Virus record (IMG/VR): IMGVR_UViG_3300033146_001127 | Span: 6,040 to 70,039 of that record | Strand: one strand, 5' to 3' | Length of the DNA: 64,000 bases | DNA from: a virus | Program-made: the position numbers and the translations under genes | The notes under the pieces: generated by a model | Told to the model about the DNA's origin: nothing | The model's input: the letters and a program-made list of their open reading frames with translations, nothing else | Databases searched by the model: none | In this document: positions 1 through 64,000 of the stretch, one piece after another | Position numbering within the stretch: the stretch's first letter is position 1 | Layout: each line of letters begins with the position of its first letter

Positions 1-192
1 TTTATCATACCAACCTTTTTGAGAAGCGATAAACATAATACGATGAAGTGCTTCTTCTTGTTCTGGATTAGATACAAGAATATCATAATATTTTTTTAGT
101 TTTTCTGATACTTCACGAGGATTATGATTATCTTCCCAAATCCAATCATCAGTTGTATGTGGTTCAAGTCCAAACCAATTCTTTTTACTCAT
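1..192 (-). CDS. hypothetical protein, runs off window edge
   Basis: ATG at 192 (MSKKELVWFGLEPH...) overlapping the end of the 185-391 ORF; frame open to position 1. Confidence 0.5.
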   Translation of the reverse strand, partial: MSKKNWFGLEPHTTDDWIWEDNHNPREVSEKLKKYYDILVSNPEQEEALHRIMFIASQKGWYDK

Positions 193-391
193 AATTTATT
201 CCCCTTTCCATGGCGATAATAGAATCAATCAATACATTTAGTTCAGTTGGAGAGTTACAAATAAGTTTAACAGTTTTATATTCACCATTTTTATCTGTTC
301 CACATACTTCTAACATGAATCCGTTGTCGTATATATTGACGTAGAAATTGTCACTGACAGTAATAAGTTTGTCGTTAATTGATGTAATCAT
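185..391 (-). CDS. hypothetical phage protein
   Basis: 68-aa ORF with AGGAG RBS upstream. Confidence 0.6.
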   Translation of the reverse strand: MITSINDKLITVSDNFYVNIYDNGFMLEVCGTDKNGEYKTVKLICNSPTELNVLIDSIIAMERGINYE

Positions 392-411
392 TTCATTTTA
401 ATCTCCTTTCA

Positions 412-912
412 TTATTTTGGGTTAACAGTTTTCTTAATTGCCCGAAGTTCTTTTTTCAATTCTTTTTCGTTATAAGGATTTGAAGCCAGAACCTTTTTAA
501 CCTCTTTCATATCTTTCAGTTTCAATTCAAAACGTTTGATGTTATGTGCGATATAAACATCAAAGTTATTTTTGGTTGCCCCATTTTCATAAATCTTAAC
601 AATTTTTTCATGATTATCAGCAATGAAACCATAGGAACGTAAAGGATACTTATCTTCAAAATGGTCAGCAACCACAGCATAATCCCACATTCTTTTACCG
701 ACATAAGAAATCAGGTCTTTATTGATAAAGTTATAATTCTTTTTGCCATAGAATTTAACATCAGGTTTTCCAACGCTAACTTCCGTTTTACAGATATTCA
801 CATAATGGTTATAAGGACGGGCATTTGACCAGAACCCATCAGACAACTGACCTTTCAATTCATTTTCGAAGATACTGGCTTGTTTATAATTTTCAAAAAC
901 AATATAACTCAT
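412..912 (-). CDS. hypothetical early protein (cassette-borne)
   Basis: Start reassigned to ATG 912 (MSYIVFENY), which follows the AGGAG of repeated leader copy 1. Confidence 0.7.
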   Translation of the reverse strand: MSYIVFENYKQASIFENELKGQLSDGFWSNARPYNHYVNICKTEVSVGKPDVKFYGKKNYNFINKDLISYVGKRMWDYAVVADHFEDKYPLRSYGFIADNHEKIVKIYENGATKNNFDVYIAHNIKRFELKLKDMKEVKKVLASNPYNEKELKKELRAIKKTVNPK

Positions 913-917
913 AATTA

Positions 918-985
918 TCTCCTGAAAAGAAAGGATTATCACCAACTCACAAACTAATTATACAGGAATGATAACACAAAGTCAA
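918..985 (-). promoter_or_regulatory. repeated early promoter/leader cassette, copy 1
   Basis: TTGACT-17-TATAAT, then TTTGTGAGTTGGTGATAATCCTTTC and AGGAG on the minus strand. Confidence 0.85.
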
Positions 986-988
986 TAA

Positions 989-1294
989 TTATATTTCAAA
1001 TAAATCATCGTCTAACATTTCTTTATAGACAGGTGTATCTAATAATTTAATTCCGCTACCATGAATGATATAATCTCTATCAAGAGAAGGAACATAGATA
1101 CCATAGAAAGGACCTGCACCGATACCATCATGAGGAACATAGTCTATGATGATACAATCTTCATCATTCAAATCATAATTACATGTAAACTCAGATTTGA
1201 ATCGTTTTAATCCCATTGAGTTAGCAAGTATATCATAAGAAGAATAGATACGACCACCATCAATAATCTTTGCCCATTTATTTTTGGTTGACAT
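989..1294 (-). CDS. hypothetical protein with C-terminal LDDDLFEI motif
   Basis: 101-aa ORF; C-terminus shared with ORF 5548-5874. Confidence 0.7.
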   Translation of the reverse strand: MSTKNKWAKIIDGGRIYSSYDILANSMGLKRFKSEFTCNYDLNDEDCIIIDYVPHDGIGAGPFYGIYVPSLDRDYIIHGSGIKLLDTPVYKEMLDDDLFEI

Positions 1295-1306
1295 TTTGAA
1301 ACCTTT

Positions 1307-2167
1307 CTATGAAAAGAAATAGTCAAATGAAAATGGAATCTCATTTTTCAGTCTTAATTTTGTAATATCAATATACTCAGATACTTTATCAAATCCAATA
1401 AAATTTCGTTTTAATTTTTTGGAGGCAACAGCAGTAGTTCCAGAACCCAAAAAATAATCAACTATTAAATCATTTTCATTTGATGAGGCAATAATACATT
1501 TTTCAACTAAATCTAATGGTTTTTGTGTTTGATGTTTTTGATATTTATTTTCTGGTGTTCTTTTTGTTTTTGCATAACTTCTTACTTCTTTTGAAGACCA
1601 AAAAGGTATAGTATGTTCTGTCCATAGATTACCTTGATGTGTTAATCTAACTTTTTTACCATCATCATTAATCCACCAATCTTTAGGATTACCATTTTCA
1701 TCTCTATATGGTGCAATAACTTCTTTTTCAATTTTAACATCATTTACATTAAATGTATAATTATTTGATTTAGTTACAAACCAAATATCTTCATGCATTG
1801 ATTTCCAATTGAAATTAGAACCTCTTCCTTTATCTCGTTTCCAAGTAATTCTATTCTGTATAATGAATCCAGATTTTTCTAATAATAATTGGAATACACC
1901 TGAATGTCTCCAATCAATACAAACATATGCAGAACCAGTTATTTTGAGTTGATGATACATTAATAACATCCATTGTTCAACCCAATTATAATAGTCTTCA
2001 TTATTTACCCATTGATTATCCCAACTTTTTCTATCATTCTTGTTATTTGAATTTCCACCTTTTCCAGTAATATAATATGGTGGATCAACAAAAAATAAAT
2101 CAACAGATTCTTTTTGGATGTATTCATTACTATTAAGACAATCATTATTAATCAAATTACATATCAT
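1307..2167 (-). CDS. DNA N6-adenine/N4-cytosine methyltransferase (beta class)
   Basis: Catalytic DPPY near the N-terminus, HxTQKP, and SAM-binding DYFLGSGTT near the C-terminus. Confidence 0.92.
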   Translation of the reverse strand: MICNLINNDCLNSNEYIQKESVDLFFVDPPYYITGKGGNSNNKNDRKSWDNQWVNNEDYYNWVEQWMLLMYHQLKITGSAYVCIDWRHSGVFQLLLEKSGFIIQNRITWKRDKGRGSNFNWKSMHEDIWFVTKSNNYTFNVNDVKIEKEVIAPYRDENGNPKDWWINDDGKKVRLTHQGNLWTEHTIPFWSSKEVRSYAKTKRTPENKYQKHQTQKPLDLVEKCIIASSNENDLIVDYFLGSGTTAVASKKLKRNFIGFDKVSEYIDITKLRLKNEIPFSFDYFFS

Positions 2168-2780
2168 TTGTTAATTCATCCAATTTTTGTTGATACTTAT
2201 TTTTAGTTTTAATATATTTTTCAATTTGTTTGTCCAAAAAGACGATATATTTTTTTAACATTGTAACATGAAACTTTTCTTTAGTTGCCGAAGTTTCATC
2301 TAAACTATTTTCATTATTAAGATTTTTTATTTGAAGTTGACCGTTACCTAAATTTCCAATACCTAAATATTGTTCATCTAAATCAAATAAATTAATAACC
2401 TTAATCTTAATATCTTCAACCATATTTTCAATAATACGATATTCACAAATGACATATATAAGATTTTCATTTTTTTCATCTAAAAGATTGAATAGTTTTT
2501 TCATGGAAATGAGATTCGGCATAGACATTTTTGCATCTTTATTGTGTGTCTTACAATCAACATATAAAGTTATTTCATTGTTTATATAGATGACACAATC
2601 ACCAGTTGCCTTTTTACCAACATCATCATTGAATGTATACTTTTCATCTTCACATAATTCTTTAATTTTTTGATTGAGTTTATATTCAATAAGATCTCCA
2701 ATACTTCTTTGTTGTGTTCCATTGGAAATTTCAAAGTTGGGGATTATAATTTTTTTAATTTCACTGATGATATTTTTCAT
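2157..2780 (-). CDS. putative PD-(D/E)xK restriction endonuclease
   Basis: GDLIE...ATGDCVI...VDCKT pattern; overlaps the methyltransferase start as in Type II R-M pairs; likely start ATG 2780. Confidence 0.55.
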   Translation of the reverse strand: MKNIISEIKKIIIPNFEISNGTQQRSIGDLIEYKLNQKIKELCEDEKYTFNDDVGKKATGDCVIYINNEITLYVDCKTHNKDAKMSMPNLISMKKLFNLLDEKNENLIYVICEYRIIENMVEDIKIKVINLFDLDEQYLGIGNLGNGQLQIKNLNNENSLDETSATKEKFHVTMLKKYIVFLDKQIEKYIKTKNKYQQKLDELTNDM

Positions 2781-2799
2781 ATTATATCTTTCTTTGACG

Positions 2800-2853
2800 A
2801 GGGTTATCACCAACCTACAATATAATAATACTATAATTATTAAATAATGTCAA
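2800..2853 (-). promoter_or_regulatory. repeated early promoter/leader cassette, copy 2 (diverged)
   Basis: TTGACA at 2848-2853 (minus strand) and GGGTTATCACCAAC core at 2801-2814. Confidence 0.75.
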
Positions 2854-2934
2854 GATAATTAACTTTATTATCTTCCAGCATTTTGTGAAATAGATATGCA
2901 ATTCTTTCATCTTGTTCGGACATTAAAACTTTTG

Positions 2935-3219
2935 TTATAATTCATCCTCATTAATAACTTCTTGATATACAGTGTTATATTTAATTTTAAGATTTTTTAA
3001 TTCTTCTCTTAATTTAATTTTATTAACTACATTATAATTTTCACTAGGCATTTTCATTTGTAATATTTCTATTTGTTCATGTAAATCAATTTCTCTTTTT
3101 GCCATAACACAATCACAGAAAGTATAATCATATCTTGTATATTCATCAAACTCATAATCTTTTAATGCTTCCTTACCACAATATACACAATGATCAAATA
3201 GTGTTTTTGTATTTCTCAT
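2935..3219 (-). CDS. hypothetical zinc-ribbon protein
   Basis: CxxC...CxC motifs. Confidence 0.6.
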   Translation of the reverse strand: MRNTKTLFDHCVYCGKEALKDYEFDEYTRYDYTFCDCVMAKREIDLHEQIEILQMKMPSENYNVVNKIKLREELKNLKIKYNTVYQEVINEDEL

Positions 3220-4293
3220 TTATTTTTCCTTTATAAAAATGAATATTGGTTCGTATTTATGTCCACCAACCCTAATTTTAGAAAGTGTTAATTTCCATGT
3301 ATCAACTAATCTAAAGCCTTGATGATTGATAACATCTACAGCATAATCTTCTAAGTCAGGAAAAGATTTTACATTTGCTATATTTAATGCTAAGAACTTA
3401 TCACATTTTAATGATGTATGACAATTCTTAATTGTTGGTTTTAGAAAATATTCAATCCAATCATTTTTAGTTTTATATTTTTGAAATGATTGATTACTAT
3501 CATATGAATATTTTTCAGTATCAAAATAAGGTGGTGAAGTAAAACAAAAATCAATAGTATTTGGTTCAAGATGGAAATCCTCAGAACCAATACGATGAAT
3601 GGTTGCATTGATATTAAAGTCTTTCACCATTTCAACAAGACCATTATATGTTGGTGTTGATGGGTCTGTTCCAATATATTTGATATTTGATATTGATGCG
3701 CCTAATAATCTTCCACCAAAACCAGAAGACATATCCCATACAACATCATCTGGATTACAGAAGTGTTGATATATTGCTGCTGCGGCTGTAGGTCTGAAAT
3801 TACTAACAGATTGAACACCAGAATATATCTTTAACATTTTTCTTATGCCATTATCAGATACATTATCACCAAATCTCAATCTCTTTTTTATTACTTTTCT
3901 GAATATCTCATCATCATTAAATGCTTGTAATGGAGTCATCATATTGTTACATTGAACATCCCATGAATGGGGCATATAAGACCAAGCAAGAGATAATCCA
4001 TGCATTGTTTGTTTGATTGTTTTTGTATTATAATCAAATATACGATTTATATCAAAAGATTTTAATTTATCATATTCTTTATGTCTAAATTGCATATCAG
4101 TAGGAAAATAAGGGAATCCATATTCTCTGTAATGATTAAAGATATCATCCACAAATAGATTCAATTCTCTTTCATTAAAATCTTCCCAATAAGTTTTACG
4201 ATATGAATTGCCTGTAGGACATTTATCATAAAATGATTGGTTACTATTAAATATTGTATTAAATAAATTATTCAAATATATCTTACCCACCAT
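3220..4293 (-). CDS. DNA methyltransferase (SPPY type, probably N4-cytosine)
   Basis: WDMSSGFGGRLLG SAM-binding motif followed by FTSPPYF catalytic motif. Confidence 0.88.
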   Translation of the reverse strand: MVGKIYLNNLFNTIFNSNQSFYDKCPTGNSYRKTYWEDFNERELNLFVDDIFNHYREYGFPYFPTDMQFRHKEYDKLKSFDINRIFDYNTKTIKQTMHGLSLAWSYMPHSWDVQCNNMMTPLQAFNDDEIFRKVIKKRLRFGDNVSDNGIRKMLKIYSGVQSVSNFRPTAAAAIYQHFCNPDDVVWDMSSGFGGRLLGASISNIKYIGTDPSTPTYNGLVEMVKDFNINATIHRIGSEDFHLEPNTIDFCFTSPPYFDTEKYSYDSNQSFQKYKTKNDWIEYFLKPTIKNCHTSLKCDKFLALNIANVKSFPDLEDYAVDVINHQGFRLVDTWKLTLSKIRVGGHKYEPIFIFIKEK

Positions 4294-4324
4294 AAAATTA
4301 AAATATGTAACTTAAACCATAAAA

Positions 4325-4382
4325 TGTATCGTATAATATACATTTACCCATAGACAACTGGAATTGTATATTATACGATACA
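4325..4382. repeat. perfect 18-bp inverted repeat with 22-nt spacer
   Basis: TGTATCGTATAATATACA (4325-4342) and its exact reverse complement (4365-4382). Confidence 0.9.
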
Positions 4383-4410
4383 ATATTTTAATGAATTGTT
4401 ATATTGTCAT

Positions 4411-4644
4411 TCATTTTGAACCACGACATGAACCAAAAAGAACAGAAATGGCAATGACGGCAATATAAGACCAAAATGTATGTGGAATATAAAGAGTTGA
4501 ACCTGCCATTTCAGCAAGAGTATTAAATCCCCACAATACAACCATTGGGGTAATACAAAACAATCCAATAATAAGTAGAATAAGTAAAATAATAAGACAA
4601 AAACCTAAAAATCCTTCACCAACACTTCTAAAATTAATATTCAT
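4411..4644 (-). CDS. small membrane protein
   Basis: Two hydrophobic segments; AGGAG RBS. Confidence 0.7.
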   Translation of the reverse strand: MNINFRSVGEGFLGFCLIILLILLIIGLFCITPMVVLWGFNTLAEMAGSTLYIPHTFWSYIAVIAISVLFGSCRGSK

Positions 4645-4662
4645 TTTATCTCCTATGTGTTA

Positions 4663-5022
4663 TCAATCAATGTAATCCCAAACATACAATTTTTTGATGC
4701 CATATTGGTTTGCCAAAACATCATATGCGGCACGAGCCATGGCAACCTTCAATCCATGTTCTTGACGACCACTATAAGTAGTATTCAATGGAACAGTGGC
4801 AGCACCAAATGGTTTATATTGTTTCAGATATTTTGCAAAACGAGTTCGCCCATCATCACAACGAACATGAGCATTTCCACATAAATCCAACATGGGTGAA
4901 TCTTCATAACCACGAACGACATATTTTGGTTTTGCATTTGCCATCCACTCATCACCAGCTTTTTGTGCTGCTTTAGAAGCCTCATCAATAGCGATTGCGA
5001 AGTTAATTTTTTTGACAGCCAT
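4663..5022 (-). CDS. hypothetical early protein (cassette-borne)
   Basis: 119 aa, preceded by leader copy 3. Confidence 0.75.
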   Translation of the reverse strand: MAVKKINFAIAIDEASKAAQKAGDEWMANAKPKYVVRGYEDSPMLDLCGNAHVRCDDGRTRFAKYLKQYKPFGAATVPLNTTYSGRQEHGLKVAMARAAYDVLANQYGIKKLYVWDYID

Positions 5023-5027
5023 AATTT

Positions 5028-5096
5028 TCTCCTAAAAGAAAAAGGGTTATTACCAACTTACATATTGATAATAACCCTTTTGAAGAATAATGTCAA
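5028..5096 (-). promoter_or_regulatory. repeated early promoter/leader cassette, copy 3
   Basis: TTGACA-17-TATTAT; internal inverted repeat AAAGGGTTATTA...TAATAACCCTTT; AGGAG. Confidence 0.85.
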
Positions 5097-5098
5097 GG

Positions 5099-5470
5099 TT
5101 ATTTTTCCATATCCTTGAAGTATCCAAATGGAAGATGATATTCCCAACACATATGGTCATAATCATACCAATCATCACCTTCAGCATCAACAAGATATTT
5201 GATGGCTTTATCACGGACACAAGAACACATTTCCATGATTTCACCAACCATCTTTTCAAACTTCTTAATAGCGGCTTTTTCAGCCTCTTTTTCCCTGTCA
5301 ATCTCAATCTCAAGTTCCTTATAAAGAAACTCAAGCTCCTCTTTCAGTTGTTCTACTGACATCTCATTGTAACGGAAATGTGGACGAACACCATAAACAT
5401 CCTTATGAACATCTGAGAGAGTGGTATGTAATTGTTCTTCTTCTGTCAACTCATCCCAAGATTTGAACAT
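5099..5470 (-). CDS. hypothetical acidic early protein (cassette-borne)
   Basis: SDxHKDVYGVRP motif typical of small T4-like phage proteins; preceded by leader copy 4. Confidence 0.75.
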   Translation of the reverse strand: MFKSWDELTEEEQLHTTLSDVHKDVYGVRPHFRYNEMSVEQLKEELEFLYKELEIEIDREKEAEKAAIKKFEKMVGEIMEMCSCVRDKAIKYLVDAEGDDWYDYDHMCWEYHLPFGYFKDMEK

Positions 5471-5475
5471 AATAA

Positions 5476-5544
5476 TCTCCTAAAAGAAAAAGGGTTGTCA
5501 CCAACTCACAAACCTATGATAACCCATATTTGAAATGAAGTCAA
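5476..5544 (-). promoter_or_regulatory. repeated early promoter/leader cassette, copy 4
   Basis: TTGACT-17-TATCAT plus conserved leader; near-identical to copy 5. Confidence 0.85.
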
Positions 5545-5547
5545 GAG

Positions 5548-5874
5548 TTATATTTCAAATAAATCATCTTCCAATTTTATATGATTAGGTGAATATTTTT
5601 CAACCATTTTTTCATGACCTTTTATTGCATCTTCTAATGTCGTATATCTATCCATATCAATATCTTCACCATCTATATCAAAAACCATTGTTTCAAATAG
5701 AATTGGTTTGTCATAAAGATAACCATATTCCATACCAAGAAAAACTGTTGAGATTAAATTATTTTTAACATAAGATTGTTTGAGGTTTCTATTTTTGTCA
5801 ATTGATTTTGCCCATTCATAAACATCAGTTGTTTTTGATATTTTACCATCTTCTAATTTATATAAATTATCCAT
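5548..5874 (-). CDS. hypothetical protein with C-terminal LEDDLFEI motif
   Basis: ISTVFLG...PILFETMVF motif of a common small phage protein family. Confidence 0.75.
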   Translation of the reverse strand: MDNLYKLEDGKISKTTDVYEWAKSIDKNRNLKQSYVKNNLISTVFLGMEYGYLYDKPILFETMVFDIDGEDIDMDRYTTLEDAIKGHEKMVEKYSPNHIKLEDDLFEI

Positions 5875-6425
5875 TATGGCATACTTCCATTTAACATTAA
5901 ATTTTTATTATGTTCTAACATTGATTTTTCATTATCAATTACATCTTTCAGATCATCCCATTCAATTGGCATAAAACCATGTGGGTCAACACCACAATCC
6001 AATGAACCAGTAACACCTTTGAGATTACCATGTGAATGACCAAACAAATGATATACACCATAATGAACTTGTGGCCAAACTAAATGTGCATAATGGGAAA
6101 TATAAACCAAATCATTTCCAATAGGAACTAAACTTGTTTCCTTGACATTATCAAATATTTTTATCAATTCTTTTTTGTGTCTATAATCATGATTACCGAG
6201 AATCAAATAATGTTTCTTTCCATTTAATCTATCCAACCACTTTTTAGGATTCCCACCAAAACAAAAATCACCTAAATGATAAACAACATCTTTATTAGTA
6301 ACCATTTTATTATGATTTTCAACCAATGTTTCATTCATTTCTTCAACAGATGAAAATGGTCTATTACAATACTTGATAATATTTTTATGGTCAAAATGTT
6401 GGTCACTAGTAAAAAATACACTCAT
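5874..6425 (-). CDS. calcineurin-like metallophosphoesterase
   Basis: SDQHFDH, HLGDF, GNHD and GHSH motifs. Confidence 0.9.
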   Translation of the reverse strand: MSVFFTSDQHFDHKNIIKYCNRPFSSVEEMNETLVENHNKMVTNKDVVYHLGDFCFGGNPKKWLDRLNGKKHYLILGNHDYRHKKELIKIFDNVKETSLVPIGNDLVYISHYAHLVWPQVHYGVYHLFGHSHGNLKGVTGSLDCGVDPHGFMPIEWDDLKDVIDNEKSMLEHNKNLMLNGSMP

Positions 6426-6433
6426 ATCAATTC

Positions 6434-7606
6434 CTATAAATGATATCGTTTGAAAGTATCAAAACCTGATACTAATTTATATTCAGGGTCAAAATATGTT
6501 CCATTAACAAATAATTCTTTTGCTGTATCGTATCCTGTAATTTTAATAGTATCTTCTGATTTTTTAATTTTTTCTGGATCAAAACTACCTAAGAAATTAA
6601 AAAATGATTTAATATTTTCAACATTATATTCTTTATCATTAGAAATTAATTCTTGATAGATGTTAAAGAATACATTAGCAAATACTCGTAAAATATATTG
6701 ATTTTCAATTTTATAATTACTAGGATTATTTTTGATATCACTATCACCCCAAACACTTTCAAGAAGTGCATCAAATGAATACTTAATGATTTTAACAATT
6801 TCATTGGATTGTTCATCAAAACTTTTTAGATAAAATTCATTATCTGATTTGTACATATCAGAAGTAATTCTATTATAAAAACTATCTAATGCTTTGCCAT
6901 ATGTAATAAGATATCTTGAATTAGTAGGAATACTATTTTCATAATTAATTTTTTTATACATAAAATTATTAATATCAATATTACATCTTTCCATAACAAT
7001 TTCAGTTACATATTTTTTCTTCTCATTCTTTTTCAAATCATCCCAATTCAATTCTCCAGAATAGATTTTATTTATTTTAAGTTTATCCTTATATGATTCT
7101 GCTTCTTTTTTATTAATACCTTTTTGTTTACTATTGACATCACTATATGTTTTAATTTCTTCATCAATAGGTAATTTATCATACATTTGAAATACTAAAT
7201 GATAATCATCAGTATTGAAGTTTTCATCACAAGTATTATATACATCAGCATAAGCTGCTACTCTATGTTGTCCATCAATAATTGTAATTGATCGAAGATC
7301 ATCAAGATCAATGTTACCATTTGGTTGATTTAAATCAATGTTTAATCCTTCACGGTAATTACAAAGAATTGACGGAAATACACCATTACATTTACCTGAT
7401 TTTATATCATTAGATAAGGCTAACTTTCGTGAATCACTTAGTGTTCTTTGATAATCAATACCTGTTGGGTTATCTGGATCATGAACGGGGATATGTATTC
7501 TTCCTGTTTCAGATAAAATATTTATTTGTTCCATATTAAGAACAAAAAGAACACATATATTTCCTTGATTTTGAGTTAATGCATAATTAAAATTTTGATT
7601 TGACAT
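6434..7606 (-). CDS. DGQHR-domain protein (DndB/ParB-like)
   Basis: YQRTL...IIDGQHR...DVNSKQK motifs. Confidence 0.8.
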   Translation of the reverse strand: MSNQNFNYALTQNQGNICVLFVLNMEQINILSETGRIHIPVHDPDNPTGIDYQRTLSDSRKLALSNDIKSGKCNGVFPSILCNYREGLNIDLNQPNGNIDLDDLRSITIIDGQHRVAAYADVYNTCDENFNTDDYHLVFQMYDKLPIDEEIKTYSDVNSKQKGINKKEAESYKDKLKINKIYSGELNWDDLKKNEKKKYVTEIVMERCNIDINNFMYKKINYENSIPTNSRYLITYGKALDSFYNRITSDMYKSDNEFYLKSFDEQSNEIVKIIKYSFDALLESVWGDSDIKNNPSNYKIENQYILRVFANVFFNIYQELISNDKEYNVENIKSFFNFLGSFDPEKIKKSEDTIKITGYDTAKELFVNGTYFDPEYKLVSGFDTFKRYHL

Positions 7607-7664
7607 AAATTATTCTCCTGATTTTTTATAGTTATATAATATCAGAAATAATTTATAATGTAAA

Positions 7665-8747
7665 CTATGAATTCAAAGTTTTTCCAATATATTCATGTGA
7701 GAAACAAACTCTATCTTTATGTTTCATTTTATATTTGTCTTCCTTTGTCTTCCTTGTGGTATCATAATCTTTTCTTGATATACCATTCTTTGATGTTGGT
7801 CGCCAATTAGAAGAATGATTTCTATAATATCCTACTCTTGGATGGGATGTTTTGGCAAATAATCTCCCACCTTCTTGTAAAACAATTTCACCAACACCTT
7901 CTGTTATTCTTGTTCCTATACCTAATCCTTGATAATCAGGTAAGACAACAGTTCTATGTAATCTCCATCCATTTTTTATTGAACCATTTGGAAATGAAAG
8001 TATTGAAACAAATCCAATTATTTCATCATTCCATTTGACTATCCAACTTTGTGAACTTTTATTGAATGTGTCGGAGAGATAGTGATGTTTGCTGAATAAA
8101 TGCCAAACCTCTTGCCCGTAACAGGGGATAAGTTGTATTTCAATTGTTGGTGGTTGAAGACACCCCCTTGCCAATGTATTTGTATCAACATTATAAACCC
8201 AATCAGGTTGTAAATATTCAACAATATCATAATGACAAGAACAAAATATAATATTCTTTAATCCTTGTTTATTGATATACTTTGATATACTTCTTGATGT
8301 AGATTTTGCCACATTTCTATCAACAACACTGGTAAACTCATCAATTAATGCATTGTTCATTAAGGATCTTGCCATATCAGCACGAAACTTTTGACCAGTT
8401 GATAATACATGATATGGTTTCATCCAATCAGGTATACTATTCAAACCAACTGCGGATAATTTATCAACAGCATCCTCATAATCCACAAAATGGGAACAGA
8501 TAGCTTTATCATGTTCCCATTCTGGAATATATTGTTTACCTATTTTGTTTAGTATTGTAGATTTACCTGAACCTGACGAACCTACAATAAGACCAATATT
8601 AAAATCTTTATCAAATTCAGGAAATTCAATATCATGAGTTATCACACCATTAAAATTAAAATCAAACATCTCAGAAACTTTATTTGTAATTTCATCTTGT
8701 TTAATTTCAGTTTTTAGATGTATACCACCAAAATCAATTATCCCCAT
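7665..8747 (-). CDS. ABC-type ATPase fused to GNAT acetyltransferase
   Basis: Walker A GSSGSGKS, signature LSTGQ, DEFTS Walker B, C-terminal VLPDYQGLGIG acetyl-CoA motif; exact start uncertain. Confidence 0.85.
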   Translation of the reverse strand: MGIIDFGGIHLKTEIKQDEITNKVSEMFDFNFNGVITHDIEFPEFDKDFNIGLIVGSSGSGKSTILNKIGKQYIPEWEHDKAICSHFVDYEDAVDKLSAVGLNSIPDWMKPYHVLSTGQKFRADMARSLMNNALIDEFTSVVDRNVAKSTSRSISKYINKQGLKNIIFCSCHYDIVEYLQPDWVYNVDTNTLARGCLQPPTIEIQLIPCYGQEVWHLFSKHHYLSDTFNKSSQSWIVKWNDEIIGFVSILSFPNGSIKNGWRLHRTVVLPDYQGLGIGTRITEGVGEIVLQEGGRLFAKTSHPRVGYYRNHSSNWRPTSKNGISRKDYDTTRKTKEDKYKMKHKDRVCFSHEYIGKTLNS

Positions 8748-8970
8748 TCTTCCTATCTTCAATCCTTTTTTTAGTTGCATATATAGATGATTCTGTTATT
8801 AACGTATAATCTGCTGATGTAATCATAGCATACATAATATCAGAACGAGAGTAACCTTCATGAAAGAGTTTTTTAAGTTCGTCATCTAAAATTGATTTAA
8901 ATTTATCCATCAAATAACTTCCGTTATCATTCATTGCAGTATATTCATTATAACAATTTTTATTTTTCAT
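8734..8970 (-). CDS. hypothetical protein
   Basis: 78-aa ORF in operon context. Confidence 0.55.
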   Translation of the reverse strand: MKNKNCYNEYTAMNDNGSYLMDKFKSILDDELKKLFHEGYSRSDIMYAMITSADYTLITESSIYATKKRIEDRKNGDN

Positions 8971-8985
8971 AATCTTTCCCCGCTG

Positions 8986-9195
8986 TTAATATTCACCTAC
9001 AAAATTTATACGATATTTTGGTAATAAGGCATTATCCCATTTTCTAGGTGGATTAAAAAATATACCACTTTTTGTTATGTTATTGGTATATCCCTTTTCT
9101 GTTACATTACCATCATCATCAATCATAATATGATGTTGAATTGAATCAAAATAATGATATTTGACCTTTAGGATTGCGATATAATTCTTTGCCAT
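8986..9195 (-). CDS. hypothetical protein
   Basis: 69-aa ORF with AAAGG RBS. Confidence 0.55.
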   Translation of the reverse strand: MAKNYIAILKVKYHYFDSIQHHIMIDDDGNVTEKGYTNNITKSGIFFNPPRKWDNALLPKYRINFVGEY

Positions 9196-9216
9196 AATAT
9201 CATACCTTTCGTTTAA

Positions 9217-9292
9217 TGGTGGACCCCCTCGGACTCGAACCGAGATAAGACAAGTTATGAGCTTGCGGCTCTGCCAATTGAGCTAAAGGTCC
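9217..9292 (-). tRNA. tRNA with CAT anticodon, most likely tRNA-Ile2 (lysidine-modified)
   Basis: GGACCTTTAGCTCAATTGGCAGAGC-CGCAAG-CTCATAA-CTTGT...GGTTCGAGTCC-GAGGGGGTCC-A-CCA; full cloverleaf with encoded CCA; acceptor stem resembles bacterial Ile2; TTGACA-17-TAATAT promoter just upstream. Confidence 0.9.
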
Positions 9293-9340
9293 AATTGATT
9301 ATGTATGTATATTACATTAACAATAATACAATGTCAAGAA

Positions 9341-10072
9341 CTATTTTATATGATCAAATAAAATTGGCCATTTTTCTTGACACTCTTCTAATGCTGGTAT
9401 CATAACTTCTCTAATTTGAGGATGTGCTGCTTTACTCACACCACGAACATTAAAAATATGCCACCATTCTCTAATGTTTGCTTTCATTTTTAATTTGGTT
9501 TTAAGTGCCGTTGGTAAAACATCACGAGCTTCTTGTGGTTTTGAACCCATATCAAGAAGAGTATTATAACCCCATTCAGCAATTCTAATACATTCAAACC
9601 ATACATCAAACTTATTCATCAATTGTAAAGAATTGTCTGTATGATGTTTGACATATCTAACAGCTTCTTCTTTATCATAAAATACAGGTTCAATTACATT
9701 AATACCATTATGTTTACCATCCAATGAATAATTACAATATCTAGTTGATTCTTGCATTGGTGACATCATACGGTGACGAACAGCCTCATGTGATACACCA
9801 CGATTACAAATAAAATCAATTTCAATATCAGCAAATTCAAATGGAGTTTGATGACCAGTTCTAATTAAACCACGAATGAACTTTTCTTGGACGAACTTTT
9901 CAAATGAAATAAAAGGTCTTGGAACATCATCTGTTGCATCACTCCATTCTTTACGAAGTTCAGGTGTATCTTTTGGTTCTGATAAATAACATGTTCTTGC
10001 AGCATCTTCAATAGCCCCATACATATTTGGGGTATGTCTTACAATTTCATAACTTGGTTTTAATATGTTCAT
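9341..10072 (-). CDS. thyX: flavin-dependent thymidylate synthase
   Basis: GHQTPFE, RHRMMSPMQESTRY, QEARDVLP and AHPQIR motifs. Confidence 0.95.
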   Translation of the reverse strand: MNILKPSYEIVRHTPNMYGAIEDAARTCYLSEPKDTPELRKEWSDATDDVPRPFISFEKFVQEKFIRGLIRTGHQTPFEFADIEIDFICNRGVSHEAVRHRMMSPMQESTRYCNYSLDGKHNGINVIEPVFYDKEEAVRYVKHHTDNSLQLMNKFDVWFECIRIAEWGYNTLLDMGSKPQEARDVLPTALKTKLKMKANIREWWHIFNVRGVSKAAHPQIREVMIPALEECQEKWPILFDHIK

Positions 10073-11010
10073 TACGACATTAATTCCTTTTTCAATAATT
10101 CCACAATATGTTTACTGGAATTAAAGATATATTTTCTTTCATTTTTTGTATACTTATCGGCATCCCAATCACTTTCTTCTTTATTAAAAGTATCAAGTGC
10201 ATCTTTATGGATTTCAGAAATATATTTACCAATATCTTTGAAGGATTCAATTCTACCTTCTTTACTGAAAACACTTTCCATTCTATCGTTGTGGATATAT
10301 GAGAGGAAAGTTTCACGCCATTTATTAACTTCATCTGTATATTGTGTTTCAGTTTTAACTTTTCTTGTTTTTTGTTTTTCTTTGAATTCTTCATTTTTCT
10401 TTTTGATATAGAAGAATGAACCATTACCATCAACAAAGGTTTTTGTATATGGTTTAATTACAATACCTTCACAAAAATTGTGGTCTTTGTCATGATATGT
10501 AGTATTGAATCTAATGTTATAATTCAATGCTTCTTCAAAAGAAACCAAATCCAATAAGGGAACAACAAGATCTTTTAATCCAACACGTTCCATATAGGCT
10601 CTCATTACGGCTTCTGTTACCATACGGTCATTAATCATTAAGTTAAACACTTTATAAAAACGACCTGATGGATATTGAACACCTTTTTGGATACCTGAAC
10701 CATACAATTCACCAAATAAACGGACTGTATATCCGTATTTGTCTACTAATTTCTGGATTGATTGTAATTTTTCCATGATATATTCAATTGTATCCATGGC
10801 ATTATAAAAGTCACTACCAGTAATTTCTTGATTTCGTGTGAAATATCTAATCTTATCTTTAGGTGATACAAGAAAAGAGAAGTTTGCACCATGAATCTTT
10901 TCTGTTACCGACCATAATGTTTTATTAATATCATCACCAAATAAACGGATATAATAATCAATATCTTTTTTATGGTAATGATTTGTCAATGATGGATATT
11001 TTTTGAACAT
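10072..11010 (-). CDS. RNA ligase, Rnl2 family
   Basis: FKKYPSL N-terminus, TEKIHGANF (motif I), FGELYG, EGIVIKP, IKKKN. Confidence 0.9.
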   Translation of the reverse strand: MFKKYPSLTNHYHKKDIDYYIRLFGDDINKTLWSVTEKIHGANFSFLVSPKDKIRYFTRNQEITGSDFYNAMDTIEYIMEKLQSIQKLVDKYGYTVRLFGELYGSGIQKGVQYPSGRFYKVFNLMINDRMVTEAVMRAYMERVGLKDLVVPLLDLVSFEEALNYNIRFNTTYHDKDHNFCEGIVIKPYTKTFVDGNGSFFYIKKKNEEFKEKQKTRKVKTETQYTDEVNKWRETFLSYIHNDRMESVFSKEGRIESFKDIGKYISEIHKDALDTFNKEESDWDADKYTKNERKYIFNSSKHIVELLKKELMS

Positions 11011-11022
11011 ATATTTTCCTTT

Positions 11023-11187
11023 CTAATTAATATCTACAAGTTCCCACATTTCAGCTGAACGAGCCATTTCCAATAGTTGATCAATATCACGTTTCAACTG
11101 AAAAGAATTGGTGTAATCAGGTGAGATACGACCATCAAAAGTTGTTGCCTCTTTAATACTTTGTTCAATTTCATCCACTGTTTTCAT
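11023..11187 (-). CDS. small hypothetical protein (54 aa)
   Basis: MKTVDEIEQ...ELVDIN, GGAGG RBS, own TTGACA promoter upstream. Confidence 0.55.
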   Translation of the reverse strand: MKTVDEIEQSIKEATTFDGRISPDYTNSFQLKRDIDQLLEMARSAEMWELVDIN

Positions 11188-11291
11188 TTAAGCCTCCATT
11201 AGAATTATATTTACATTAAATATTACCATAGTAAAAAATATCTGTCAACAAGTTTACACAAAAATATAAATAATAGAAAGGGAGAAATACA

Positions 11292-11477
11292 ATGGAACAT
11301 TTATTAAAGTCTTGTTATATATGTGGTGGTGTATCAGAAATAGTTAATAAAAGTGGAAGTTCTATATGGGTTATAAGATGTAGAAATCCAAGATGTTCTG
11401 TTCATCCTAATATGTGTGGACAGGATTTGAAGAAATTATTAAGAGAATGGAATTCAAGAAATAGTGGAGCAATATAA
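11292..11477 (+). CDS. Lar-like zinc-ribbon protein
   Basis: LKSCYICGG...CRNPRC...EWNSR pattern; TATAAATA and GGAG upstream. Confidence 0.6.
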   Translation: MEHLLKSCYICGGVSEIVNKSGSSIWVIRCRNPRCSVHPNMCGQDLKKLLREWNSRNSGAI

Positions 11478-11659
11478 TGGGTGAAAAAAGAGAAAAACGA
11501 TATGCAATTAGAATGTCAGAAGAAGAGATGAAGATAGTGAACGAAGTAACACAACATTATAACCTACCAAATATGATAAGACAGTATATAATAAAATTAC
11601 ATAAGGAAATTGAATTATATAAAAACATTGCAAAAGAAATAAAAAATAATAGACCTTAA
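11477..11659 (+). CDS. small ribbon-helix-helix-like DNA-binding protein
   Basis: KRYAIRMSEEE...LPNMIRQYI pattern. Confidence 0.5.
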   Translation: MGEKREKRYAIRMSEEEMKIVNEVTQHYNLPNMIRQYIIKLHKEIELYKNIAKEIKNNRP

Positions 11660-11883
11660 TCTAATTGTTCTATATTATCTGTTCTTACCTTTTGATATGG
11701 GAATAGTGTTATTATTACCAACATAACTACTGAGGATATAATAAACCCTACGAAACAGTAGTAAGAAAATTCACAAGATGGTAGTATAAACATTATAGAT
11801 AAAAATAAAAATAAAGAATAAGTTGAGACGACTACCAATCTTGGGACCTCTTTGAATTTCATTTCCCATAGATACTTTTTCAT
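11656..11883 (-). CDS. small membrane protein
   Basis: Two hydrophobic helices. Confidence 0.55.
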   Translation of the reverse strand: MKKYLWEMKFKEVPRLVVVSTYSLFLFLSIMFILPSCEFSYYCFVGFIISSVVMLVIITLFPYQKVRTDNIEQLD

Positions 11884-12011
11884 TTTTTGCCTTCGTTTTC
11901 ATTTGATTTGACTTATTATTATTTATATTTTAATGTAAAGTTTACAAGTATTTTACATAACAAATAAAATTTATTAATTATATTAAAACATTACAATTTT
12001 AGTAATTTACA

Positions 12012-12230
12012 CTATAATATAACATCACCATTAACTTTTTTGATAATATCCTTTACACTTTCACATACTTCTATTTCTTGTCCTGAAATTGAAGTTATTT
12101 TTGTACTATTGTTGTATTCCACCATACTTTCAATTGTAGCTGGATTAAAATGAAAAGTTTTTTTGGTTGCCCCACCAGAACCACCATATTTATGAGGTGG
12201 TTTATAAAATGTTAATTGAATTAATTTCAT
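12012..12230 (-). CDS. FlbD/SwrD-like protein
   Basis: LIQLT...FHFNPATIESM...TKITSISGQEIEVCESVKDIIKKV matches the FlbD family pattern; GGAGG before MKLIQ. Confidence 0.6.
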   Translation of the reverse strand: MKLIQLTFYKPPHKYGGSGGATKKTFHFNPATIESMVEYNNSTKITSISGQEIEVCESVKDIIKKVNGDVIL

Positions 12231-12298
12231 TAACTCCTCCAAATAAAAAAATGGACACAGTTTCCTATGTCCATTTTATAAAGAAAAATTGAATAATT

Positions 12299-12454
12299 TT
12301 ATTTACCATCCATTTCTACTGGCTCTACGGTAAATCCTTCAACTTCTAGTCCATCAAATGCTTTAGAAACTGCTGCCTTTGCTTTTTCAAGATCACCTTC
12401 ACCTTGAAGTGTTACAACAAATCCTTCACCTTTAACTTTAAGTAACAAATCCAT
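12299..12454 (-). CDS. small late protein (51 aa)
   Basis: MDLLLKVKGEGF...; GGGAG RBS, TATAAATA at 12507-12514 (minus), hairpin terminator at about 12246-12277. Confidence 0.6.
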   Translation of the reverse strand: MDLLLKVKGEGFVVTLQGEGDLEKAKAAVSKAFDGLEVEGFTVEPVEMDGK

Positions 12455-12560
12455 AATAAATCTCCCTTTTATTTTTTTTTATTACGGCAATATGCCGTAT
12501 CACTACTATTTATATTTTTAATATTATGTCACATTAAATATAATATGTCAACATCTTTAT

Positions 12561-13163
12561 TTATTTTTTAGAGGATTCATAAATCTTTTCATAAAATGAA
12601 TTCATTTTATTATTTTTATCAATATATGTCCATAGTTTTGGGGCAATAAAGAAAATATCATCTTTACCAAACAAATCAAAATATAAACCTGATTCACTAA
12701 ATGAATAACGATCTTCAATGATTTCTTCCCATACTTTTTTTCGTCTTTCCCAATCAATTTCAGCTTGTTTATATTCTTCTGTATTTTCTTCAAGATCAAA
12801 ATCAAACCAAGGATCAGCTTGATCTTGATAATGGTAATCTACTAAATTGTTATTAAAGATATCGTGAATTGGTAGATCTACTCCAAAAAATATAATATAG
12901 ATTTCATTTTCATGAAAATATAAAACAACAGATGAGTTCCAATTAAAAGGTGAATTGATATTAGTTTGGTGAACATCTTTTAACATTTTATTAAAACCAT
13001 TAAAATCTTTGAATTCATTTAATATGGCAGAATGATTTACATTGTTTTTCATAAACCTGACAATTCTATCTGATGTTTCTTTTTTAAGTTTTTGAAGTGA
13101 TTTCATGATTTCAGGCATTGTCATGTTATCAATTCTATATGCATTATAAATTTTTGTACTCAT
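12561..13163 (-). CDS. hypothetical protein
   Basis: 200-aa ORF (MSTKIYNAY...) with AGGAG RBS. Confidence 0.75.
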   Translation of the reverse strand: MSTKIYNAYRIDNMTMPEIMKSLQKLKKETSDRIVRFMKNNVNHSAILNEFKDFNGFNKMLKDVHQTNINSPFNWNSSVVLYFHENEIYIIFFGVDLPIHDIFNNNLVDYHYQDQADPWFDFDLEENTEEYKQAEIDWERRKKVWEEIIEDRYSFSESGLYFDLFGKDDIFFIAPKLWTYIDKNNKMNSFYEKIYESSKK

Positions 13164-13172
13164 TATTTCTCC

Positions 13173-13439
13173 TTAGAATGGGATATCATCATTAACAAAT
13201 CTATCCAATCTATAATTAAATTGGGTAGAAACTGTACTTAATCTTGAATTTCGTTGTTCAATTTTTTTATCCTCAAGTGCAAAACGTAGATCTTCATTTT
13301 GTTCTTTTAACCAAATAACTTCATCAAACAAATCATCAACATGAGACAATAACAATTTAATTGCCTTTGTTTTTTCATCATTATCAGTCATACGATCAAT
13401 TATAACATGTAACTTATCAAGTTTTTCTTTTGTTATCAT
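13173..13439 (-). CDS. coiled-coil protein with SSB-like C-terminal tail (NDDIPF)
   Basis: 88 aa, heptad-rich, ends FVNDDIPF. Confidence 0.65.
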   Translation of the reverse strand: MITKEKLDKLHVIIDRMTDNDEKTKAIKLLLSHVDDLFDEVIWLKEQNEDLRFALEDKKIEQRNSRLSTVSTQFNYRLDRFVNDDIPF

Positions 13440-13451
13440 TTCTAACCTATG

Positions 13452-13649
13452 TTATGCGTAAATATCAATAAGACTATTTTCTTTCATTGATTTATGAAAC
13501 TTAATTTGAGATTCTGGTGGTATTTGTCTAATAACATCACCTGAATCCCTGTCAATAACCTTAGTAATTGTTGATGGTGGGGTTACTTCATTTTTTGAAA
13601 ATTGAATATCAGTAAACTTAATCAGATTTTGTGGTTGAATGTTCATCAT
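13452..13649 (-). CDS. FlaG-like protein
   Basis: KVIDRDSGDVIRQIPPE...LIDIYA matches the FlaG signature; likely start MMNIQPQ. Confidence 0.7.
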   Translation of the reverse strand: MMNIQPQNLIKFTDIQFSKNEVTPPSTITKVIDRDSGDVIRQIPPESQIKFHKSMKENSLIDIYA

Positions 13650-13836
13650 CTTTCCCTTCTGGTAAAATACCTTCAACTTTTCTACATATAGGACAATCCC
13701 AATTATCATGTTCTATTTGTGAAGAGAACCATACATGTTGAATGTTATTACATGTTGGACACCTCATTGGAAACATTTCAAGAACTATTCTATTTGGGTC
13801 AATTCTTCTCATTATCTCTTTCAATCTTCCTGTCAA
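13618..13836 (-). CDS. small zinc-ribbon protein
   Basis: CPTC...CPIC. Confidence 0.55.
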   Translation of the reverse strand: MTGRLKEIMRRIDPNRIVLEMFPMRCPTCNNIQHVWFSSQIEHDNWDCPICRKVEGILPEGKDDEHSTTKSD

Positions 13837-14158
13837 GATGTTCTAACATTGCCACAGTAGAAGCAGCAACTTGAATTAATTCTTTTCTTAGAGTTTCTTG
13901 TAATTCTTTAACCACCAATAAATCACAAGAATCAATATCATCAGTCTCATTATATTTCCTTTCCAACAAATCAATTTTTAATGCTGCAGCAGAAGCATCA
14001 CCCATTTCCTCGGTGATAATAGTTAGCCATTTGAATGTATGATGATCATTATATCCCCAAGTTTCGTTTTGCCTTTGGCGTTCAGCATTAATATCATCTT
14101 GAATTTTTGTTGTCATTCTACGGGTAATATATCTTTGGTCATCACAAAATATACTCAT
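13799..14158 (-). CDS. MazG-like NTP pyrophosphohydrolase
   Basis: ERxRQ...WLTIITEEMGD...KELIQVAA. Confidence 0.75.
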   Translation of the reverse strand: MSIFCDDQRYITRRMTTKIQDDINAERQRQNETWGYNDHHTFKWLTIITEEMGDASAAALKIDLLERKYNETDDIDSCDLLVVKELQETLRKELIQVAASTVAMLEHLDRKIERDNEKN

Positions 14159-14451
14159 TATTTTAATCTCCCGATGTTGGTGGAATATTCCATAAACTTT
14201 TTAACTTTTTCTTTTTTCTTTTCAATATCTTCTCTGTTACCAACACGAGATACATTAACACCTTCTTCTTCAAGTAACTCAATTACACCTAATATATCAT
14301 TGATTTCTTTTATCATCAATTCAATATTGGATACTGTTGGGTCTTGTGGATTATGATTGTCACCACCAAATCTTAATATTTTACAATTTGCTTGAACAAC
14401 TTCCCCACATTCTTCTGATAATACTGTAAGTAAATATTCTATTTTATTCAT
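14158..14451 (-). CDS. MazG-like NTP pyrophosphohydrolase
   Basis: SEECGEVVQA...KILRFG...EINDILGV. Confidence 0.75.
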   Translation of the reverse strand: MNKIEYLLTVLSEECGEVVQANCKILRFGGDNHNPQDPTVSNIELMIKEINDILGVIELLEEEGVNVSRVGNREDIEKKKEKVKKFMEYSTNIGRLK

Positions 14452-14517
14452 AGGACGATTATATATTATTGTATTGTATTCGTCAATCTTACATTTATTT
14501 TTTATTTTTATGAAAGT

Positions 14518-14533
14518 TGGTATGGATAATGTA
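14518..14533 (+). promoter_or_regulatory. possible sigma54-type -24/-12 promoter
   Basis: TGGTATGGATAATGTA: GG-N10-GT (consensus GG-N10-GC); near-identical motif at 40094-40109. Confidence 0.4.
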
Positions 14534-14660
14534 TATTGTATAGGTCAACAGGTGACAAACACAGTAAAATCACCATAAATCAAATAAAGTGTATACGAAA
14601 AACATACAAAACGAAGAAAATAGTATGGATTGAATATACACAAACAAAAGGAGAAATATT

Positions 14661-14807
14661 ATGTCAATACTTACAATGTTATTCTTAGGGTTCATGTCGT
14701 TAATCGTAGTTTTTCAATTAGTTCCAGCAGTTATTTTATTTACTGGAATGGTGAAAGGTCTTTTTTCGGCGAAACAAAAAAAATCAACAGCAAGTAAAGG
14801 AGTTTAA
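14661..14807 (+). CDS. small membrane peptide (48 aa), paralog of the next gene
   Basis: MSILTMLFLGFMSLIVVFQLVPAVILFTGMVKGLF; AGGAG RBS. Confidence 0.75.
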   Translation: MSILTMLFLGFMSLIVVFQLVPAVILFTGMVKGLFSAKQKKSTASKGV

Positions 14808-14809
14808 TC

Positions 14810-15034
14810 ATGAAAAAAACAATTATGGCGGGTATCTTATTTTTATTAATGTCAACACCAGCAATGGCAGTTGACACAGCTCAAACTTATAACAGTGGAA
14901 TCTTGGTATTGTTATTTGTTGGATTTTGTGCCTTGATTATTGTCGCACAATTAGTTCCAGCTATTTTAGCACTTTTTGGAATGACTAAAGCTGTTACAAG
15001 AGATAATCGTAAAACTGTTTCAATTAAATCTTAA
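14810..15034 (+). CDS. small signal-peptide/membrane protein, Desulfuromonadales-like family
   Basis: Signal peptide ending PAMA, then LFVGFCALIIVAQLVPAILALFGM; AGGAG RBS. Confidence 0.75.
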   Translation: MKKTIMAGILFLLMSTPAMAVDTAQTYNSGILVLLFVGFCALIIVAQLVPAILALFGMTKAVTRDNRKTVSIKS

Positions 15035-15038
15035 TATG

Positions 15039-15079
15039 AAAAAAGGGGAATGGTAAATAACCACTCCCCTTTTTCTTTT
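15039..15079. terminator. bidirectional intrinsic terminator
   Basis: AAAAAAGGGGAATGG-TAAATAA-CCACTCCCCTTTTT between convergent genes. Confidence 0.75.
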
Positions 15080-15392
15080 ATTTCATGTAGTGGGGACCGA
15101 ACGGGGTCATTCCAGCCAGACCGTTATTTGCGTCAAACAGATTTCCACGAGCGTGTTTGGCAGGAGCACTCCACGAAGCTGGTTTCAGAACATCACCATT
15201 CTTCATATCAACAAAAGAATGGACACTATGACCTTTCATTACTTTAACATAACGTCTTCCAACTTTGTAATCCAATACATCACGTTGTGCGTCAGAAAAC
15301 TCCATACGTTTGATATAATCATCATGAACTTCTTGACATCCTGCCAAAAACACATCAAACTTAACTTTGAATTCATCAGTCATTTTTGCCAT
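15078..15392 (-). CDS. conserved hypothetical phage protein (cassette-borne)
   Basis: VHSFVD..NGDVLKPASWSAPAKHARGN motif; start MAKMTD after leader copy 5. Confidence 0.8.
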   Translation of the reverse strand: MAKMTDEFKVKFDVFLAGCQEVHDDYIKRMEFSDAQRDVLDYKVGRRYVKVMKGHSVHSFVDMKNGDVLKPASWSAPAKHARGNLFDANNGLAGMTPFGPHYMK

Positions 15393-15398
15393 ATCAAA

Positions 15399-15467
15399 TC
15401 TCCTCAAAAAGAAAGGGTTATCACCAACTCACAAACCTATGATAACCCATATTTGAAATGAAGTCAA
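15399..15467 (-). promoter_or_regulatory. repeated early promoter/leader cassette, copy 5
   Basis: TTGACT-17-TATCAT; GGGTTATCA-16-TGATAACCC palindrome; GAGGAG. Confidence 0.85.
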
Positions 15468-15470
15468 GAA

Positions 15471-15881
15471 TTATTTACGAACAAGATTGGAAAGTTGATG
15501 GGGAGTGATTTTGTAGACACTTTCTCCATCAAGAGTTTCAACAAGAACTGGATATTTCCGATTACGGCGTTTCCAACCCAATAGAACAACCGATTTCCCA
15601 TTCACAGCATCTTCAAATACATCACCAACATTTAATTCGTAGATTTCAGGATGGGTGAGACGAGCGAAGGAAAACTCTTCTTTCATTTGTTCAAGTTCGG
15701 AATTGGTAAAACGAGAATTAGCGTTTTCACCTTTTACATCAAACATAATGTTATTGATTTTGTAAGAACTATCGGTATAAACACCCCCACCTCGTTTGAC
15801 AACCATTCCATATTTCTCAGCAATAAGTTTAACTGCTTCCATTACCTCATCACCAATAGTATTTGCCATTTCTTTAGTCAT
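15471..15881 (-). CDS. hypothetical early protein (cassette-borne)
   Basis: 136 aa, C-terminal GWKRRNRKYPV motif; preceded by leader copy 6. Confidence 0.75.
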   Translation of the reverse strand: MTKEMANTIGDEVMEAVKLIAEKYGMVVKRGGGVYTDSSYKINNIMFDVKGENANSRFTNSELEQMKEEFSFARLTHPEIYELNVGDVFEDAVNGKSVVLLGWKRRNRKYPVLVETLDGESVYKITPHQLSNLVRK

Positions 15882-15887
15882 ATTAAA

Positions 15888-15955
15888 TCTCCAAAAATGA
15901 AAGGGTTATCACCAACTCACAAATACATTATAAAGAAATGACAATATAAAGTCAA
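15888..15955 (-). promoter_or_regulatory. repeated early promoter/leader cassette, copy 6
   Basis: TTGACT-17-TATAAT plus conserved leader; promoter identical to copy 7. Confidence 0.85.
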
Positions 15956-15957
15956 GA

Positions 15958-16180
15958 TTATTTTGTTAAATCAGAAAAAATAACACACCAAAAAATAACA
16001 GCATATACAAATGGTTTAACAGGATGAAATGTTCGTTTTATACCATTCATATTATCAATTGATTCTGATGCTGAACCATGATATTTCATTGAAGTAAAAA
16101 ATGTATCAATAAATAAGAATGTAAACATTGGTGCAAACACCCAACTAACATAAACCATAATTTGAATAAATTGTTCCATT
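15958..16180 (-). CDS. small membrane protein
   Basis: Two hydrophobic segments; start approximate (MEQFIQ). Confidence 0.6.
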
Positions 16181-16194
16181 TTAATCAACCTTTC

Positions 16195-16575
16195 TTAAAA
16201 AGAATAATCATAATAATAACGATCACAGTCCAACGATACATGACCCCAAGTTCCATTTACTGGAAATCCTCTCTCAACAAAACCTTCATACGATTGACGA
16301 TACGAGGCTTTGATAATACGACCATTGGGATTTGGAGTGGTTTTCCATACTGCATCTTCAACCACCACACCAGTAAAACCACCTTCTTCCATCACAGGAG
16401 TTTTAACCAATTTTACTTCACGTTCCCGAATGGTAATTGTTTTGCCACTTTTTGTAATACTGACAATATCACCAACAATCCTATCACTACCATGACGGAT
16501 TGTAACTGGCATACCAACAACTGGACGTTTTTTGATAACTTCATCATAATATTCATTATCGTGTCGTTCAATCAT
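16195..16575 (-). CDS. hypothetical early protein (cassette-borne)
   Basis: PVVGMPVT...GSDR...RYYYDYSF; preceded by leader copy 7. Confidence 0.75.
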   Translation of the reverse strand: MIERHDNEYYDEVIKKRPVVGMPVTIRHGSDRIVGDIVSITKSGKTITIREREVKLVKTPVMEEGGFTGVVVEDAVWKTTPNPNGRIIKASYRQSYEGFVERGFPVNGTWGHVSLDCDRYYYDYSF

Positions 16576-16582
16576 ATCATCA

Positions 16583-16648
16583 CCTCAAAATGAAAGGGTT
16601 ATCACCAACTCACAAATACATTATAAAGAAATGACAATATAAAGTCAA
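16583..16648 (-). promoter_or_regulatory. repeated early promoter/leader cassette, copy 7
   Basis: TTGACT-17-TATAAT plus conserved leader and GAGG; back-to-back with a plus-strand TTGACA promoter at about 16663. Confidence 0.85.
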
Positions 16649-16721
16649 GTGGTATTTTTATATTGACACCATATAAAAATGAGAGTATATTGTTATTGAA
16701 CTTAAATTAAGGAGATTTTTT

Positions 16722-16985
16722 ATGAAGAAATATGTTTATCATATCACAAATCCAGTAACAGGGAAAACAGTATGTGGTAGAAACATCACTCAAAGATATA
16801 ACATCGTTGACCCTAGAGTGGTCTACAATCTACGAACTGAACATGGACAGACGGTATGTAAGGTTTGTATGAAAAAGGCGGTTAGATTGGGTATAGTGGA
16901 ACATCAAGATGATACGATTCCTGATGGATTTGATGTATCTGATAATCAACATAATGAATGGCTTTCCAGAATTGGGATTAATTAA
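16722..16985 (+). CDS. small zinc-finger-like protein
   Basis: H...C...CxxC; AGGAG RBS. Confidence 0.65.
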   Translation: MKKYVYHITNPVTGKTVCGRNITQRYNIVDPRVVYNLRTEHGQTVCKVCMKKAVRLGIVEHQDDTIPDGFDVSDNQHNEWLSRIGIN

Positions 16986-17270
16986 TTATGAAACTTATTG
17001 ATTCAAATAAAGGTTTTGATGTATACTTTGATGCCAATAAACAGGAATATATTGTTTATAAAGATAATGTATTTTTGATTAAAGGGTTTAGATTTGGTGA
17101 CGTTAAATGTTATCTTTCATAGGAGAATTATATGTTTGAATTACTTTTGTTATTTTCAATTATTTTAATTATTGGTTCATCTTTCATCCCTGATGAGGGT
17201 ATCCATGTCCGTATTCCTGTACGTCAACCAGTTAATCGTTACATTAAGAAAAAATAATATAATAACATAG

Positions 17271-17427
17271 TTGACATAATTTATCATCCATGTTAGACTA
17301 AGGTTATCTTTCCGAGCGGGGAAAAATATATTATTATATTAATACTGTTAAAGAAGGAAAAAAGTAAAAGGAAGGAATGAGAAATAAGTTATGAGTTTAC
17401 GAATAACTTATTGAACATCCGAAGGAT
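17271..17427 (+). repeat. bipartite non-coding element, copy A (promoter plus structured blocks)
   Basis: Blocks 17280-17324 and 17378-17427 recur inverted at 40122-40166 and 39981-40030; starts with TTGACA-17-TAGACT. Confidence 0.9.
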
Positions 17428-17495
17428 AGAAAGACAAAGACACCTTTGATAAATAGAGATGTAATTTTATTTAATTGAAAAGTTGGAGGTGTCTA

Positions 17496-17990
17496 ATGAA
17501 AGTTGCATTGTATATTGCTGATACAGGATCAATGATTGATAAGGTGATCAATTTATGGACAGGATTATATGGATACAGTCATAGTGAGATTGTATTTGAT
17601 ATGATTCCAAAAGAAAGAGGAAAATATTTATGTTGTAGTTCATCCCCTATAGATAGAAAGGTTAGATTTGAACGAATTGATATATATTCAAAACATTGGT
17701 ATGTTGTAGATATCCCAATGGAATATGAAGAAGAAGTTAAAGCATATAAAGAAATGAAGAAATTAGTAGGTGCAAAATATGATTGGAAAGGTATATTTTT
17801 AACTTTCATATTTAAGTGGATTAACAAACAAGATGATAAGAAGTGGTGGTGTTCTGAATTATGTTGTTATATATTGAACAAATATTATACACCAATGCCA
17901 ATAAGAATACATCCAAATAAATTAGCAAAAATATTAAAAGCACCAAATCAACCATTTACGTTTAGTATTGGGTTAAAGAAAAGGTTTTGA
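17496..17990 (+). CDS. permuted papain-like (NlpC/P60-related) enzyme
   Basis: YSHSE...GAKYDW...KWWCSE motifs; GGAGG before ATG 17496. Confidence 0.7.
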   Translation: MKVALYIADTGSMIDKVINLWTGLYGYSHSEIVFDMIPKERGKYLCCSSSPIDRKVRFERIDIYSKHWYVVDIPMEYEEEVKAYKEMKKLVGAKYDWKGIFLTFIFKWINKQDDKKWWCSELCCYILNKYYTPMPIRIHPNKLAKILKAPNQPFTFSIGLKKRF

Positions 17991-18217
17991 AAATGAAATA
18001 TCCAACAATAGAAGAAATTGAAAAAGCTGATAGAGTTACTATTGCCAGATGGTATAGGAGTCTACCTTTTCCTGGTGCAAACCATTTAGGTGAATATAAC
18101 TTTGATAAGATTTGTTTACATGAAGCAAAGTTAATGGAAAGAATCAACGAACGATTTGAATCTATGGGTGGTATGACACCTGAGATTTCAAAAATTATAG
18201 GTCCTTTATATAGATAG
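17987..18217 (+). CDS. hypothetical protein
   Basis: RWYRSLPFPG...GGMTPEISKIIG. Confidence 0.65.
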   Translation: MKMKYPTIEEIEKADRVTIARWYRSLPFPGANHLGEYNFDKICLHEAKLMERINERFESMGGMTPEISKIIGPLYR

Positions 18218-18303
18218 GAGGAGAACTAAGATGGATGCATTTTATATGAGAACTAATGATATGATAATCAGGCGGGGGGAGCCCGCAATAAGGAGATATT
18301 ATC

Positions 18304-18588
18304 ATGTCAAAGAGAGCAATAAGAAGGTCACATTACAATAGATTGAAGATTAAAAGATATAAACAATTAAAAAATGATTGGTGGTATTATAATCACCAAA
18401 CTGATGAAGAATTATTAAAAGATGCAGCATTTTTAGCTGTAACCCCACGAAGATGTTCATGTTCTTTATGTGGAAACCAGAGACATAATAAATGGTTAAC
18501 AAAGTGGGAACAATTAACTCAACAAGAAAGAAGATCAAAGATTGATGAGATTGAACAAATAAATGAATGGGGGGATAATTATGTTTGA
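18304..18588 (+). CDS. hypothetical basic protein
   Basis: TPRRCSCSLCGN motif; AGGAG RBS. Confidence 0.65.
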   Translation: MSKRAIRRSHYNRLKIKRYKQLKNDWWYYNHQTDEELLKDAAFLAVTPRRCSCSLCGNQRHNKWLTKWEQLTQQERRSKIDEIEQINEWGDNYV

Positions 18589-18707
18589 AAAGTTTTTAGT
18601 GTATAAACAAAAGTTTTCTAATTTACTTGACGTTCTTGATGAGAAATATCTAGTGAAAATTAGAAAATCATATTTATTTGTATTATGTTGTATATTGATA
18701 TTGAAAC

Positions 18708-19262
18708 TTATATTTTAATTTCTTTACCAGTAACATTAGTATAGATACGTTTAGCCAACCCTTCCGATTCGGTATCGCCCATGTCGTGAAGGGTTGAAAT
18801 TATTTTACCCATATTTTTTTCAATATAATCAACTCCATCAACGTAATTATCAAATGCTGTTATGGTTATACCTAATACATTTTGTAATACATGTCTTGGA
18901 ATTGCCGTAATACCTAAGAAAGTTTTATCAATATTAACAAAGAATGAAACAACATCCTCTTTTTTTACTTTAGAAAAGGCATCTTTAATATCTTTTTCTA
19001 ATTGTTGTCTTGGTTGAGGATCTAATAAATCAGCATGAATAGAATAATCAATTAAGAGTTTAGTTAAATGTAAAACACCTTTACCTGCTCTTGATAATTG
19101 ATATTGAAATGTTTTTGATTTTCTAACTTTGATGCCAACTTTTTTACCTAATGTTTGTAATTTTAGTAATAATTCATCAGATATTTCATTTAATTCATCA
19201 GTTATATATATGTACGATAAGATGTTATAATCCACTTCGTTGATATAATTTTTAAATTTCAT
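18708..19262 (-). CDS. putative internal head protein
   Basis: N-terminal MKFKNYINE, resembling a capsid-targeting sequence; late promoter upstream. Confidence 0.6.
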   Translation of the reverse strand: MKFKNYINEVDYNILSYIYITDELNEISDELLLKLQTLGKKVGIKVRKSKTFQYQLSRAGKGVLHLTKLLIDYSIHADLLDPQPRQQLEKDIKDAFSKVKKEDVVSFFVNIDKTFLGITAIPRHVLQNVLGITITAFDNYVDGVDYIEKNMGKIISTLHDMGDTESEGLAKRIYTNVTGKEIKI

Positions 19263-19278
19263 AATCACTCCATAAAAG

Positions 19279-19317
19279 AATAGCCCATTCTCTATTATTT
19301 ATAAAGAATGGGCTATT
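19279..19317 (-). promoter_or_regulatory. 13-bp hairpin with a late promoter (TATAAATA) in its loop
   Basis: AATAGCCCATTCT / AGAATGGGCTATT arms; minus-strand TATAAATA at 19296-19303. Confidence 0.6.
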
Positions 19318-19340
19318 TGTATGATATAAAACGGATTTAT

Positions 19341-19562
19341 TTATTTGTATTTTTCACAGATGACTTCAAATTCTTCTTTTGCGTCTTCATATTCCAAGAG
19401 GATACCGCCATCATAATGGATATAATGTTCTTTATCTACAACACGAACATAATAACCCCAATCCTCATTCATTAATTTAACTGTCAATCCATTTTTCAAT
19501 AATTTTTTTTCTTTAACTCCTAAGTTGTCGCCAATGGCTTTGAACACAGTTTCTTTTTTCAT
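19341..19562 (-). CDS. hypothetical protein
   Basis: Likely start MKKETVF after GAAAGGA. Confidence 0.55.
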   Translation of the reverse strand: MKKETVFKAIGDNLGVKEKKLLKNGLTVKLMNEDWGYYVRVVDKEHYIHYDGGILLEYEDAKEEFEVICEKYK

Positions 19563-19629
19563 AACATTTCCTTTCGGTGGAGTTCCCAACACATTAAGAG
19601 TATACCACATTAATAATTTCTTTGTCAAC

Positions 19630-20535
19630 CTATATTCTCTTTCTTCTTCTGATATTTCTTGTTTGTTTTGTTTTTGGTATATTATCTTTTACCCATTGTC
19701 TAAGGTCATCCCAATTAAACATTTCTTTTTTGAAATCATCACTGGACTTCATTGGTTTACCCTCTTCTTTTATGTTGATATATTTGAAACTCTTAATTAC
19801 CATTTGTCCTTGACGTTCAATATGTTCACCTGGTAATTGAACAAATTTATTTTTTCCTTTAATGGTTTCTTTTGTATCATTTGTGGTCATATAAATGGTG
19901 TGTTTCTTCCCACCTAAGATGATATTAATAGAACCATCAATTAAAGTACCAATTCCACTAATTTTACCTCTTAACATGTCAGTCATTGTTAATGCTGCAC
20001 CTGTATGAGTTTTTAACATAATATCATCAGGAACTTTTCTTTCACGTTCTGCATTTTGTTCAATGGCAATTTTATAATCAGTTAATATCCAAACAAGGTG
20101 GACGTTTACTGGTTTATAACCAACCTCAAATAAAATTGGAAGAACTTCATATATATCACCTTCATCTTTCAATGTGACATCAAATAAAATATTAGGAAGT
20201 GTGGAAGGATTTTCAGCACCCTTTAATAATAAATTAAGAGTTTCGTTTTTCCAACCTTTATCTTTAACATATTGATGTAATTTGAATACTTCTTCTGGAT
20301 TACCTAGATTGATATTAGCAATTTCAGGATTATCACCTTTTAATTGTGCTAATTTTATTGCTGCTTTTTTTAGTTCATCAACGTCTCTAACTTTGAACTT
20401 ATTTATTTCCATAAAGTTGGTTGATGAAAAACCTTTACCTGAACCAGCACCCCCAGCAAGGAATACAATTTGTCCATATTTTTGACCATTGCCAATTATA
20501 ATTTGTTTCTCAGTTAAATATTGTTTATATTTCAT
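19630..20535 (-). CDS. P-loop kinase (zeta-toxin/PNK-like), putative internal head protein
   Basis: GGAGSGKG Walker A, LFDVT, NAERERKVP lid; N-terminal MKYKQYLTE; TATAAATA at 20565-20572. Confidence 0.75.
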   Translation of the reverse strand: MKYKQYLTEKQIIIGNGQKYGQIVFLAGGAGSGKGFSSTNFMEINKFKVRDVDELKKAAIKLAQLKGDNPEIANINLGNPEEVFKLHQYVKDKGWKNETLNLLLKGAENPSTLPNILFDVTLKDEGDIYEVLPILFEVGYKPVNVHLVWILTDYKIAIEQNAERERKVPDDIMLKTHTGAALTMTDMLRGKISGIGTLIDGSINIILGGKKHTIYMTTNDTKETIKGKNKFVQLPGEHIERQGQMVIKSFKYINIKEEGKPMKSSDDFKKEMFNWDDLRQWVKDNIPKTKQTRNIRRRKRI

Positions 20536-20585
20536 GTGAATCTCCTATTTTTATATAACAGTTGTATTTATAAAAAAATAGGAGA

Positions 20586-21989
20586 TTATTTCAGTTCATT
20601 TGTCACATCTTTTATTAGTTTTGATATACAAACAAAATCTTTAGAGTTTATGAATCTTTCAGTGACAACTTTTATTACATCACCAACCATTTTACCTTGT
20701 TTCAAACCTGTCAATTCCATTACTACTTTGCCACTAACAAGTTTCACACTGTTTTCTTTTTTGAATGTTTTAAATTCTTTGAGAAGATTGTCAACCATTT
20801 CCATTTTTTCGTTCCAATCATTCTCATCAAACATTCCAACACGACAACTATCATCACAGAACATAACCTCTTTAAGTATTGGAAAAAATTCATGTGATGC
20901 GTGTTTAACTATTGTTGATTTTTTCATTTCTCTTGTATGGAACATGTTCATATGGTTTTTTGAAACAAAAGTAAATACATCTTTTTCATGGTTAGTAAAC
21001 TTTAATCTTTTACATACATTTTCTATTATTGGAACACCTTCAACACCATGACCAGAAAACCGATGACAAACTTTACCTCTTTTTGGCATAAACTCTAATT
21101 TATGACAAACAGCTTTACCAAGGTCATGAAACAAAACAGCAAAGTTTATTAATGAATCCTTTTTTGTGTTTTGTTTAAGAGCTTCCATAGTATGAACAAA
21201 TGGAGTTCCATCACCAAATTTGTATGCTTCAGGGTGGAACATAACATCTTCTTGTACATTTTGAAGAGCTTTAACTTCTGGTAATATAACTTCAAGGAGT
21301 TTTGTTTCATCAAGTAATCTTATACCTTTTTCAAAAAGAACCCCATCACCAGATGCCATTTTTGTAAGTTCATCTTTGACACGTTCTTTTGATACAAGGT
21401 CAACTTTTTCTTTCAACATTCTTATGGCAGCAAAAGTATTATCATCTATTTTGAAATTAAACCGAGAGGCAAATCTTACAGCCCTTAACATTCTAAGATG
21501 GTCTTCATTGAAACGGTCTACTGGTTCACCAACAGTTTTTATCAAACCATTTTTAAGGTCATTAAGACCACCAACAAAATCTATTACACGACCAAACTTA
21601 TCCAATCCAAGAGCATTTATTGTGAAATCTCTACGTTTAACATCTTCTTGAAATGATTTTGTCATATGAACTTTGTCAGGGTGACGACCATTAGATTCTT
21701 CTGAATCAACCCTGAATTGTGCTACTTCAAAAGAAAATCCTTTATGGTTAACAACAACTATACCAAAGTCTTTTGATTTTCCTATATCATGAGTATCAAA
21801 TAATTCTTCAACAACTTCCATAGGAGCATTTGTAGATATATCAACATCATGTGGTTCTATTCCTAAAACCAAATCACGGACACACCCACCAACAAAAAAT
21901 GCCTTATGTCCTTTGTTTTCAAGAGTATTGAGTATTTCCACCCCCACCTCAAACTCTTTTATATTTTTTAATTCATTTTGAAAAGTCAT
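20586..21989 (-). CDS. cca: CCA-adding tRNA nucleotidyltransferase with HD-like domain
   Basis: VGGCVRD...DVDIST, RRDFTINAL, EDHLRMLRAVRF, ERVKDEL, LFHDLGK. Confidence 0.93.
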   Translation of the reverse strand: MTFQNELKNIKEFEVGVEILNTLENKGHKAFFVGGCVRDLVLGIEPHDVDISTNAPMEVVEELFDTHDIGKSKDFGIVVVNHKGFSFEVAQFRVDSEESNGRHPDKVHMTKSFQEDVKRRDFTINALGLDKFGRVIDFVGGLNDLKNGLIKTVGEPVDRFNEDHLRMLRAVRFASRFNFKIDDNTFAAIRMLKEKVDLVSKERVKDELTKMASGDGVLFEKGIRLLDETKLLEVILPEVKALQNVQEDVMFHPEAYKFGDGTPFVHTMEALKQNTKKDSLINFAVLFHDLGKAVCHKLEFMPKRGKVCHRFSGHGVEGVPIIENVCKRLKFTNHEKDVFTFVSKNHMNMFHTREMKKSTIVKHASHEFFPILKEVMFCDDSCRVGMFDENDWNEKMEMVDNLLKEFKTFKKENSVKLVSGKVVMELTGLKQGKMVGDVIKVVTERFINSKDFVCISKLIKDVTNELK

Positions 21990-22039
21990 ATTCCCTCACT
22001 CTCTGAAACCATTATAACATATTATTTTTAGAATATCAA

Positions 22040-22074
22040 CAAAAAAAGGGGATACCAAAAATGGCATCCCCTTA
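22040..22074 (-). terminator. intrinsic terminator
   Basis: GGGGAT(A/G)CC stem with a T-tract on the minus strand, downstream of 22104-23636. Confidence 0.7.
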
Positions 22075-22103
22075 TAAAATAATATTAAATAAAAATTAAA
22101 TTA

Positions 22104-23636
22104 TTATTTTGGTGCTACATTAGGATCTTGTTGTGCGGTTGCTGCTCTATTTTGACCATCACCAAAATCATTTGGATTATAACAAGTTCCAGCAATCCAA
22201 GTATAACCAGCAGCAAGACAAGCTGATTGAGTTGTAATTGCATCTAATGTTGCCTGATCTGGAGCTACAACACATGTATTATCTTTGTAATTCCAGATGT
22301 AACCAAGATTACGACAAGCATTTGCCAAATAATCACGTTTTGAACCATTTGAACTACCAGTTTTACCTGGGGTAACACTACCAAATACAAAAGAAGCCAT
22401 ATCAAAATTACTTGGGGTATCACCAGCAATACAAGTTCCTGTTGAGATATCCCAAAAGTTTCCAGATACTTCACAATCTCTCATTGCCTTTTCTTCGTCA
22501 AGATCACCAGCGGTTACTGCTGCATTAATTAAATCAGCACCAGTTGCTGCGGTTGCATCAAGGGCAATACAAGAATCTGTTCCATCAAATATTGTTCCAG
22601 CAGGACAATCACTATATGATTTTGCATTTCCAGCCCAGAAAGCAACTGCTTCAACAACAGTCATTTCACGACAGAAACCATAACCACCTTGATCAGCATC
22701 ACCTGTTGTACCAATTTCCCAAATAAAACCATTAGCTTCACAACGTGTTCTGTCAGTCATATCTTCAGCACGAAGATTATTACCAACCAATTTACCATTT
22801 GCATCAACCAATGTAGGTTCAACAAATACAGTTGTTTTTCCACCATCAATATAAGTTTTTTGAATTGCTAATTGTGGTTTATCAGCAGGACGAACTACTT
22901 TAATTTTTGGGTCATTCGCTGTATTAGATAAAGAAGGAGCAGCTGCTGGATCATAGATACCAGTAAAAGTTCCTTGCCAATATACTTCTGGTGAATCAGT
23001 TTTAAGACTGATTTCAGAACAAACCAAATCATCTTCTAATGTATAACCTTTACCACCTGATAAGATAGATAATGCTGTTACAGCACCAGTATTTGCATCA
23101 ACTGCATCAATTAAAATTAAAGCTGAATCATTATCACCTTGAATTACTCTAGCTTGTGTACCTTCAACAAAATATTTTGATTTATCATTTGAACCTAAAG
23201 CAATACCATCAACAGCACCATCACCATCAACAGATGTAACTTCAACTAAAAGACCAAAACCAGTGACATATTCTTCAACGTCACCACCTAATTCATATTC
23301 TGTATGGTCAACATAATCACTACCTAAAGTAAATGTTGCACCTGCCACAGTATATTCACCTGTATCAGCAGCAACCCAATCACCACCATCAGTAAAAGTA
23401 ATTGCAGAAATAGCACCAACACCATTTGATGTAGGACTATAACCACCTTGTACACCAGTAACAGTAATTACTAAATTAGTACCAGTTGTTCCATTAATTG
23501 CGGCTAATACATCACCAACCATGTAATTAGAGCCACCATCCACGATTTCAATAGATTGAATAACATTTGAATCATCAGCAGTTACGAAAAACTTTGCATC
23601 AGTTGTCAATCTATCAGAAAATTTATTAAATCCCAT
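22104..23636 (-). CDS. putative virion structural/decoration protein with Cys-pair repeats
   Basis: Gly/Thr/Asp-rich beta repeats (GGSNY, GGKGY), then five C-x3-G-x2-(W/F)...C modules; TATAAATA at 23693-23700; GAGG RBS. Confidence 0.7.
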   Translation of the reverse strand: MGFNKFSDRLTTDAKFFVTADDSNVIQSIEIVDGGSNYMVGDVLAAINGTTGTNLVITVTGVQGGYSPTSNGVGAISAITFTDGGDWVAADTGEYTVAGATFTLGSDYVDHTEYELGGDVEEYVTGFGLLVEVTSVDGDGAVDGIALGSNDKSKYFVEGTQARVIQGDNDSALILIDAVDANTGAVTALSILSGGKGYTLEDDLVCSEISLKTDSPEVYWQGTFTGIYDPAAAPSLSNTANDPKIKVVRPADKPQLAIQKTYIDGGKTTVFVEPTLVDANGKLVGNNLRAEDMTDRTRCEANGFIWEIGTTGDADQGGYGFCREMTVVEAVAFWAGNAKSYSDCPAGTIFDGTDSCIALDATAATGADLINAAVTAGDLDEEKAMRDCEVSGNFWDISTGTCIAGDTPSNFDMASFVFGSVTPGKTGSSNGSKRDYLANACRNLGYIWNYKDNTCVVAPDQATLDAITTQSACLAAGYTWIAGTCYNPNDFGDGQNRAATAQQDPNVAPK

Positions 23637-23718
23637 TATTATTTCCTCCTATTATTTTTGGAATATTGTAACCCATAAGGGTTATTCAGTTTTATTTATA
23701 TAGAAGAAAATATTTTTT

Positions 23719-23991
23719 TTATTTTGGTTGGGAAAAAATGTCAGAAATTCTCATATAGGCATTGACTTTTTTTACATCATATCCTAATTCATCAATAATG
23801 TAAAATGCTATTAAACCAGGTAAATGTAGGGTAGGATTATCAATGTAAAAGTTGTATGCTTCTTCAACAGTACAGTTTTCAGATTTACATGCAATTTCTT
23901 CTGATAATCTAATAAGAGGAAGGGATTGGTCTATGTCACCATAAACCAACCCCCAATTTTCTTTGATAATATTTTTTAGTTCATCTATCAT
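23719..23991 (-). CDS. hypothetical protein
   Basis: Translationally coupled to the TROVE gene. Confidence 0.55.
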   Translation of the reverse strand: MIDELKNIIKENWGLVYGDIDQSLPLIRLSEEIACKSENCTVEEAYNFYIDNPTLHLPGLIAFYIIDELGYDVKKVNAYMRISDIFSQPK

Positions 23992-25502
23992 ATTTCAATA
24001 GAGTTAATGATGTCAATTACGGTATCACCTTTTTCCAAATTGTTCATCATTTCAAATACTTTTTCATTCCAACCAGAAATTAGATAAATATCATTATCTT
24101 TTTCTGAGAATGGACTAGTGCCATATGAATTAAGATTAAACAAATACAATTTTGCATTTGGATTATTTTTCTTATATTCACTCCATTCTTTTCTGATAGA
24201 TCCACCATATAATTCACAATCAGTGAAAATCATAATTTTATCAAACTTCTGATTATTTTCATTTGCATATTTCACAACTTTATAACCATTAGTTGAATAT
24301 CCAACTTCACCATTAATACTATGTAATTTGGATACATTTGATAAAATACTATTCTTTGGAAAATTATATGTTTTGAATATATCACCAAAGATACCAGTAA
24401 TGGAATATTTTGTTTTATGTCCAATCATCATAGCCATCATTGTTCCGATATCATACATCATGATTGAAGATTTTTGTGATACACTACTCCACATAGAACC
24501 AGATACATCAGCAGCAATCAAAACATTATCATCTTCATTGAGAGGAATATTTTTGATTGAATGTATTACAGCTGATTCTAATGCTTCAAGAATAAGTGGT
24601 GTATATACAGATGTAATAACTTTAGAATTAAATAAGTTATATGAACCACTATCACCTTTTAACATTTTATATGCTGATAAAAATCTAAATGGCAACTGTT
24701 TAGATTTCAAAACAGCATTTTCATTACTGATATAATTACATACTTTTTCAATGTGTTCTTTGGATACATCGGCTTCAAGAATGTTTCTTAGGTTACGAAG
24801 AGTTGCCATATAACCAACTTTCTTGGAATCAATTAGTTCTTCCCACACATCTTTTTTTGAACGACCATTTTTGCCACTTTCTGATAATTGAGTTTCCCAA
24901 GTATAAGGGGTATCCAATGTATCAGTAATTATTTTTTCAAATAATTCTTTTTGTTCTGGTGTTTTAGGTGATACATGACACAAAAATAGTGCATCACGAA
25001 ACTTAACATCAGTTGGTCTATTGTATTTGGCAAAATGATATTCTTCAAACTTATCAAACGCCTTTGAAATACCTTTTGATATTTGTTTTGACAATTTGTT
25101 AAGTTTTTTTGTTCCCACTCGTTTATTTGAGATTTGATAAAAAGCTAATAGTTCTGTAATCTCATCTGCACGTTGGATGACATTTTCAGTCATACGAGAT
25201 ATTAGATTATCCCCATTATGTATTTTTGCCAATTCTACTGTTAATACAAGTGGAATAGTACGAAGATTCATTTCTTTTCTGGCATATACCGCAAGTCTTG
25301 CAACATATTCAGGATTACATTGAGAAATCAAAGATTGAATTCTTTTTAATGTTGAATTTGAATCTTCATAAAAGGTATTTTGTAACATAGATGCACATAC
25401 TGTTTTATATAATTCCATTTCTGGATTTAATGTATATGCTTCGCCATTTTCATGGTTTATTGTTTTTGAATGGTCTACTGCTGTTGAATTAAATCTACTC
25501 AT
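23988..25502 (-). CDS. rsr: Ro60/TROVE-domain RNA-binding protein with vWA domain
   Basis: NHENGEAY, YARKEMNLR, QRADE, TWETQLS, MATLRNLRN, QLPFRFLSAY, DVSGSM (MIDAS), FTD; start ATG 25502 with GGAGG. Confidence 0.93.
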   Translation of the reverse strand: MSRFNSTAVDHSKTINHENGEAYTLNPEMELYKTVCASMLQNTFYEDSNSTLKRIQSLISQCNPEYVARLAVYARKEMNLRTIPLVLTVELAKIHNGDNLISRMTENVIQRADEITELLAFYQISNKRVGTKKLNKLSKQISKGISKAFDKFEEYHFAKYNRPTDVKFRDALFLCHVSPKTPEQKELFEKIITDTLDTPYTWETQLSESGKNGRSKKDVWEELIDSKKVGYMATLRNLRNILEADVSKEHIEKVCNYISNENAVLKSKQLPFRFLSAYKMLKGDSGSYNLFNSKVITSVYTPLILEALESAVIHSIKNIPLNEDDNVLIAADVSGSMWSSVSQKSSIMMYDIGTMMAMMIGHKTKYSITGIFGDIFKTYNFPKNSILSNVSKLHSINGEVGYSTNGYKVVKYANENNQKFDKIMIFTDCELYGGSIRKEWSEYKKNNPNAKLYLFNLNSYGTSPFSEKDNDIYLISGWNEKVFEMMNNLEKGDTVIDIINSIEI

Positions 25503-25537
25503 TATTACCTCCAAGAATTAAACGTCATTGTTTGGTA

Positions 25538-25730
25538 AAATTATTAGGATTTTGTCATTGAAGGAGTGTGGCTCGTTGTCCACTTATTAACGAATAATTA
25601 ACTTTTACATTAATTAACGGGTATACGAATTTAAGGAATTGTAATACCATCCAACCTTTTCGCATTCAATTTTAACCAGAATGTCAGCAATTATGTTTGA
25701 AGTATCCATCAACTACGTCACTAATAATTT
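25538..25730 (-). ncRNA. candidate Y RNA (Yrl-like) upstream of Ro60
   Basis: Ends pair (AAAUUAUUAG / CUAAUAAUUU); inner helix UUGAUGGA / UCCUUCAA; promoter TTGACA-17-TAATAT immediately upstream; adjacent to the TROVE gene. Confidence 0.65.
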
Positions 25731-25746
25731 ATATTGTTAGATATTA

Positions 25747-25899
25747 TCAGTTTTCTTTTTGTTTGTCAACTTTCTTTTTCTTTTTCTTCATTTTTTTTGT
25801 ACCAATGGGAACTTTGGCTATATCACTAGTGGTTGTTCCAACTCCACCCCCATCACCACCTGAACCATCACATTCATTTATATATTTTTTGAATTTCAT
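25747..25899 (-). CDS. small Gly/Lys-rich protein (50 aa), putative internal head protein
   Basis: MKFKKYINECDGSGGDGGGVGTTTSDIAKVP...KKKKKK; start overlaps the radical SAM stop. Confidence 0.65.
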   Translation of the reverse strand: MKFKKYINECDGSGGDGGGVGTTTSDIAKVPIGTKKMKKKKKKVDKQKEN

Positions 25900-26576
25900 T
25901 ATAATCCCCTATTCATATGTGACCAACTATTAAGATGTGTATAATTATTATTTATAATACATTTAATTAATCTGTTAGTGTAATTGGAATATCCACCAAT
26001 TTTACCTAATGCTTTGAATATTTCCATGCATGATTTATATTGTATTGGATAATCATATTTCCCTTCAAAGTGAAAAGGAGTAAATGTACTATCAGTGAAA
26101 AATAGGGAAAAATTAATATTTGGATATTTTTTGAGAAAGTTATATAATAAATGTGAATTTTTATTATGTAATACTATATTTGTTACAACATTATAGTTAT
26201 GATTATCTTCTATAAAATGTAATATTTTTTTGTCAATTTCTTGATCTAATTCGGAGACACAATGAATTATTATTTCTCTGATATGTTTTTCATATTTAAC
26301 ATGGAAATTTTTTTTGATGAAAGTACCATTTGTACAAATTGCTAATTTATAATCAGTCATATGGAACAATTTATACCAAAAGTCATCGGATAATAATCCT
26401 GGTTCACCACCACTTAAAAATACATGTTTTAATTTATATTTAATTTTTTTAATTTCATTTAATATTTCATTTTCATTATATGCACCATTAGGGTCACGGG
26501 CAATACAATATGGACATTTCCAATTACATACATTATGTAGACCTATACAAAATTCATTAACATATAATTTTGTCAT
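25899..26576 (-). CDS. radical SAM protein
   Basis: CNWKCPYC, LSGGEP, TNG. Confidence 0.88.
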   Translation of the reverse strand: MTKLYVNEFCIGLHNVCNWKCPYCIARDPNGAYNENEILNEIKKIKYKLKHVFLSGGEPGLLSDDFWYKLFHMTDYKLAICTNGTFIKKNFHVKYEKHIREIIIHCVSELDQEIDKKILHFIEDNHNYNVVTNIVLHNKNSHLLYNFLKKYPNINFSLFFTDSTFTPFHFEGKYDYPIQYKSCMEIFKALGKIGGYSNYTNRLIKCIINNNYTHLNSWSHMNRGL

Positions 26577-27511
26577 CGTAATGTTACCGTTGTTCCTGTC
26601 ATATGATTAATTTTTGATGATCTATTTGTCCATACTAAAACAGAAGGATCATCATATAGAAAATCACAATCTTTACAGAAATTAATTTCATCAAATCGTT
26701 TTTCTCTGTGCATTTGTCTTAACCAATTATATCTTTCTGAATTATATGATTCTATTATTGATTTGTCGTCACAATGAGATAAAACTGCTTCTTCATCTCG
26801 TCCTAATATTTGACAACAAGGAACAACAGCTAATTTATGTCCATTAATTCCGCCAGCTCTAATTGTTATTTCTGGTGCGAAAGGTCTACCACAAGTTTTC
26901 TTTTCACCTTTCCTTGTGTTTACTTTTAACATTCCAGACCAATTATGCATCTTCCATATTTCTGCTGGACAGTTGGTTATATTAATAACATTATTTTTAT
27001 ATAATTGTATTTCTTCAATTGAATTGATTATTAAATGATAAGAAAACAAATCACAATTTGATTTTGTTAGATTTATATAATCTTTCATTTCTATCATATT
27101 TTGTATAACGGTATTAAAATTATCTCTACCAGTTATATTTTTATATGAAGATTCATTATAACCTATTATAGAAAATCTGAAAAGACCTAATCCAGCATCA
27201 ATACATTCTTTCATAAAAGAACCATTCATTAGATATCCATTGGAATATAATTGAGGTTTAATTCCTTTTTTAACTGTATATTCTATATATTTAGGGAGAT
27301 TTTTATTAAGGGTTGCTTCACCTGATCCATCCAATTGAATCACATTAACACCAATTTGACTACATTCATCAATTAATTTTTTATATTCATTAAATTCAAT
27401 AGAATCATTAAATAAACCTCTTCCACCTTGTGATTGAGGACACATTTTACATAAATAATTACATGAGCCTTCTATTTCAATGACTGCTCTTTTTATTTCT
27501 ACATATTTCAT
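26573..27511 (-). CDS. radical SAM protein with SPASM/twitch domain
   Basis: CNYLCKMC, GSGEA, SNG; C-terminal CGRPF...VPCC...CKDC. Confidence 0.9.
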   Translation of the reverse strand: MKYVEIKRAVIEIEGSCNYLCKMCPQSQGGRGLFNDSIEFNEYKKLIDECSQIGVNVIQLDGSGEATLNKNLPKYIEYTVKKGIKPQLYSNGYLMNGSFMKECIDAGLGLFRFSIIGYNESSYKNITGRDNFNTVIQNMIEMKDYINLTKSNCDLFSYHLIINSIEEIQLYKNNVINITNCPAEIWKMHNWSGMLKVNTRKGEKKTCGRPFAPEITIRAGGINGHKLAVVPCCQILGRDEEAVLSHCDDKSIIESYNSERYNWLRQMHREKRFDEINFCKDCDFLYDDPSVLVWTNRSSKINHMTGTTVTLR

Positions 27512-27541
27512 ATAATATATTTATAAATTGTTGAGGGAAAA

Positions 27542-28207
27542 ATGAAAATAAAGTTTGACAAAAATGTTGATTATTGTATATATATTGGTGGTTTACAGTC
27601 AGGAAAAAGTTTTATATTTAAGTCTATAAAATCTGATTCAATTCATTTTTCAAAAGAATTATTTCCAAATATTATAAATGTTCTTTCTATTTCATCTATA
27701 TTTGAAAGAAGAAATATTCTTGGAATAAATCAATATATAACAGCAATTAAACCAAAATTAAATAATTGTTATATATTAAAAAATAATTTTGTAACATCTT
27801 CATTGAAACATATTAATGATGTAATCAGAAGATATGGTAATATTAATATAATGAATTCTTCAAACCAAAAACAAGCATTAAATGTAATATTAACATCACA
27901 TTATTATACATTAAAATTATTAAGAGATTATAATATTACATATAAAGACAAGGATATATTATCATTACCACCTACTGATATTAATATATATGATTTTTTT
28001 GAAGATGAAATAAAAACATATAATATTGATGTAATAAATCCCATTCATAAAAAAATTGATTATGAATGGGATTATTATAGATATAAAGAAGAAATTGAGA
28101 AAAGTGTATTTGAATGTTATGGTGTTAAAAAAACTTTCGATCTCGATAGAGTATTAAACATGATAGATGATGAAGAATATAAAATCAAGAAAAAATATGG
28201 ATTTTAA
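27542..28207 (+). CDS. hypothetical protein, possible P-loop/sulfotransferase fold
   Basis: IYIGGLQSGKS near the N-terminus. Confidence 0.45.
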   Translation: MKIKFDKNVDYCIYIGGLQSGKSFIFKSIKSDSIHFSKELFPNIINVLSISSIFERRNILGINQYITAIKPKLNNCYILKNNFVTSSLKHINDVIRRYGNINIMNSSNQKQALNVILTSHYYTLKLLRDYNITYKDKDILSLPPTDINIYDFFEDEIKTYNIDVINPIHKKIDYEWDYYRYKEEIEKSVFECYGVKKTFDLDRVLNMIDDEEYKIKKKYGF

Positions 28208-28894
28208 TTATACTCTTACTAAACTACCATCTGATTTGATCCATAAAGCATAAAAACTAATGATAGGTAATTTTTCAGTTGTAACGTCAATATCATATTT
28301 TTCAATTACCTTCATTTCAATTTCTTCTGGCAATTCATTTTCTATACTTTTCAATGCTTTAAGATTAGGTAAATGATCATCAATTAATCTAACTCTTCTG
28401 TATTCACCAGTTTCAATATATTTCATCATTATTTTTTTCTTATTACCATCAATAGTTCCACTCTTCATATTACCAGCACGTTCAATATAAACATTAGGAC
28501 TATCAATTTTTATACCATTTTCACGGAATGTATCAAGAAAAACTTGTTTGTTATCAAAATCAGCTCGTGCTGTTAAGAATATAATTTTACTATTACTATC
28601 CATCTTTTCGATCTGTTTAATCATTTTTTTTATACGATCAACAGAACTTTTTATTGGTATGGATGTATTCTTAAATAATTCTGCATTTCTAAATTGTTGA
28701 TAATCATATTCTTCACCATCTTTAAGTTGATAACTATTATATTCTTGGTTATCTAATTCCCTTACAACTTTACCATTCTTTTTTACGAGAACTTTGGCAA
28801 ATGTTCTAAACATGGTTTCATCAATATCAACAAAAGTTATACCAGCCCCATAATGATTACGGGTCATCTCATTTATATAATCATTAAATTTCAT
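28208..28894 (-). CDS. HAD-superfamily phosphatase, putative internal head protein
   Basis: FVDIDET (motif I), FLTAR, K, IDDHLPNL; N-terminal MKFNDYINE. Confidence 0.8.
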   Translation of the reverse strand: MKFNDYINEMTRNHYGAGITFVDIDETMFRTFAKVLVKKNGKVVRELDNQEYNSYQLKDGEEYDYQQFRNAELFKNTSIPIKSSVDRIKKMIKQIEKMDSNSKIIFLTARADFDNKQVFLDTFRENGIKIDSPNVYIERAGNMKSGTIDGNKKKIMMKYIETGEYRRVRLIDDHLPNLKALKSIENELPEEIEMKVIEKYDIDVTTEKLPIISFYALWIKSDGSLVRV

Positions 28895-28904
28895 TTTTTA
28901 TTCC

Positions 28905-29369
28905 TTATGTTGGTGGTGAATCATCATATGGTTCAACTACTCTCATACCTGCCGTATAAGTTTTTGATGCTGTTGTCCATGCAACGTCTGGATTTCGTTT
29001 TGTAACTCTATATGCCTTACCATCCTCAACTGATACACTGGAACTAACTGTAACTGTATATACACCAGTAATATTATCATATGTAACATCCGTTACTGTA
29101 ACTTCAGTTCCGTCTATGTCTAATATCCAAGCGTCAGTATTAACATCACTTCTAGTGTCAAAGTTAATATCTTTGGAAATAAATGTGTTACCTGTATTTG
29201 TTTCGTCAGCTCTTGCATATAATACTGAATTTCTATATTCAGTTTTTTCAATTGGAATAGAACCAGCATTTCTTAACGGTGAACCATTGTTAATAGTAAC
29301 ACCTTCTGGAACGATGAATGGTTCAGTATAACCCGTCCATGAATATCCATTCTTTCCTAAATCAGCCAT
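28905..29369 (-). CDS. putative virion protein
   Basis: Thr/Val-rich beta protein under a late promoter; GGAGG RBS. Confidence 0.55.
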   Translation of the reverse strand: MADLGKNGYSWTGYTEPFIVPEGVTINNGSPLRNAGSIPIEKTEYRNSVLYARADETNTGNTFISKDINFDTRSDVNTDAWILDIDGTEVTVTDVTYDNITGVYTVTVSSSVSVEDGKAYRVTKRNPDVAWTTASKTYTAGMRVVEPYDDSPPT

Positions 29370-29401
29370 TTATAAAATTCCTCCATTTTAATGTATAACA
29401 G

Positions 29402-29420
29402 TATTTATATTTTATAAATA
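29402..29420. promoter_or_regulatory. divergent T4-type late promoters (TATAAATA on both strands)
   Basis: Minus 29402-29409 and plus 29413-29420, at the strand switch. Other intergenic copies at 11265, 12507, 19296, 20565, 23693, 27518, 33165, 37139, 51254 (the 8-mer also arises by chance in AT-rich DNA). Confidence 0.7.
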
Positions 29421-29449
29421 GTATATGAATATACTAAAAGGAGATTTAT

Positions 29450-29959
29450 ATGAAATTCCAATCTTTTGTTGTCAATGAAAATATGATGGAGAAATCTTTA
29501 TCATTTATCAAAAGATTATCATTCAATAAAGTTAAGAGTTTTTTGAAGGGTGAGTTTGATAAGTTTGTTGAAATGATTAAAACAACAGGAAGAGAAGAAG
29601 AAGCTCTTTCTATAATGAATAAGTTTTTTGGTACAAGATATCGTAGTTTTGAAGAAATACAAAAACAAAAAATCCATGAGTCTGACGAAATGGTAAATGA
29701 AGATTTGGCTCATTGGTGGGATGTTGTTAAATCTGAAGCATTTCCAACATTAGCATTTTATCCCGCATTAACAGTTTGGTTGGAGATTGATAAGTTATTT
29801 AATGATAAAGATATGGATATGAAGAAGACTATTGTATATGCCTCTTTATGGATGTTATTGGTTAGTGGTAAATATGTCAATGGATGGATGAAATGGAAAA
29901 AACAAAATCCAGATGAATATACAGATGAAAGAAAACAAGGTAAAGGTGGTGTTATATAA
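29450..29959 (+). CDS. putative internal head/ejected protein with hydrophobic segments
   Basis: MKFQSFVVNE N-terminus; internal IHE/VNE protease-like sites. Confidence 0.6.
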   Translation: MKFQSFVVNENMMEKSLSFIKRLSFNKVKSFLKGEFDKFVEMIKTTGREEEALSIMNKFFGTRYRSFEEIQKQKIHESDEMVNEDLAHWWDVVKSEAFPTLAFYPALTVWLEIDKLFNDKDMDMKKTIVYASLWMLLVSGKYVNGWMKWKKQNPDEYTDERKQGKGGVI

Positions 29960-29960
29960 A

Positions 29961-30143
29961 ATGGATTTATTAGAAAAAATAGAACTGATGTTAGGTGAAG
30001 GTCTTTCCAAGGAGGAGAAAAAGAAAGCAAGAAAAGAAGAAAAGGGTGAGAAGGAAGATTATGAAGATGTTGGTCATGAACAAAAAGAATCACCTGAATA
30101 TGAAGAAGCAGAACATGACACTAAAAATGATGAGGAAGAATAA
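29961..30143 (+). CDS. small charged protein, putative prohead core/internal protein
   Basis: MDLLEKIELMLGE then a K/E-rich tail. Confidence 0.6.
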   Translation: MDLLEKIELMLGEGLSKEEKKKARKEEKGEKEDYEDVGHEQKESPEYEEAEHDTKNDEEE

Positions 30144-30156
30144 AAGGAGATAAACA

Positions 30157-30333
30157 ATGGATTTATTAGAAAAGATTGATATGATGATTAATAGTATAAA
30201 TGAAGATGATACTGCTTACCAAAAATTCTTTAAGGAAAAATTGGAAAAGTATGGTGTTAGTAGTCCAAGTGAGTTAGATGATAAAAAGAAAAAGGAATTT
30301 TTTGCTGAAGTTAAAAAAGATTGGAAAGGATAA
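30157..30333 (+). CDS. small protein (58 aa), putative internal head protein
   Basis: MDLLEKIDMMINSINEDDTAYQKFF...; AGGAG RBS. Confidence 0.65.
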   Translation: MDLLEKIDMMINSINEDDTAYQKFFKEKLEKYGVSSPSELDDKKKKEFFAEVKKDWKG

Positions 30334-30348
30334 TTCTATTATCATTTA

Positions 30349-30825
30349 ATGAACAAAAGAAAAATCAAACAACATATAACGAGGAATTGTACCCCTTATA
30401 TTCCTGTACATAAAGAGAAATATAAGGGGTCTTATCCAATAATTTGTAGATCAACATGGGAAACTGAGTTTTGTAAGTGGGCTGATATGTCCAGTGGTAT
30501 AATACAATGGTCAAGTGAAGATGTGGGTATAAAATATCAAGATCCGAATATGCCAATCAAGGATGGTAAACCAAAGTTTAGAACTTATTATCCTGATTTT
30601 CTGATACAAACAAACAAAGGTGAGATATTTCTAATTGAAGTAAAACCATATAAAGAAACAATTCAACCTACCCGTTCCTCACGAAAAAGTAATAAAACTA
30701 TAGTAACAGAAACAAAGACTTGGAGAACCAATCAAGCTAAATGGCGTGCAGCAAAAGCATATTGTGCAAGAAAAGGTTGGAAATTTAAAATAATAACAGA
30801 AAAGGAATTATTTAGGAAGAAATAA
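30349..30825 (+). CDS. gp4: head completion nuclease, T4 gp4-like (TnsA-type)
   Basis: KYKG...RSTWE...WSSE...YYPDF...IEVKP...NQAKWRAA...ITEKEL. Confidence 0.9.
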   Translation: MNKRKIKQHITRNCTPYIPVHKEKYKGSYPIICRSTWETEFCKWADMSSGIIQWSSEDVGIKYQDPNMPIKDGKPKFRTYYPDFLIQTNKGEIFLIEVKPYKETIQPTRSSRKSNKTIVTETKTWRTNQAKWRAAKAYCARKGWKFKIITEKELFRKK

Positions 30826-31325
30826 TGGCTATTAGAATACAATATACAAAACGATTTGGTGGTGTTCATTGGAAATCGGGTCATTTTTACAAGTTCAAAT
30901 ATCAGGCGTGGGAGAATGATCCTGAACCTGTCATATTATTGATGTATTCTTTTTCTGGTATACATCCAAATACAGGACATGAATGGAGATTTATACAAGG
31001 TATTAATTTTACTTATATACCAAGAACTCATAGGAAGGCATTTGTCAGAAGATGGATGACAGAATGGGAACATAATAATGGAAACTTTCAAGTTACATGG
31101 AATAGATTATCTGTTGAATATCCTATGGTAAAAAATGCAGTGAGAAGATATTTTTATAAACCTTCATATTATATAACAAAACCAATGGAAATAGCAATGG
31201 AAGATATTGATGATATTGTAATTGGTACTTGGTCAAAAGATTTTAGTAAAAAAGTCAGAACAAATTTAGTTCAAAAAATGAAACGAGTAAAACAAAATAT
31301 TTCACGAGGATTAAGAAAACGATGA
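30825..31325 (+). CDS. gp2: DNA end protector, T4 gp2-like
   Basis: GHFYKFKY...DPEP...GINFTYIP...VRRY; adjacent to gp4. Confidence 0.6.
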   Translation: MAIRIQYTKRFGGVHWKSGHFYKFKYQAWENDPEPVILLMYSFSGIHPNTGHEWRFIQGINFTYIPRTHRKAFVRRWMTEWEHNNGNFQVTWNRLSVEYPMVKNAVRRYFYKPSYYITKPMEIAMEDIDDIVIGTWSKDFSKKVRTNLVQKMKRVKQNISRGLRKR

Positions 31326-31555
31326 AATATATTAAATTGGACATTTCTTTCAGTGATAAATTGAAGTTATTATTTTTTGGACTAATATCCGAAGATATTT
31401 TACCAACAAAAGAAGTTATTGTTGAAAAGAAAATACACACACAAGTTAACACAGAGAGTAACAAAAATATAAATATAGATATAGTAGAAGAAGATGAAAA
31501 ATTAACAATACCATTTTTTGAGATGGATAATGATGATATAAAAAGTAATTTTTAA
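31322..31555 (+). CDS. hypothetical protein
   Basis: 77 aa, acidic C-terminus, upstream of the actin-like gene. Confidence 0.55.
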   Translation: MKYIKLDISFSDKLKLLFFGLISEDILPTKEVIVEKKIHTQVNTESNKNINIDIVEEDEKLTIPFFEMDNDDIKSNF

Positions 31556-31565
31556 GGTAATCAAT

Positions 31566-32684
31566 ATGTATGATTTGGATAATATGATGTTCCAAAATAA
31601 GGAGATGACAGAGATGACAGAAAATAGTGTTAAAACTGTGACAAAAAAGAAGACAACAAAAAAGAAAGTAGGTAAACCTGGGATTGGATTGGATGTTGGT
31701 ACTGGTTTTCTTGTTGGTGCTGGATATGATGGGTCTAATAAAGAATCATTTGCACCACTAAGAGATGCCTTTTTTACAATAGATAAGGAAACATTCAATC
31801 GTTCTATGTTTGATAAAGGTAGTATGAAATATATAGAGGTTGGTAACGATATTCATGTTATCGGTGAAGATGCTTTAACATTAGCAAAAATTAAAAATAC
31901 TTCTGCAAAAAGACCATTAAATAGAGGTGTTATTAATCCACAAGAACGTAATGCTGCTCCAATATTAAGAGAGATGTTTAGATATTGTATTCAGCCTTAT
32001 ATAAAAAAGGAAGGGGAAAAGATGGTATTCTCTATTCCTGGTGCAAAGGTAGGAGATGAATCATTTGATGTTGATTATCATTCAATGTCTATACAATCAT
32101 TAGGGAAATCATTTGGTGTTGATGCAATTCCAATTAATGAAGCATATGCTGTTATTTTATCTGAGATGGAAAAATCAGAAGATGTTACAGGATTAGGTTT
32201 TTCATTTGGTGCTGGTCTTGTAAATGTATGTTTTGTTTATAAGTCAATGTTATTGTTTGAATTTTCAATAGACAAATCAGGTGATTTTATTGATACAGAA
32301 TCAGCAAAAGCATGTGGTGTTTCTACTGCTGTAATTAATCATATCAAAGAAAAAGAATTAATATTAACTGCTGATGAGTTTAGTGTATCACCTGAAATTA
32401 GAGCATTAATTTTTACTTATAAACATGTAATAAAAAATACAATAAGAGAAGTTATAAAAGCATTTACTAATACAAGTGATGTTAATGTAATAGAACCAAT
32501 ACCAATTGTTGTATCAGGTGGAACAAGTATACCAAAAGGATTTATTGAATTATTTGAGGAAGAGATTAAAGGTTCTGATATGCCTTTTGAGGTGACAGAA
32601 ATTATTCCTGCAAAAAATAGATTAGCTGCTGTTGCCAAAGGTTGTCTGTTATGGGCAAACCATTTAGAAAATATTAAAAATTAA
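31566..32684 (+). CDS. actin/MreB/MamK-like ATPase
   Basis: Phosphate-1 GLDVGTG, connect INEAYA, phosphate-2 SFGAGLVN, adenosine VVSGGTS, AVAKG. Confidence 0.85.
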   Translation: MYDLDNMMFQNKEMTEMTENSVKTVTKKKTTKKKVGKPGIGLDVGTGFLVGAGYDGSNKESFAPLRDAFFTIDKETFNRSMFDKGSMKYIEVGNDIHVIGEDALTLAKIKNTSAKRPLNRGVINPQERNAAPILREMFRYCIQPYIKKEGEKMVFSIPGAKVGDESFDVDYHSMSIQSLGKSFGVDAIPINEAYAVILSEMEKSEDVTGLGFSFGAGLVNVCFVYKSMLLFEFSIDKSGDFIDTESAKACGVSTAVINHIKEKELILTADEFSVSPEIRALIFTYKHVIKNTIREVIKAFTNTSDVNVIEPIPIVVSGGTSIPKGFIELFEEEIKGSDMPFEVTEIIPAKNRLAAVAKGCLLWANHLENIKN

Positions 32685-32756
32685 AGTTGACATATTAAAA
32701 CTGATGTAGTATCATATGTGTAAAAATATTACATACAAAATGTGGAGGTATATAGG

Positions 32757-33110
32757 ATGAAATTAAGTTTAGGTGATATTAGAATAATGAAGGACCCAAT
32801 GATTAAGTTGTTGGATCAGGAACTACCAATTAAAGTGGCTTGGAGTTTAACTAAATTAGTTAAAGTTTTTGATAAAGAACTATCCGAAATTGAAGACTTT
32901 AGAGTTTCACTTATCAAGAAAATGGGTGAGAGTGATGAAAATGGTTCTATTAAAGTTCCAGAAGAAAAGATGAATGAGTTTATTGAAAAGTTCAATGAAT
33001 TACTTCAAACTGAAATTGAAGTAGAGTTTGAACCAATTGATATTGATAAACTTGGTGATATTAAAATTGATACACAATCACTTATTGCACTAGATAAAAT
33101 ATTGGTATAA
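32757..33110 (+). CDS. hypothetical phage protein
   Basis: MKLSLGDI...LPIKVAWSL; own TTGACA promoter at about 32687. Confidence 0.7.
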   Translation: MKLSLGDIRIMKDPMIKLLDQELPIKVAWSLTKLVKVFDKELSEIEDFRVSLIKKMGESDENGSIKVPEEKMNEFIEKFNELLQTEIEVEFEPIDIDKLGDIKIDTQSLIALDKILV

Positions 33111-33135
33111 TTTTAATAAAAATATAATTATTATT

Positions 33136-33165
33136 AAAGGGATGTATTTTTACATCCCTTTTTTT
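33136..33165 (+). terminator. intrinsic terminator
   Basis: AAAGGGATGTA-TTTT-TACATCCCTTTTTTT. Confidence 0.8.
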
Positions 33166-33291
33166 ATAAATAATAAAGAATATGTAAATTCTAATTATTG
33201 ACTGATTAAGTTCAGGTTAACATAATATACCTTTCTGTTGTGTTAATACAGGTTAGAATATGAAAGGAATAAAATTATACGGAGAAAGGAA

Positions 33292-34096
33292 ATGAAGTTT
33301 CATGGAATTGATGTACAAGGTTATATTAAAATATTAAAGTAAAAGAATATGATCACACACCAACATATAATTCTTCTACTGATGAAAGAAGACTTATATA
33401 TGTAAATGATAGTGTAACTGGTGAAGATCATTTATTACTTGGTGGTGGACAAGCTGGATCATGGGTAAGTATTATTACTGATCAATATGAAGGTAATATT
33501 TCAGGTTATTATACAAAAAATGAATGTGATGGACGATATTTAACTTCAACTGATGTTAATGTAAGAAATTTTGATAATTATAATAGAGGTATAATTTACG
33601 ATGAAACTAGTACATTCATCCCTGTTGGGGCAACAACAGCAACTGAATCAGATGATGGTACTGGTGCTTATGATCCTAGTGGTAATGAAAATGTAGTTAA
33701 ACGTGATGATCAAGGTAGTATATATGCAAATTATGGTTATCTAACAGCATATCAAGCTCAATATGCTGACTTGGCTGAGAAATATACATGTATTGATTTA
33801 CCTGTTGGTACTGTTGTTGGTGTTGGTGTTACTGAGAATGAAGTTGAACCATACAATCAAGGCATGAAAGGTGTTGTTGGTTAATGAATGGGAATTCAGA
33901 AGGGTTGCCAATAGCATTAACTGGAAAAGTTAAAGTTAGAATTATTGGTGATATTCAAAAAGGAGATTGTATTGTACCAAGTGATATTTTAGGTTGTGCT
34001 GAAAAGGGTGAATTTTATGATGAAATGAAGTTTGGTTATGCCCTTGAAAGTAAGACTGAAGAATCAGATAATTTAATAATGTGTATTATAAAATAA
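33292..34096 (+). pseudogene. fibre-like protein with C-terminal peptidase-G2-type intramolecular chaperone, broken by two frameshifts (real or assembly error)
   Basis: MKFHGIDVQGYIK; tandem duplication ATATTAAA at 33323-33338; open frame with YADLAEKY; second break at about 33882 before MNGNSEGLPIALTGKV. Confidence 0.7.
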
Positions 34097-34117
34097 AAGT
34101 CAATATTGGAGAAAGAC

Positions 34118-35686
34118 ATGGCTAAAAGAAAATTGTTTGGGGTTTCTGATTTATTCGGTGGTAATAGAATTGATGAACAAATAGAAGCATTCAAACCCAA
34201 AAAACAAAGAGAAGCTACAAAAATAGCTCGTTCTGGTGAAGGTTTTGAAGATATTGATTTTATTCTTAATGGTCAATATAACGCTTTAGGTTTTAATAGT
34301 TTTTATCGTACCTATATAAATCAAACATTCCAAAATGAACTTGAAAGATTAAAATTTTATAGAGATATGGCACAATATCCTGAGATTGCTGATGTTCTTG
34401 AAGATGCTGCAATGGAATCGACACAAGAAGATTATGAGGGTGGTATTGTAAAATTAAATATAATAGATGAGGAATTAAATAGCAACAAAAATGTCGCAAA
34501 AAATCTCCAAAAGGAATTTAATGATTTATTTTACAAGAGAATAAAAATTAAATATCATATGTGGGATTTAATGTATCATTATTTCGTTGATGGTAAGGTC
34601 TATTTTGAACATGTTGTAAATAAAAACAGACCGAAAGACGGTATATTGGATATTAAAAGATTGCCAGCAGAAACAATGGATTTTGAATTTGATCCTATTA
34701 CTGGAAAAATTACAGCATTTTATCAGTATTTGTCTTTAAGACCAAAACAAAAACCACCAACAATAGAAGATGCTATTAAAGATGAAAGTATAATTGTATT
34801 TTATCCAGATCAGGTTTCATTAGTTCATTATGGTTATCAGGGTGCAACTAAACGAGAGTTTCTTGGTTATCTTGAAAAAGTTAAACAACCATACAACAAC
34901 TTAAAATTACTTGAAACATCTGTTGTTATTTACAGAATGATCCGTTCACCTGAAAGGTTTGTGTTCCGTATTGATACTGGTAGTATGCCTAAAGATAAGG
35001 CAATGAAATATGTTGAAAAAATTAAACAGAAGTTTACTAAAAAACAAACATATGATTCATCTACTGGTAATTTAACCAACCAACCAGAAGTATTTTCTAT
35101 CCTTGAAAACTTCTTTTTACCACAATCTGCTGATGGTAGAGGTTCACAGGTAGATTCTATTGGTGGTAATCCCTCTGGTTTTGCTGAATTGGATGATTTG
35201 TATTATTTCCAAAGAAAAATGTATAAAGCACTTAAATATCCAATGTCTAGGGTTTCTTCATTACAAGATAGATCAGAAGGAGATATTCTTTTTGGTACTG
35301 GTCAAATGGGTGAAATTACACGAGATGAAATTAAGTGGGCAAAGTTTTTAGAGAGACAACAAACAAGATTCTGTTGGGAATTATTGAATATGTTTTTAAT
35401 TCATCTTAGATTAAAAGGTCTTGTGAAACAATACAACATTGATGAAGATAAGTTAAGGATTACAATGACTTCACCTAATCAATATAGAGATCACATGAAA
35501 CAAGGATTATTAGAGACAAGTTTTAATAATTATAATCAATTATCAAGTAATGAAGAATTTTCTAAATACTACTTGATGAAACATTATTTGAAGATGACAG
35601 AAGATCAAATAGAAGCAAATAAACAAGGTTTTGAAAAAGATAAAGAAATGTTACCCAATGATGATGATAACGGGTATGGATTCTAA
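34118..35686 (+). CDS. gp20: portal protein, T4 gp20-like
   Basis: YRDMAQYPEI, YFVDGK, LKLLETSVVIYRMIRSPERFVFRIDTG, ENFFLP, ITRDEIKWAKF. Confidence 0.96.
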   Translation: MAKRKLFGVSDLFGGNRIDEQIEAFKPKKQREATKIARSGEGFEDIDFILNGQYNALGFNSFYRTYINQTFQNELERLKFYRDMAQYPEIADVLEDAAMESTQEDYEGGIVKLNIIDEELNSNKNVAKNLQKEFNDLFYKRIKIKYHMWDLMYHYFVDGKVYFEHVVNKNRPKDGILDIKRLPAETMDFEFDPITGKITAFYQYLSLRPKQKPPTIEDAIKDESIIVFYPDQVSLVHYGYQGATKREFLGYLEKVKQPYNNLKLLETSVVIYRMIRSPERFVFRIDTGSMPKDKAMKYVEKIKQKFTKKQTYDSSTGNLTNQPEVFSILENFFLPQSADGRGSQVDSIGGNPSGFAELDDLYYFQRKMYKALKYPMSRVSSLQDRSEGDILFGTGQMGEITRDEIKWAKFLERQQTRFCWELLNMFLIHLRLKGLVKQYNIDEDKLRITMTSPNQYRDHMKQGLLETSFNNYNQLSSNEEFSKYYLMKHYLKMTEDQIEANKQGFEKDKEMLPNDDDNGYGF

Positions 35687-35703
35687 TTAAATGGAGAGGA
35701 ATT

Positions 35704-36258
35704 ATGAATATCGAAAAAATTTATACAAAATATTTGAATGAGAGTTTTTCCAGTTTTGCAAAAAAATATGAGAACGAACTCGATCCAACTAAAGATTTGT
35801 TGATGGTAAGTGGATTAGGATTAACTAGAAAATGGGGAAAAAATAAATTATATGAATATTTAGATAGTCAAATGAGGAATTTTAATTTGGCTGGCTATGA
35901 AATTCCAGATGGTATGGATGGGTTAGTTGAGATGAAGTTTGATGAAGTTAAAAATCAATTTGATGTTGATAAATTAAATAGAGCAATTTATAAATATGAA
36001 GAATTGAGAAAACCTAATTCATTAAACAAATTAGAAGATGTTCAATTCAAAAAGTATAATAAATGGTCTAATAAATTAGTTAAGGATATATTAAGTGATT
36101 TTGAGAATATATTAGAAAAATATAAAGTTAATGTATCCAAAGTTGATATGTATAAAAATAATGTATCTGATAAAAAGATGCATTCAGTTTTTGATGAATT
36201 AATGTCAAAAGTGATGGGGAAAAAATTTAAATCAAGAAAATCAAGTTGGCGATATTAA
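35704..36258 (+). CDS. hypothetical protein, putative internal head protein
   Basis: N-terminal ...KYLNE; lies inside the head module. Confidence 0.6.
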   Translation: MNIEKIYTKYLNESFSSFAKKYENELDPTKDLLMVSGLGLTRKWGKNKLYEYLDSQMRNFNLAGYEIPDGMDGLVEMKFDEVKNQFDVDKLNRAIYKYEELRKPNSLNKLEDVQFKKYNKWSNKLVKDILSDFENILEKYKVNVSKVDMYKNNVSDKKMHSVFDELMSKVMGKKFKSRKSSWRY

Positions 36259-36292
36259 AAAAATAATTAAATTGTGAAGGGAGATATGTGAA

Positions 36293-36511
36293 ATGACAAT
36301 TGATAATAAAGAAATTAAAAAAGCCTTAGATAGTTTTGAGGAAGATGATTTTATTAAATCGAAAGATATTATTAAGGCACAAGTAAAAGGTGCTATTAGT
36401 GATTATTTCAAAGATAGATTAGAATTACAAAATGATTTGGAATCTTCACCTGTACCAGAAAAAACAGAACCACCAAGTGATGCAGATACAAAAGTAGAAG
36501 ATCCAGAATAA
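36293..36511 (+). CDS. small acidic prohead core protein (gp67-like position)
   Basis: 72 aa, acidic, between portal and protease. Confidence 0.55.
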   Translation: MTIDNKEIKKALDSFEEDDFIKSKDIIKAQVKGAISDYFKDRLELQNDLESSPVPEKTEPPSDADTKVEDPE

Positions 36512-36525
36512 TAGGAGATTGAATT

Positions 36526-37143
36526 ATGAAAAAAGGTTTTCTTATCACGGAATATTCCCATGAATTAGAAATCAATGAATCAATTGATGATAAAAGTTTA
36601 TATGTAACGGGAATATTTTCTTCATTCAATAAACGAAACCATAATGGTCGTGTTTATGAAGAAAAGACAATGAAACGTGAAGTTGACAAAATAATGGAGA
36701 AAATTGAGAAAAAATGTTTATGGGGTGAATTGGGCCATCCGCCAAATCCAGAAATTAATCCTGATAAGATTGCCATTATGGTTGAAACATTAGAGTGGAA
36801 TGGTGAGGATTTATATGGAAAGGCAAAAATATTAAATACACCACAAGGTCAAATTGCTAAGACATTAATTAAAGAAGGACAAATTGGTATATCATCAAGA
36901 GGTCTTGGTACTGTTTCTGAAAATGGTACTGTTAATGAGGATTATAATTTGATTACTTGGGATTTGGTTACAGATCCTTCTAATGGACCTAGTTGGGTTA
37001 ATGGAATATATGAAGGTAAAACTTGGGGTCTTGGTGTAGAACAAATGGAAGAAGTTGAAGATAAACTCACCGAAAAAGAGGCTCAAGAGTTATATTTCAA
37101 ATATATTCTTGAAAACATTAAGAAAATCGAAAAGAACTTATAA
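36526..37143 (+). CDS. gp21: prohead protease, T4 gp21-like
   Basis: NHNGRVY, GELGHP, ILNTPQG, GISSRGLG, DLVTDPS. Confidence 0.95.
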   Translation: MKKGFLITEYSHELEINESIDDKSLYVTGIFSSFNKRNHNGRVYEEKTMKREVDKIMEKIEKKCLWGELGHPPNPEINPDKIAIMVETLEWNGEDLYGKAKILNTPQGQIAKTLIKEGQIGISSRGLGTVSENGTVNEDYNLITWDLVTDPSNGPSWVNGIYEGKTWGLGVEQMEEVEDKLTEKEAQELYFKYILENIKKIEKNL

Positions 37144-37177
37144 ATATAGTGATTGTATAAAACACTGGTACTATTAA

Positions 37178-37214
37178 GAAATCGTTAAGTCTATTAAAAT
37201 GACTTAACGATTTC
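37178..37214. repeat. 14-bp perfect inverted repeat in the scaffold gene leader
   Basis: GAAATCGTTAAGTC-9 nt-GACTTAACGATTTC downstream of TATAAATA at 37139. Confidence 0.8.
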
Positions 37215-37278
37215 CTAAATATATGTAGTGATTAGAGGTTTCGTGCCTTTACTATAATAAAAAATGGGAGGAAGTAGA

Positions 37279-38079
37279 ATGAATATTGAAAAAATTCTTG
37301 AAATGTTGGGCGTTGAAAAATTAGACGAATCCAAACAGTCAGAAATTCAAGATACTCTTGCTACTATTATTGAAGCAAAGGCAAAAGAAATTGCTACAAC
37401 AAAAGTAGAAGAAAGTCTTGTTGAGGAAAAGGAAAAACTTGTTGAGGAATATGAAACAAAGTTTGAGGACTATAAAGAAGACATTACTTCTAAGTTTTCT
37501 AATTTCGTAGATAGTATTCTCGAAGAAGAAATGGTTATTCCTGAGAAAATCGTTCGTTATGCTAGATTAGGTGAACTTTATGAAGATCTTATTGATCAGT
37601 TTAAGGTTCGTTTGGCAATTGATGAAGGTCTTTTGAATGATGAAATTAAAGGTATGTTGAAAGAAGCTAAAGAAGAAATTGAAGATCTTCGTGAAGACGT
37701 TAATGAACTTACTGGTACTAAACTTCAATTAGAACAAGACGCCAAGCAGATGGCTACTCACATTTATCTTCGTAAGAAATGTGATGGTTTAACCGAAAGT
37801 CAAAAAACTGTTGTTATGAACATTCTTGAGAATTCAACACAAGAAGAAATTGATAACAAGTTTGATGTTATTGTTGAATCTATTATCACTAACGATAGTG
37901 ACCCTGTTAATGAAGAAAAAACAGAAGAAACTACTGTTAATGAAGAAAAAGTAGATGAAAAGGTAGAGGAAAAAGAATCCACTACTGTTGTTAATGAAGA
38001 AACAAAAGAAGAAATGAATGAATCTAATTCAATGATGGACTATTGGAAAAAAATGATTCGTGAAAACAAATTTAGTTAA
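37279..38079 (+). CDS. gp22: prohead scaffold, T4 gp22-like
   Basis: Acidic coiled coil, GLTESQK motif, repeated VNEE protease sites; between gp21 and gp23. Confidence 0.88.
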   Translation: MNIEKILEMLGVEKLDESKQSEIQDTLATIIEAKAKEIATTKVEESLVEEKEKLVEEYETKFEDYKEDITSKFSNFVDSILEEEMVIPEKIVRYARLGELYEDLIDQFKVRLAIDEGLLNDEIKGMLKEAKEEIEDLREDVNELTGTKLQLEQDAKQMATHIYLRKKCDGLTESQKTVVMNILENSTQEEIDNKFDVIVESIITNDSDPVNEEKTEETTVNEEKVDEKVEEKESTTVVNEETKEEMNESNSMMDYWKKMIRENKFS

Positions 38080-38102
38080 TTATTTCATAGGAGGAATTAA
38101 TA

Positions 38103-39395
38103 ATGAGTAAGTATGTAGAAAATCTTGTTACCAAATGGGATGAGATTCTTAAAGAAGGTTCTAATATTTCCAATCGTAAGGTTAAGAGAGCAACAGCAGT
38201 TATGCTCGAAAACCAGATGAATTATATCACAGGTAAAAATCCAAGTATCAATGAGGCAGGCACAGTTGGTGGTGCTATTAATCCTGATGCTGGTAATGAT
38301 ATGTATGCAGGTTCAGGTAATTATCATAGTAATGCTGAATTCCATAAGATTGCTATTCCTATGGTTCGCCGTACTTTCCCTGAGTTGATTGCACATGATA
38401 TCGTAGGTGTTCAACCAATGACTGGTCCTGTTGGATTGGCATTTGCACTTCGTTTCCGTGCTGACCAAGATTATGCTGGTCAAGCTAATACTGAATTGGG
38501 ATACAATACAATTGATCCTTATTACAGTGGTGATCAACAAACAAGTCGTGCTAATACCACTCTTGATGGTGAGGCACTTGGTTCTAATACTGCTGCTTCG
38601 TCAACTGACAATTACTTAAACCAAGGTCAAGCTGGTGAGGGTGTTGGTGATAGAGGTCTTGGTATCGGTTCTGGTAAACAGATTCGTGAATTGAGTATGA
38701 CAGTTGAAAAAGCACAAGTTGAAGCTGGTACTCGTAAGTTAAGAAGTCGTTGGAGTTTGGAAGTTGCACAAGATTTGAAAGCAATGCACGGACTTGATCT
38801 TGAAGAAGAAATGATGGACGTTCTTGCTTATGAAATCACAGCAGAAATTGACCGTGAATTAATTAATACCATGAGAAGTGTTGCTTCTAATAACGCATCT
38901 TCTACTACATGGGATTATGCAGCAGCTGATGGTCGTTGGGAAGCTGAAAAATATCGTAACTTCTACAATCTTTTAGTTCGTAAGGCTAACCGTATTGCAG
39001 TTGACACTCGTAGAGGTGCAGGTAACTTTGTTATTGCTGCTCCATCTATTTGTGCCGCACTTGAAACAACATCTTCATTCACCATTCAACCAGTTAACTC
39101 TGATGTTAATACTGCTGTTACTGGTGTTGCAAAGATTGGTTCACTTGATGGTCGTATGACTGTTTATCGTGATACATTCGCAACTCTTGATGATGTTATC
39201 ATTGGTTACAAAGGACCTAGTGAGTATGATACTGGTATTATTTACTTACCATACATTCAATTGTTAGTATCAAAAGCTGTATTTGAAGATAGTTTCAACC
39301 CAACAGTTGGTTTGATGAGTCGTTATGCTATTCATCAACACATCTTTGGTGCTGAGAACTATTATATCCAAGTTGCAGCACAGAATTTACCATAA
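38103..39395 (+). CDS. gp23: major capsid protein, T4 gp23-like
   Basis: MLENQ, VRRTFPELIAHDIVGVQPMTGPVGLAFALR, RKLRSRWSLEVAQDLKAMHGLD, TRRGAGNF, YLPYI. Confidence 0.97.
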   Translation: MSKYVENLVTKWDEILKEGSNISNRKVKRATAVMLENQMNYITGKNPSINEAGTVGGAINPDAGNDMYAGSGNYHSNAEFHKIAIPMVRRTFPELIAHDIVGVQPMTGPVGLAFALRFRADQDYAGQANTELGYNTIDPYYSGDQQTSRANTTLDGEALGSNTAASSTDNYLNQGQAGEGVGDRGLGIGSGKQIRELSMTVEKAQVEAGTRKLRSRWSLEVAQDLKAMHGLDLEEEMMDVLAYEITAEIDRELINTMRSVASNNASSTTWDYAAADGRWEAEKYRNFYNLLVRKANRIAVDTRRGAGNFVIAAPSICAALETTSSFTIQPVNSDVNTAVTGVAKIGSLDGRMTVYRDTFATLDDVIIGYKGPSEYDTGIIYLPYIQLLVSKAVFEDSFNPTVGLMSRYAIHQHIFGAENYYIQVAAQNLP

Positions 39396-39415
39396 CGGTT
39401 AATTCTTAATATAAT

Positions 39416-39455
39416 AAAAAAGGGTGATACTTTAATTTGTATCACCCTTTTTTTA
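39416..39455. terminator. bidirectional intrinsic terminator after the capsid gene
   Basis: AAAAAAGGGTGATAC...GTATCACCCTTTTTTT. Confidence 0.85.
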
Positions 39456-39458
39456 TCT

Positions 39459-39743
39459 TTAATTAAGAACTGTAACCACTTTAGGATTGTAACTATTATA
39501 ATTTCTAACAGGTGAAGTCTGGTGACATTTACCACTTTTAATTTCAACTTTAACACCACGAGCTTTTTGTGTTTCCATATAAAGTGGCATATCACAATCT
39601 TCTTCAAGATAAACTGAATCACCTTTCATATATGAATAAGATGTGATTTCATCAACAATTCCAAGTTCAATAATTTCTTTTCGTTTAACAGAAAGCCATC
39701 CATGCCCCCAATCACTGAGAAAAGTTTTTTTAACTGTTTTCAT
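39459..39743 (-). CDS. conserved hypothetical phage protein (cassette-borne)
   Basis: DWGHGWLSV...VYLEEDCD motif; preceded by leader copy 8. Confidence 0.8.
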   Translation of the reverse strand: MKTVKKTFLSDWGHGWLSVKRKEIIELGIVDEITSYSYMKGDSVYLEEDCDMPLYMETQKARGVKVEIKSGKCHQTSPVRNYNSYNPKVVTVLN

Positions 39744-39749
39744 ATTAAA

Positions 39750-39817
39750 TCTCCAAAAATGAAAGGGTTATCACCAACTCACAAATACATAATAACCTAT
39801 ACTGATTATAAAGTCAA
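39750..39817 (-). promoter_or_regulatory. repeated early promoter/leader cassette, copy 8
   Basis: TTGACT-17-TATTAT plus TTTGTGAGTTGGTGATAACCCTTTC and GGAG. Confidence 0.85.
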
Positions 39818-39821
39818 GAGT

Positions 39822-39965
39822 TTATTTTGGTAAGATCTTGGTTGGATTCCATTTTCCATTTCTTACATTGTTACAATATCTCCCATACATTTCATAAAAA
39901 TAATATCTATCATGAGATTTTGTTAATTTCTTTGCTTTTTCTTTCCATTCAAAATAACTTAACAT
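39822..39965 (-). CDS. small basic protein (47 aa)
   Basis: MLSYFEWKEKAKK...; AAGGA RBS directly after non-coding element copy B. Confidence 0.5.
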   Translation of the reverse strand: MLSYFEWKEKAKKLTKSHDRYYFYEMYGRYCNNVRNGKWNPTKILPK

Positions 39966-39980
39966 AATTCCTTCTCCTTC

Positions 39981-40175
39981 ATCCTTCGGATGTTCAATAA
40001 ATTATTCGTAAACTCATAATTTATTTCTCAAATCTTTTATTAAACTTTTCATAAATACTAATGTAAATAAAATGTTAACTATCATTTAATAGTTGGTATG
40101 GTTATTGTTATATAATATATATTTCCCCGCTCGGAAAGATAACCTTAGTCTAACATGGATGATAAAAAATGTCAA
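39981..40175 (-). repeat. bipartite non-coding element, copy B (inverted relative to copy A)
   Basis: 45-nt block identical to copy A; 50-nt block with two compensatory substitutions. Confidence 0.9.
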
Positions 40176-40191
40176 TATGGAGAAAAAATAA

Positions 40192-40740
40192 ATGTCAAGA
40201 TTTGATGAAGAACTTGCCCAAACTCATATCAACACTTCAATATTAGAGGATGAATTTAATTTGGACGTATCAGATGAAGGTAACAAAACAATAGAAGAAA
40301 TACAAAAAATGAGGGAACAGTTATTAGAAACAGTTGGATCATCTCAACCTGATCCTGATGATATATTGTTTGTTAATATTGATAGAGCAAATAAATTATT
40401 GGATATAGTACATAATAATATATTAAAACAAGGTGAAGCATCTCCAAGATTGTTTGAGGTTGCTGCACAATTGGTTAATGCTGTTACTTCTGCTGCCACA
40501 TCTGTTCAGAATAGTGGATTTGGTATGATGAAACATGAATATAATATGAAGATGGCAGAAATAAAAGAAAAAGAGGTAGCTGTTAAAGCTGCACTTGCTT
40601 CAAATAAATCACCTACAGGGGGTGGTGCTACGTCAGAAGATGGTAAAGTTATAGTAATGAGTAGAGAGGAACTATTAAATATGATAGATACTGAAAATAA
40701 GGAGGTTGTTGTTCCATCCGTAGAATCAGAAAAAAAATAA
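40192..40740 (+). CDS. terminase small subunit (gp16-like)
   Basis: SPRLFEVAAQLVNAV and VIVMSREELL motifs; upstream of the large terminase. Confidence 0.7.
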   Translation: MSRFDEELAQTHINTSILEDEFNLDVSDEGNKTIEEIQKMREQLLETVGSSQPDPDDILFVNIDRANKLLDIVHNNILKQGEASPRLFEVAAQLVNAVTSAATSVQNSGFGMMKHEYNMKMAEIKEKEVAVKAALASNKSPTGGGATSEDGKVIVMSREELLNMIDTENKEVVVPSVESEKK

Positions 40741-40770
40741 TTTTATTAATAATTTTTTAGGGAGTATTGA

Positions 40771-41955
40771 ATGAAAAAAAATTATGTTTTAGATACAAAT
40801 GTTTTACTTGAAAATGAAAATTGCATTGAAATATTAAGAAACGGAGAGGAAAACAATATATACATACCAGCTACGGTAATAGAGGAGTTGGATAAATTAA
40901 AAAGGGATAAGAGAAAACGCCATCAAGTAATGAAAGTTATTGAGGTGTTGAATGAATATAAAGATAATGTAACAATAATTTATAATGGTGTGAAACATGA
41001 TTCACCAGATAATAACATAATAAAAGAAATACAGGCAAATGAAAATGAAATAAATGATCCTATATTTGTAACAAATGATAAATTACTACAGTTCAAATCT
41101 AATAAATTAGGTATTGATTCAGAACCATTCAAGTTTAGTAATCCATTTCAATCAGAATCACAAATATACACAGGATTTGTTAATGTTGATGAAGGTGAAA
41201 TATTAGAGAAGAATTGTTTTTATTGGAAAGATGGTAAACTTCATTTTAATAATTGTTATGGAGAAGAAAGACAAGTACAAGAAGAAGAAATATGGAAGGT
41301 ATCACCAAGAACGGCATACCAACGAGCAGCAATGGAATTAATAACTGATGAAAATATTGATTTAGTTACAATTCAATCTGAGGCAGGATTTGGTAAGACT
41401 TATATTGCTCTTGCTGCCATGTTTCAACAGGTATTTGAAAAGAAAAATTATAGAAAAATATTCATATTCAAAGCAAATATTGAAATAGGTAATGAATTAG
41501 GGTTTTTACCAGGAGACGTTAAAGATAAAATGTATCCATATTTCAGACCTATTCAGGATTTAATGGAAAAATTACATGAATTAAGGACTGTTAATCGTAT
41601 ATGGGAAGATTCAACAGATAATCACCTTGAATTAAATACAAAGGTTGTTGAAATGTTACCAATTAACTTTCTTAGAGGAATGAATATTGATAATTCTATA
41701 GTGTTAATAGATGAGGTACAAAACTTATCACGAGATGAACTGAGAACTGTATTATCCAGAATGGGTGAGAATGTAAAAGTCGTCTGTACGGGAGATGTAA
41801 GACAGATTGATAATATCCATCTCAATCAAGAAAATAATGGATTAAACTGGATGGTGAGACTGTTTAAGGGTCAAAATAATTACGGTCATGTTGTGTTAGG
41901 TGGAAATCGTTCAAGAGGACCTATTGCTGATTTAGTTCGTGAGAGTGGATTATAA
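40771..41955 (+). CDS. phoH: PIN-PhoH protein
   Basis: YVLDTNVLL PIN domain, EAGFGKT, GFLPG, FLRG, IDEVQN, SRMGE, TGDVRQID. Confidence 0.93.
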   Translation: MKKNYVLDTNVLLENENCIEILRNGEENNIYIPATVIEELDKLKRDKRKRHQVMKVIEVLNEYKDNVTIIYNGVKHDSPDNNIIKEIQANENEINDPIFVTNDKLLQFKSNKLGIDSEPFKFSNPFQSESQIYTGFVNVDEGEILEKNCFYWKDGKLHFNNCYGEERQVQEEEIWKVSPRTAYQRAAMELITDENIDLVTIQSEAGFGKTYIALAAMFQQVFEKKNYRKIFIFKANIEIGNELGFLPGDVKDKMYPYFRPIQDLMEKLHELRTVNRIWEDSTDNHLELNTKVVEMLPINFLRGMNIDNSIVLIDEVQNLSRDELRTVLSRMGENVKVVCTGDVRQIDNIHLNQENNGLNWMVRLFKGQNNYGHVVLGGNRSRGPIADLVRESGL

Positions 41956-41969
41956 TAATATGTAAAATA

Positions 41970-42006
41970 AAAACAGTGACCTTTATGATTAGGGTCACTG
42001 TTTTTA
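41970..42006 (+). terminator. intrinsic terminator/hairpin
   Basis: AAACAGTGACC...GGTCACTGTTTTTT. Confidence 0.7.
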
Positions 42007-42019
42007 TTGAGAAGGTGTA

Positions 42020-43582
42020 ATGGCAGGAAATGTTAGATATGATGATTATGTAAAAGCCCCAAATCTTGAGTGGTCTTATACACAAGAACAAATAATAGAA
42101 CTTGATAAATGTAGTAAAGATATATTATATTTTATATCAAATTATATTAAGATTGTTAGTCAAGATCAAGGTGTAATTACATTCAAACCATATGATTATC
42201 AGGTGGAATTGATTAATAATTTTACGGATAATAGATTTAATGTATGTCTATTATCTCGTCAGAGTGGTAAGTCAACCATTGTTGCTGCATATGCGTTATG
42301 GTATGCGTGTTTTCATAGTCATAAGAATATTGGTATTGTATCAAATAAGGCTGATGCAGCAAAGAACTTTTTATCAAGATTGAAATATATGTATGAATTA
42401 TTACCTGTATGGTTAAAACCAGGAGTTCCAGGTTGGGCACAAACAACCATTGAGTTTGATAATCATACAAAGATTTATATTGCTGCTACATCAAAGGATT
42501 CATTCCGTGGTGAGCCGATGGGAATGTTGATTTGTGATGAGTTTGCTTTCGTTGAACCTTCATGGAAAGCTGATGAATTCTGGGCTTCAAACTATCCAAC
42601 TATTTCAGCTTCAAAAGAATCAAAGATTATTATTATTTCAACTCCGAATGGTCTTTATAATAAGTTTCACGAAATATATTCTAAAGCTGAAGAAGGTAAG
42701 AATACATTTAAACATGCAAGATTTGATTATCGTGCTGTCCCTGGTCGAGATGAAGAATGGGCACAAGAACAGATGTCTAACCTTGGTAAAGTTAAGTTCC
42801 AACAAGAGTTTGGTTGCGAGTTCATAGGTTCTAGTAATACTGTAATAGATTCTGTATGTTTGGAACGATTATTTAAGAATAGACAAGAACCTGAATTTTT
42901 TGATATGGGTGGAAGATTTAGGATATATGAAAAACCAAAAGATGGATGTACATATATTATGGGTGTTGATACTGCCAAAGGAACAGGTGAAAACTTTTCT
43001 GTTATTCAGGTATTTAGAGTTGATTCTATAACACCAGTTACAATGAAACAGGTAGCGGTATGGGAAGATAATTTTACTGATGTATATACTTTTGCTGATA
43101 TTGTAAATAGAACATCGTATTATTATAATAATGCTTATATGATGATAGAGAATAACGGTGAAGGTAGTCCTGTAGTAAACCGTATATGGTGGGAATATGA
43201 GAATGAAAATTTGATAAATACAGGTAGTAAAGAACGTGACCTTGGTATTAGAGCCACAACTAAAACAAAAACATTAGCTGTTCTATTAATGAAAAAGTTA
43301 TTGGAAGATGCTAATATTGATATTATTGATCCAAGAACAGTGGAACAATTAGCTGACTTTCAGGATTTGGGTAATAATAGGTTTGGTGGTGTTAATATTG
43401 AGGATGATTTAGTTTCAGCATTATATTGGGCTATATACATAATAGAACAAGATATATTTGATGAAACATATGAATTTACCCAAACTATTTATGATGAAGG
43501 TGGTGATGATGGTTGGGGTGTTCTTGCTGATTTTGGTGATAATGAGTTTGAGGAAAATTGGGATTGGTTAACAGATAAATAA
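42020..43582 (+). CDS. gp17: terminase large subunit, T4 gp17-like
   Basis: SRQSGKS, ICDEFAFV, ISTPNG, QEFGCEF, GVDTAKG, IENN, DDLV. Confidence 0.96.
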   Translation: MAGNVRYDDYVKAPNLEWSYTQEQIIELDKCSKDILYFISNYIKIVSQDQGVITFKPYDYQVELINNFTDNRFNVCLLSRQSGKSTIVAAYALWYACFHSHKNIGIVSNKADAAKNFLSRLKYMYELLPVWLKPGVPGWAQTTIEFDNHTKIYIAATSKDSFRGEPMGMLICDEFAFVEPSWKADEFWASNYPTISASKESKIIIISTPNGLYNKFHEIYSKAEEGKNTFKHARFDYRAVPGRDEEWAQEQMSNLGKVKFQQEFGCEFIGSSNTVIDSVCLERLFKNRQEPEFFDMGGRFRIYEKPKDGCTYIMGVDTAKGTGENFSVIQVFRVDSITPVTMKQVAVWEDNFTDVYTFADIVNRTSYYYNNAYMMIENNGEGSPVVNRIWWEYENENLINTGSKERDLGIRATTKTKTLAVLLMKKLLEDANIDIIDPRTVEQLADFQDLGNNRFGGVNIEDDLVSALYWAIYIIEQDIFDETYEFTQTIYDEGGDDGWGVLADFGDNEFEENWDWLTDK

Positions 43583-43598
43583 ATATAAGGATAATTAT

Positions 43599-43916
43599 AT
43601 GAAATTCAAATCTTACATAACAGAAGATGCTGAAACTGTCAGAGAATATAAAAAGGCTATTTTTGATTTAAATGTTGCTCTTGGTGAAAAAGAGTTCATG
43701 GAAGGAGAAAAACCAGATAAAGATCCAGAAAGACGGAGAAGACAGAAAGACGGTATGATTAACATTAAAAAGAAAATTATAATGTTAAAAGATAAAATAC
43801 AAAAATTGTCTATGAAATTAGGTGAATCTATAGATCAAAAGTTACAAAAGATTTTAGATGAAATACCTGATAGAAAAGATGTTGATCCAGAATACGAGGG
43901 TAACGGGGAAAAATAA
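43599..43916 (+). CDS. putative internal head protein
   Basis: N-terminal MKFKSYITE. Confidence 0.6.
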   Translation: MKFKSYITEDAETVREYKKAIFDLNVALGEKEFMEGEKPDKDPERRRRQKDGMINIKKKIIMLKDKIQKLSMKLGESIDQKLQKILDEIPDRKDVDPEYEGNGEK

Positions 43917-45649
43917 TGGCTATATCTAAAAGTCAATTAATGCAAAGAGTTAGAAACCGTTTGGGTGAACCAATGGTTAAAGTTGAATTATGTGATAATC
44001 AGATAAGTGAACATATTGATTATGCCAGACAAAAATATATCAAATGGGCAATTGGAAGTGCAACACAGGAAACATATTTTACCATTATGTTACAAGCAGG
44101 TAAGAGATTTTATGAATTACCAGCAGGTGTTGTTGAAGTTGTGGAATATGATGACAATCCAATTTCTATGGGTGGTATTAATACATTGTTTACTATGGAT
44201 AACTGGATGTTCCAAAATGGTTTTTATGGAAATATGTTTACAGGAGGATATGATTTAATTTCATATCATCTTGTATTAGATTTCATGCAGACTTTGGATA
44301 GATATTCCACAACACAATATAATTGGAAGTATCATAAATCAACAAATCAACTTGAGATTAATCCAGCCCCACCAATGTATAGTGGTAATATATATCGTAT
44401 GGGAACTGATCCACAAACAGGATTACCAAAAGAATATGTATTTGATTCTCCTGGTTTTGTAATGTTAAGAACTTATATGGTTGAAGGTTCAAGTTTACCA
44501 GAATATATACCTGATTGGACTGATACATTAAGAGAAGTAAAAACAGTTGTAGAGACACATAGAATTGGTTCAACTGAAATAACAAATAAATCTTTATTGT
44601 TGGAACATTCACCTTATATAGATTATAATGATAAGTTTGATTATAATGTTCCAGAAGATATGAAATTAACTGTAAATGGTCGTCCAGTTACAAAATATGT
44701 AGATTGGGACCAATTACATGAGAATAGAAGAGTTGTTACATGGACTGATTTAGGTCTTGATGGTGTAATACAAGAAGGTGATGAGGTAGTTGTCTCATAT
44801 CCAATAGTATATTTGTCTGATTATTATCCAGATGAATGGAATACAGTAACTATTACATCAACAGAGGTAGAACAAATTACCATTAATCAGGCACATTTAG
44901 ATAATCAATTTTTTAAGTTGTCATGGCCAGTATGGGATGAGAATATTAAAATATCTAAACAAAATGGTAATCAATTAGATGTTCAACCATTTGATAGTTT
45001 TGAAATTGATCCATTAGATAGAAAGAAAATCAAATGGGATGGTTTGCCATTTGGTGTTGGTTTACAATTAGGTGATAAAATTAATGTTAGTTATGTAACA
45101 GTTAGAAGTAAAAGACCAGATAGTAAAAAGGCACGAGGAAGTAAGATTAGACATTATCAAACTAGAATTGAGAATAGAAAATTAACTGCTGACGAAATTA
45201 CTAATAGGTCTTTATTAACAGAAGAAACTATCAATATTGTAGATGGAATGAGAATGAGTGTTGGTGCATTTAATCGTATATACGGTATTGATTATAGAGT
45301 AGATGGTGACAATATAGTTGCATGGGATGGTATGCCTCTTGATGGTGTATTACAAGAAGGAGATGATGTAATAATAACATATACTTCTGCTGCTTATGTT
45401 GAACGAGAGGTTGAAGAAGAACTTTATGATGAAGATTGGATTCTTGATTATGTTACGGCATTATCAAAGATTAGTTTGGGTATGATTAGAAGAAAGTTTG
45501 ATAGTTTTAGTAGTATGGGTAATCAAGGTATAAGTCTTGATGGTTCTGATTTAATTTCCGAGGGTAAAGAAGAGAAAGAATATCTTGAAGGAACATTGAG
45601 AGATGAAGAAGCATTAGAAGGATACGGTATCCATATAGGAATGATGTAA
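43916..45649 (+). CDS. gp13: neck protein, T4 gp13-like, with three inserted repeat domains
   Basis: RLGEPMVKVELCDNQI N-terminus; WILDYVTAL...RKF...LDG C-terminus. Confidence 0.85.
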   Translation: MAISKSQLMQRVRNRLGEPMVKVELCDNQISEHIDYARQKYIKWAIGSATQETYFTIMLQAGKRFYELPAGVVEVVEYDDNPISMGGINTLFTMDNWMFQNGFYGNMFTGGYDLISYHLVLDFMQTLDRYSTTQYNWKYHKSTNQLEINPAPPMYSGNIYRMGTDPQTGLPKEYVFDSPGFVMLRTYMVEGSSLPEYIPDWTDTLREVKTVVETHRIGSTEITNKSLLLEHSPYIDYNDKFDYNVPEDMKLTVNGRPVTKYVDWDQLHENRRVVTWTDLGLDGVIQEGDEVVVSYPIVYLSDYYPDEWNTVTITSTEVEQITINQAHLDNQFFKLSWPVWDENIKISKQNGNQLDVQPFDSFEIDPLDRKKIKWDGLPFGVGLQLGDKINVSYVTVRSKRPDSKKARGSKIRHYQTRIENRKLTADEITNRSLLTEETINIVDGMRMSVGAFNRIYGIDYRVDGDNIVAWDGMPLDGVLQEGDDVIITYTSAAYVEREVEEELYDEDWILDYVTALSKISLGMIRRKFDSFSSMGNQGISLDGSDLISEGKEEKEYLEGTLRDEEALEGYGIHIGMM

Positions 45650-45662
45650 TGAGGAGTTTTTA

Positions 45663-47111
45663 ATGGCGTTGAATTGTCCACCTAATTGTCTGAAAGGAAC
45701 ACCGTTATGGAATTTATACGATGTTACAGATAATAATCCAGAGTTTTGTTTATTTGAATCATTAGTTGCTGAATATACAGATATAGCAGGTTTTGAAGTC
45801 TTATATTATCGTGCAAAATCCAAAATGGATAGATTGTATGGTGAAGATGCCAATCAAGATTATTATGAACCAGTTAAAACTAAGTTATATTATGAACCTA
45901 CAGAAGAACCAAATGTTATAGATGCTTTTGGTATTCGTTCCGATGAAACATTAGAATATTCTTTAATTCCAAAATCAACTTTTAAGAGAGATGTTGGTGG
46001 TGTTATATATGGTATACCTGAAACAATCACTAATGCTTTTGGTGGTACGGGATATCGTTCTACTAAAAGTGTTGATACATCAGGTGGTACTGGTACTGGA
46101 TTAAGGGTTGATATAACAGCTGATCATGTTGATGGTAGGATTACAAATATTAAGATAAATACATTTAATAGAGGTGAAGGTTACACTCCTAATGATGTTA
46201 TTAGGATAGAAGATGGGGATATGAATGCAATTTTTACTATTGCAACAACAACCCAATCTGATATTCAACCAATGGCAGGAGATGTAATAAAAACTTTATG
46301 GAATAATAGAAATTATGAAATTGTAGATATTGGTGCTGAACAATCAATATTTATGGGTCGTAAATTAATTTGGGAGTTTATACTTAGACCATACCGTTTC
46401 AGTGAACAATCATTGGTTGCTGAAGAGATACATAGAAGTGAAGTGGTTTATAATCAGATACATATTCATCCAGATGGCGAATTTGTTGATATTATTTTCC
46501 CAAATGGGTCAGAGATGACAGATGTTCCTATAAATACATTAGATATAGATATTAGTATGCTTGAATGTGGTTCAACATATAAACAAAACTCAGATGGTAG
46601 TTTTGATTTATTAATGCCTGATTTGGACATAGAGCCAGATTATGATCCACATCCAGAATATCACGAAACAGAAAAGCCAGAGGAGAATAAACTTGTAGAA
46701 ACATATGGGGATAATTCTTGGATAGAGGTTGAATCTGATAAAATTGATAATTATAATGATTTGGATGATATGATGTTTACATATACAAAAACATTCCCCA
46801 TAAAAAGTGGTGTGTCAATTAAAACATTAATAGATCAATTTGATGTTGATACATTTGAATCATTTGATGCCACAGATGGGGAATCATATAAACTTAATTT
46901 AGTTACTAATTCAGAATTTGTTTATGTAACAATACCAGTTAATCTTAATGAATATGATTTCTTATTAAATGGTATGACTGTTGTGTTGGAAGAAACATCA
47001 CAGGAACTTGTTTTAGATGGTACATTATATACAACATTAGTTTATAAATCAATGTATAAGTTAAATGGTGATGTTGTATTAGATTTAGTTCCAAGAGATG
47101 GGAGATTGTAA
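45663..47111 (+). CDS. gp14: neck/head-closure protein, T4 gp14-like, with insertion and C-terminal extension
   Basis: LYGED, FGIRSDE, PMAGDVI, YEIVD, PYRFSEQ motifs. Confidence 0.75.
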   Translation: MALNCPPNCLKGTPLWNLYDVTDNNPEFCLFESLVAEYTDIAGFEVLYYRAKSKMDRLYGEDANQDYYEPVKTKLYYEPTEEPNVIDAFGIRSDETLEYSLIPKSTFKRDVGGVIYGIPETITNAFGGTGYRSTKSVDTSGGTGTGLRVDITADHVDGRITNIKINTFNRGEGYTPNDVIRIEDGDMNAIFTIATTTQSDIQPMAGDVIKTLWNNRNYEIVDIGAEQSIFMGRKLIWEFILRPYRFSEQSLVAEEIHRSEVVYNQIHIHPDGEFVDIIFPNGSEMTDVPINTLDIDISMLECGSTYKQNSDGSFDLLMPDLDIEPDYDPHPEYHETEKPEENKLVETYGDNSWIEVESDKIDNYNDLDDMMFTYTKTFPIKSGVSIKTLIDQFDVDTFESFDATDGESYKLNLVTNSEFVYVTIPVNLNEYDFLLNGMTVVLEETSQELVLDGTLYTTLVYKSMYKLNGDVVLDLVPRDGRL

Positions 47112-47555
47112 ATGGCAATAATTCCAGGTACAAGGGTTATACAACCTATAGTTCCTAATGACACTGCTGATAGATATCCAACACATACAGATAAATTTGG
47201 TCATGGTGGTTATCGTTCCGTTGGTGATATTACAGAAAGAAATGGTATTCCTATTGAAAGACAAAAATTGGGGATGGCTGTATATGTAATATCAGAACAG
47301 GTTGTATATATTTTAGTAACATTATCAGAAAATCTTGATGATTCTTGTTGGATGGAATTTTCTTCAGGTGGTCATGGTGGTTCTGTTATTGTTTCACCCA
47401 CCGCACCAGAAAATCCTGAAGATGGAATGTTGTGGTTAAATTCAACAACAGGAAAGATATTAGTTTTTTCACAAAATCAATGGGAATATTTTGTATATAG
47501 TTCACAAATGTCGGATGACAACGGAGAACTAATTTTGAACGGTGGTTATTTTTAA
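47112..47555 (+). CDS. fibre-associated structural protein
   Basis: ERNGIPIERQKLGM.VYV and APENPEDGMLWLN motifs; ends ILNGGYF. Confidence 0.65.
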   Translation: MAIIPGTRVIQPIVPNDTADRYPTHTDKFGHGGYRSVGDITERNGIPIERQKLGMAVYVISEQVVYILVTLSENLDDSCWMEFSSGGHGGSVIVSPTAPENPEDGMLWLNSTTGKILVFSQNQWEYFVYSSQMSDDNGELILNGGYF

Positions 47556-47585
47556 TTACCAAATATTAAAACATAGGAGAAAAAA

Positions 47586-49936
47586 ATGGCAAACATAATT
47601 AAAATTAAAAGATCACAAGTTACAGCTACACCAGCGTCTTTGGCAGAAGGTGAATTAGCTTATTCAGAACAGTCTGATACTTTATTTATAGGTACTTCTG
47701 GGAATAATGTAACTGCTATTGCTGGTCAGGCAGCAATGGGGAACGATTTTGCTAAAATAACCGTTTCTGGTCAATCTGACATTGTTGCTGATCAATCAGG
47801 AGATTCATTTGCTTTTGCTAATGGAACAGGAATCGCTGTTACAACTGATGCTTCAACTGATACCGTAACAATTACAAACACTGCTCCAAATGTAACAACA
47901 GATTTATCTTTAGGTACACAAACTTCAACCACATTGGATATTAATTCCAGTGACGGTGCTAATGTTACAATCCCTGCCGCAACAACAAATGAGGCTGGTT
48001 TGTTAACAACAACTCAATTTGACAAATTAGCTTATATCACAGTAACACAATCAGTAAATCTTGATACTATTGCTGACAATGAACACTTGGCATTAACGAT
48101 TAATTCAACAAATGCTAATGGTTTGTCTATTGATGGTTCTGCTCAAGAGTTATCAATGGCTGTGGCTGATTCTACAACAACAGGTGCTTTAAGTGCCACA
48201 GATTGGAATACATTCAATAATAAATCAGATACAGTTGGTACTGTAACATCTATTACTTCTGGTAATGGTATGAATTTTTCCACTATCACTGATACAGGTT
48301 CTATTGATCTTGGTGTGCCATCAACACTTGATGATACAACAACAAATAGTGTAACAGCAACAAGTCACACTCACGCAATTACAGGTTTTGTTCCAAGTTC
48401 ATATCTTGACACTGATCCACTTCTTGCAGCTGATTCAGATACTAAAGTTGCTACACAGAAAGCTACAAAAGCATATGTAGATTCTAAAACTGGAACTGGT
48501 TCTGGATTACAACAAGAAATTGATAACATTGAAACTGGCGCTGGGTTAAATTCAGATGGTACATATACTGCTGATACTGGTGCTGATTATATTTCAGGTG
48601 CAACTAGTCTTGCTAATGCAGATAGTTTATTGGATGACCAAATTAAAACAAATGCTGATGATATTTTAACTAAGTTTAATAAAGCTGGTGATACAATGTC
48701 TGGTAACATTGTTATGGGTGGAAACTCTATTACTGGTTTGGCTGATCCATCAAATACAGGAGATGCAACCAATAAAGGTTATGTTGATGCTTTAGTTGCA
48801 GGTCTTTCTTGGAAGAATTCAGTAAAGGCAGGAACAACATCGAATATTGATCTTTCTACAGCTGGCACATTAACAGTTGATGGTATTTCAACTTCTGCTG
48901 GTGATCGTATCCTTGTAATGAATCAAACCAATGCAGCTCAAAATGGTATATATATTGTTGCTTCTGGTGCTTGGACACGAGCAACTGATTTTGATTCATT
49001 AACACCAATTGATGAAATTAATGGTGCTGCTGTTTATGTTGAACAAGGTTCTACTCTGTTACTTCACAAGTATCTACTTTAGATACAGATGATATTAATT
49101 TTACTCAATTTAATGGTGCTTCCGCTATTACTGCTGGTATTGGTTTAGGTAAAACTGGTAATACATTATATGTAAATCTTGGTGCTGGTATTGTTGAATT
49201 ACCTACTGATGAAGTTGGTGTAGATGTATATCCAGGTGGTGGTTTGATTACTACAGGTGACGGAACAACATCTTCAACAGCAACAGGTGCACAATTAGCA
49301 ATTGACCTTGATGGTTCGTCATTATCATTAGGTGCTAATGGTATTCGTATTTCTGCTGCTGTTTTGGCGGACATTGATACTAAAGTAGAAGGTCCTACAT
49401 CTGCCACTGATGATAATGTTGTTTTCTTTGATGGAACAACTGGTAAATTAGTTAAAGATAGTGGTTTGACATTATCTGGATCTAATACTGGTGATGTAAC
49501 ACTTGAAAATACACATTATTTAACTATTTCTGGACAAGAAATTACCGCAAATACAGTAGGTGCTGCTTATGGTGGTACAGGGTTAACTTCATATACTGTT
49601 GGTGATATTATTTTTGCTAGTGGTACAACTACATTATCTCAATTAAGTGCTGTTGCTACTGGAAATGTATTAATTTCTGGTGGTGTTGGAACAGCTCCAT
49701 CTTGGGGTAAGGTTGACTTGACAAATGCTGTTTCTGGTACATTACCAGTTGCTAATGGTGGTACAGGTGCAACAACTTTTACTTCTAATGGTATTGTATA
49801 TGGTAATGGTTCTTCATCGTTACAAGTAACATCCGCTGGATCATGGGATAATACTAACAGTGTTGGTCAAATACTTTCTGTTAACTCAAGTAATGTACCA
49901 ACATGGACAAATACACTTGATGGTGGAACATTCTAA
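47586..49936 (+). CDS. long tail/whisker fibre protein, frame broken at about 49055
   Basis: IKIKRS...LAEGELAY N-terminal domain; Thr/Gly/Ser-rich; continues in another frame from 49058 (VTSQVSTLDTDDINFTQFNG) to LDGGTF. Confidence 0.75.
48942..49055 (+). repeat. 114-bp exact direct repeat, copy 1
   Basis: Identical to 51727-51840 (encodes NGIYIVASGAWTRATDFDSLTPIDEINGAAVYVEQGST). Confidence 0.92.
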
Positions 49937-49952
49937 ATAAAATCTAATATTA

Positions 49953-49981
49953 AAAAAGACCCCCTAATAATAGGGGGTCTT
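49953..49981 (+). terminator. GC hairpin, possible terminator or mRNA stabiliser
   Basis: AAGACCCCCTA-ATAA-TAGGGGGTCTT. Confidence 0.6.
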
Positions 49982-49992
49982 GGAGTGATTAA

Positions 49993-50778
49993 ATGATAAA
50001 CATTCTTAATAAAAGATCGAATGTTCAAGGCACCAAACCAACCATTGCCAATCTTGATTTTGGTGAGATTGGTATTAATACCTATGATGGTAAGATATTT
50101 ATCAAGAAGGATGATGGAACACAAAAGATAGTAGAAATTAATGCTATCAATGATTGGATATTAAAATCATCTAATTATACTGTTGAAAATAATGACAGGA
50201 TAATGGCAGATACATCCTCATCATCTTTCACTTTAACTTTACCTTCATCGGTTTCTATTGGACATGAGATAACAATAGTTGACTATAATGGAACATGGTC
50301 AACATATAATTTAATAATTGATGGAAATGGTCATAATATATTAGGTTCTTCCTCTGATTTGATTTGTGATGTTGATAAGACAAAGATATCTTTGATATAT
50401 ACAAATCCCTCAGATGGGTGGAGAGTATTTGTTTCCACAAGTAATGAAAATAATCCAACTAGTGATTGGCAAATTAAAACATCTAATTACACTGCTTCGG
50501 CTAATGATAAAATAATGGCTGATACATCTTCATCAATTCTCACTATAACATTACCTTTAGATCCAGAAGTTGGTTTTACTGTTATGTTAAGTGATTATAG
50601 TGGAACATGGTTTACAAATAATTTAACAGTTAATGGTAATGGTGAAAATATAGATGGTAGTAGTTCAAATAAATCATATGATATAGATGATGCAAAAGTT
50701 GAATTAATATATAAAGATTCAACAACAGGTTGGAAATCATATATTGAAGCTGATGTTATTGATGCTGGATATTTTTAA
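49993..50778 (+). CDS. tail fibre protein with two gp34-like repeats
   Basis: NKRS...LDFGEIGINTYDGKIF; two NYT..NDxIMADTSS..TLP repeats; ends IDAGYF. Confidence 0.8.
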   Translation: MINILNKRSNVQGTKPTIANLDFGEIGINTYDGKIFIKKDDGTQKIVEINAINDWILKSSNYTVENNDRIMADTSSSSFTLTLPSSVSIGHEITIVDYNGTWSTYNLIIDGNGHNILGSSSDLICDVDKTKISLIYTNPSDGWRVFVSTSNENNPTSDWQIKTSNYTASANDKIMADTSSSILTITLPLDPEVGFTVMLSDYSGTWFTNNLTVNGNGENIDGSSSNKSYDIDDAKVELIYKDSTTGWKSYIEADVIDAGYF

Positions 50779-50793
50779 TTAAGGGGAATATAA

Positions 50794-51249
50794 ATGAGTA
50801 AATTAAGTAATTACATATCACATTCAAATGGTAATGCTAATACTCTTGGTGGGCATAGTGTTGATTATTTTGCATCACAAGGAACTACATATACCAAAGT
50901 TGAGATAGATAGTAAAATATCAAATCTTATTGATGGTGCACCAGAATTATTAGATACATTAAATGAAATATCAGCAGCAATAGATGATGATGCAAATTTT
51001 GCTACAACTATATCAAATCGAATTGATACAAAATTGGATTCATCTACATATACTGCTAATGATATATTAACCAAAATAAAAACTGTAGATGGTTCTGGTT
51101 CTGGATTAGATGCTGATTTATTAGATGGATATAATAGTGACTATTTCTTATCAACAACAGGAAAAGCTGCCGATTCTGATAAACTTGATGGACATGATTC
51201 CACATATTTTATGGAAGTTGGTGGAGATATTGATGGTGGTTCATATTAA
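50794..51249 (+). CDS. tail fibre protein
   Basis: GAPELLDTLNEISAAIDDDANFATT and GSGSGLDADLLDG motifs; ends IDGGSY. Confidence 0.8.
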   Translation: MSKLSNYISHSNGNANTLGGHSVDYFASQGTTYTKVEIDSKISNLIDGAPELLDTLNEISAAIDDDANFATTISNRIDTKLDSSTYTANDILTKIKTVDGSGSGLDADLLDGYNSDYFLSTTGKAADSDKLDGHDSTYFMEVGGDIDGGSY

Positions 51250-51297
51250 TAAATATAAATAAATAAACTCGTCTATATAGACAAAAGGAGAAGCCAT

Positions 51298-53470
51298 ATG
51301 GCAAATAGTGTAAAATTAAAAAGATCTTCTGTTGCAGGTAAAATACCAACAACAGCTGATTTGGATTTGGGTGAATTAGCAATTAACACCCATGATGGTA
51401 AGATTTTTATTAAAAAAGATGATGGTTCTGGTACAACTGCCATAATAACTGCTGGACAAGAAAGTATGCCATTAGATGGTGGATCTATGCAGGGTGATTT
51501 GGACATGAATAGTCATAAGGTTGTTGGTCTGGCTGATCCAACTTCAGATGGAGATGCTACACCAAAATCTTATGTTGATTCTTTAGTTGCTGGATTGAGA
51601 TGGAAAAATCCAGTAAAATCTGCAAGTACATCTAATTTAGATCTTAATGGAACAGAAACATTAGATGGTATTTCTTGTGGAGTTGGTGATCGGGTTTTGG
51701 TGATGAGTCAGACTAATGCTGCTGATAATGGTATATATATTGTTGCTTCTGGTGCTTGGACACGAGCAACTGATTTTGATTCATTAACACCAATTGATGA
51801 AATTAATGGTGCTGCTGTTTATGTTGAACAAGGTTCTACTATTAGGCTCCGATAATATTGATTTTGCTCAATTTAATGGAACATCCGATACTCAAGCTGG
51901 AAATGGATTAAATAAAGTTGGAAATACTTTATCTGTTGATCCTGATGGTTCGACATTAACAGTTGCAGCAGCAGGAGTTAAAATTTCTGATACTGTAATG
52001 AATACAATTAATGATAAGTTAAGTGTATCAACAGGTGGTACTCTTTCTGGTGATATATCAATATCTAAGGCTAATCCTTGGTTAACATTAGATTCTCTTA
52101 CATCTGGAGGAACAGGAACAGATCAAGGTGCTGGTATTTCAATTGGTGAAGCTGGTAAAAAAGGTGCTTCTGCATTACATTTAACTTATACTGGTGATGG
52201 ACATGGACATATTGGTATGGGTACTGTTGATGCAACAAGCGGTTTACCTCAATATGAAGCGATGACTTTAAATTATACAGATAATACAGTAAGCTTTTTA
52301 GGCGCTGTAAGTATGTCATCAAATTTATATGTTACTAATTATGTTCAAGGTAAAGTATTATACTCAACAGTTGCAACTGGAACAGCTCCACTCCATGTTG
52401 ATTCTACAACAGTTGTTTCTAACCTTAATGCAGATTTGCTTGATGGACATCATTCTAGTTATTTTTTAACGACAACTGGTAAAGCCGCTGATTCTTCAAA
52501 ATTAGAAGGACATGGTTTATTTACTGCTAATGTTGGTAGTGTAAGTATCCCAACTATTGGAGCTTCAAATGGTGTAATGGAAATAGGTAGATATATTGAT
52601 TTTCATACATCATCATCAACTACTGATTATGATATAAGGTTAAACTGTTCTGGTGCTGATACTTTACAGGTAGATGGTGGTGGCATTACAATTGCTTCTG
52701 GAACATTAGCAATTAATTCTGGTCCTTTGAATGTTAATTCTGGCAAGGTATTGATTGCTAAAAATATCGGAACATCCTCTACCTATAGTAATGGACAATT
52801 GGAATTGAGATGTACTGATGATGGTGATGTTTCTATGGGTTTCCATCGTTCAGGTGCAACTGCTTGCCAATTAAGACATGAAGGAAATGGTTTAATACTT
52901 TCAGGTACTTCTGAAACTTCAGCAGCTAATTTTAAGGTTACAGGTGGAATCACTCATGGTAGCCACCAAACACCATTGACAAATAATAATCTTAATCTTG
53001 GTTCATCTTCATTGAAATATGCAAATGTATATGCAACTACTTTTCAAGGTCGTGCTACTTCAGCTAATTATGCTGACCTTGCTGAGAAATATTCATTTGA
53101 AGATGATGTTGTATTTGATGAAGGAAGAGTTGTATTGATTTCTGATAATAACAATGTTGATTGTAAATCATCTGATGATATTGCATCGGATTCTGTTTTA
53201 GGTGTAATGTCTTTGAATCCAGCATTTATGATGAATAATGAACTTGAAGATGGTTACTATGTTGCATTAAAAGGACGTGTTCCTTGTTATGTTCAAGGTC
53301 CTGTTAGAAAAGGAGAACCATTAGTTTCTTATTTTAATGGTACAGCAATAGGGGTTAATAATAATTTACTTCAAAGTGTTGATCTCATAAAACCATCTAT
53401 TATATTTGGTAAAACATTAGAGAATATTGACGATGATGGTTTACATTTAATAGAAATTGTAGTATTATAA
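51298..53470 (+). CDS. distal tail fibre with C-terminal peptidase-G2-type chaperone, frame broken at about 51840
   Basis: VKLKRS...LDLGELAINTHDGKIF N-terminus; LNADLLDG; GVMEIGRYIDFH; TSANYADLAEKY...VALKGRVP. Confidence 0.8.
51727..51840 (+). repeat. 114-bp exact direct repeat, copy 2
   Basis: Identical to 48942-49055. Confidence 0.92.
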
Positions 53471-53499
53471 GAAACATTAAAAAAGGAAGATTTTAATTT

Positions 53500-54612
53500 G
53501 TGAATACATTAATAACTGAATTTGTAGTAACTGAACAATGTAATCTTGCATGTGATTATTGTTATATGAAAAATAATAATCATTATATGAGTATAGATAA
53601 GGTAAAATTGTATATTGAGAATGTCCGTAAATTAATGGATATTTACGGATGTTCTCAATATCATATATCATATTTTGGTGGTGAACCATTATTAAATTGG
53701 GAACTTATTCAACAAGCCATTCCTCTTTTCAAAGAAGATCCTAGATGTGAATCACAAGTGATAATTAGTAATGGATTGTTATTAACACAGGAGATTATTG
53801 ATTATATTAAATCATATAATGTAGGTTTTTCATGGTCATTTGATGGGATGTGGCAAGATATGAATCGTCCACATATAACATTTAGAGAAACTTTATCTGA
53901 GTATAAAGAGAAGTTGGATTTAATAAAACAAGTAAGTTTATCAAGTAAGGTTATGGTGTCACCAAATACTATCTATACTCTTACCGAAAATCTTGAATTT
54001 TTTGTTGATGAGTGTCAGATATACAATCCTGATTTTAGTCTTGTTAGAGATGATATTTGGTCGTCTGATGACATAAAAACATTTAAGGTGGAAAGTAGAA
54101 GACTTGCTGATAGGGTAATTAAATATTATCTTGATGGTATTAATGTATCTGTTGGTTTGTATAATTTGGCTATGATGGATATGTATATGGGTAATAAGTA
54201 TGGTAAAAGACCTTTTGGCTGTTTTGCTGGTTGTCATGGTGTTGGATATTTTCCTAATGGTGATTGGTATCCTTGTGCTAGATTTGGTGCATCAAAAGAA
54301 TATTTGTTAATGGATTCAAATGGTAATGTTGACATAGAAAATATTAATAAATTAAATCAACCTAATATAACCAATCCCCAGACATATGAAGAATGTCAAG
54401 ATTGTAAATTATATAATTATTGTAATGCAGGTTGTACATATTCACAATTAAAAATTAATGGGGATGGTCAATTGTCAGCCAGTCCTGTACCATCAGTATG
54501 TGAATTATTTAAGATTGTATATGATGATACATTATATATAAATGACAAATTAAAAGATGTTTCTATTTATCAGGAATATCTTAATACAATAATAAAATCA
54601 ATAGGAGATTAA
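53500..54612 (+). CDS. radical SAM/SPASM peptide-maturase-like enzyme
   Basis: CNLACDYC, YFGGEP, SNG, SFDG; SPASM CFAG...YPC...CQDC...CNAGC...C. Confidence 0.93.
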   Translation: MNTLITEFVVTEQCNLACDYCYMKNNNHYMSIDKVKLYIENVRKLMDIYGCSQYHISYFGGEPLLNWELIQQAIPLFKEDPRCESQVIISNGLLLTQEIIDYIKSYNVGFSWSFDGMWQDMNRPHITFRETLSEYKEKLDLIKQVSLSSKVMVSPNTIYTLTENLEFFVDECQIYNPDFSLVRDDIWSSDDIKTFKVESRRLADRVIKYYLDGINVSVGLYNLAMMDMYMGNKYGKRPFGCFAGCHGVGYFPNGDWYPCARFGASKEYLLMDSNGNVDIENINKLNQPNITNPQTYEECQDCKLYNYCNAGCTYSQLKINGDGQLSASPVPSVCELFKIVYDDTLYINDKLKDVSIYQEYLNTIIKSIGD

Positions 54613-54614
54613 AT

Positions 54615-54917
54615 ATGGCACAATATGGAAATAAGTTAGAAGTTATAAGAAGATTGTTGGAAGTTGTTAAGTATATTGAGGATAGTCAAAATTCACCTGA
54701 TTTACAGGCATACAAAACAATGATTATGAAAATGATTTCAACTATGATTAATACTACAATTACAGTTAAGGAAAAAAATATTGTAGATGAACAGGTTGTT
54801 GAGGATGTAAAAGATTTTTGTGGTAATTGTACAGATCAATCTTGTTCAACTGTAACACCACAATATAATATTCAAGATACTATTGAAAAAATTAAAACAG
54901 AATTGGGATCAGTTTAG
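54615..54917 (+). CDS. small protein with CxxC..C motif between the two SPASM enzymes
   Basis: FCGNCTDQSC; AGGAG RBS. Confidence 0.7.
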   Translation: MAQYGNKLEVIRRLLEVVKYIEDSQNSPDLQAYKTMIMKMISTMINTTITVKEKNIVDEQVVEDVKDFCGNCTDQSCSTVTPQYNIQDTIEKIKTELGSV

Positions 54918-56008
54918 TGAATAACAAGAAATCATTTCATATCGATATTAATTCAACAAAAAATTGTAATCTTAGGTGTACTTATTGTTTTGAAGTTAAA
55001 AATAATGAAATAAAGAATAAGTCATTTGAACATGTGGATTCTTTAATTAGATTTATTAAAGATTTAAGAGAAACAGAATATTATAAATCCAATTATTATG
55101 AAATGGTGGTTAATTTTTGGGGTGGCGAACCTACATTAAATAAACCATTATTCAAAAGAATTATTTCTGAATATATAGAAGATACAGAAATAAGATTTTT
55201 TATGTATTCTAATGGTTATTATGTTGATGATTTTTTTGTGAATATATATAAAAAAATTCAAAAACTTAAAGTTAATGGTCATCCAAAAATTGTTGTTCAA
55301 ATTTCATATGATGGTGTTCCTGTTCATGATTTTGATCGTGTAGATATTAATGGTAATGGTTCTTCTAGTGAAATTAAAAAAACGATACAATCTTTACAAG
55401 ATAATAATATTTTTTATGTTTTGAAAAGTACCATTCAACCTAAAAATTTTAAATATTTATATGAAGCATATTTAGATGTTATAAGTCTTGATGGTAATGG
55501 ATATTTTCCTACTATTGATTTACATGAGGATTTTGATGAGAACGAATATGTTAAATATAATGATGATTTGTTTAATAGTTTATACAAGATTGCTGCATAT
55601 GAAGTTAAAAATAAAAATAATCAATTTAAGTGGTTTAAGAAGAATAGATCTTTGTGTGCCGCTGGTAATGATATGATAGCTATTGATATAAATGGTAACA
55701 TTCAACCTTGTCATGGAGCATTATATACTGATTACAATGATCATTTGATTTCTAATATAAAAGATATTGATGTTATAGAAAAACTTATAAATAGTTCTAT
55801 ATATTATAGTTCATTTTGTTTTAACGAGCCAGAGAAATGTAAACAATGTACTGTTGAGTTTTGTTTGAAGTGTAATGCAGCACATTATAATTTTAGTAAA
55901 AAAGAAAAATATGATGAAAGGTGGATGGATTTTGATAATCAAGACTATCTTTGTCATTATTTCAGAATTATTGATAATGTTTCTCAGGCTGTTAAACAAA
56001 TGAAATAG
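54917..56008 (+). CDS. radical SAM/SPASM peptide-maturase-like enzyme
   Basis: CNLRCTYC, FWGGEP, SNG, QISYDG; SPASM CAAG...QPCH...CKQC...CLKC...C. Confidence 0.93.
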   Translation: MNNKKSFHIDINSTKNCNLRCTYCFEVKNNEIKNKSFEHVDSLIRFIKDLRETEYYKSNYYEMVVNFWGGEPTLNKPLFKRIISEYIEDTEIRFFMYSNGYYVDDFFVNIYKKIQKLKVNGHPKIVVQISYDGVPVHDFDRVDINGNGSSSEIKKTIQSLQDNNIFYVLKSTIQPKNFKYLYEAYLDVISLDGNGYFPTIDLHEDFDENEYVKYNDDLFNSLYKIAAYEVKNKNNQFKWFKKNRSLCAAGNDMIAIDINGNIQPCHGALYTDYNDHLISNIKDIDVIEKLINSSIYYSSFCFNEPEKCKQCTVEFCLKCNAAHYNFSKKEKYDERWMDFDNQDYLCHYFRIIDNVSQAVKQMK

Positions 56009-56018
56009 GAGGTAATAA

Positions 56019-56630
56019 ATGGCTTGTAATGGTCATACAAATTCTTGTTCTTCTCATTCTGGTTATGTTCCAGCAACTACTATAACTTTTACCAATGAAG
56101 ATGTTGTTGCTGGGGAAGAAATTGATGCTTTGGATGAAATTCATGAACTTCTTGATAAATTAAATGATGAGTCAGATAGAAGATCAGTATTAAATGAGAG
56201 TACACCAATATCATTAACTTTAACAGATCCACTTGCATCCTCACAAATAAGACAAATAAGAGATTTGTATTTAGATATATTAAATACAACAGCATCATCT
56301 CCTATCACTGATACTGAGATAGCTGTTGGTCAACCACTAAGAGCTGACACAATAGAAACTATGAAAGATGGAATTATATCAGATTCATCTACATGTGTTT
56401 GTGATTGTAATTATGCTTGTACATGTGACTGTAACTACTGTACATGTGACTGTAACTACTGTACATGTGACTGTAACTACTGTACATGTGACTGTAACTA
56501 CTGTACATGTAACTGTAACTACTGTACATGTGACTGTAACTATTCATGTACATGTAACTGTAACTATTCATGTACATGTAACTGTAACTATTCTGATATC
56601 AGATTAAAAACTGAGATAATTTATTTTTAA
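56019..56630 (+). CDS. Cys-rich repeat protein (9 x CxCxCNY), candidate radical SAM substrate, ending in the S74 cleavage motif SDIRLK
   Basis: AGGAGG RBS; N-terminal CNGH..CSSH; 27 Cys in 66 residues. Confidence 0.85.
   Translation: MACNGHTNSCSSHSGYVPATTITFTNEDVVAGEEIDALDEIHELLDKLNDESDRRSVLNESTPISLTLTDPLASSQIRQIRDLYLDILNTTASSPITDTEIAVGQPLRADTIETMKDGIISDSSTCVCDCNYACTCDCNYCTCDCNYCTCDCNYCTCDCNYCTCNCNYCTCDCNYSCTCNCNYSCTCNCNYSDIRLKTEIIYF
56394..56591 (+). repeat. coding tandem repeat, 21/24-bp unit TGTACATGT(G/A)ACTGTAACTA(C/T), 9 units
   Basis: Read directly; units in frame with ORF 56019-56630. Confidence 0.95.
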
Positions 56631-56641
56631 AGGATTGTAAA

Positions 56642-56923
56642 ATGTTTGATAAATTGTGGACTAAAATTAAACCTGCTGTTTTTAAGTACAAAAAAAATAA
56701 GATTGGTATTGATGATGATAAGATCTATATTGGTGTAATGGCACAGGATATCATTGATGGATTATCGGAAGAAGGATATAATATTAAAGATTTTTCTATT
56801 ATAAATATGGAAGATACTGGATATTATTCTGTTGATTATATTCAATTAATACCTATTTTAATAAGTAGAATAAAAAAATTAGAAAAAGAAATTGAAATTA
56901 TAAAGAAAGGGGATATTTTATGA
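56642..56923 (+). CDS. stand-alone C-terminal part of a peptidase S74 intramolecular chaperone
   Basis: IKPAVFKYK...IGVMAQDI...YSVDYIQLIPILISRIKKLEKEIE; lacks SDxRLK; AGGA RBS. Confidence 0.8.
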   Translation: MFDKLWTKIKPAVFKYKKNKIGIDDDKIYIGVMAQDIIDGLSEEGYNIKDFSIINMEDTGYYSVDYIQLIPILISRIKKLEKEIEIIKKGDIL

Positions 56924-57519
56924 TAAATTTATTAAAGATTTATTGGAAAGGTGATGTAGGTAAAATAACAGGATATAGACAGATTGATGATAATGAAATG
57001 TATGATGAAACTAGATTTAAATCTGTTTCTGATGATGTTTATACTTATGTCTCCGAAAATTATGAAAAAGGGGAATTGACAATACCTGATACAGTTATTA
57101 ATGTAACATTAAGTGATATAACATTTACTGAGTTTGATGATGTAGTTGCGATGAAAAATAATGCATTGAATGTATTTATTAATAATGAACTTAGGGATGA
57201 TAATACCAGTTTGGATTTTTTCTTAATTTCAGTTAAATTTATTATTTTAAATAATCAATTAGCAGAAAAAGGTTTTATTTTTACCCCAACAAACAAAGAA
57301 GATGTATATCTTGATGTGTTGAATAGTGGTGATGAACAATCAATAGAGATATTAGAAGATTATATTGAAGTATTGGATGCAGTTACATCTTATAGTTCAA
57401 AAGTTAATAATTATATTTCAATGAAGAAGGCGATGACCGATTTGACTGATGTACAGACAATACTTGATACATATACTTCTTATACTGGTAGAAACCTTAT
57501 TGATGATATGAATGCTTAA
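56920..57519 (+). CDS. hypothetical protein
   Basis: 199 aa, coupled to the upstream gene. Confidence 0.7.
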   Translation: MINLLKIYWKGDVGKITGYRQIDDNEMYDETRFKSVSDDVYTYVSENYEKGELTIPDTVINVTLSDITFTEFDDVVAMKNNALNVFINNELRDDNTSLDFFLISVKFIILNNQLAEKGFIFTPTNKEDVYLDVLNSGDEQSIEILEDYIEVLDAVTSYSSKVNNYISMKKAMTDLTDVQTILDTYTSYTGRNLIDDMNA

Positions 57520-58418
57520 TGAAATCATTTGATGGTGACAATGCTGTAATATTTGGACTTGTTATTGATCATAAATGTAATATAATTCCTATGGGTTCGT
57601 TATATGATTCAATTGAATATTTTTTGAATATATATGATGTTAATAATGATATCAAATTGTTATTTCATTTAATTCCTAATGATGGATTTATTGAAAGAAA
57701 TAAAACATACAAAAGATTTGAAAAAGAAGTAACTAATATTTTAAAAAAAATCAGAGATATAATTGAAATTCGGTATTATACCTCTGATTTTTCTTTTTTT
57801 GATAACATACATATTGTTGACATAAAACAATTATTTTTGAATAATAAATTTAATAAAATATTAACAATTGATATGTCAACTCCTCAAACATTTAAATCAT
57901 TTATTGCCAGAGCAAATGAAATTATTATCATACCAGAATTAACTAAATATCAATATTTTTATAAATCTAATAGAAATAAAGTTACATATTATACCGAAAT
58001 GCCATTTTGTTATTGTGATGTTCCTTATAGAATTAAATTTGATTTTGAGAGGACAAAATCAATAGATAATTTTGATAATAAATTATATGTTAATTATCCT
58101 AAATTGAATCCTTATGATGATATTGATGTTAAAAATAAAATAGAAAAAATAAATAAAGATGTTTTGATAAAAGAAGATAATTTTTTTTATGATTTGCATA
58201 AACATTTTAATGAATATATGTATATAAAATCATTAATGTGGTTTGACCCTCATCCAAAATTATTTCATGAGTGTAAATATTATAATAAAGAATATCATTA
58301 TTTTAATAGGTATAATATAAAAGATGGTTCATATTATAGATATAATTGGAGTTTGACTGATAAATTGAAAGATTTACAGTTGAATAAAGATGATATTATA
58401 ATAAGGATGATGAGTTAA
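57519..58418 (+). CDS. hypothetical protein, possibly glycosyltransferase-like
   Basis: C-terminal FDPHPKLFHECKYY loosely resembles the GT-B nucleotide-sugar motif. Confidence 0.4.
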   Translation: MKSFDGDNAVIFGLVIDHKCNIIPMGSLYDSIEYFLNIYDVNNDIKLLFHLIPNDGFIERNKTYKRFEKEVTNILKKIRDIIEIRYYTSDFSFFDNIHIVDIKQLFLNNKFNKILTIDMSTPQTFKSFIARANEIIIIPELTKYQYFYKSNRNKVTYYTEMPFCYCDVPYRIKFDFERTKSIDNFDNKLYVNYPKLNPYDDIDVKNKIEKINKDVLIKEDNFFYDLHKHFNEYMYIKSLMWFDPHPKLFHECKYYNKEYHYFNRYNIKDGSYYRYNWSLTDKLKDLQLNKDDIIIRMMS

Positions 58419-59236
58419 TGGAAATAGATAACACCAGAATAATATTTTCTCCAGAAAGGGGGTATACAACTTCTATATATAATTATTTTAAAAAAAGTAA
58501 TTATTATTATGTTTCTAAAGAAAAGGAATTTTTTAATGGTGAATATAGGGCAACAGAAGTGAATAATGATATGTATCTTAATTTATATGATAAAAATAAA
58601 ATATATATAGATTGTTCTTTTGTATATTTTGCTGATTATATAATAAATAAATTAGATGTTAAATTTACTAAAGATGTAATTTTATATAATTTAAGAGATT
58701 TAAATAGTTTTGTTAATTCTATGTATATAACTTTATTTTTTAATTTTCTTTTTACTGTTGATTTTTCTTATAAATTTATTATGGATACAATAATGTATAT
58801 TTATAATATAAAAAAATTTTTAATTAGAGTTAAGTTATATAAAAAATATAATGGTGAGATACATTTTATAAATGATTATAATTTTAATATCAATAGTATT
58901 ATATGTTATTATTGTTTGCCAAAGATTAATAGTACATTTTCAGTTGATAGTAATAGTAGGTATGAATTAATTGATAATATAAAGAGGAGAATTGGTACTG
59001 AATCTATTGATTATTATAATAATAAAATTGATATAATATATAACATGGAAAAATATATAAATGAATACAGGAATAAAATTGATATATTAAATGAAAATAA
59101 TATACGAATATTAAAAAAACAAAATTTTATATTAGGTTATTTTGACGAAGAATTATATAGGAGTAATTATAAAAAAAATATAATAAATAAAGAATATGTT
59201 GAAAAAATTGTCAATAGATTACCTACATTCATTTGA
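58418..59236 (+). CDS. sulfotransferase-like protein (diverged)
   Basis: SPERGYTTSIYNYF (5'-PSB-like), KEKEFF, DCSFVY, YNLRD. Confidence 0.5.
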   Translation: MEIDNTRIIFSPERGYTTSIYNYFKKSNYYYVSKEKEFFNGEYRATEVNNDMYLNLYDKNKIYIDCSFVYFADYIINKLDVKFTKDVILYNLRDLNSFVNSMYITLFFNFLFTVDFSYKFIMDTIMYIYNIKKFLIRVKLYKKYNGEIHFINDYNFNINSIICYYCLPKINSTFSVDSNSRYELIDNIKRRIGTESIDYYNNKIDIIYNMEKYINEYRNKIDILNENNIRILKKQNFILGYFDEELYRSNYKKNIINKEYVEKIVNRLPTFI

Positions 59237-60125
59237 TTGTTGTAACCATAAACTTATTTCAAAGGATGGAAGACAGCAACATTATATAGATTATTCTCAA
59301 CATTTCATTTTAAAATATCCAGAAATTAATAATTATTTACTTGTAGATAAACTTGGTTCTTACAATGAAATGTATTTCAAAGCAAAATCATTTTTTACTG
59401 ATAATGAATTAAGAAATTATACTTTTAATTATAAATTTAAAACATTAAATAATTTTTTTATAAATAGTGATATTTTATTATGTGATTTTGCCATGTTATC
59501 TCTTCTTATACAAAATAATCTTCCAATTAATAAATATAAAAAAATATTTATATTTGATTGTCTTGAATTGACGGTTTACTTTAGAAATGTTAAGATACCT
59601 AATGGTATAAGTAGAAATATATTGAATCGTAAAATAATAAAAGACTTCCTTGATATGAATACTAATAAATTGGTCTTTTTGGTTACACCATATAATTTCA
59701 ATGATGTTAATGGTTTTAATTATATAGAATACTACAAAAAAATAAATTTTAATTTGTTTAAGGATGAATTGTGTAAAAAACAATATAATGATGAACTTAT
59801 ATATTACTATTCATGTAATAACGAAGAGTTTGATGATCATTTTTTGATCAAATTATATTCTAAATATGATAATTTAGTAATAACAAAAAAGTATAGTGAT
59901 TTATTTTATTATAAAAATGTTTTATATACAGCAAAACCGTATGTTGGGTTCATAGAACAATTTGGTAGAATGATATTTGAGATGAGATATTTTGGTTGTA
60001 ATGTTATATTAGATCAGTCTTATCAGGTTGAGGATATAACAGGATTGGATTACTACTTGGATTATGGTGGTAGTCTTGATATATTAGATGATAATATAAT
60101 GGAAATAATAAATGAAAATATTTAG
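59196..60125 (+). CDS. hypothetical protein, possibly glycosyltransferase-like
   Basis: EQFGRMIFEMRYFG resembles the GT-B E-x-F-G-x4-E motif. Confidence 0.45.
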   Translation: MLKKLSIDYLHSFDCCNHKLISKDGRQQHYIDYSQHFILKYPEINNYLLVDKLGSYNEMYFKAKSFFTDNELRNYTFNYKFKTLNNFFINSDILLCDFAMLSLLIQNNLPINKYKKIFIFDCLELTVYFRNVKIPNGISRNILNRKIIKDFLDMNTNKLVFLVTPYNFNDVNGFNYIEYYKKINFNLFKDELCKKQYNDELIYYYSCNNEEFDDHFLIKLYSKYDNLVITKKYSDLFYYKNVLYTAKPYVGFIEQFGRMIFEMRYFGCNVILDQSYQVEDITGLDYYLDYGGSLDILDDNIMEIINENI

Positions 60126-61116
60126 TAATGATGAGTGGACTAATTTAAAAGAAGTTGTTGTGGGTGACACTTATTCAAATATGAATATAAATGTTGATGT
60201 TGCTTTTAAACTTTTTTATAAAGATTTGTATGATTGGGGTTGGTTGGATGAATCAAATATTAAAATTGAAATAAAATCAAAATATATTTATGAATTAAAT
60301 GAAGATATTGATTTATTTGTTAATACATTGATTGATAATGGTATAGTTGTATATAGACCATCTAAGATGAATAAAATTACAAAAATAGTAACCCCAAATT
60401 GGTCTAGTGAGACATTACCACCATTAAATGTTAGAGATCAAACAATCATTTTAGGTAATTCTATTATAGAAACCCCCCCAATGTTAAGAAATAGATATTA
60501 TGAAAATGATTTTTTAAAATATATTTTTAATGAAGCATTTGAAGATGGAGCTAGATGGTTAAATTTACCAAAATCTACATTATCAGATTCAGCGTTAAAT
60601 AATAATAATCAAATGATGATTGATGGTGCCCAATTTGTTAGATTCGGAAAAGATATAATAGTTAATGTTTCTAATAATTCTCATCAATTAGCTGTAGATT
60701 GGTTTATTAGAGAGTTCCCACAATATAATTTTCATGTTATTAGATCTTTAGTTATGAATCATTTGGATAGTTTTATTGTGCCATTATGTGAGGGGGTGTT
60801 GCTTCTTCGTAATAAAGAATTTTTGAAAATTATGCCAGATTTTTTAAAAGATTGGAAGATTATTTATCCACCTAAACCATCTCAAAATCAATTTCCAATA
60901 TATGGAGATAATGATGTTATTTTAACTACACCATATATAGATATAAATGTATTGTCGTTGGATGGGAATAAAATTATTTGTAATTCATTATTTCCAGAAT
61001 TAAATGAACTTTTATATAAAGAAGGTTTTGATCCTATACCAGTCCAACATAGACATAGACGTATTTTTGCTGGTGGATTTCATTGTTTTACGTTAGATTT
61101 GTTGAGGGGAAAATGA
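60112..61116 (+). CDS. amidinotransferase (glycine/inosamine-phosphate family)
   Basis: EWTNLKEVVVG, NVRD, IDGA, HLDS, INVLSLD, GGFHCFTLDL with catalytic Cys. Confidence 0.9.
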   Translation: MKIFSNDEWTNLKEVVVGDTYSNMNINVDVAFKLFYKDLYDWGWLDESNIKIEIKSKYIYELNEDIDLFVNTLIDNGIVVYRPSKMNKITKIVTPNWSSETLPPLNVRDQTIILGNSIIETPPMLRNRYYENDFLKYIFNEAFEDGARWLNLPKSTLSDSALNNNNQMMIDGAQFVRFGKDIIVNVSNNSHQLAVDWFIREFPQYNFHVIRSLVMNHLDSFIVPLCEGVLLLRNKEFLKIMPDFLKDWKIIYPPKPSQNQFPIYGDNDVILTTPYIDINVLSLDGNKIICNSLFPELNELLYKEGFDPIPVQHRHRRIFAGGFHCFTLDLLRGK

Positions 61117-62186
61117 GTACATATGCTATTGGTGATATACATGGTTGTCTACAGACATTTAATAAACTTTTAAATGAAATTGGATATGATAAATATAACG
61201 ATAAACTTATTTTATTAGGTGATTATATTGACAGAGGTGTTGATTCTAAAGGTGTACTAAAAAGAATTATTGAGTTACAAAAAGATGGTAATGTTATTGT
61301 TTTAATGGGCAATCATGAATATGATGCTTTATTGTCTGACACATATATAGAGTTTCATGATTGGATTGATAGTTTGCCATTTATATATGAAGATGATAAA
61401 TTTATATATGTTCATGCTGGGTTAAAACCATCTGTTGATTTATATAAACAATCAAAATATGATTTACTTAATATAAGAGGTGAATTTTTAAGAAATTATA
61501 ATAAATTTAATAAAAGAGTTGTTTTTGGACACACTCCCGTTGTTGTACCAAAAATAATGGATAATGGGATTATCCCAATTGATACTGGATGTGTTTATAC
61601 TCAAAATGGAAAATTAACTGCATTTAATGTTGAAGATGAATATTTTGTTTCTGTTGACAATATTGATGATATTAATCATAAAAAAGAACCATTTAAAAAG
61701 AAACTTATTAGAAATATAATTAATAATAATATAAATAAACAATATTTTGATATATCGGTTGGATGGTGGTTGGATAATGAAGTGATGACCCTTTATCATG
61801 GAACAAGTATTGATAATGTTGATAATATTATTTCAAATGGATTATTAGGTACTAATACTCATTTTATTCATTTAACATTTGATATGAATACCGCTTATGG
61901 GTTTTCTATATTCAAACATGGATATGAAGAATCATTAACTAATTTTCAGTTTAATAATAAAAATCAGCGGTGTTTGATTGAATTAAAATTTAACATTGAT
62001 GATTTTTTGTATAGAATATTGGATATTAATTTTTCATATGGCACTTCGTATAGTAGATTATCTGATCGTAAAGTTTATGATGATTTTATCGGAACTGATA
62101 ATGAATATTATAAGTACACTGAATTTATATTAACTGAATCAATAGAAAAAAAGTATATAACTAATATAATAAGGTGTAATATGTAA
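61113..62186 (+). CDS. PPP-family metallophosphatase fused to an ADP-ribosyltransferase/Tpt1-like domain
   Basis: GDIHG, GDYIDRG, GNHE, HAG, FGHT, IDTG; then LYHGTS..I..NGL...IHLT...E. Confidence 0.8.
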   Translation: MSTYAIGDIHGCLQTFNKLLNEIGYDKYNDKLILLGDYIDRGVDSKGVLKRIIELQKDGNVIVLMGNHEYDALLSDTYIEFHDWIDSLPFIYEDDKFIYVHAGLKPSVDLYKQSKYDLLNIRGEFLRNYNKFNKRVVFGHTPVVVPKIMDNGIIPIDTGCVYTQNGKLTAFNVEDEYFVSVDNIDDINHKKEPFKKKLIRNIINNNINKQYFDISVGWWLDNEVMTLYHGTSIDNVDNIISNGLLGTNTHFIHLTFDMNTAYGFSIFKHGYEESLTNFQFNNKNQRCLIELKFNIDDFLYRILDINFSYGTSYSRLSDRKVYDDFIGTDNEYYKYTEFILTESIEKKYITNIIRCNM

Positions 62187-62989
62187 TGTTAGGTCAAAGA
62201 ATTAAACCTAAATATTTAGATCAATTAAAAGAGTTTTTTGTAACACATTCGTTAGAAGATTTTCAAGTTATATATGACAACGAAAAGTTCTTTGTAGATT
62301 GGTTAAATGTTAGAACATTCAAGTTTACTAATTCAGGAACTTCAGCGTTGTATCTTATTTTACAACATATAAAAATAACAGAAGGATTGGGGTCTGAGTT
62401 AAAGGTTGTTGGTCCCGCATTTAGTCACGTTTCGTGGATCAATGTATGTGAATGGTTGGATATTCAATATGATTTTTTAGATGTAAAAAAAGAAACATTA
62501 AGTTTGAACCCAAATGAATTACAAAAAATGATAGATTTGGGGGATATTCCTAGTGTTGTTGTAATGATAGATATGGGTGGATATATTGGAGAAGACACAT
62601 TAAAAGTTAGAGAGATTTGTGATTTACATAATATTATTTTAATTGAAGATGCGGCACATGCTTTTGGACAATCTTATAACGGATATAAAGCAGGAACGAT
62701 TGGAGATTATTCATTTTTTTCATTTTCTAATCCAAAATTATTAACTTCTGGTGAAGGAGGGGCAATTGTCTCAAAACATCAGGAGTTAAATATAAAATTT
62801 GAAGAATTAATATATCAAGGTGGTTGGTATAGGTACAATAAAGAAAAACGAACACAAGGTTTGAATTTTATAATGTCAAATTGGATGACCGAATTATTAA
62901 AATACCAACTACAAGATATAGAAGAAATTCAAAAAGACTGGTTAGAAAAATTTAATAGTTTAAATAACAAAGACAATAAAATAAATTAG
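62186..62989 (+). CDS. DegT/DnrJ/EryC1/StrS PLP aminotransferase, possibly C-terminally truncated
   Basis: NSGTSAL, IEDAAHAFG, FSFSNPKLLTSGEGG. Confidence 0.88.
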   Translation: MLGQRIKPKYLDQLKEFFVTHSLEDFQVIYDNEKFFVDWLNVRTFKFTNSGTSALYLILQHIKITEGLGSELKVVGPAFSHVSWINVCEWLDIQYDFLDVKKETLSLNPNELQKMIDLGDIPSVVVMIDMGGYIGEDTLKVREICDLHNIILIEDAAHAFGQSYNGYKAGTIGDYSFFSFSNPKLLTSGEGGAIVSKHQELNIKFEELIYQGGWYRYNKEKRTQGLNFIMSNWMTELLKYQLQDIEEIQKDWLEKFNSLNNKDNKIN

Positions 62990-63071
62990 ATAACGTAATG
63001 TATCAAAGATATAAAAATATGGGTTATGAAACTCATATTAATTCACAATATTTACATGAACATTTAGTATA

Positions 63072-63836
63072 TTGGAAAATATAATGTGGTTTGAATTTAT
63101 TTTAACAACTAAATGTAATTGGAATTGTCCTTATTGTACATTCGATAGGATTTGTGATTATTATTTTAATATTGATATATTAAATAAACATGAATATATT
63201 TTTGATATAATGAATGATATTAAAAATAAAATTATAATCATAGAAGGTGGTGAAATTGGTTTTATAACGTCAAATGATTTACTTGAAAATTTGTTAAAAC
63301 GATTTGATAATAAGGTTATTGTCAATACTAATGGTTTATTTTTTAATGTTGATAGAAGTATGTTATACAAATATATTGATAAAGTATTTTATCATGTAGC
63401 ACCAGATGCAAAAAAATTGTTTAAAATTGAACCCCTTGATGTTCCTTTTAATGTAGTGTATGGTATAGTTGATGATAATATTGAAAATATTAATAGATTT
63501 ATAGAATATAATTCACATATAAATTTTGGTTATGTTGAAATTGAATATTCAAAGTATGATGATTATTTATATAATACTTGTTTTAATGAAATAAAAAAGT
63601 GTAATACATTGAATCCTTTTGTTAGTATTGATTTGTCTAGGGAGGTGTTATGTATGTGTACGTCTCGTGGTTGTCATGTCACTATTCCTTTGACCGAATC
63701 AAATTTAAAAAATGTTCTGAGTGGATATAATAATTTTGGATTTAATGATATGTGTTACACTTGTTATAGATTAAGTAAATGTTTTGATATTAGTAATGTT
63801 ATTAAACAAAAAATCTATATGAAAGATTTGTTATGA
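63072..63836 (+). CDS. radical SAM protein
   Basis: CNWNCPYC, EGGE, TNG; C-terminal Cys cluster; start uncertain. Confidence 0.85.
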   Translation: MENIMWFEFILTTKCNWNCPYCTFDRICDYYFNIDILNKHEYIFDIMNDIKNKIIIIEGGEIGFITSNDLLENLLKRFDNKVIVNTNGLFFNVDRSMLYKYIDKVFYHVAPDAKKLFKIEPLDVPFNVVYGIVDDNIENINRFIEYNSHINFGYVEIEYSKYDDYLYNTCFNEIKKCNTLNPFVSIDLSREVLCMCTSRGCHVTIPLTESNLKNVLSGYNNFGFNDMCYTCYRLSKCFDISNVIKQKIYMKDLL

Positions 63837-64000
63837 AAAAAGTAACTTTTCAAGATTTTGAAAAACAATGGTATTTTTCTTTAACTGAAAAATGTTCATG
63901 GGATTGTTGGTATTGTGATTTTCCGAAGATTAAAAAACCTAAACACGCTCCCATAGAATATGTATTAGAAGTCTTTGATATGATCAAAGATATTACAAAA
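63833..64000 (+). CDS. radical SAM protein, 5' part (runs off window)
   Basis: MKKVTFQDFEKQWYFSLTEKCSWDCWYCDFP. Confidence 0.8.
   Translation, partial: MKKVTFQDFEKQWYFSLTEKCSWDCWYCDFPKIKKPKHAPIEYVLEVFDMIKDITK

Follow-up and report, generated by a model that had tools for sequence, protein, structure and literature searches.

The locus studied here raises the question of why a phage should carry, twice and in inverted orientation, a stretch of non-coding DNA that opens like a strong promoter and closes with two hairpins. The window analysed, 64,000 nucleotides (positions 6,040 to 70,039 of the IMG/VR record IMGVR_UViG_3300033146_001127), is a fragment of an uncultivated T4-like phage present in sediment samples, and the whole record comprises 70,039 bases, estimated at about 27% of the genome. 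In the protein scan of the window, the portal (phrog_213), protease (phrog_207), scaffold (phrog_237) and major head protein (phrog_138) genes stand in T4-like order, as do those for the large terminase, head closure, DNA end protector and PhoH. The record contains 27 TATAAATA motifs, 13 on the (+) and 14 on the (-) strand, several of them immediately 5' of genes, and the phage encodes a TROVE/Ro60 protein (23988-25514, -) and other RNA-repair enzymes. A blastn search of GenBank phages with positions 17000-20000 as query returned no match.

The first-pass annotation had placed copy A at 17271-17427 (+) and copy B at 40175-39981 (-), and both were recovered as it read them. Each copy opens with TTGACA, a 17-nt spacer ending in TGT, and TAGACT, giving 10/12 consensus matches and a TG before the -10, and the 45-nt block ending TTTCCGAGCGGGGAAA is identical in the two. 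The main hairpin is AATAAGTTAT-GAGTTTACGA-ATAACTTATT in copy A and AATAAATTAT-GAGTTTACGA-ATAATTTATT in copy B, with two differences that together convert a G-C pair into an A-T pair, a compensatory change, and the mini-hairpin ATCC-GAA-GGAT follows 3' of it in both. No ORF of at least 40 aa lies over either copy. The spacers, which had been called unrelated, are indeed variable between the copies, but both start with the same kind of pure A/T tract. The features are as follows.

17271..17299 (+): putative promoter of copy A, a consensus match, with -35 TTGACA at 17271-17276 and -10 TAGACT at 17294-17299
17300..17341 (+): conserved transcript start (predicted) of copy A, with AAGGTTATC, the C/G hairpin TTTCC-GAGCGG-GGAAA and a pure A/T tract; kept in relatives
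17342..17382 (+): variable spacer of copy A, purine-rich (77% over 17335-17377)
17383..17412 (+): main hairpin of copy A, arms 17383-17392 and 17403-17412, loop GAGTTTACGA at 17393-17402; covariation
17417..17427 (+): mini-hairpin of copy A, ATCC-GAA-GGAT with core CCGAAGG; covaries with AACC-GAA-GGTT in relatives
39747..39824 (-): next early promoter (putative) with a conserved leader, assigned by sequence to family D1, for the 94-aa gene 39459-39743
39822..39965 (-): 47-aa ORF from the ORF list, separating the hairpin block from the next early promoter
39981..39991 (-): mini-hairpin of copy B, ATCC-GAA-GGAT, with GAAGGAG and the ATG of the 47-aa ORF directly 3'
39996..40025 (-): main hairpin of copy B by sequence, arms 40025-40016 and 40005-39996, loop 40015-40006
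40026..40104 (-): variable spacer of copy B, whose (+) strand bears CATAAATA at 40050-40057
40105..40146 (-): conserved transcript start (predicted) and A/T tract of copy B, from sequence and repeat finder
40147..40175 (-): putative promoter of copy B, a consensus match, with -35 TTGACA at 40175-40170 and -10 TAGACT at 40152-40147

The repeat finder returned two pairs of inverted arms, 17271-17334 with 40112-40175 (64 nt, 95% complementary) and 17359-17427 with 39981-40049 (69 nt, 84%). Copies A and B are the only two in the 70,039 bases of the record, and the heptamer CCGAAGG was likewise seen twice in it (17419, +; 39989, -), both times inside the units, with about 1.2 occurrences expected from composition. 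The promoter block of copy A is preceded by the stop of a 41-aa ORF, and that of copy B by the start of a divergent gene (40192, +), to which its promoter stands back to back. CATAAATA in the spacer of copy B, which we take to be a T4-late-promoter-like motif directed toward the gene at 40192, is conserved at the same place in L079, L080, L082 and L089. Downstream, a ribosome site and start codon follow both units (GAAGGAG and ATG at B; GGAGG and an ATG 68 nt on at A), and the D1 promoter-leader family has eight copies in the window. DNA and RNA folding energies alike predict both hairpins, on either strand. The terminator scan found no terminator at the hairpins of A or B, and no U run follows either hairpin.

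The hairpins are not peculiar to this phage. In at least eight other viral lineages we observed the 16-nt tip TATGAG-TTTA-CGAATA on top of stems that covary and are unrelated to one another, and the same tip was noticed in repeat families of Flavobacteriaceae and Saccharibacteria. Its architecture consists of TATGAG, a loop of 3-5 nt and CGAATA, with two G-A/A-G mismatches stacked on a G-C pair; the stems range from 5 to 14 bp and are free in sequence, and the asymmetric 10-nt centre is invariant across lineages. The phage stems are perfect Watson-Crick palindromes, and the bacterial relatives display G-U pairs on the strand with the sense loop (15 G-U-type vs 3 A-C-type cells). Bacterial hairpins that share both this tip and the GAAC after it are multi-copy in Flavobacteriaceae and Saccharibacteria, reaching up to 51 per genome in Flavobacteriaceae (G120; control 0) among the matches listed, counts that rest on one exact 16-mer. 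Since the promoters and ribosome sites of the phage are, as we assume, not of the Bacteroidota kind, Flavobacteriaceae and Saccharibacteria are probably not its hosts.

The unrelated contigs with the tip, compared over stretches of 6-19 kb, had no neighbouring protein in common; across lineages, matches were limited to a DNA methyltransferase, in the window and G008, and to PhoH, in the window, G002 and G003. The Rfam query that the first-pass annotation had proposed matched no family: at the gathering threshold the whole window yielded a single tRNA only, the hairpins gave no match at E values up to 10, and the 20 + 9 + 1 other loci with the same tip gave none either. A full-text literature search for the loop sequence, in either orientation, retrieved only primers in unrelated papers. 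The search for further copies in relatives did find them, with covarying stems. As one hairpin tip recurs on differing, covarying stems in many phages and some bacteria, there is strong support for the earlier suggestion that the structure is under selection.

Of 80 related loci compared 3' of the major head gene, 11 contain the element, in four sequence versions. In L079, L080 and L089 the hairpin block lies directly 5' of an early promoter, a ribosome site and a gene of about 90 aa. The close relatives L076-L078 and L081 have no element, and L076 carries a different 15-bp hairpin at the same place, before the promoter of the same gene. Neither L079 nor one contig of run X3 has the 47-aa ORF; in that contig, position 39790 is joined to 39992 and 201 positions are skipped, and further contigs carry other flanks at the element. 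Both promoter blocks of the window recur in G002 and G013, each between the same outer and inner flanks. At its locus A, G002 has the same upstream 41-aa gene, promoter and A/T tract as the window, with the hairpin block replaced by a classical intrinsic terminator, so the hairpins occupy the position of a terminator. At locus B of G002, two hairpin blocks, the second decayed, surround an inserted (+) ORF of 159 aa. The conserved transcript-start segment is also found in relatives, although the closest one, L079, has lost AAGGTTATC. A pure A/T run of at least 15 nt, about 25 nt past the -10, is present in five of seven copies (window A, window B, L089, L082 and G002-A) and is interrupted in L079 and L080. 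At all loci with a recognisable consensus promoter (window A and B, L079, L080, L089, L082, L072, L073 and L368), the loop GAGTTTACGA lies in the transcribed sense. These comparisons show the promoter block and the hairpin block to be separate modules, which recombine independently and mark sites of gain and loss of small genes.

From the observed anatomy, conservation, hairpin covariation, modularity and indels at the element, we tentatively favour, at somewhat less than even confidence, a short early transcription unit without any ORF, closed or insulated by hairpins and forming a variant of the T4-type promoter-early stem-loop (PeSL) cassettes. In each copy a strong host-type promoter (sigma-70, extended -10) would fire and give a transcript of about 130 nt (A) or about 170 nt (B). 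Its conserved 5' end would consist of AAGGUUAUC, a small C/G hairpin and an A/U tract, and its 3' end would be formed by two unusually stable hairpins just before the next ribosome site or early promoter. The hairpin pair may stop, pause or protect the 3' end of this short early transcript, and may shield the next cassette. It is this reading of the hairpin pair, as what closes or insulates an early unit, that would make the unit a PeSL variant.

The units resemble PeSLs, as described in PMC4122927, in several respects: the phage is T4-like; the early promoter is near the sigma-70 consensus, with hexamers 17 nt apart; in L079, L080 and L089 a stem-loop stands before an early promoter with its ribosome site and small gene; both units are followed on the 3' side by a ribosome site and a start codon; and close relatives differ at the element by indels or replacements. 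On the other hand, PeSLs are many per genome and clustered in hyperplastic regions (PMC4122927), whereas only two copies exist in 70,039 bases here. The order also differs, for no stem-loop of its own precedes the A or B promoter; the promoter block is followed by an ORF-less leader of 60-100 nt and then by the stem-loops, and in window copy B the 47-aa ORF intervenes before the next early promoter. Moreover, two specially capped hairpins stand here without a GC-rich terminator stem or U run, and their cap is shared far beyond T4-like phages. The T4-like gene order, the consensus promoters, the PeSL layout of the three relatives and the plasticity of the element count for the early-unit reading, together with the sense-strand loop at visible promoters and the G-U pairs of the bacterial hairpins. 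Against it count the failure of a search to list any RNA run containing positions 38800-41200, the lack of a U run or predicted terminator, the presence of two copies only, the absence from L076-L078 and L081, and the stem-loop lying downstream of its own promoter block where that of a PeSL lies upstream. A plain terminator or insulator role leaves the conservation of the 16-nt tip across unrelated phages and bacteria unexplained.

The main rival to the early-unit reading, which we regard as possible though unlikely, is a transcription-primed (R-loop) replication origin. The transcript would stay hybridised in the A/T tract and the displaced non-template strand would fold into the two DNA-stable hairpins, acting on helicase and primase as a signal for loading or priming, with two such origins facing each other 22.8 kb apart. 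According to PMC3016281, minimal T4 oriF and oriG comprise, in about 100 bp, a promoter followed by an unwinding element rich in A+T, oriE needs an early promoter, and active T4 origins lie at transcription-strand switches. The units are comparable in layout, with an early-type promoter as in oriE and an A+T-rich tract, and copy B stands at a strand switch; like the T4 origins of that account, the element is also dispensable and not conserved among relatives (PMC3016281). The units have no MotA-type promoter, and the T4 origins have neither a shared motif nor described hairpins (PMC3016281).

The hairpin caps have counterparts in known priming signals. PMC13037366 describes CCGAAGG as the mini-hairpin in the ssiA priming signal of RSF1010 and GAA and GGA triloop hairpins as the promoters of the N4 virion polymerase, and GCGAAAGC occurs at the G4 priming site. 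The units thus share the exact heptamer of ssiA, the GAA 3-nt loop of N4 and a sheared G-A cap. PMC13037366 places both caps, C-GAA-G and G-A/A-G next to G-C, among kinds far more stable in DNA, the RNA versions of such hairpins being much less so. Together with the perfectly palindromic phage stems, these caps point rather towards a role at the DNA level and count against the early-unit reading. The ssiA and N4 signals, however, act on single-stranded DNA with dedicated enzymes, the RepB' primase and the N4 virion RNA polymerase (PMC13037366). In the general scan of 69 window proteins, neither of these enzymes appeared, nor did any primase.

The genomic surroundings of the hairpins bear on the origin reading in both directions. 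In the unrelated phages G006-G008, a same-tipped hairpin lies beside a lambda-O-like initiator gene with three iterons, upstream of DnaC-like, DnaB-like and primase genes, and in G003 one lies between an integrase and a UvrD-type helicase; in G001, G004 and G009, by contrast, the hairpin is not adjacent to replication genes. The inverted pair of promoter blocks is kept in G002 and G013, and the fixed sense orientation of the loop suits an origin equally well, because the displaced strand has the sequence of the RNA. Nevertheless, the GC skew, which had been proposed as a check for an origin, tracks the coding strand, with its cumulative minimum at 28-29 kb and no origin signal at A or B. There are no replication genes near either copy in the 70 kb, locus A of G002 has the promoter and A/T tract and no hairpins, and the spacer is purine-rich in A (77%) and not in B (55%). 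The same tip also occurs in multi-copy bacterial repeats, which cannot all be origins.

A broader reading, rather unlikely in our estimation, takes the tip and the C-GAA-G mini-hairpin as a new cross-phylum class of hairpin signals, comprising facing R-loop origins, reuse at iteron origins and bacterial repeats. A conserved factor of replication or transcription would then recognise the hairpins, in the form of single-stranded DNA or of RNA, and the displaced strand at the two promoter-driven copies would fold into a priming or loading signal. REP/BIME are repeated extragenic palindromes of bacteria, present in tens to hundreds of copies per genome, and they resemble the hairpins in being intergenic with covarying stems; here, however, the phage has two copies, each associated with a promoter. 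In lambda and HK022, the nut and put sites are hairpin RNA antitermination elements, and as with these, a hairpin occurs once downstream of each of two opposed early promoters, although the promoters are 22.8 kb apart here and not divergent neighbours. Three boxA strings had 0 matches in the record, and no N-like protein was identified in it.

We consider it improbable that the element is the gene of a trans-acting small RNA, or of an RNA that binds or sponges a protein, with the conserved loop as the recognised part. The strong promoter, the lack of an ORF, the conserved 5' end and a loop that is kept while the stems vary would fit such a gene, and at locus A of G002 the 5' segment, A/U tract, intrinsic terminator and U run form the usual layout of a bacterial small RNA. 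The Ro60/TROVE gene and the RNA-repair enzymes of the phage would suit a Y RNA in particular, and the two-part build of the element, its ends conserved and its middle variable, is that of the Y RNAs (PMC4201824). Both hairpins contain CGAA, a part of the Y RNA motif GNCGAAN0-1G given there, which is not strictly matched, as U or A stands for the first G. The element has no tRNA-like domain and no Rfam match, Y RNA included. Copy A lies 6.5 kb from the TROVE gene on the opposite strand, whereas Y RNAs are reported to lie within 4 kb on the same strand (PMC4201824). Y RNA was rejected on this distance and strand, and on the lack of any tRNA-like or Y RNA match in 16000-30000. Additionally, G002 has the element without a TROVE match and G011 has TROVE without the element (in a TROVE search of limited sensitivity), the closest relative lacks AAGGTTATC, and no conserved pairing partner of the loop was found.

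Far less probable is a double-stranded palindromic operator for a dimeric DNA-binding protein. The earlier annotation had listed a palindromic protein-binding site among its suggestions, and a perfect inverted repeat near promoters would agree with it, as palindromes that co-evolve with their protein can change on both arms. However, stem length and sequence vary while the loop is fixed, which makes such a site unlikely; the arms, of 5 to 14 bp, have no sequence common between lineages, and the invariance of the asymmetric 10-nt centre is the reverse of what an operator displays. Copies A and B of one genome differ by a symmetric change, and no gene co-occurs with the element. The adjacent 182-aa gene, aligned together with its neighbours from the relatives, is also present in L076, which has no element, and is for that reason not a co-occurring partner; as a single query, its protein found no relatives.

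That the repeats serve to invert the 22.8-kb segment carrying the head genes, as had also been proposed, is scarcely credible and finds no support. In its favour are the inverted arms of 64 nt and 69 nt and the greater likeness of A and B to each other than to their G002 counterparts, found likewise within G002, which suggests gene conversion between copies. Against it, the window, G002 and G013 are all the same isomer, and no contig compared displayed a junction with A and B swapped, although the 1.2-kb stretch used could not have revealed one directly.

Several other candidates were rejected. Against a leader peptide, the frame starting at the ATG of the tip is 7 codons long in A and B, 20 in L080, and 14 in one G002 copy and 3 in the other, the encoded peptides being unrelated, and there is no ATG in the tip of L019a or in the first hairpin of the L017 locus. 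The AUGAG...CGAA of the tip presumably resembles a hammerhead ribozyme core, yet two core positions differ and Rfam gave no hammerhead match. A CRISPR-like solitary repeat disagrees with L320, where the tandem units have no spacers. The 5' AAGGUUAUC might have paired with GAUAACCC in the D1 leaders, but L079 has lost the former and retained the latter, and no loop-spacer pseudoknot is common to A, B and L079.

To our knowledge, very little has been described of the origins and early regulatory signals in T4-like phages from the environment. The unit described here stands out for its clear anatomy, its two syntenic places in diverged relatives and its caps, which are otherwise known from priming signals, and it is a tangible candidate, open to cloning, for the way in which early transcription or replication begins in such phages. 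Beyond these phages, a 16-nt tip on freely varying stems, spread from phages to Flavobacteriaceae and Saccharibacteria and absent from Rfam, suggests either that the cap is exceptionally stable as a nucleic acid or that a shared binding factor has gone unnoticed.

The structure described here is real and under selection. Two copies of the element were located by sequence reading, as follows.

Copies of the bipartite element in the window
17271-17427, plus strand, copy A
40175-39981, minus strand, copy B

Both copies carry the same predicted promoter at their start (TTGACA, a 17-nt spacer with TGT at its end, and TAGACT), a 45-nt stretch ending in TTTCCGAGCGGGGAAA without any difference between them, a spacer of 53 nt in A and 91 nt in B, and a downstream 50-nt block with two differences, which together form one facing pair of a 10-bp hairpin, being G-C in A and A-T in B. 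The loop of this main hairpin is GAGTTTACGA in both copies, an ATCC-GAA-GGAT mini-hairpin follows 4 nt downstream, and both hairpins are predicted on both strands with RNA as well as DNA folding parameters. On re-reading, the two copies, promoter, both blocks and both hairpins agreed exactly with the first-pass annotation; the spacers, which it had called unrelated, do have the reported lengths, but each opens with a pure A/T tract, so they are not fully unrelated. The inverted arms returned by the repeat finder were 64 nt (95%) and 69 nt (84%), and no ORF of at least 40 aa covers copy A or copy B. The window takes up bases 6040-70039 of its virus record, which has 70,039 bases and is 27% complete by CheckV, and a search of this entire record for the further copies that had been thought worth seeking recovered only A and B, to which CCGAAGG is also confined.

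PHROG scans of 69 proteins identified a T4-like phage with portal, prohead protease, scaffold, major head protein, head closure, DNA end protector, PhoH and large terminase genes, and TATAAATA, the T4 late-promoter motif, precedes many genes. Copy B is flanked by the major head gene and by a 182-aa gene (ahead of PhoH and terminase), with which it stands back to back; leftward come a 47-aa ORF and then a promoter-leader of D1, a separate early family. Copy A has a 41-aa membrane ORF upstream and a 164-aa gene downstream. The phage also harbors an RNA-repair set of RNA ligase, CCA-adding enzyme and TROVE/Ro60 protein.

D1 copies and RNA-repair genes in the window
915-992, 2800-2860, 5026-5103, 5474-5551, 15397-15474, 15885-15962, 16578-16655 and 39747-39824, all minus strand, D1 copies (n = 8)
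19630-25514, minus strand, RNA-repair cluster
19630-20535, minus strand, P-loop protein of the cluster
20586-21989, minus strand, CCA-adding enzyme of the cluster
22104-23636, minus strand, 510-aa protein of the cluster, no family match
23988-25514, minus strand, TROVE/Ro60 protein with vWA domain (Pfam)

D1 consists of CTTGAC(T/A)T, 17 nt and a TATAAT-like element, followed by a nearly identical leader of about 45 nt (TTTGTGAGTTGGTGATAACCCTTTC...GGAG) reaching the ATG; in some copies, GGGTTATCA is complementary to TGATAACCC across the -10, and the leader also occurs in the relatives L079, L080 and L089. Rfam detected neither Y RNA nor tRNA-like RNA in 16000-30000. In an unrelated phage, G003 (L073, 12002-15928), the hairpin element is followed 3.4 kb downstream, on its own strand, by a DUF2828/DUF7788 vWA protein of phrog_850, to which the window's TROVE protein also belongs, and then by six tRNA genes. 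Amid the head genes, a 372-aa protein (31566-32684, plus strand) matches the actin-like family Volactin (PF25216, E 9e-59). Around 33247-34096 (plus strand), no ORF beginning at one of the usual start codons is called between 33110 and 33884; a short ATG-started frame (33247-33342) is overlapped by an open frame of 184 codons (33330-33884), which abuts a 70-aa ORF at 33884, and a structural gene may be frameshifted or split here. One repeat of 35 nt was also noticed at 33755-33789 and 53062-53096.

The 16-nt tip of the main hairpin was searched as the exact 16-mer TATGAGTTTACGAATA. The viral contigs of IMG/VR, own record excluded, gave 61 loci in 40 distinct contexts, and 9 of the 40 extend by 5-14 more Watson-Crick pairs with unrelated stems, where about 1 in 1000 per context is expected. 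Among the matches listed, prokaryotes (one genome per species, 120 loci) gave 113 contexts, 9 with at least 5 pairs, and metagenome contigs (119 loci) gave 93, 12 with at least 5 pairs. Five of the nine paired prokaryotic contexts have AAATTT/AAATTY flanks in common and look like a single candidate-phyla gene at its start; the remaining four are L263, L206, L214 and L169. In an ungapped alignment of 28 hairpins (27 distinct), a set chosen for palindromic flanks, so that 9/40 is the unbiased figure, paired cells reached 94.1% against 58.9% in shuffles (0/500 as high); 9 of 10 pairs vary on both sides, with a covariation score of 0.877, slid partners scoring 0.2 or less. The proposal of a selected structure is borne out by these paired, covarying stems under one tip in many lineages. 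The suggested Rfam query gave no match in the viral, prokaryotic and metagenome loci scanned, nor for the Flavobacteriaceae and Saccharibacteria repeats. The tip variants GAG-GAA-CGA, GAG-GTA-CGA, GAG-TTTTG-CGA and GAA-TGTAA-TGA are all compatible with two G-A/A-G mismatches that stack, beneath a small loop, on a G-C or A-T pair. The sequence d(ATGAGCGAAT) probably forms tandem sheared G-A pairs, which a literature search did not confirm among the papers listed.

The phage tip is low-copy (1-2 per contig) and is accompanied by a C-GAA-G hairpin in the T4-like group, G003 and G004. The Flavobacteriaceae harbor a multi-copy repeat family with the tip (GTTCGAGTG-hairpin-TGTATCGAGAAC), matched in 63 of 151 genomes sampled and reaching 51 copies in one of them (reversed control 0 in that genome). 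Since these copies carry the GAAC and GAAGG that follow the hairpin in the phage block, the comparison suggests common descent rather than convergence. Flavobacteriaceae repeats were seen at L412, L419, L423 and L320 and in genomes G015, G046, G120, G126, G139 and G140, commonly at contig ends and as inverted pairs separated by about 30 nt, and their tips are drawn from a few recurring forms (GCGAAGC-type, GAG..CGA-type and GGAATGTAATGGA). A Saccharibacteria family with the tip, near tRNA genes, has 4 copies in a 1-Mb genome (control 0). Its repeat, GATTGAG-stem-TGAGTTTACGAA-stem-CCAATTGGG, has 4-5 copies (L415, L418, L420, L422; genome G017), with tRNA genes 100-150 nt upstream of them, and a duplicated 3' end of the tRNA comes after the copy at L418.

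Of the related major head protein loci (best 80 of 120 confirmed), 11 carry the element downstream of the head gene (L079, L080, L082-L088, L089 and L100), in four sequence versions; L076-L078 and L081, close in other respects, lack it. L080 and L089 have the loop GAGGAACGA and the mini-hairpin AACC-GAA-GGTT, so both hairpins are altered and the hairpin form is nonetheless kept. In L079, L080 and L089, the hairpin block stands immediately 5' of a D1-type early promoter, a ribosome site and a gene of about 90 aa, and in L076 another hairpin, of 15 bp, occupies its position. In the G002 group, two hairpin blocks, the second decayed, flank an inserted plus-strand 159-aa ORF. G002 and G013 each have a second, inverted promoter block 33 kb off, behind a homologue of the window's 41-aa ORF, which indicates that the two-site arrangement is conserved; the second G002 site has no hairpin block, its A/T tract being followed directly by a classical intrinsic terminator instead. 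Contigs of four public DNA runs compared with 39300-40500 included one variant without 39791-39991 (the 47-aa ORF) and others with different flanks beside the hairpin block, and copy A was present in three runs. Relatives and run contigs together indicate that promoter block and hairpin block are separate modules at sites of gene gain and loss. The two promoter blocks of one genome are more alike than either is to its counterpart in the other, a pattern suggestive of gene conversion between them. Homing-endonuclease-like genes at the same site downstream of the head gene (L078, 4040-4878, and L089, 1075-1330, minus strand; L081, 3947-4795), in relatives with or without the element, mark this locus as an insertion hot spot.

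We tentatively favor, as the most economical reading, an ORF-less early transcription unit closed by the double hairpin, with predicted expression. Every copy with a visible consensus promoter (window A and B, L079, L080, L089, L082, L072, L073, L368) has the loop on the sense strand, and G-U-type exceed A-C-type cells by 15 to 3, mostly in bacterial copies; with the terminator replacing the hairpins at locus A of G002, these would be evidence for RNA. The perfectly palindromic phage stems, the mini-hairpin literature and the setting in G006-G008 would instead be evidence for DNA. In those phages, a same-tipped hairpin adjoins three iterons; a lambda-O-like initiator gene stands beside it, and genes for DnaC-like, DnaB-like and primase proteins lie downstream. 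According to a recent review (PMC13037366), mini-hairpins of the GCGNAGC type have a far higher stability in DNA than in RNA and are found repeatedly at origins of replication and transcription, the N4 virion polymerase has GAA or GGA triloop hairpins as its promoters, and RSF1010 ssiA includes CCGAAGG, the same heptamer as the phage mini-hairpin; T4 oriF and oriG are simply a promoter plus an A/T-rich element (PMC3016281). An R-loop origin with the hairpins as priming signals would reconcile both sides, since RNA and displaced strand share one sequence, and it is a serious rival, albeit one we consider rather unlikely. Against it, no replication genes lie near the copies, the spacer is purine-rich in A alone, the hairpin is away from replication genes in G001, G004 and G009, and GC skew, a check proposed earlier, tracks only the coding strand with no origin signal at A or B. 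We give a low probability to a trans-acting RNA, and an operator is very unlikely. Inversion of the bracketed segment, raised in the first-pass annotation, is the least probable; G002 and G013 show the same isomer as the window. On the favored reading, the early unit closed by its double hairpin would be a regulatory cassette like the promoter-early stem-loop (PeSL) cassettes of T4-type phages, with promoter and hairpin modules that shuffle.

Follow-up and report, generated by a model that had tools for sequence, protein, structure and literature searches.

A phage cassette next to tail-fibre genes combines two radical SAM/SPASM enzymes, a cysteine-heptad repeat protein and a split S74-like domain

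Why would a phage carry two radical SAM (rSAM)/SPASM enzymes directly behind its tail-fibre genes and beside a protein built of cysteine-rich repeats? The question is raised by a 64,000-nucleotide stretch of viral DNA (the window; positions 6,040 to 70,039 of IMG/VR record IMGVR_UViG_3300033146_001127), a fragment of an uncultured-virus record of 70,039 bases with a CheckV completeness of 27. It was originally predicted that this phage cross-links, or loads with metal, a repetitive appendage of its virion, and the present analysis partly supports that interpretation. The cassette closes the structural module and comes right behind the fibre genes (Table 1). Of the genes first proposed for it, two full radical SAM/SPASM enzymes, a small Cys protein and a 203-aa protein, were confirmed as open reading frames (ORFs).

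Table 1. Positions of the cassette, its components and the upstream fibre gene in the window
Feature	Position	Strand	Description
Cassette	53500-57519	+	Two rSAM/SPASM enzymes, 100-aa protein, 203-aa repeat protein, S74-like ORF, 199-aa partner
Tail-fibre gene just 5' of the cassette	51298-53470	+	Two ORFs in the window: 51298-51855 and 51794-53470
rSAM/SPASM enzyme 1	53500-54612	+	370 aa; Pfam PF04055, E 7.7e-13
Small protein between the enzymes	54615-54917	+	100 aa; central C-x2-C-x5-C stretch, predicted helical ends
rSAM/SPASM enzyme 2	54917-56008	+	363 aa; Pfam PF04055, E 6.8e-12
Repeat protein	56019-56630	+	203 aa; two CxxH, helical domain, nine heptads, 12-aa S74 stub, stop
Nine C-(T/V)-C-(D/N)-C-N-Y heptads	56394-56591	+	Residues 126-191, 27 Cys; proposed modification site
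S74 stub SDIRLKTEIIYF	56592-56627	+	12 residues; first S74 strand; S-D-x-R-x-K motif
Separate S74-like ORF	56642-56923	+	93 aa; rest of S74; Pfam PF13884, 22.2 bits (cutoff 22)
Conserved 199-aa partner	56920-57519	+	N-terminal beta domain and helical bundle; no known family

Each enzyme contains a CX3CX2C motif (residues 14-21 in enzyme 1 and 17-24 in enzyme 2) and seven conserved SPASM cysteines. Among eight orthologs of each, the invariant cysteines were C14, C18, C21, C241, C259, C299, C302, C308, C312 and C334 in enzyme 1, and C17, C21, C24, C247, C265, C308, C311, C316, C319 and C346 in enzyme 2. The SPASM domain of enzyme 1 was recognized by NCBIfam TIGR04085 (38.8 bits, cutoff 27), and that of enzyme 2 reached 17.7 bits in Pfam, below the cutoff of 21.5. 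As anticipated, classification against NCBIfam placed both among SPASM peptide or protein maturases, nearest to thioether formers. PapB was the top family for enzyme 1 (139.9 bits, E 1.1e-40; 70 families matched) as well as for enzyme 2 (97.3 bits, E 9.9e-28; 46 families matched), followed by other Cys-peptide maturases, namely SCIFF, QhpD, CcpM and CXXX-repeat. Since both scores are far below the PapB cutoff of 340, the two enzymes are not members of the PapB family and their reaction could be another one, for example formation of a cyclophane or a different link. The best solved relative of enzyme 1 was 5wgg (E 7.3e-16), which we take to be the CteB structure. Pfam and NCBIfam searches found no RRE recognition domain in either enzyme or in the small ORF; with its cluster motif at residues 14-21, enzyme 1 has no N-terminal recognition domain.

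The candidate substrate has AGGAGG 6 bases upstream of its ATG. The features first noticed in it, two N-terminal CxxH motifs (C3..H6 and C10..H13) and nine heptads with 27 cysteines followed by SDIRLK, are all present in the sequence, the nine copies being those of a short-read assembly; the whole protein has 29 cysteines. A degenerate DNA pattern for CxC(D/N)CNY occurred nine times on the forward strand and never on the reverse strand, its backwards control occurred on neither, and Tandem Repeats Finder reported a period of 21 with 8.0 copies and 96% matches at 56418-56590. No family was assigned in Pfam or NCBIfam, and the PHROG match was phrog_26958, 'unknown function' (E 2e-21); the protein family comprises 509 clusters and has no name. 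AlphaFold2 confidently predicted residues 10-130 as helical (pLDDT 73-95) and left the heptads unmodelled (pLDDT about 40 for residues 132-203), so that the trimer considered below is deduced from S74. Across 1220 heptads in 168 proteins, position 2 was T in 73%, position 4 was N, D or Q in 55, 33 and 8%, respectively (96% in all), position 6 was N in 89% (N or D in 94%) and position 7 was Y in 88%. Two C-x-x-(D/N/Q) motifs fall within every heptad, and this is the pattern of acceptors in ranthionine links; for the radical-SAM thioethers of the archaeal protein CrpA, the motif given is C-X-X-Q/D (Dieter et al., 2026; PMC13692751). The best reading of the cassette, in which we place about even confidence, is that of a thioether-cross-linked, trimeric, fibre-associated repeat protein.

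If the enzymes act on the heptads, the genes might be expected to travel together. Of the 11 repeat-protein loci inspected, 9 have one or more CX3CX2C ORFs on the same strand, no further than a few kb away. The opposite direction was examined with orthologs scoring at least 150 bits: a same-strand ORF with at least two heptads was found in the examined flank in 34 of 42 distinct cases for enzyme 1 and in 34 of 46 for enzyme 2. The orthologs counted are not phylogenetically independent. The repeat protein is therefore a conserved neighbour of the enzymes in both search directions, as had been supposed. Nine of the 12 enzyme-2 orthologs without a heptad ORF adjoin a variant Cys protein with CxCNxx hexads or similar units. 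On the other hand, two enzymes do not make up the whole system, since most relatives have three enzyme classes: all three lie near 36 of 46 proteins with heptads (3 Cys per unit) and near none of the 12 with hexads (2 Cys per unit). Repeat type tracks the enzyme set, and the presence of two enzymes for three Cys per heptad in the window itself counts against the best reading, as does the failure to find an RRE domain.

The cassette is phage-specific and recurs in uncultured phage contigs. Among 50,697 isolated-phage records, heptad DNA was detected in 17, all of Campylobacter phages, and enzyme-1 orthologs in 15, again all of Campylobacter phages and 14 of them within the heptad-bearing 17; isolated phages with both were exclusively Campylobacter Firehammerviruses. 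Cellular genomes (one from each of 185,579 species) yielded only two related loci, each located on a MAG contig. CP220, a Campylobacter phage, has its enzyme-2 ortholog 2.2 kb downstream of the repeat gene and its enzyme-1 ortholog about 145 kb from that gene, a distance that counts against the best reading. CP220 and CPt10 carry 11-12 radical SAM genes (Timms, 2010), and with so many such genes some of the adjacency could be incidental.

An alternative that we regard as improbable is that the heptads form a metal- or iron-sulfur-binding rod. CxCxC units on the axis of a trimer would chelate metal or clusters or form disulfide ladders, and the adjacent enzymes would act elsewhere, for example in a downstream sugar or amidino pathway. 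The latter idea draws on an amidinotransferase gene (PDB 1bwd, E 3e-36), a DegT aminotransferase gene and a further radical SAM gene just downstream of the cassette; the positions of enzymes 1 and 2, between the fibre and repeat genes and outside that cluster, and their similarity to peptide maturases rather than to sugar or cofactor enzymes argue against it, as does the tracking of the repeat protein by both enzymes across divergent phages. The rod itself would be consistent with 27 Cys in 66 residues, whose i, i+2, i+4 spacing would place them on one strand face, with the trimer implied by the S74 context, and with two loci (L016 and L017) in which a heptad ORF directly follows a giant fibre gene and the examined flank contains no radical SAM gene. 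It would parallel phage needles and fibre tips that hold iron at HxH sites, such as P2 gpV and T4 gp37. Metal binding is likewise raised for CrpA by its authors (PMC13692751). However, conservation of N6, Y7 and D/N/Q at position 4 is expected of reacting residues and not required by pure chelation.

The cross-linked, fibre-associated reading also depends on what follows the heptads. S74 domains in phages generally mark fibres and spikes, and the repeats were predicted to run into an S74 autocleavage chaperone. They do abut the S74 cleavage site: the stub Ser directly follows the last heptad, with the motif Lys five residues further on, just as S-D-x-R-x-K begins Peptidase_S74 (PF13884; endosialidases and phage fibres) directly after the fibre-like part. 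Nevertheless, the 203-aa ORF stops 12 residues past the boundary, and the remainder is found in the 93-aa ORF, which covers profile positions 20-57 of 58, lies in a different frame, starts 11 bases after the stop and has AAGGA 8 bases upstream of its own ATG. PHROG matches of this ORF were all to tail fibre, spike or baseplate families (tail fibre and tail spike, E 1.3e-6 to 7.5e-4). Unlike known S74 proteins, most cassette members are split in this way, with a 12-aa client stub and the rest in a separate ORF or absent from the examined flank. Fusion of S74 to the heptads was seen in 8 of 52 distinct proteins at the related loci (above the Pfam cutoff in all five tested), and in fused homologs position 1 of the Pfam profile aligns with the stub Ser.

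A homopolymer or assembly error could in principle have created the stop and the split in a protein with S74 really fused, which we consider very improbable. There is a five-T run right ahead of the TAA (56624-56628), in the -1 frame the downstream ORF is already open from 56615, and one assembly defect is known in the same record: relative to the window, a contig of run X1 has 41 additional letters between 51840 and 51841, joining the two frames of the fibre gene. However, the same 12-13-aa tail ends 78 of the 120 best repeat-protein homologs, from many sources, which indicates that the stop is not an error. In addition, 11 of 18 distinct stub-ended proteins have a separate short S74-like ORF, the adjacent ones in relative frames 0, 1 and 2 with gaps of 0-27 bases, and in one locus (L142) a single S74-like ORF follows four stub-ended paralogs and is common to them. 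No indel at 56620-56630 was listed for run X1, although this run may be the source sample and its agreement is then non-independent support. 

Modelling of the stub with the 93-aa ORF (3+3 copies) gave 0.78 versus 0.45 for the best of three controls; that mark is attained by 58 of 80 complexes of solved structure, as against 2 of 110 mismatched pairs, and our own alignments and 3+3 copies depart from the calibration of the tool. The interface involves repeat-protein residues 189-203, with the stub docked into three copies of the S74 remainder; contacts agree between runs to at least 76%, and the partner has a pLDDT of 83 or more. Because S74 structures have already been solved, this result may reflect likeness to them. 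The 93-aa ORF probably acts in trans as the remainder of the chaperone. The literature searched for the cassette made no mention of a split S74 form.

The 199-aa gene, the last of the stretch originally assigned to the system, is not S74 and not a chaperone of any known family; jackhmmer defines a separate conserved family without a known fold (81 matches among retrieved loci, nearly always directly after a repeat or S74 gene; AlphaFold2 pLDDT 94.6, pTM 0.72). Its CP220 homolog, gp015, is located beside baseplate hub and tail assembly genes. Upstream of the cassette, the proposed fibre gene was borne out by a match of 51794-53470 to PHROG tail fibre phrog_19602 (E 4.4e-18), whereas the resemblance of its C-terminus to the Peptidase_G2 autoproteolytic domain is weak (Pfam 19.1 bits, cutoff 25). 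Homologous G2-like fibre ends precede the cassette in five related loci (L012, L014, L016, L017 and L019).

The strongest competitor, though still unlikely, is that the repeat protein never enters the virion and is an enzyme-modified large RiPP-like precursor or intracellular effector. Cleavage by S74, Hint or a different protease would free its Cys-rich cross-linked product, which would target the host or competitors, or serve the many Fe-S enzymes of the phage. A conserved N-terminal domain followed by C-terminal repeats resembles a leader and core, tandem paralogs (four in L142, three in L140) occur as in RiPP precursors, and the SPASM maturase neighbours fit. Moreover, CPT_0180, the CP220 protein with these heptads, was not among the 11 identified virion gel bands of CP220, and the nearest precedent, CrpA, is not known to be structural (PMC13692751). 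In other members, a Hint domain takes the place of S74 after the heptads (P0142, E 5.7e-6, just under the cutoff), the heptads come last in a protein with Gly_rich_2 (33.7 bits; cutoff 24.3), or the protein carries a globular insert of about 230 aa; we count these arrangements towards a fibre-like character. The occurrence of heptads within modular proteins of 350-850 aa, with globular or Gly_rich_2 insertions, speaks against this competitor, as do the exclusively tail fibre, spike or baseplate matches of the S74-like ORF, the position of the cassette at the end of the structural module and the baseplate neighbours of gp015.

If the repeat protein is instead a cross-linked part of the fibre apparatus, the cassette would be a phage-specific maturation set for a small, fibre-like Cys-repeat protein. 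The protein would first be made as a precursor, and the two SPASM enzymes might recognize either the helical domain at its N-terminus or the heptads. They would abstract hydrogen from side-chain carbons and bond Cys sulfur there, giving ranthionine-type thioethers. The likeliest rings would join Cys1 to D/N/Q at position 4 and Cys3 to Asn6, that is, two C-x-x-(D/N/Q) rings per heptad, one for each enzyme. The cross-linked repeats would then trimerise on an S74 chaperone mostly supplied in trans by the 93-aa ORF, which would dock with the 12-aa stub. Autocleavage is expected at Ser192 and would leave a mature protein whose C-terminus is the final heptad. The product might be a rigid rod or tip that resists proteases and redox changes and is associated with the adjacent tail fibre, and the 199-aa partner would serve in assembly or attachment. 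If true, some phages would staple a fibre-like component by chemical means.

Several known systems share features with this arrangement. PapB/freyrasin and CteB/SCIFF (NF047865 and TIGR03974) are the best-scoring families for both enzymes. There, a single enzyme decorates a repeating Cys/Asp motif with multiple thioethers, at a C-X3-D spacing in PapA as opposed to C-x-x-(D/N/Q) here. Their substrates are short secreted peptides, unlike the phage protein. QhpD/QhpC (TIGR03906) was matched by enzyme 1 with E 3.6e-24, yet with 85.3 bits where the cutoff is 453. QhpD introduces Cys-Asp/Glu thioethers into a subunit that stays within a larger assembly (PMC13692751). In contrast to the phage enzymes it uses an RRE and a leader, its three links differ from a repeat ladder, and QhpC becomes a periplasmic enzyme subunit.

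The closest precedent is CrpC/CrpA of Methanococcus voltae (Dieter et al., ACS Bio Med Chem Au 2026; PMC13692751), in which a SPASM radical SAM gene likewise adjoins the gene of a repeat protein rich in Cys, and not that of a short peptide. CrpA has an N-terminal leader-like part and C-terminal repeats with a C-X-X-Q/D-type motif, and its ranthionine links were shown by mass spectrometry. A literature search found no description of the cassette in print; the original view that this is not a described system thus applies to the cassette and not to radical SAM thioether-linked Cys-repeat proteins in general. CrpC/CrpA is archaeal and cellular rather than viral, has ten repeats of 17 residues versus nine of 7, and relies on a single enzyme with an RRE domain, whereas the phage enzymes begin at the cluster motif and represent two or three classes. 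It is also without S74, Hint, fibre context or a 199-aa partner.

CP220 CPT_0180/gp140 (PHROG 26958) has six copies of the same heptads, with about 78% DNA identity over the repeat. It differs from the repeat protein of the window in its length (534 aa), its N-terminal 290 residues, a long C-terminal part with scattered CxC(D/N) units and the lack of S74. The sole mention of its repeat in print is as a DNA repeat of 21 bp inside a gene (Timms, 2010).

The closest relative of the locus (L030, 78-81% identity) contains both enzymes and the small ORF and, against the best reading, no heptad ORF in the following 5.5 kb of its 8.6-kb contig, which extends 0.5 kb upstream. The small 100-aa protein matched no family above noise in Pfam, NCBIfam or PHROG, and its homologs were confined to L030 and L031. 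Every relative inspected has a short ORF (69-177 aa) after enzyme 1, and some of these ORFs have a CxGH motif resembling the N-terminus of the repeat protein.

The 70-kb uncultured virus record from which the window was taken (bases 6040-70039) was rated 27% complete. PHROG matches in the window include the portal (E 3.6e-94), the major head protein (E 1.7e-95) and the large terminase (E 6.3e-65), and the head protein is ∼35% identical to those of cyanomyoviruses; to judge from its genes, the virus is a distant T4-like myovirus. Several fibre genes (47586-53470) follow the head and connector genes and directly precede the first of two radical SAM/SPASM genes, with which a nearly gapless cassette on the same strand begins (see table). 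The original prediction had placed two such enzymes, a Cys-repeat substrate and an S74 chaperone beside the fibre operon and had proposed a RiPP-like cross-linking system. Our comparisons confirmed and extended that observation: the cassette is conserved, phage-restricted and unnamed, and in relatives it is regularly preceded by a fibre gene with a G2-like C-terminus.

Positions of the cassette genes and other features in the window, and of C-x-G-H small ORFs in related viral loci (L numbers)
Feature	Position	Remark
Radical SAM enzyme 1	53500-54612	same strand as fibre genes
100-aa ORF (small ORF)	54615-54917	same strand
Radical SAM enzyme 2	54917-56008	same strand
Repeat protein, 203 aa	56019-56630	same strand
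S74-body ORF, 93 aa	56642-56923	same strand
Partner ORF, 199 aa	56920-57519	same strand
Amidinotransferase	60112-61116	PDB 1bwd, E 3e-36
Further radical SAM gene	63072-63836	3' of DegT-type aminotransferase
C-x-G-H small ORF	L012:4576-5058	after enzyme 1
C-x-G-H small ORF	L031:5809-6165	after enzyme 1
C-x-G-H small ORF	L119:8117-8545	after enzyme 1

Both enzymes fall within the radical SAM superfamily (PF04055; 49.4 bits for enzyme 1 and 46.3 bits for enzyme 2, cutoff 29.5). Each contains CX3CX2C near residue 15-20, invariant in eight of eight orthologs, and seven further Cys in the SPASM arrangement; all ten Cys are invariant in the eight orthologs of each enzyme. SPASM proteins were recognized by a C-terminal motif of seven or eight Cys for two auxiliary clusters. 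On this basis both enzymes are predicted SPASM proteins, enzyme 1 with 38.8 bits to TIGR04085 (cutoff 27) and enzyme 2, whose match to Pfam SPASM (PF13186) stayed below the cutoff (17.7 vs 21.5 bits), by its seven invariant C-terminal Cys. As anticipated, HMM classification pointed to maturases: the best NCBIfam family for both was the PapB ranthipeptide maturase NF047865 (139.9 and 97.3 bits), but the curated cutoff of 340 bits was not reached, and neither enzyme is a PapB-family member. The next families (nif11-peptide, SCIFF, QhpD, CcpM, CXXX-repeat and other peptide maturases) were all far under their curated cutoffs. Since the best families are peptide maturases yet score so far below these limits, the two enzymes are predicted to be SPASM peptide or protein maturases that constitute a separate family, with thioether formers as their nearest relatives. 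Both begin at the cluster motif and their matches to RRE-bearing families open at profile positions 80-103, suggesting that an N-terminal recognition domain is absent from the phage enzymes. The closest solved chain to enzyme 1 was 5wgg (E 7.3e-16), annotated 'Radical SAM domain protein', which we take to be the SCIFF maturase CteB.

The repeat protein proved to be as originally described, with two N-terminal CxxH motifs, nine C-(T/V)-C-(D/N)-C-N-Y heptads holding 27 Cys in residues 126-191, and SDIRLK directly after them. The heptad DNA pattern occurred nine times on the forward strand, never on the reverse strand and never in a backwards control. No Pfam or NCBIfam family matched the protein, and its sole PHROG match was phrog_26958, the CP220 gp140 family, which is annotated as of unknown function. 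A word-indexed search nevertheless found 643 relatives of 111-356 aa (E <= 0.001), all named 'hypothetical protein', and 42 longer ones. A full HMMER scan of 1.84 billion sequences with a 53-sequence profile yielded 509 representatives of clusters at 50% identity, 257 of them with E <= 1e-10 and 62 with E <= 1e-30; the family is thus large, and it is unnamed. Its members share an N-terminus with CxxH motifs (79 of the best 120 homologs) or a G-S-P-C type start, followed by a helical domain with a conserved E..RR, the heptads (2 to 28, median 6) and a C-terminal tail. Although blastn detected Campylobacter phages, tblastn of the repeat protein against isolated phages gave no match, and the low-complexity filter is therefore the probable reason for the miss.

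Examination of 1220 heptads in 168 proteins, for which the search expression had preset positions 1, 3 and 5 as well as an aromatic residue at position 7, revealed T at position 2 in 73%, N, D or Q at position 4 in 96% (55, 33 and 8%, respectively), N or D at position 6 in 94% (89% and 5%) and Y at position 7 in 88%. Given the preferences at positions 4 and 6, each heptad contains two overlapping C-x-x-(D/N/Q) motifs. The heptads thus show the pattern of ranthipeptide/CrpA-type substrates, a repeated Cys with a nearby acceptor (D/E/N/Q/T) beside an enzyme gene, as far as sequence can tell. The same Cys-rich units could instead make up a metal-binding rod, which we regard as quite unlikely. In the AlphaFold2 model, residues 10-130 formed three helices (pLDDT 73-95), and the heptad region, at pLDDT ∼40, had no modelled fold in the monomer. 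Foldseek searches of this model against PDB and BFVD returned nothing at E <= 0.001, the best hit of a VIA wide search (Z 6.9, rmsd 3.6, 112 aligned) was not above the level common for helical models, and the sole match in a PDB profile search was a Myc chain (E 0.0031).

Co-occurrence of heptads and radical SAM genes in phages, a further expectation of the original prediction, was observed from both sides. The repeat-protein search gave 18 distinct viral loci. In 9 of the 11 that were mapped, between one and five ORFs with CX3CX2C are encoded on the same strand no more than a few kb away; the flanks examined for the other two (L016 and L017) contained none. Conversely, an ORF with at least two heptads lay on the same strand within the locus examined for 34 of 42 enzyme-1 and 34 of 46 enzyme-2 orthologs (distinct, >=150 bits), usually 1.5-4 kb downstream; it should be noted that these counts represent distinct sequences, not independent lineages. 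The eight enzyme-1 misses were L030, L045, L153, L163, one locus with a flank of 550 bases and three Campylobacter phage copies. Among the 12 enzyme-2 misses, nine had a variant Cys protein beside the enzyme, with C-x-C-N-x-x hexads or similar repeats that mostly end in ...CNY-SD.RLK. Among 50,697 isolated phage records, heptad DNA was found in only 17, all from Campylobacter phages, and enzyme-1 orthologs in only 15, also all from Campylobacter phages, 14 of them within the heptad-bearing 17. When 185,579 bacterial and archaeal species were searched at one genome apiece, just two related loci were recovered, both on MAG contigs, indicating that the system is essentially phage-only. Overall, the genomic evidence that the repeat protein is the substrate of the enzymes is strong, though purely genomic.

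In most relatives, a third, shorter radical SAM class is located between enzymes 1 and 2. Of the 46 distinct heptad proteins whose upstream flank was long enough, 36 had all three classes nearby, vs 0 of 12 hexad-type proteins. This relation between enzyme classes and repeat type would fit 'one enzyme per reacting cysteine' and is offered as a lead; the window itself, with three Cys per unit yet only two enzyme classes, counts against it.

The S74 'autocleavage chaperone' of the original prediction was upheld as to its motif and its family, but not as a single domain. The 203-aa ORF ends with SDIRLKTEIIYF and a stop, a 12-aa stub carrying S-D-x-R-x-K, whereas the remainder is encoded by the separate 93-aa ORF, which has its own ATG 11 bases past the stop, preceded by AAGGA, and is read in a different frame. 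This ORF matched positions 20-57 of the 58 in Peptidase_S74 (PF13884; 22.2 bits, cutoff 22), as well as tail fibre and spike PHROGs. In five of five fused homologs tested, profile position 1 fell on the Ser (24.2-40.9 bits), and in three separate S74 ORFs the match opened at position 16-18. Stub and 93-aa ORF together represent one S74 domain that is divided between two genes, with S-D-x-R-x-K on the stub. A run of five T before the stop had raised the suspicion of an error, in which case the split would be an assembly artefact. We consider this highly improbable because 78 of the best 120 homologs terminate in this same tail of 12-13 residues (another 5 carry a complete fused S74 and the other 37 have neither) and the adjacent S74-like ORFs lie in frames 0, 1 and 2 relative to the stub-ended protein. 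A programmed frameshift or a sequencing error at the stub was rejected on the same grounds, the conserved stop and the varied relative frames. The loci contained 52 distinct heptad proteins, of which 8 had a fused S74 and at least 18 were stub-ended (13 by script, plus five whose fourth position is Q or M); when stub-ended proteins were tallied a second time, 11 of 18 had a separate short S74-like ORF in their locus. The conserved stop, varied frames and separate ORFs together argue that the split is real, with the motif on the client and the chaperone body predicted to be a free protein.

Residues 118-203 and the 93-aa ORF, modelled together at three copies each, scored 0.78 in all three runs, compared with 0.45 for the best of three controls. 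The runs shared at least 76% of contacts, partner-chain pLDDT was at least 83 and the interface involved repeat-protein residues 189-203. In calibration, 58 of 80 solved complexes attained the 0.78 mark, as did 2 of 110 mismatched pairs; our 3+3 design and our own alignments differ from that calibration, and the pass may reflect likeness to solved S74 structures. Only docking of the stub to the 93-aa ORF is supported by the model; trimer-dependent autocleavage at the Ser would be expected of an S74 chaperone. One locus, L142, has a single S74-like ORF after four tandem stub-ended paralogs.

Several family members depart from this architecture. In the longer proteins P0134, P0135 and P0142, a Hint (intein-like) domain follows the heptads in place of S74 (Hint_2 in P0142: E 5.7e-6, 27.2 bits, cutoff 28.4). 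P0162 has a Gly_rich_2 domain (33.7 bits, cutoff 24.3) and ends with the heptads, and P0123 and P0124 have the same architecture plus an inserted globular domain of ∼230 aa. The occurrence of S74 and Hint, two unrelated self-processing modules, after the same repeat suggests that it is important for the last heptad to have a free C-terminus. The Hint, Gly_rich_2 and inserted-domain members, the fibre context and the 199-aa partner are signs of a structural role. P0135 and P0136 have an additional second repeat, C-S-C-Q-S-Y-V-A-P-P. Tandem paralogs with four heptads each were seen in L142 (four, 9699-12263) and L140 (three, 9501-11558), where one paralog has a fused S74 and the others are stub-ended; downstream of each array lie one short S74-like ORF and the partner gene.

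The likeliest mechanism, to which we would give roughly an even chance, is that the radical SAM enzymes thioether-cross-link the heptads of a trimeric, fibre-associated protein, which the split S74 chaperone would then fold. The cross-linking chemistry, the trimeric state and the placement in the virion are all inferred. A RiPP-like product that is not part of the virion is another, rather unlikely, reading. As for virion content, the available text on CP220 describes 11 identified gel bands, CPT_0180 not among them (Timms 2010, PMC2853527), and that on IBB_35 reports 38 virion proteins (Carvalho 2012, PMC3322345). The nearest precedent for the phage cassette is the SPASM enzyme CrpC, which, according to the accessible part of the report, installs ranthionine links on CrpA, a 28.8-kDa Cys-rich repeat protein of Methanococcus voltae, with QhpD/QhpC cited as an earlier protein example (Dieter 2026, PMC13692751). 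The pairing of a SPASM maturase with a Cys-repeat protein is already known as a kind, and it is the setting that is new here. In the literature outside subscription-only papers, we found neither the heptad family, nor radical-SAM-modified phage structural proteins, nor the motif strings.

If cross-linking by radical SAM enzymes is correct, such thioethers would extend beyond small secreted peptides and one archaeal protein to a viral fibre-like part, which would be a new class of post-translational modification in virions and a source of hyper-stable, genetically encoded cross-linked repeat scaffolds. It would also give a reason for the many radical SAM genes of some phages, a question open since the CP220/CPt10 genomes, for which 11-12 such genes and a 21-bp repeat inside CPT_0180, with no function assigned, are described in the text available (Timms 2010, PMC2853527). 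A bolder proposal, possible but doubtful, is that a wide range of uncultured T4-like phages and Campylobacter Firehammerviruses employ dedicated radical SAM enzymes to install a covalent 'thioether ladder' in the trimeric tip or needle of a fibre. Every C-x-x-(D/N/Q) would yield a ring and every reacting Cys would have its own enzyme class; the split S74, acting in trans, would fold the product, and one such chaperone might be enough for several paralogous tips. No earlier virion component is matured by radical SAM enzymes on this view, and host recognition would come to involve RiPP chemistry. Since cultured carriers exist among the Firehammerviruses, the cross-linking question is directly testable; in CP220 and CPt10, gp140 is the heptad protein, gp136 the enzyme-2 ortholog and gp023 the enzyme-1 ortholog. 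The split S74, in which a 12-aa tag on the client is paired with a separate chaperone gene, is also of interest for fibre engineering.

With regard to the other two cassette genes, the window's small ORF matched no family in Pfam, NCBIfam or PHROG, and jackhmmer found two homologs only. In several relatives, the small ORF after enzyme 1 has a C-x-G-H motif between helical ends, like the N-terminus of the repeat protein, where the window has C-x2-C-x5-C; the C-x-G-H type may help in recognition or be another substrate. With 81 jackhmmer hits, the partner recurs in almost all loci, downstream of either the repeat gene or the S74 gene, and its model combines a beta domain and a helical bundle (pLDDT 94.6). 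No consistent Pfam family was obtained for 28 members, none of which matched DUF4376, a rejected candidate (Atlas score 0.89, bar 0.9). Foldseek against PDB gave nothing for the partner, VIA wide only generic helical hairpins (best Z 7.1, rmsd 1.9, 50 aligned) and a PDB profile search only designed proteins. Its CP220 homolog, gp015, adjoins baseplate hub and tail assembly genes.

The closest relative, the 8.6-kb contig L030, encodes enzyme 1, the small ORF and enzyme 2 at 78-81% identity to the window, followed by a 90-aa ORF and T4-like baseplate/tail genes, including 757-aa and 179-aa ORFs read by eye as sheath and tube. A heptad gene was absent from the 5.5 kb after its enzyme genes, and a protein with repeats that look FG-GAP-like by eye lies upstream. 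The enzyme-2 search also found five loci (L065, L070, L073, L076 and L083) with phage proteins of 300-780 aa full of C-x-C-(N/D)-x-x-type units that adjoin more distant SPASM enzymes, which suggests a wider phage superfamily of Cys-repeat proteins paired with radical SAM genes.

Two fibre genes of the window are interrupted at equivalent protein positions. The gene at 51298-53470 consists of two overlapping ORFs split just past a conserved motif ending ...VEQGST, and in a contig from sequencing run X1 an additional 41 letters stand exactly at 51840|51841; as 41 is 2 mod 3, the insertion would fuse the frames, and the record probably lacks these bases through an assembly defect or a population variant. 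The gene at 47586-49936 is broken near 49053, likewise after ...VEQGST: a 498-aa ORF ends at 49082, and the -1 frame is open from ∼49053 into a 230-aa ORF. A contig piece of run X1 begins at 49056, at this break, where recombination or assembly may have joined a conserved N-terminal module of the fibre to variable distal parts.

In the region 3' of the cassette (57519-63836), the first three ORFs lack a Pfam family, one of them (299 aa) matching only an unnamed PHROG, and a 19% GC stretch (58001-60000) covers part of these ORFs. A Metallophos protein and a DegT-type aminotransferase lie between the amidinotransferase and the further radical SAM gene. The region resembles the clusters of radical SAM and amidinotransferase genes noted in the available text on CP220/CPt10 (Timms 2010, PMC2853527) and a comparable trio reported, in the portion accessible, for cyanophage S-SCSM2R (PMC12801897).

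Follow-up and report, generated by a model that had tools for sequence, protein, structure and literature searches.

Peptidase_S74 domains are the textbook "intramolecular" chaperones, known from the fibres and spikes of phages as well as from MYRF, an animal factor. Folding of trimeric phage fibres is also aided by separate small proteins, such as T4 gp57A and gp38 or those of the Tfa type, which are absent from the final fibre; to our knowledge, these are unrelated to S74 in sequence and fold, and their cargo carries no self-removing Ser-Lys tag. According to passages of PMC3742440 and PMC8326128, S74/ICA domains act through a Ser-Lys dyad, and the cut is placed before the Ser, namely between Thr1263 and Ser1264 in T5 pb1 (passages of PMC4690869) and between P586 and S587 in MyRF (PMC8326128). 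In the same passages, residues 1265-1276 of T5 pb1, following Ser1264, form a loop before the first chaperone hairpin (PMC4690869), and catalysis in phage S74 domains involves a stalk Arg of the neighbouring chain, Arg1250 in T5 and Arg897 in endoNF (PMC4690869, PMC8326128). For MyRF, passages of PMC8326128 describe how the cleavage-site "cable" that a subunit contributes is cut within the "donut" of an adjacent one; the trimerised ICA domain suffices for this, and the stalk is dispensable. Such a cut between subunits, made without need of a stalk, is the property required of a trans version, although MyRF itself, a eukaryotic membrane transcription factor, is a fused protein whose donut has no gene of its own.

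In the window, i.e., the whole 64,000-nt stretch of viral DNA that was analysed (positions 6,040 to 70,039 of IMG/VR record IMGVR_UViG_3300033146_001127), we identified a genuine two-gene split of the S74 (CIMCD/ICA) fibre chaperone of a large phage, in which the second piece probably acts in trans. In the following, "tag" denotes the 12-residue C-terminal tail of a Cys-rich protein and "remainder" the 93-aa protein encoded next to it or its relatives. The Cys-rich ORF at 56019-56630 encodes 203 aa, ends in ...CNCNY-SDIRLKTEIIYF and is closed by a TAA stop at 56628-56630. A spacer of 11 nt (AGGATTGTAAA) separates it from the ORF at 56642-56923, which has AGGA (56631-56634) 7 nt 5' of its ATG at 56642 and encodes 93 aa (MFDKLWTKIKPAVFKYK...GVMAQD...VDYIQLIPILISRIKKLEKEIEIIKK), comprising a KPAVFKYK strand, the motifs GVMAQD and VDYIQLIP, and a helix at the C-terminus. 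This second ORF lies in frame -1 relative to the Cys-rich ORF and is open back to 56615. The ends of both ORFs, the 11-nt gap, the separate AGGA and the open -1 frame were thus all confirmed as described in the first-pass annotation of this DNA. The open read-back comprises only nine codons without a start codon, which is unremarkable and expected by chance. The features of the region are listed in Table 1.

Table 1. Features of the split S74 locus and its neighbourhood, with positions in the window.
Feature	Position	Strand	Basis
Tail-fibre-like protein, 558 aa	51794..53470	+	PHROG phrog_19602 tail fiber protein, E 4.4e-18
Radical SAM/SPASM enzyme 1 (rSAM1), PapB-like, 370 aa	53500..54612	+	Pfam Radical_SAM 49.4 bits
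100-aa protein between the two radical SAM genes	54615..54917	+	no family above cut-off
Radical SAM/SPASM enzyme 2 (rSAM2), PapB-like, 363 aa	54917..56008	+	Pfam Radical_SAM 46.3 bits
Cys-rich cargo body, predicted mature protein	56019..56591	+	translation, 29 homologues, phrog_26958 E 2e-21
Tag SDIRLKTEIIYF, 12 residues	56592..56627	+	S74 profile ~1-12; Ser-Lys dyad S192, K197
TAA stop and 11-nt spacer with AGGA	56628..56641	+	sequence
Remainder, stand-alone rest of the S74 chaperone domain, 93 aa	56642..56923	+	PF13884
p199, conserved downstream gene, 199 aa	56920..57519	+	no named family (Pfam, NCBIfam, PHROG)

Comparison with PF13884 (Peptidase_S74) gave 23.1 bits for the 93-aa ORF including its read-back (102 aa; E 9.5e-5, profile positions 19-57 of 58) and 22.2 bits for the 93-aa ORF alone (positions 20-57), both only just above the gathering cut-off of 22 bits because about one quarter of the model sits on the other protein. 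In all three fused relatives scanned (P0148, P0045, and P0046), the catalytic Ser of the S-D motif occupies profile position 1, so that the tail corresponds to about positions 1-12 and the ORF to about position 15 to the end. Judged by these alignments, the two pieces complement each other with no overlap, and the split S74 domain proposed in the first-pass annotation proved to be real. A Pfam scan of the tail alone, as a 42-aa piece, resulted in no match, as expected for 12 residues. The profile of alignment A2 matched the solved S74 domains 3gud (E 1.4e-6), 7dc3 (MyRF, E 2e-4), 3gw6 (endoNF, E 2.4e-3), and 8jov and, as a fifth chain, the tail spike 6eu4 (E 7.8e-3). The match to the MyRF ICA domain ("cable cutter", 7dc3) extends over nearly its full length, and the alignment with the released GA-1 chaperone chain (3gud_A) starts at residue 16.

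With the S74 domains of the K1F endosialidase, T5 pb1 and the GA-1 neck appendage, the domain of the window shares the family (PF13884), a dyad at the domain start (S-x4-K, here S192 and K197 of the tag), a C-terminal helix, and the location at the C-terminus of a fibre-like protein that is rich in repeats and encoded among tail-fibre genes. While domain and cargo form one chain in those proteins, the chain of the window stops after domain residue 12 and the rest is a separate ORF, a departure from the in-cis layout of the class. The domain of the window is minimal, with 12 + 93 aa versus 133 residues in T5 (PMC4690869). In alignment A1, whose 18 sequences were picked for carrying the tag, S192, D193, L196, K197, I200, and Y202, i.e., six of the 12 tag positions, are invariant, compared with a mean column identity of 32%. 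The tag is best read as the predicted "cable" with the Ser-Lys dyad, an extended segment that in solved fused domains passes through an adjacent subunit, and as the piece that is predicted to be cut off.

Conservation of the split at the same place, a check suggested in the first-pass annotation, was examined in 29 homologues of the Cys-rich protein, retrieved via residues 1-140 only and thus without use of the tag (26-76% identity). Seventeen of them terminate exactly where the Cys-rich ORF does, with the sequence S-D-x-x-L-K-x-x-I-x-Y-[FLMI]-stop. On the other side of the junction, 39 of 127 relatives of the 93-aa protein (HMMER hits) stand alone (up to 105 aa), among them all of the best seven hits (87-97 aa, E up to 3.3e-11); an S-D..L-K motif was found in the first 40 residues of none of the 39. 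All 19 sequences of A2 start 4-9 residues before the LKP..F.Y strand. Fused Cys-rich forms were detected as well (P0148, L105, L113, L131, L104, and L101), but they are a minority in this family. That an assembly or sequencing indel has split a normal fused gene is so improbable as to be negligible: homopolymer T-runs are error-prone, and the evidence at the junction comes from contigs rather than raw reads, in which rare variants would be hidden, yet the same stop position recurs in the 17 independent homologues and at 44 unique sites, and the stand-alone remainders form a large family. In addition, a Logan contig of run X1, which may be the source sample, spans 56564-56714 with 0 differences and 0 gaps. 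Neither an indel error nor a set of homologues that are all fused, the two outcomes named beforehand as speaking against the split, was therefore encountered.

The 44 unique tag sites were identified in viral and metagenome contigs, and 25 of them have an adjacent remainder gene, in frame 0 in 11, -1 in nine and +1 in five cases. This distribution bears directly on a programmed -1 frameshift at TAT TTT TAA, by which at least some ribosomes would fuse the two ORFs into a cis S74 protein. Such a reading fits the window itself, where the remainder lies in the open -1 frame and tRNA-Phe could re-pair on the run of five T at 56624-56628, and L043 likewise combines a T-run with a -1 offset. However, only these two of the nine pairs at -1 have a T-run before the stop; L064, L080, L106, and L124 show the -1 offset without a slippery run, and in L066 the -1 frame is closed by a stop ahead of the ATG. 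Among the relatives ending in ...YF, L070 has its remainder upstream, and L004, L078, L090, and L122 lack one nearby; the remainder of the window possesses its own AGGA and ATG, and there is no X XXY YYZ heptamer. Since neither the frame relation nor the slippery site is conserved among the 25 adjacent pairs, the programmed frameshift is not supported, and we regard it as very improbable.

Further loci differ in the number and position of the two genes. Five of them (L060, L062, L063, which is the same as L071, L064, and L103) contain two tandem tagged genes and a single remainder gene common to both, which again argues against frameshifting. In others the remainder is distant, 5 kb downstream in L025, 4.4 kb upstream in L033, and 0.9 kb upstream in L070. 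At the loci with a shared or distant remainder, action in trans is therefore required. Of the two readings offered in the first-pass annotation, the trans-acting two-piece chaperone/protease is thus the one that stands, based on the conserved split residue, the separate start, the occurrence of all three frames, remainders kilobases away or upstream, and the five loci with two tagged genes, while the frameshift was not upheld. The split S74 chaperone most likely works between molecules and not via ribosomal frameshifting.

A stand-alone remainder within 1.5 kb downstream was found for 22 of 30 unique precursors with a tag and for 6 of 37 without one, a difference with a Fisher p of 3.8e-6 in rows that are not phylogenetically independent, and it was present in none of five records with tagless precursors. 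Several of the six tagless precursors with a nearby remainder are tandem arrays or have variant tags. It is improbable that the locus is a decaying relic, i.e., a domain inactivated by the split whose two parts are on their way to being lost. Such a relic would agree with the 31 of 37 tagless relatives without a remainder nearby and with the remnant of about 130 nt of a remainder that follows the tagless precursor in L028/L029; against it stand the intact remainder ORFs with their own starts and 25-70% identity, the invariant tag positions of A1, and the strong association of tag and remainder.

The same split was also identified on other cargo, namely on 311-335-aa proteins without heptads (L044/L045 and L050), for which Pfam and PHROGs gave no match in L044 and L050, and on Gly-rich proteins with a longer tag of 22-26 aa (L040-42 and L047). 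No remainder was found nearby at four unique tag sites (L004, L009, L090, and L122) in 1.3-6 kb of downstream sequence each, and the records of L004, L009, and L010, which are 21%, 66%, and 65% complete, yielded nothing with either A2 or PF13884 when searched as a whole at thresholds up to E 10. For L004, L009, and L010, either the remainder lies in the missing genome parts or the tag is kept for another reason. In a domain tree (FastTree, 164 rows, 93 columns; rows covering model position 12 or lower to 75 or higher, identical rows merged), the split state requires 14 changes, at least three of them forced by starred branches; the tree is poorly resolved, and the 14 changes are not a count of split events. 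In a tblastn search of 50,697 phage records, neither protein found a match, with the low-complexity filter probably affecting the repeats, and when viral contigs were scanned for loci with a single protein as query, either the 93-aa ORF or rSAM2, no relative was confirmed. The alignment-based locus scan for the remainder used the 7-sequence alignment A3 in place of A2, which is too diverse for this purpose.

As also proposed in the first-pass annotation, the two pieces were co-folded in silico as a trimer. Three tag pieces (residues 160-203) with three remainders reached a score of 0.75, while the best of three controls reached 0.02, so that docking is supported by the model. In the calibration, whose set-up differed from the custom alignments and 3+3 copies used here, 58 of 80 solved complexes attained this mark, as did 2 of 110 mismatched pairs. 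Runs agreed in at least 68% of contacts with a partner pLDDT of at least 82, and the interface on the cargo side comprised residues 190-203 only. The pass may represent memory of solved fused S74 trimers and indicates likeness rather than proof of binding by this pair.

We infer binding, trimerisation, and cleavage of the pair, which would proceed in the following way. The tagged protein and the 93-aa protein, a putative beta "donut" with a trimerising C-terminal helix, would be translated separately, as their ORFs suggest. The 93-aa protein would then, as a trimer, take up three tags, with tag residues 196-202 pairing with remainder residues 10-17 in the co-fold model and S192/D193 placed against G31-Q35 and Y61-Y66 of the remainder. 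This would bring three cargo C-termini into register and nucleate trimer folding of the CxCxCNY repeats. Subsequently, the dyad would cut between Y191 and S192, and the 12-mer would depart with the chaperone, which could serve several tagged cargo proteins, possibly in several rounds. Since contact between tag and donut is one between chains already in fused domains, the split lies at a natural boundary. The first-pass annotation had placed cleavage after the Ser, leaving a final CNYS unit; the structures and mass spectrometry in the passages cited above place the cut before the Ser, so that the Ser leaves with the tag and the predicted mature end is ...CNCNY, a complete heptad.

An equivalent of the stalk Arg was sought in the Cys repeats, but none was identified. 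The lack of such a "sensor" would suit a pure docking device without proteolysis, in which tag and 93-aa protein act as a trimerisation clamp or as an adaptor retained in the particle, and the tag might also be kept for another partner, e.g., for recognition by the radical SAM enzymes, whose genes are always nearby; tags moreover persist in records without a detectable remainder. We consider these alternatives unlikely, since all tags observed retain Ser and Lys, including the 17 that were retrieved independently of the tag. The sole exception, L102, has Cys in place of Ser and still a remainder gene, and the corresponding exchange S587C retains cleavage in MyRF (passages of PMC3742440). Furthermore, some tagless relatives (L066 twice, and L116) end exactly in ...CNCNY, i.e., at the end predicted for the cleaved protein. 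Removal of the tag by the split chaperone thus remains our preferred reading.

Apart from its tag, the Cys-rich protein consists of a C/H-rich N-terminal start, a helical part of about 110 aa, and CxCxCNY heptad or octad repeats running from C126 (56394) to Y191 (56591). An AF2 monomer of the precursor revealed helices at 37-55, 74-88, and 109-123 at a mean pLDDT of 64, with repeats and tag below 50, and Foldseek against PDB gave no match for this model at E 1e-3 or better. Upstream, the C-terminal part of the 558-aa tail-fibre-like protein shows similarity to Pfam Peptidase_G2, although its score of 19.1 bits does not reach the cut-off of 25; Peptidase_G2 is a different autoproteolytic chaperone domain from S74 and is mentioned for context only. 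Homologues of the 558-aa protein occur at the same place in L009, L010, L013, L018, L027, and L028, and a weak homologue of the 100-aa protein in L005-L008. Downstream, the ATG of p199 overlaps the TGA of the remainder (ATGA), and p199 homologues follow the precursor or the remainder in L004, L005-8, L013, L018, L020, L027, and L028.

For the two radical SAM enzymes, rSAM1 also matched the NCBIfam SPASM model TIGR04085 (38.8 bits, cut-off 27), and rSAM2 the Pfam SPASM model with 17.7 bits, below the cut-off of 21.5. The best NCBIfam family was rSAM_PapB (NF047865) with 139.9 bits for rSAM1 and 97.3 bits for rSAM2, both far below the equivalog cut-off of 340, so that by sequence they at most resemble PapB-class maturases and are not established members. 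As in the PapB ranthipeptide system, two radical SAM/SPASM genes stand beside a protein with regularly spaced Cys and Asp/Asn, but the putative substrate here is fibre-like, 191 aa long and encoded among virion genes, and thus differs from a short secreted peptide. The two enzymes probably cross-link the Cys repeats, a proposal that is separate from the split. Heptads of the same type (CxCDCNY) are found in gp145 of Campylobacter phage CPt10 and CPT_0180 of CP220 (phrog_26958), where a radical SAM gene homologous to rSAM2 (similarity at the 1e-59 level; L021 and L030) is located about 2 kb away, and the 21-bp repeat of the gene is reported without interpretation in passages of PMC2853527. These proteins differ from that of the window in their length of 534 aa, the mid-protein position of the heptads, and a different Cys-rich C-terminus, and their locus contains neither an S74 tag nor a remainder gene.

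Taken further, it is conceivable, though speculative, that the tail S-D-x-x-L-K-x-x-I-x-Y-hydrophobic is a portable, self-removing trimerisation tag, served by a free, turning-over chaperone on varied cargo (tandem Cys-heptad paralogues, the 311-335-aa proteins, and Gly-rich proteins). The split might then let the radical SAM enzymes staple the unfolded Cys repeats by thioether first, before the chaperone joins three chains to a fibre that is braced covalently.

Our full-text literature searches, covering titles, abstract starts, and passages of PMC12632334, PMC3742440, PMC4690869, PMC8326128, PMC7824862, and PMC11058221, returned no report of a split or trans-acting S74 domain, and no use of radical SAM enzymes with phage fibres was found in the portions of the literature searched. 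If true, the arrangement would mean that an S74 domain can work between molecules, that the smallest element needed for its recognition and cleavage can be delimited, and that several fibre genes can share a single chaperone gene; protein engineers would obtain a short, self-removing trimerisation tag. The locus also points to a module, conserved in large phages, that combines fibre-like Cys-repeat proteins with peptide-modifying radical SAM enzymes encoded next to them.

The source IMG/VR virus record has a size of 70,039 bp (estimated completeness 27%). In the window, genes for the portal, major head, terminase, and head-tail adaptor proteins were identified together with several fibre-like genes, and two genes appearing to share one Peptidase_S74 (S74) chaperone domain lie at the end of this structural gene block.

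Gene order around the putative split S74 pair in the window
Feature	Position (nt)	Remark
Tail-fibre-like gene	51794-53470	First in module order
Radical SAM/SPASM gene (rSAM1)	53500-54612	
100-aa ORF		Between the two radical SAM/SPASM genes
Second radical SAM/SPASM gene (rSAM2)	54917-56008	
Cys-rich ORF, 203 aa	56019-56630	
93-aa ORF (S74 remainder)	56642-56923	
Conserved genes, function not assigned	from 56920	First one (p199) begins at ATGA overlap with the stop of the remainder gene

The 203-aa protein has a C/H-rich start, followed by a segment of about 110 residues for which three helices are predicted and by CxCxCNY heptads/octads from C126 to Y191, then by SDIRLKTEIIYF and TAA. Its N-terminus (56019-56070) reads M-A-C-x-G-H-T-x-x-C-x-x-H-x-G-Y, as also found in homologues P0004, P0006, and P0007; the C-x-G-H unit, present three to six times in some relatives, might bind a metal or serve as a second target of modification. 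The 93-aa ORF begins 11 nt after the stop of the Cys-rich ORF, and this spacer contains AGGA. Against Pfam Peptidase_S74 its score was just above gathering, with coverage only from profile position 19-20 on. Because profile coverage in the three fused relatives scanned sets in precisely at the Ser of S-D, we read the 12-residue tail (the tag, with S192 and K197) and the 93-aa ORF as two parts that complement each other within one domain, about two profile positions being left uncovered. When the stand-alone family was turned into a profile, it matched solved S74 domains, namely GA-1 3gud (1.4e-6, alignment from chain residue 16), tail fibre 8jov, MyRF 7dc3, and endosialidase F 3gw6. The division of an S74 domain between the Cys-rich ORF and a separate gene, noted in the first-pass annotation, is thus borne out by the ORFs, the AGGA/ATG, and the profile coverage.

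Homologues were searched among 5.8 billion proteins using only residues 1-140 of the Cys-rich protein, so that the outcome was independent of the tail. This revealed 29 homologues (identity 26-76%), 17 of which terminate in S-D-x-x-L-K-x-x-I-x-Y-[FLMI] followed by a stop and hence keep the split at the same place, while the remaining 12 were partly truncated by contig ends and partly had different C-termini. Searched exhaustively with HMMER, the 93-aa ORF gave 127 matches (39 of up to 105 aa, 11 of 106-200 aa, and 77 longer). The longer ones were mostly C-termini of fibre proteins, the best seven were all stand-alone (87-97 aa), and none of the 39 shortest carried the S-D..L-K motif. DNA loci were fetched using the alignment of tagged homologues (27 viral, 77 metagenome) or seven remainder sequences (23 viral). 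A script run over all of them except L001-L003 and the duplicates L031/L032, with uniqueness defined by 140 nt of context, detected 44 unique tag sites. A remainder ORF was adjacent at 25 sites (frame relative to the tag 0 in 11, -1 in 9, +1 in 5), farther off at eight, and absent within the locus at 11, seven of the latter lying less than 730 nt from a contig end or preceding another precursor. The -1 frameshift previously considered for joining the two ORFs was rejected, because a recoding signal would hold one frame and the adjacent pairs occupy all three. An error as origin of the split was likewise rejected, given the same tagged end in 17 of 29 homologues, the stand-alone family, and the 44 tag sites; nor are all homologues fused, stand-alone remainders and tagged ends being common beside fused forms.

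Five loci (L060, L062, L063 (= L071), L064, and L103) carry two tandem tagged genes and then one remainder gene, so that the first gene of each pair cannot be fused by read-through or slippage. Elsewhere, the remainder lies 5 kb downstream (L025), 4.4 kb upstream (L033), or 0.9 kb upstream (L070). Among unique Cys-heptad genes with sufficient downstream sequence, a stand-alone remainder followed within 1.5 kb in 22 of 30 tagged versus 6 of 37 tagless genes (Fisher p 3.8e-6, a description rather than a formal test because the rows are related). Several of these six belong to tandem arrays or have variant tags, e.g., metagenome contig L102, whose tag has Cys for the catalytic Ser (C-D-N-R-L-K-K-N-I-I-Y-I) and is followed by an intact remainder gene. 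None of five whole records with tagless precursors had a remainder. Weighing against a two-piece system, tags lacking a detectable remainder occurred in L004, L009, L090, and L122 despite 1.3-6 kb of downstream sequence, and the records of L004, L009, and L010 (21-66% complete) gave no match to the stand-alone profile or PF13884. Viral contig L009 has two precursors in tandem, one tagged and one tagless, and no remainder in 207 kb. For the trans-acting two-piece chaperone/protease suggested in the first-pass annotation, the separate, displaced, and shared remainder genes argue in favour, while binding and cleavage are predicted from sequence and model.

Fused Cys-rich forms also occur (P0148, L105, L113, L131, L104, and L101), which makes the split one variant in a family where the usual fused architecture is likewise present. 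The same split was found with unrelated cargo: L044/L045 and L050 encode 311-335-aa proteins for which neither Pfam nor PHROGs gave a family. Gly-rich proteins of viral contigs L040-42 and L047 form a second class: their tag is longer (22-26 residues), taking in the first helix of the domain, and their remainders start with an own copy of it, so that the junction is partially duplicated. Both ORFs of L040/L041 lie in one frame, separated by a single stop. In L028/L029 (6520-6650), a tagless precursor is followed by a stretch of about 130 nt that still resembles the beginning of a remainder (MFILNFIKKIKP...); this stretch looks like a decayed copy and suggests that the lineage has lost the system. 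On the domain tree, which is too short to decide on a single origin, the split state requires 14 changes (three or more on well-supported branches), versus 54.6 with shuffled labels.

In T5 pb1, cut at Thr1263-Ser1264, a 12-residue loop (1265-1276) separates Ser1264 from the chaperone's first hairpin (PMC4690869). MyRF is cut at P586-S587 according to mass spectrometry, its site lies on the neighbouring subunit's 'cable' threaded through a beta 'donut', and cleavage needs the trimerised domain, the stalk being dispensable (PMC8326128). The Ser-Lys dyad is essential, with Ser-to-Cys tolerated (PMC3742440). By analogy, the window's tag probably corresponds to the dyad-bearing cable, and the 93-aa protein to the donut plus trimerising helix; a break at this point would be tolerated because the cable-donut contact is already between chains in fused proteins. 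In phage S74 domains, a stalk arginine from the neighbouring chain aids catalysis (PMC4690869, PMC8326128); no equivalent could be pointed to in the Cys repeats of the cargo, a further argument against the model.

Co-folding three copies each of precursor residues 160-203 and of the remainder, using alignments of 17 tagged homologues plus the window and of 19 stand-alone remainders, gave a score of 0.75 versus 0.02 for the best of three controls. Of 80 solved complexes, 58 reach this mark, as do 2 of 110 mismatched pairs, a calibration unlike this run because own alignments and multiple copies were used. The runs share at least 68% of contacts with a partner pLDDT of at least 82. Cargo contacts are confined to residues 190-203, with 196-202 against partner residues 10-17 and S192/D193 against 31-35 and 61-66. 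The model speaks for the two pieces resembling a complete domain rather than for their binding, and, as fused S74 trimers are already solved, the score may derive from those known structures. We propose that three tags would dock into a trimer of the 93-aa protein, setting the cargo C-termini in register, whereupon the repeats would fold as a trimer, the Y191-S192 bond would be severed, and the 12-mer would depart with the chaperone. Since the published cuts precede the Ser, cleavage after it, leaving a final CNYS unit as first envisaged, is not indicated, and the mature protein would end in ...CNCNY, exactly the point at which three tagless relatives terminate (L066 twice, L116).

The order fibre-like gene, rSAM1, (sometimes the 100-aa ORF), rSAM2, precursor(s), (sometimes the remainder), p199, p299 is conserved across many large-phage contigs. 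Genes p199 and p299 (56920-58418) follow in most relatives with or without a remainder gene; their only matches, phrog_25260 and phrog_14526, are PHROGs of unknown function. Upstream, a 185-aa fibre-like ORF (51298-51855) shares 62 nt with the 558-aa fibre ORF and its putative TTG start. At a score below cut-off, the C-terminus of the 558-aa protein is similar to autoproteolytic chaperones of the Peptidase_G2 type, so that two different fibre-chaperone types may adjoin in the window. Both rSAM1 (139.9 bits) and rSAM2 (97.3) best match PapB-type ranthipeptide maturases, the family cut-off of 340 being far above. In large phages, a conserved module encodes one or more CxC[D/N]CNY-heptad fibre-like proteins beside two, sometimes up to six, PapB-like radical SAM/SPASM genes (53500-56591 in the window), and some viral contigs have two to four additional radical SAM-like genes after the precursors (L009 6569-8711; L011, L012). 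Among 50,697 phage records, matches at the DNA level were limited to Campylobacter group II phages and their heptad repeats (17 records, covering no more than 4% of the query). Gp145 of CPt10 has the same CxCDCNY heptads in the middle of the protein, and a homologous radical SAM gene lies near (L001, 4131-5735 and 8055-9224); the heptads in gp145 and the nearby rSAM homologue also occur in CP220 and CP21. The passages seen of the CP220/CPt10 genome paper mention a 21-bp intragenic repeat and many radical SAM genes, left unconnected (PMC2853527). Heptad proteins beside PapB-like genes, Campylobacter phages included, suggest that enzymes install cross-links in a protein associated with the virion, and not in a secreted peptide.

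The S74 family itself is well known, and the listings and selected passages from full-text literature searches contained no report of a two-gene S74 with a 12-residue cargo tag. The arrangement is of relevance to the fields of fibre assembly and MYRF-type autoprocessing.
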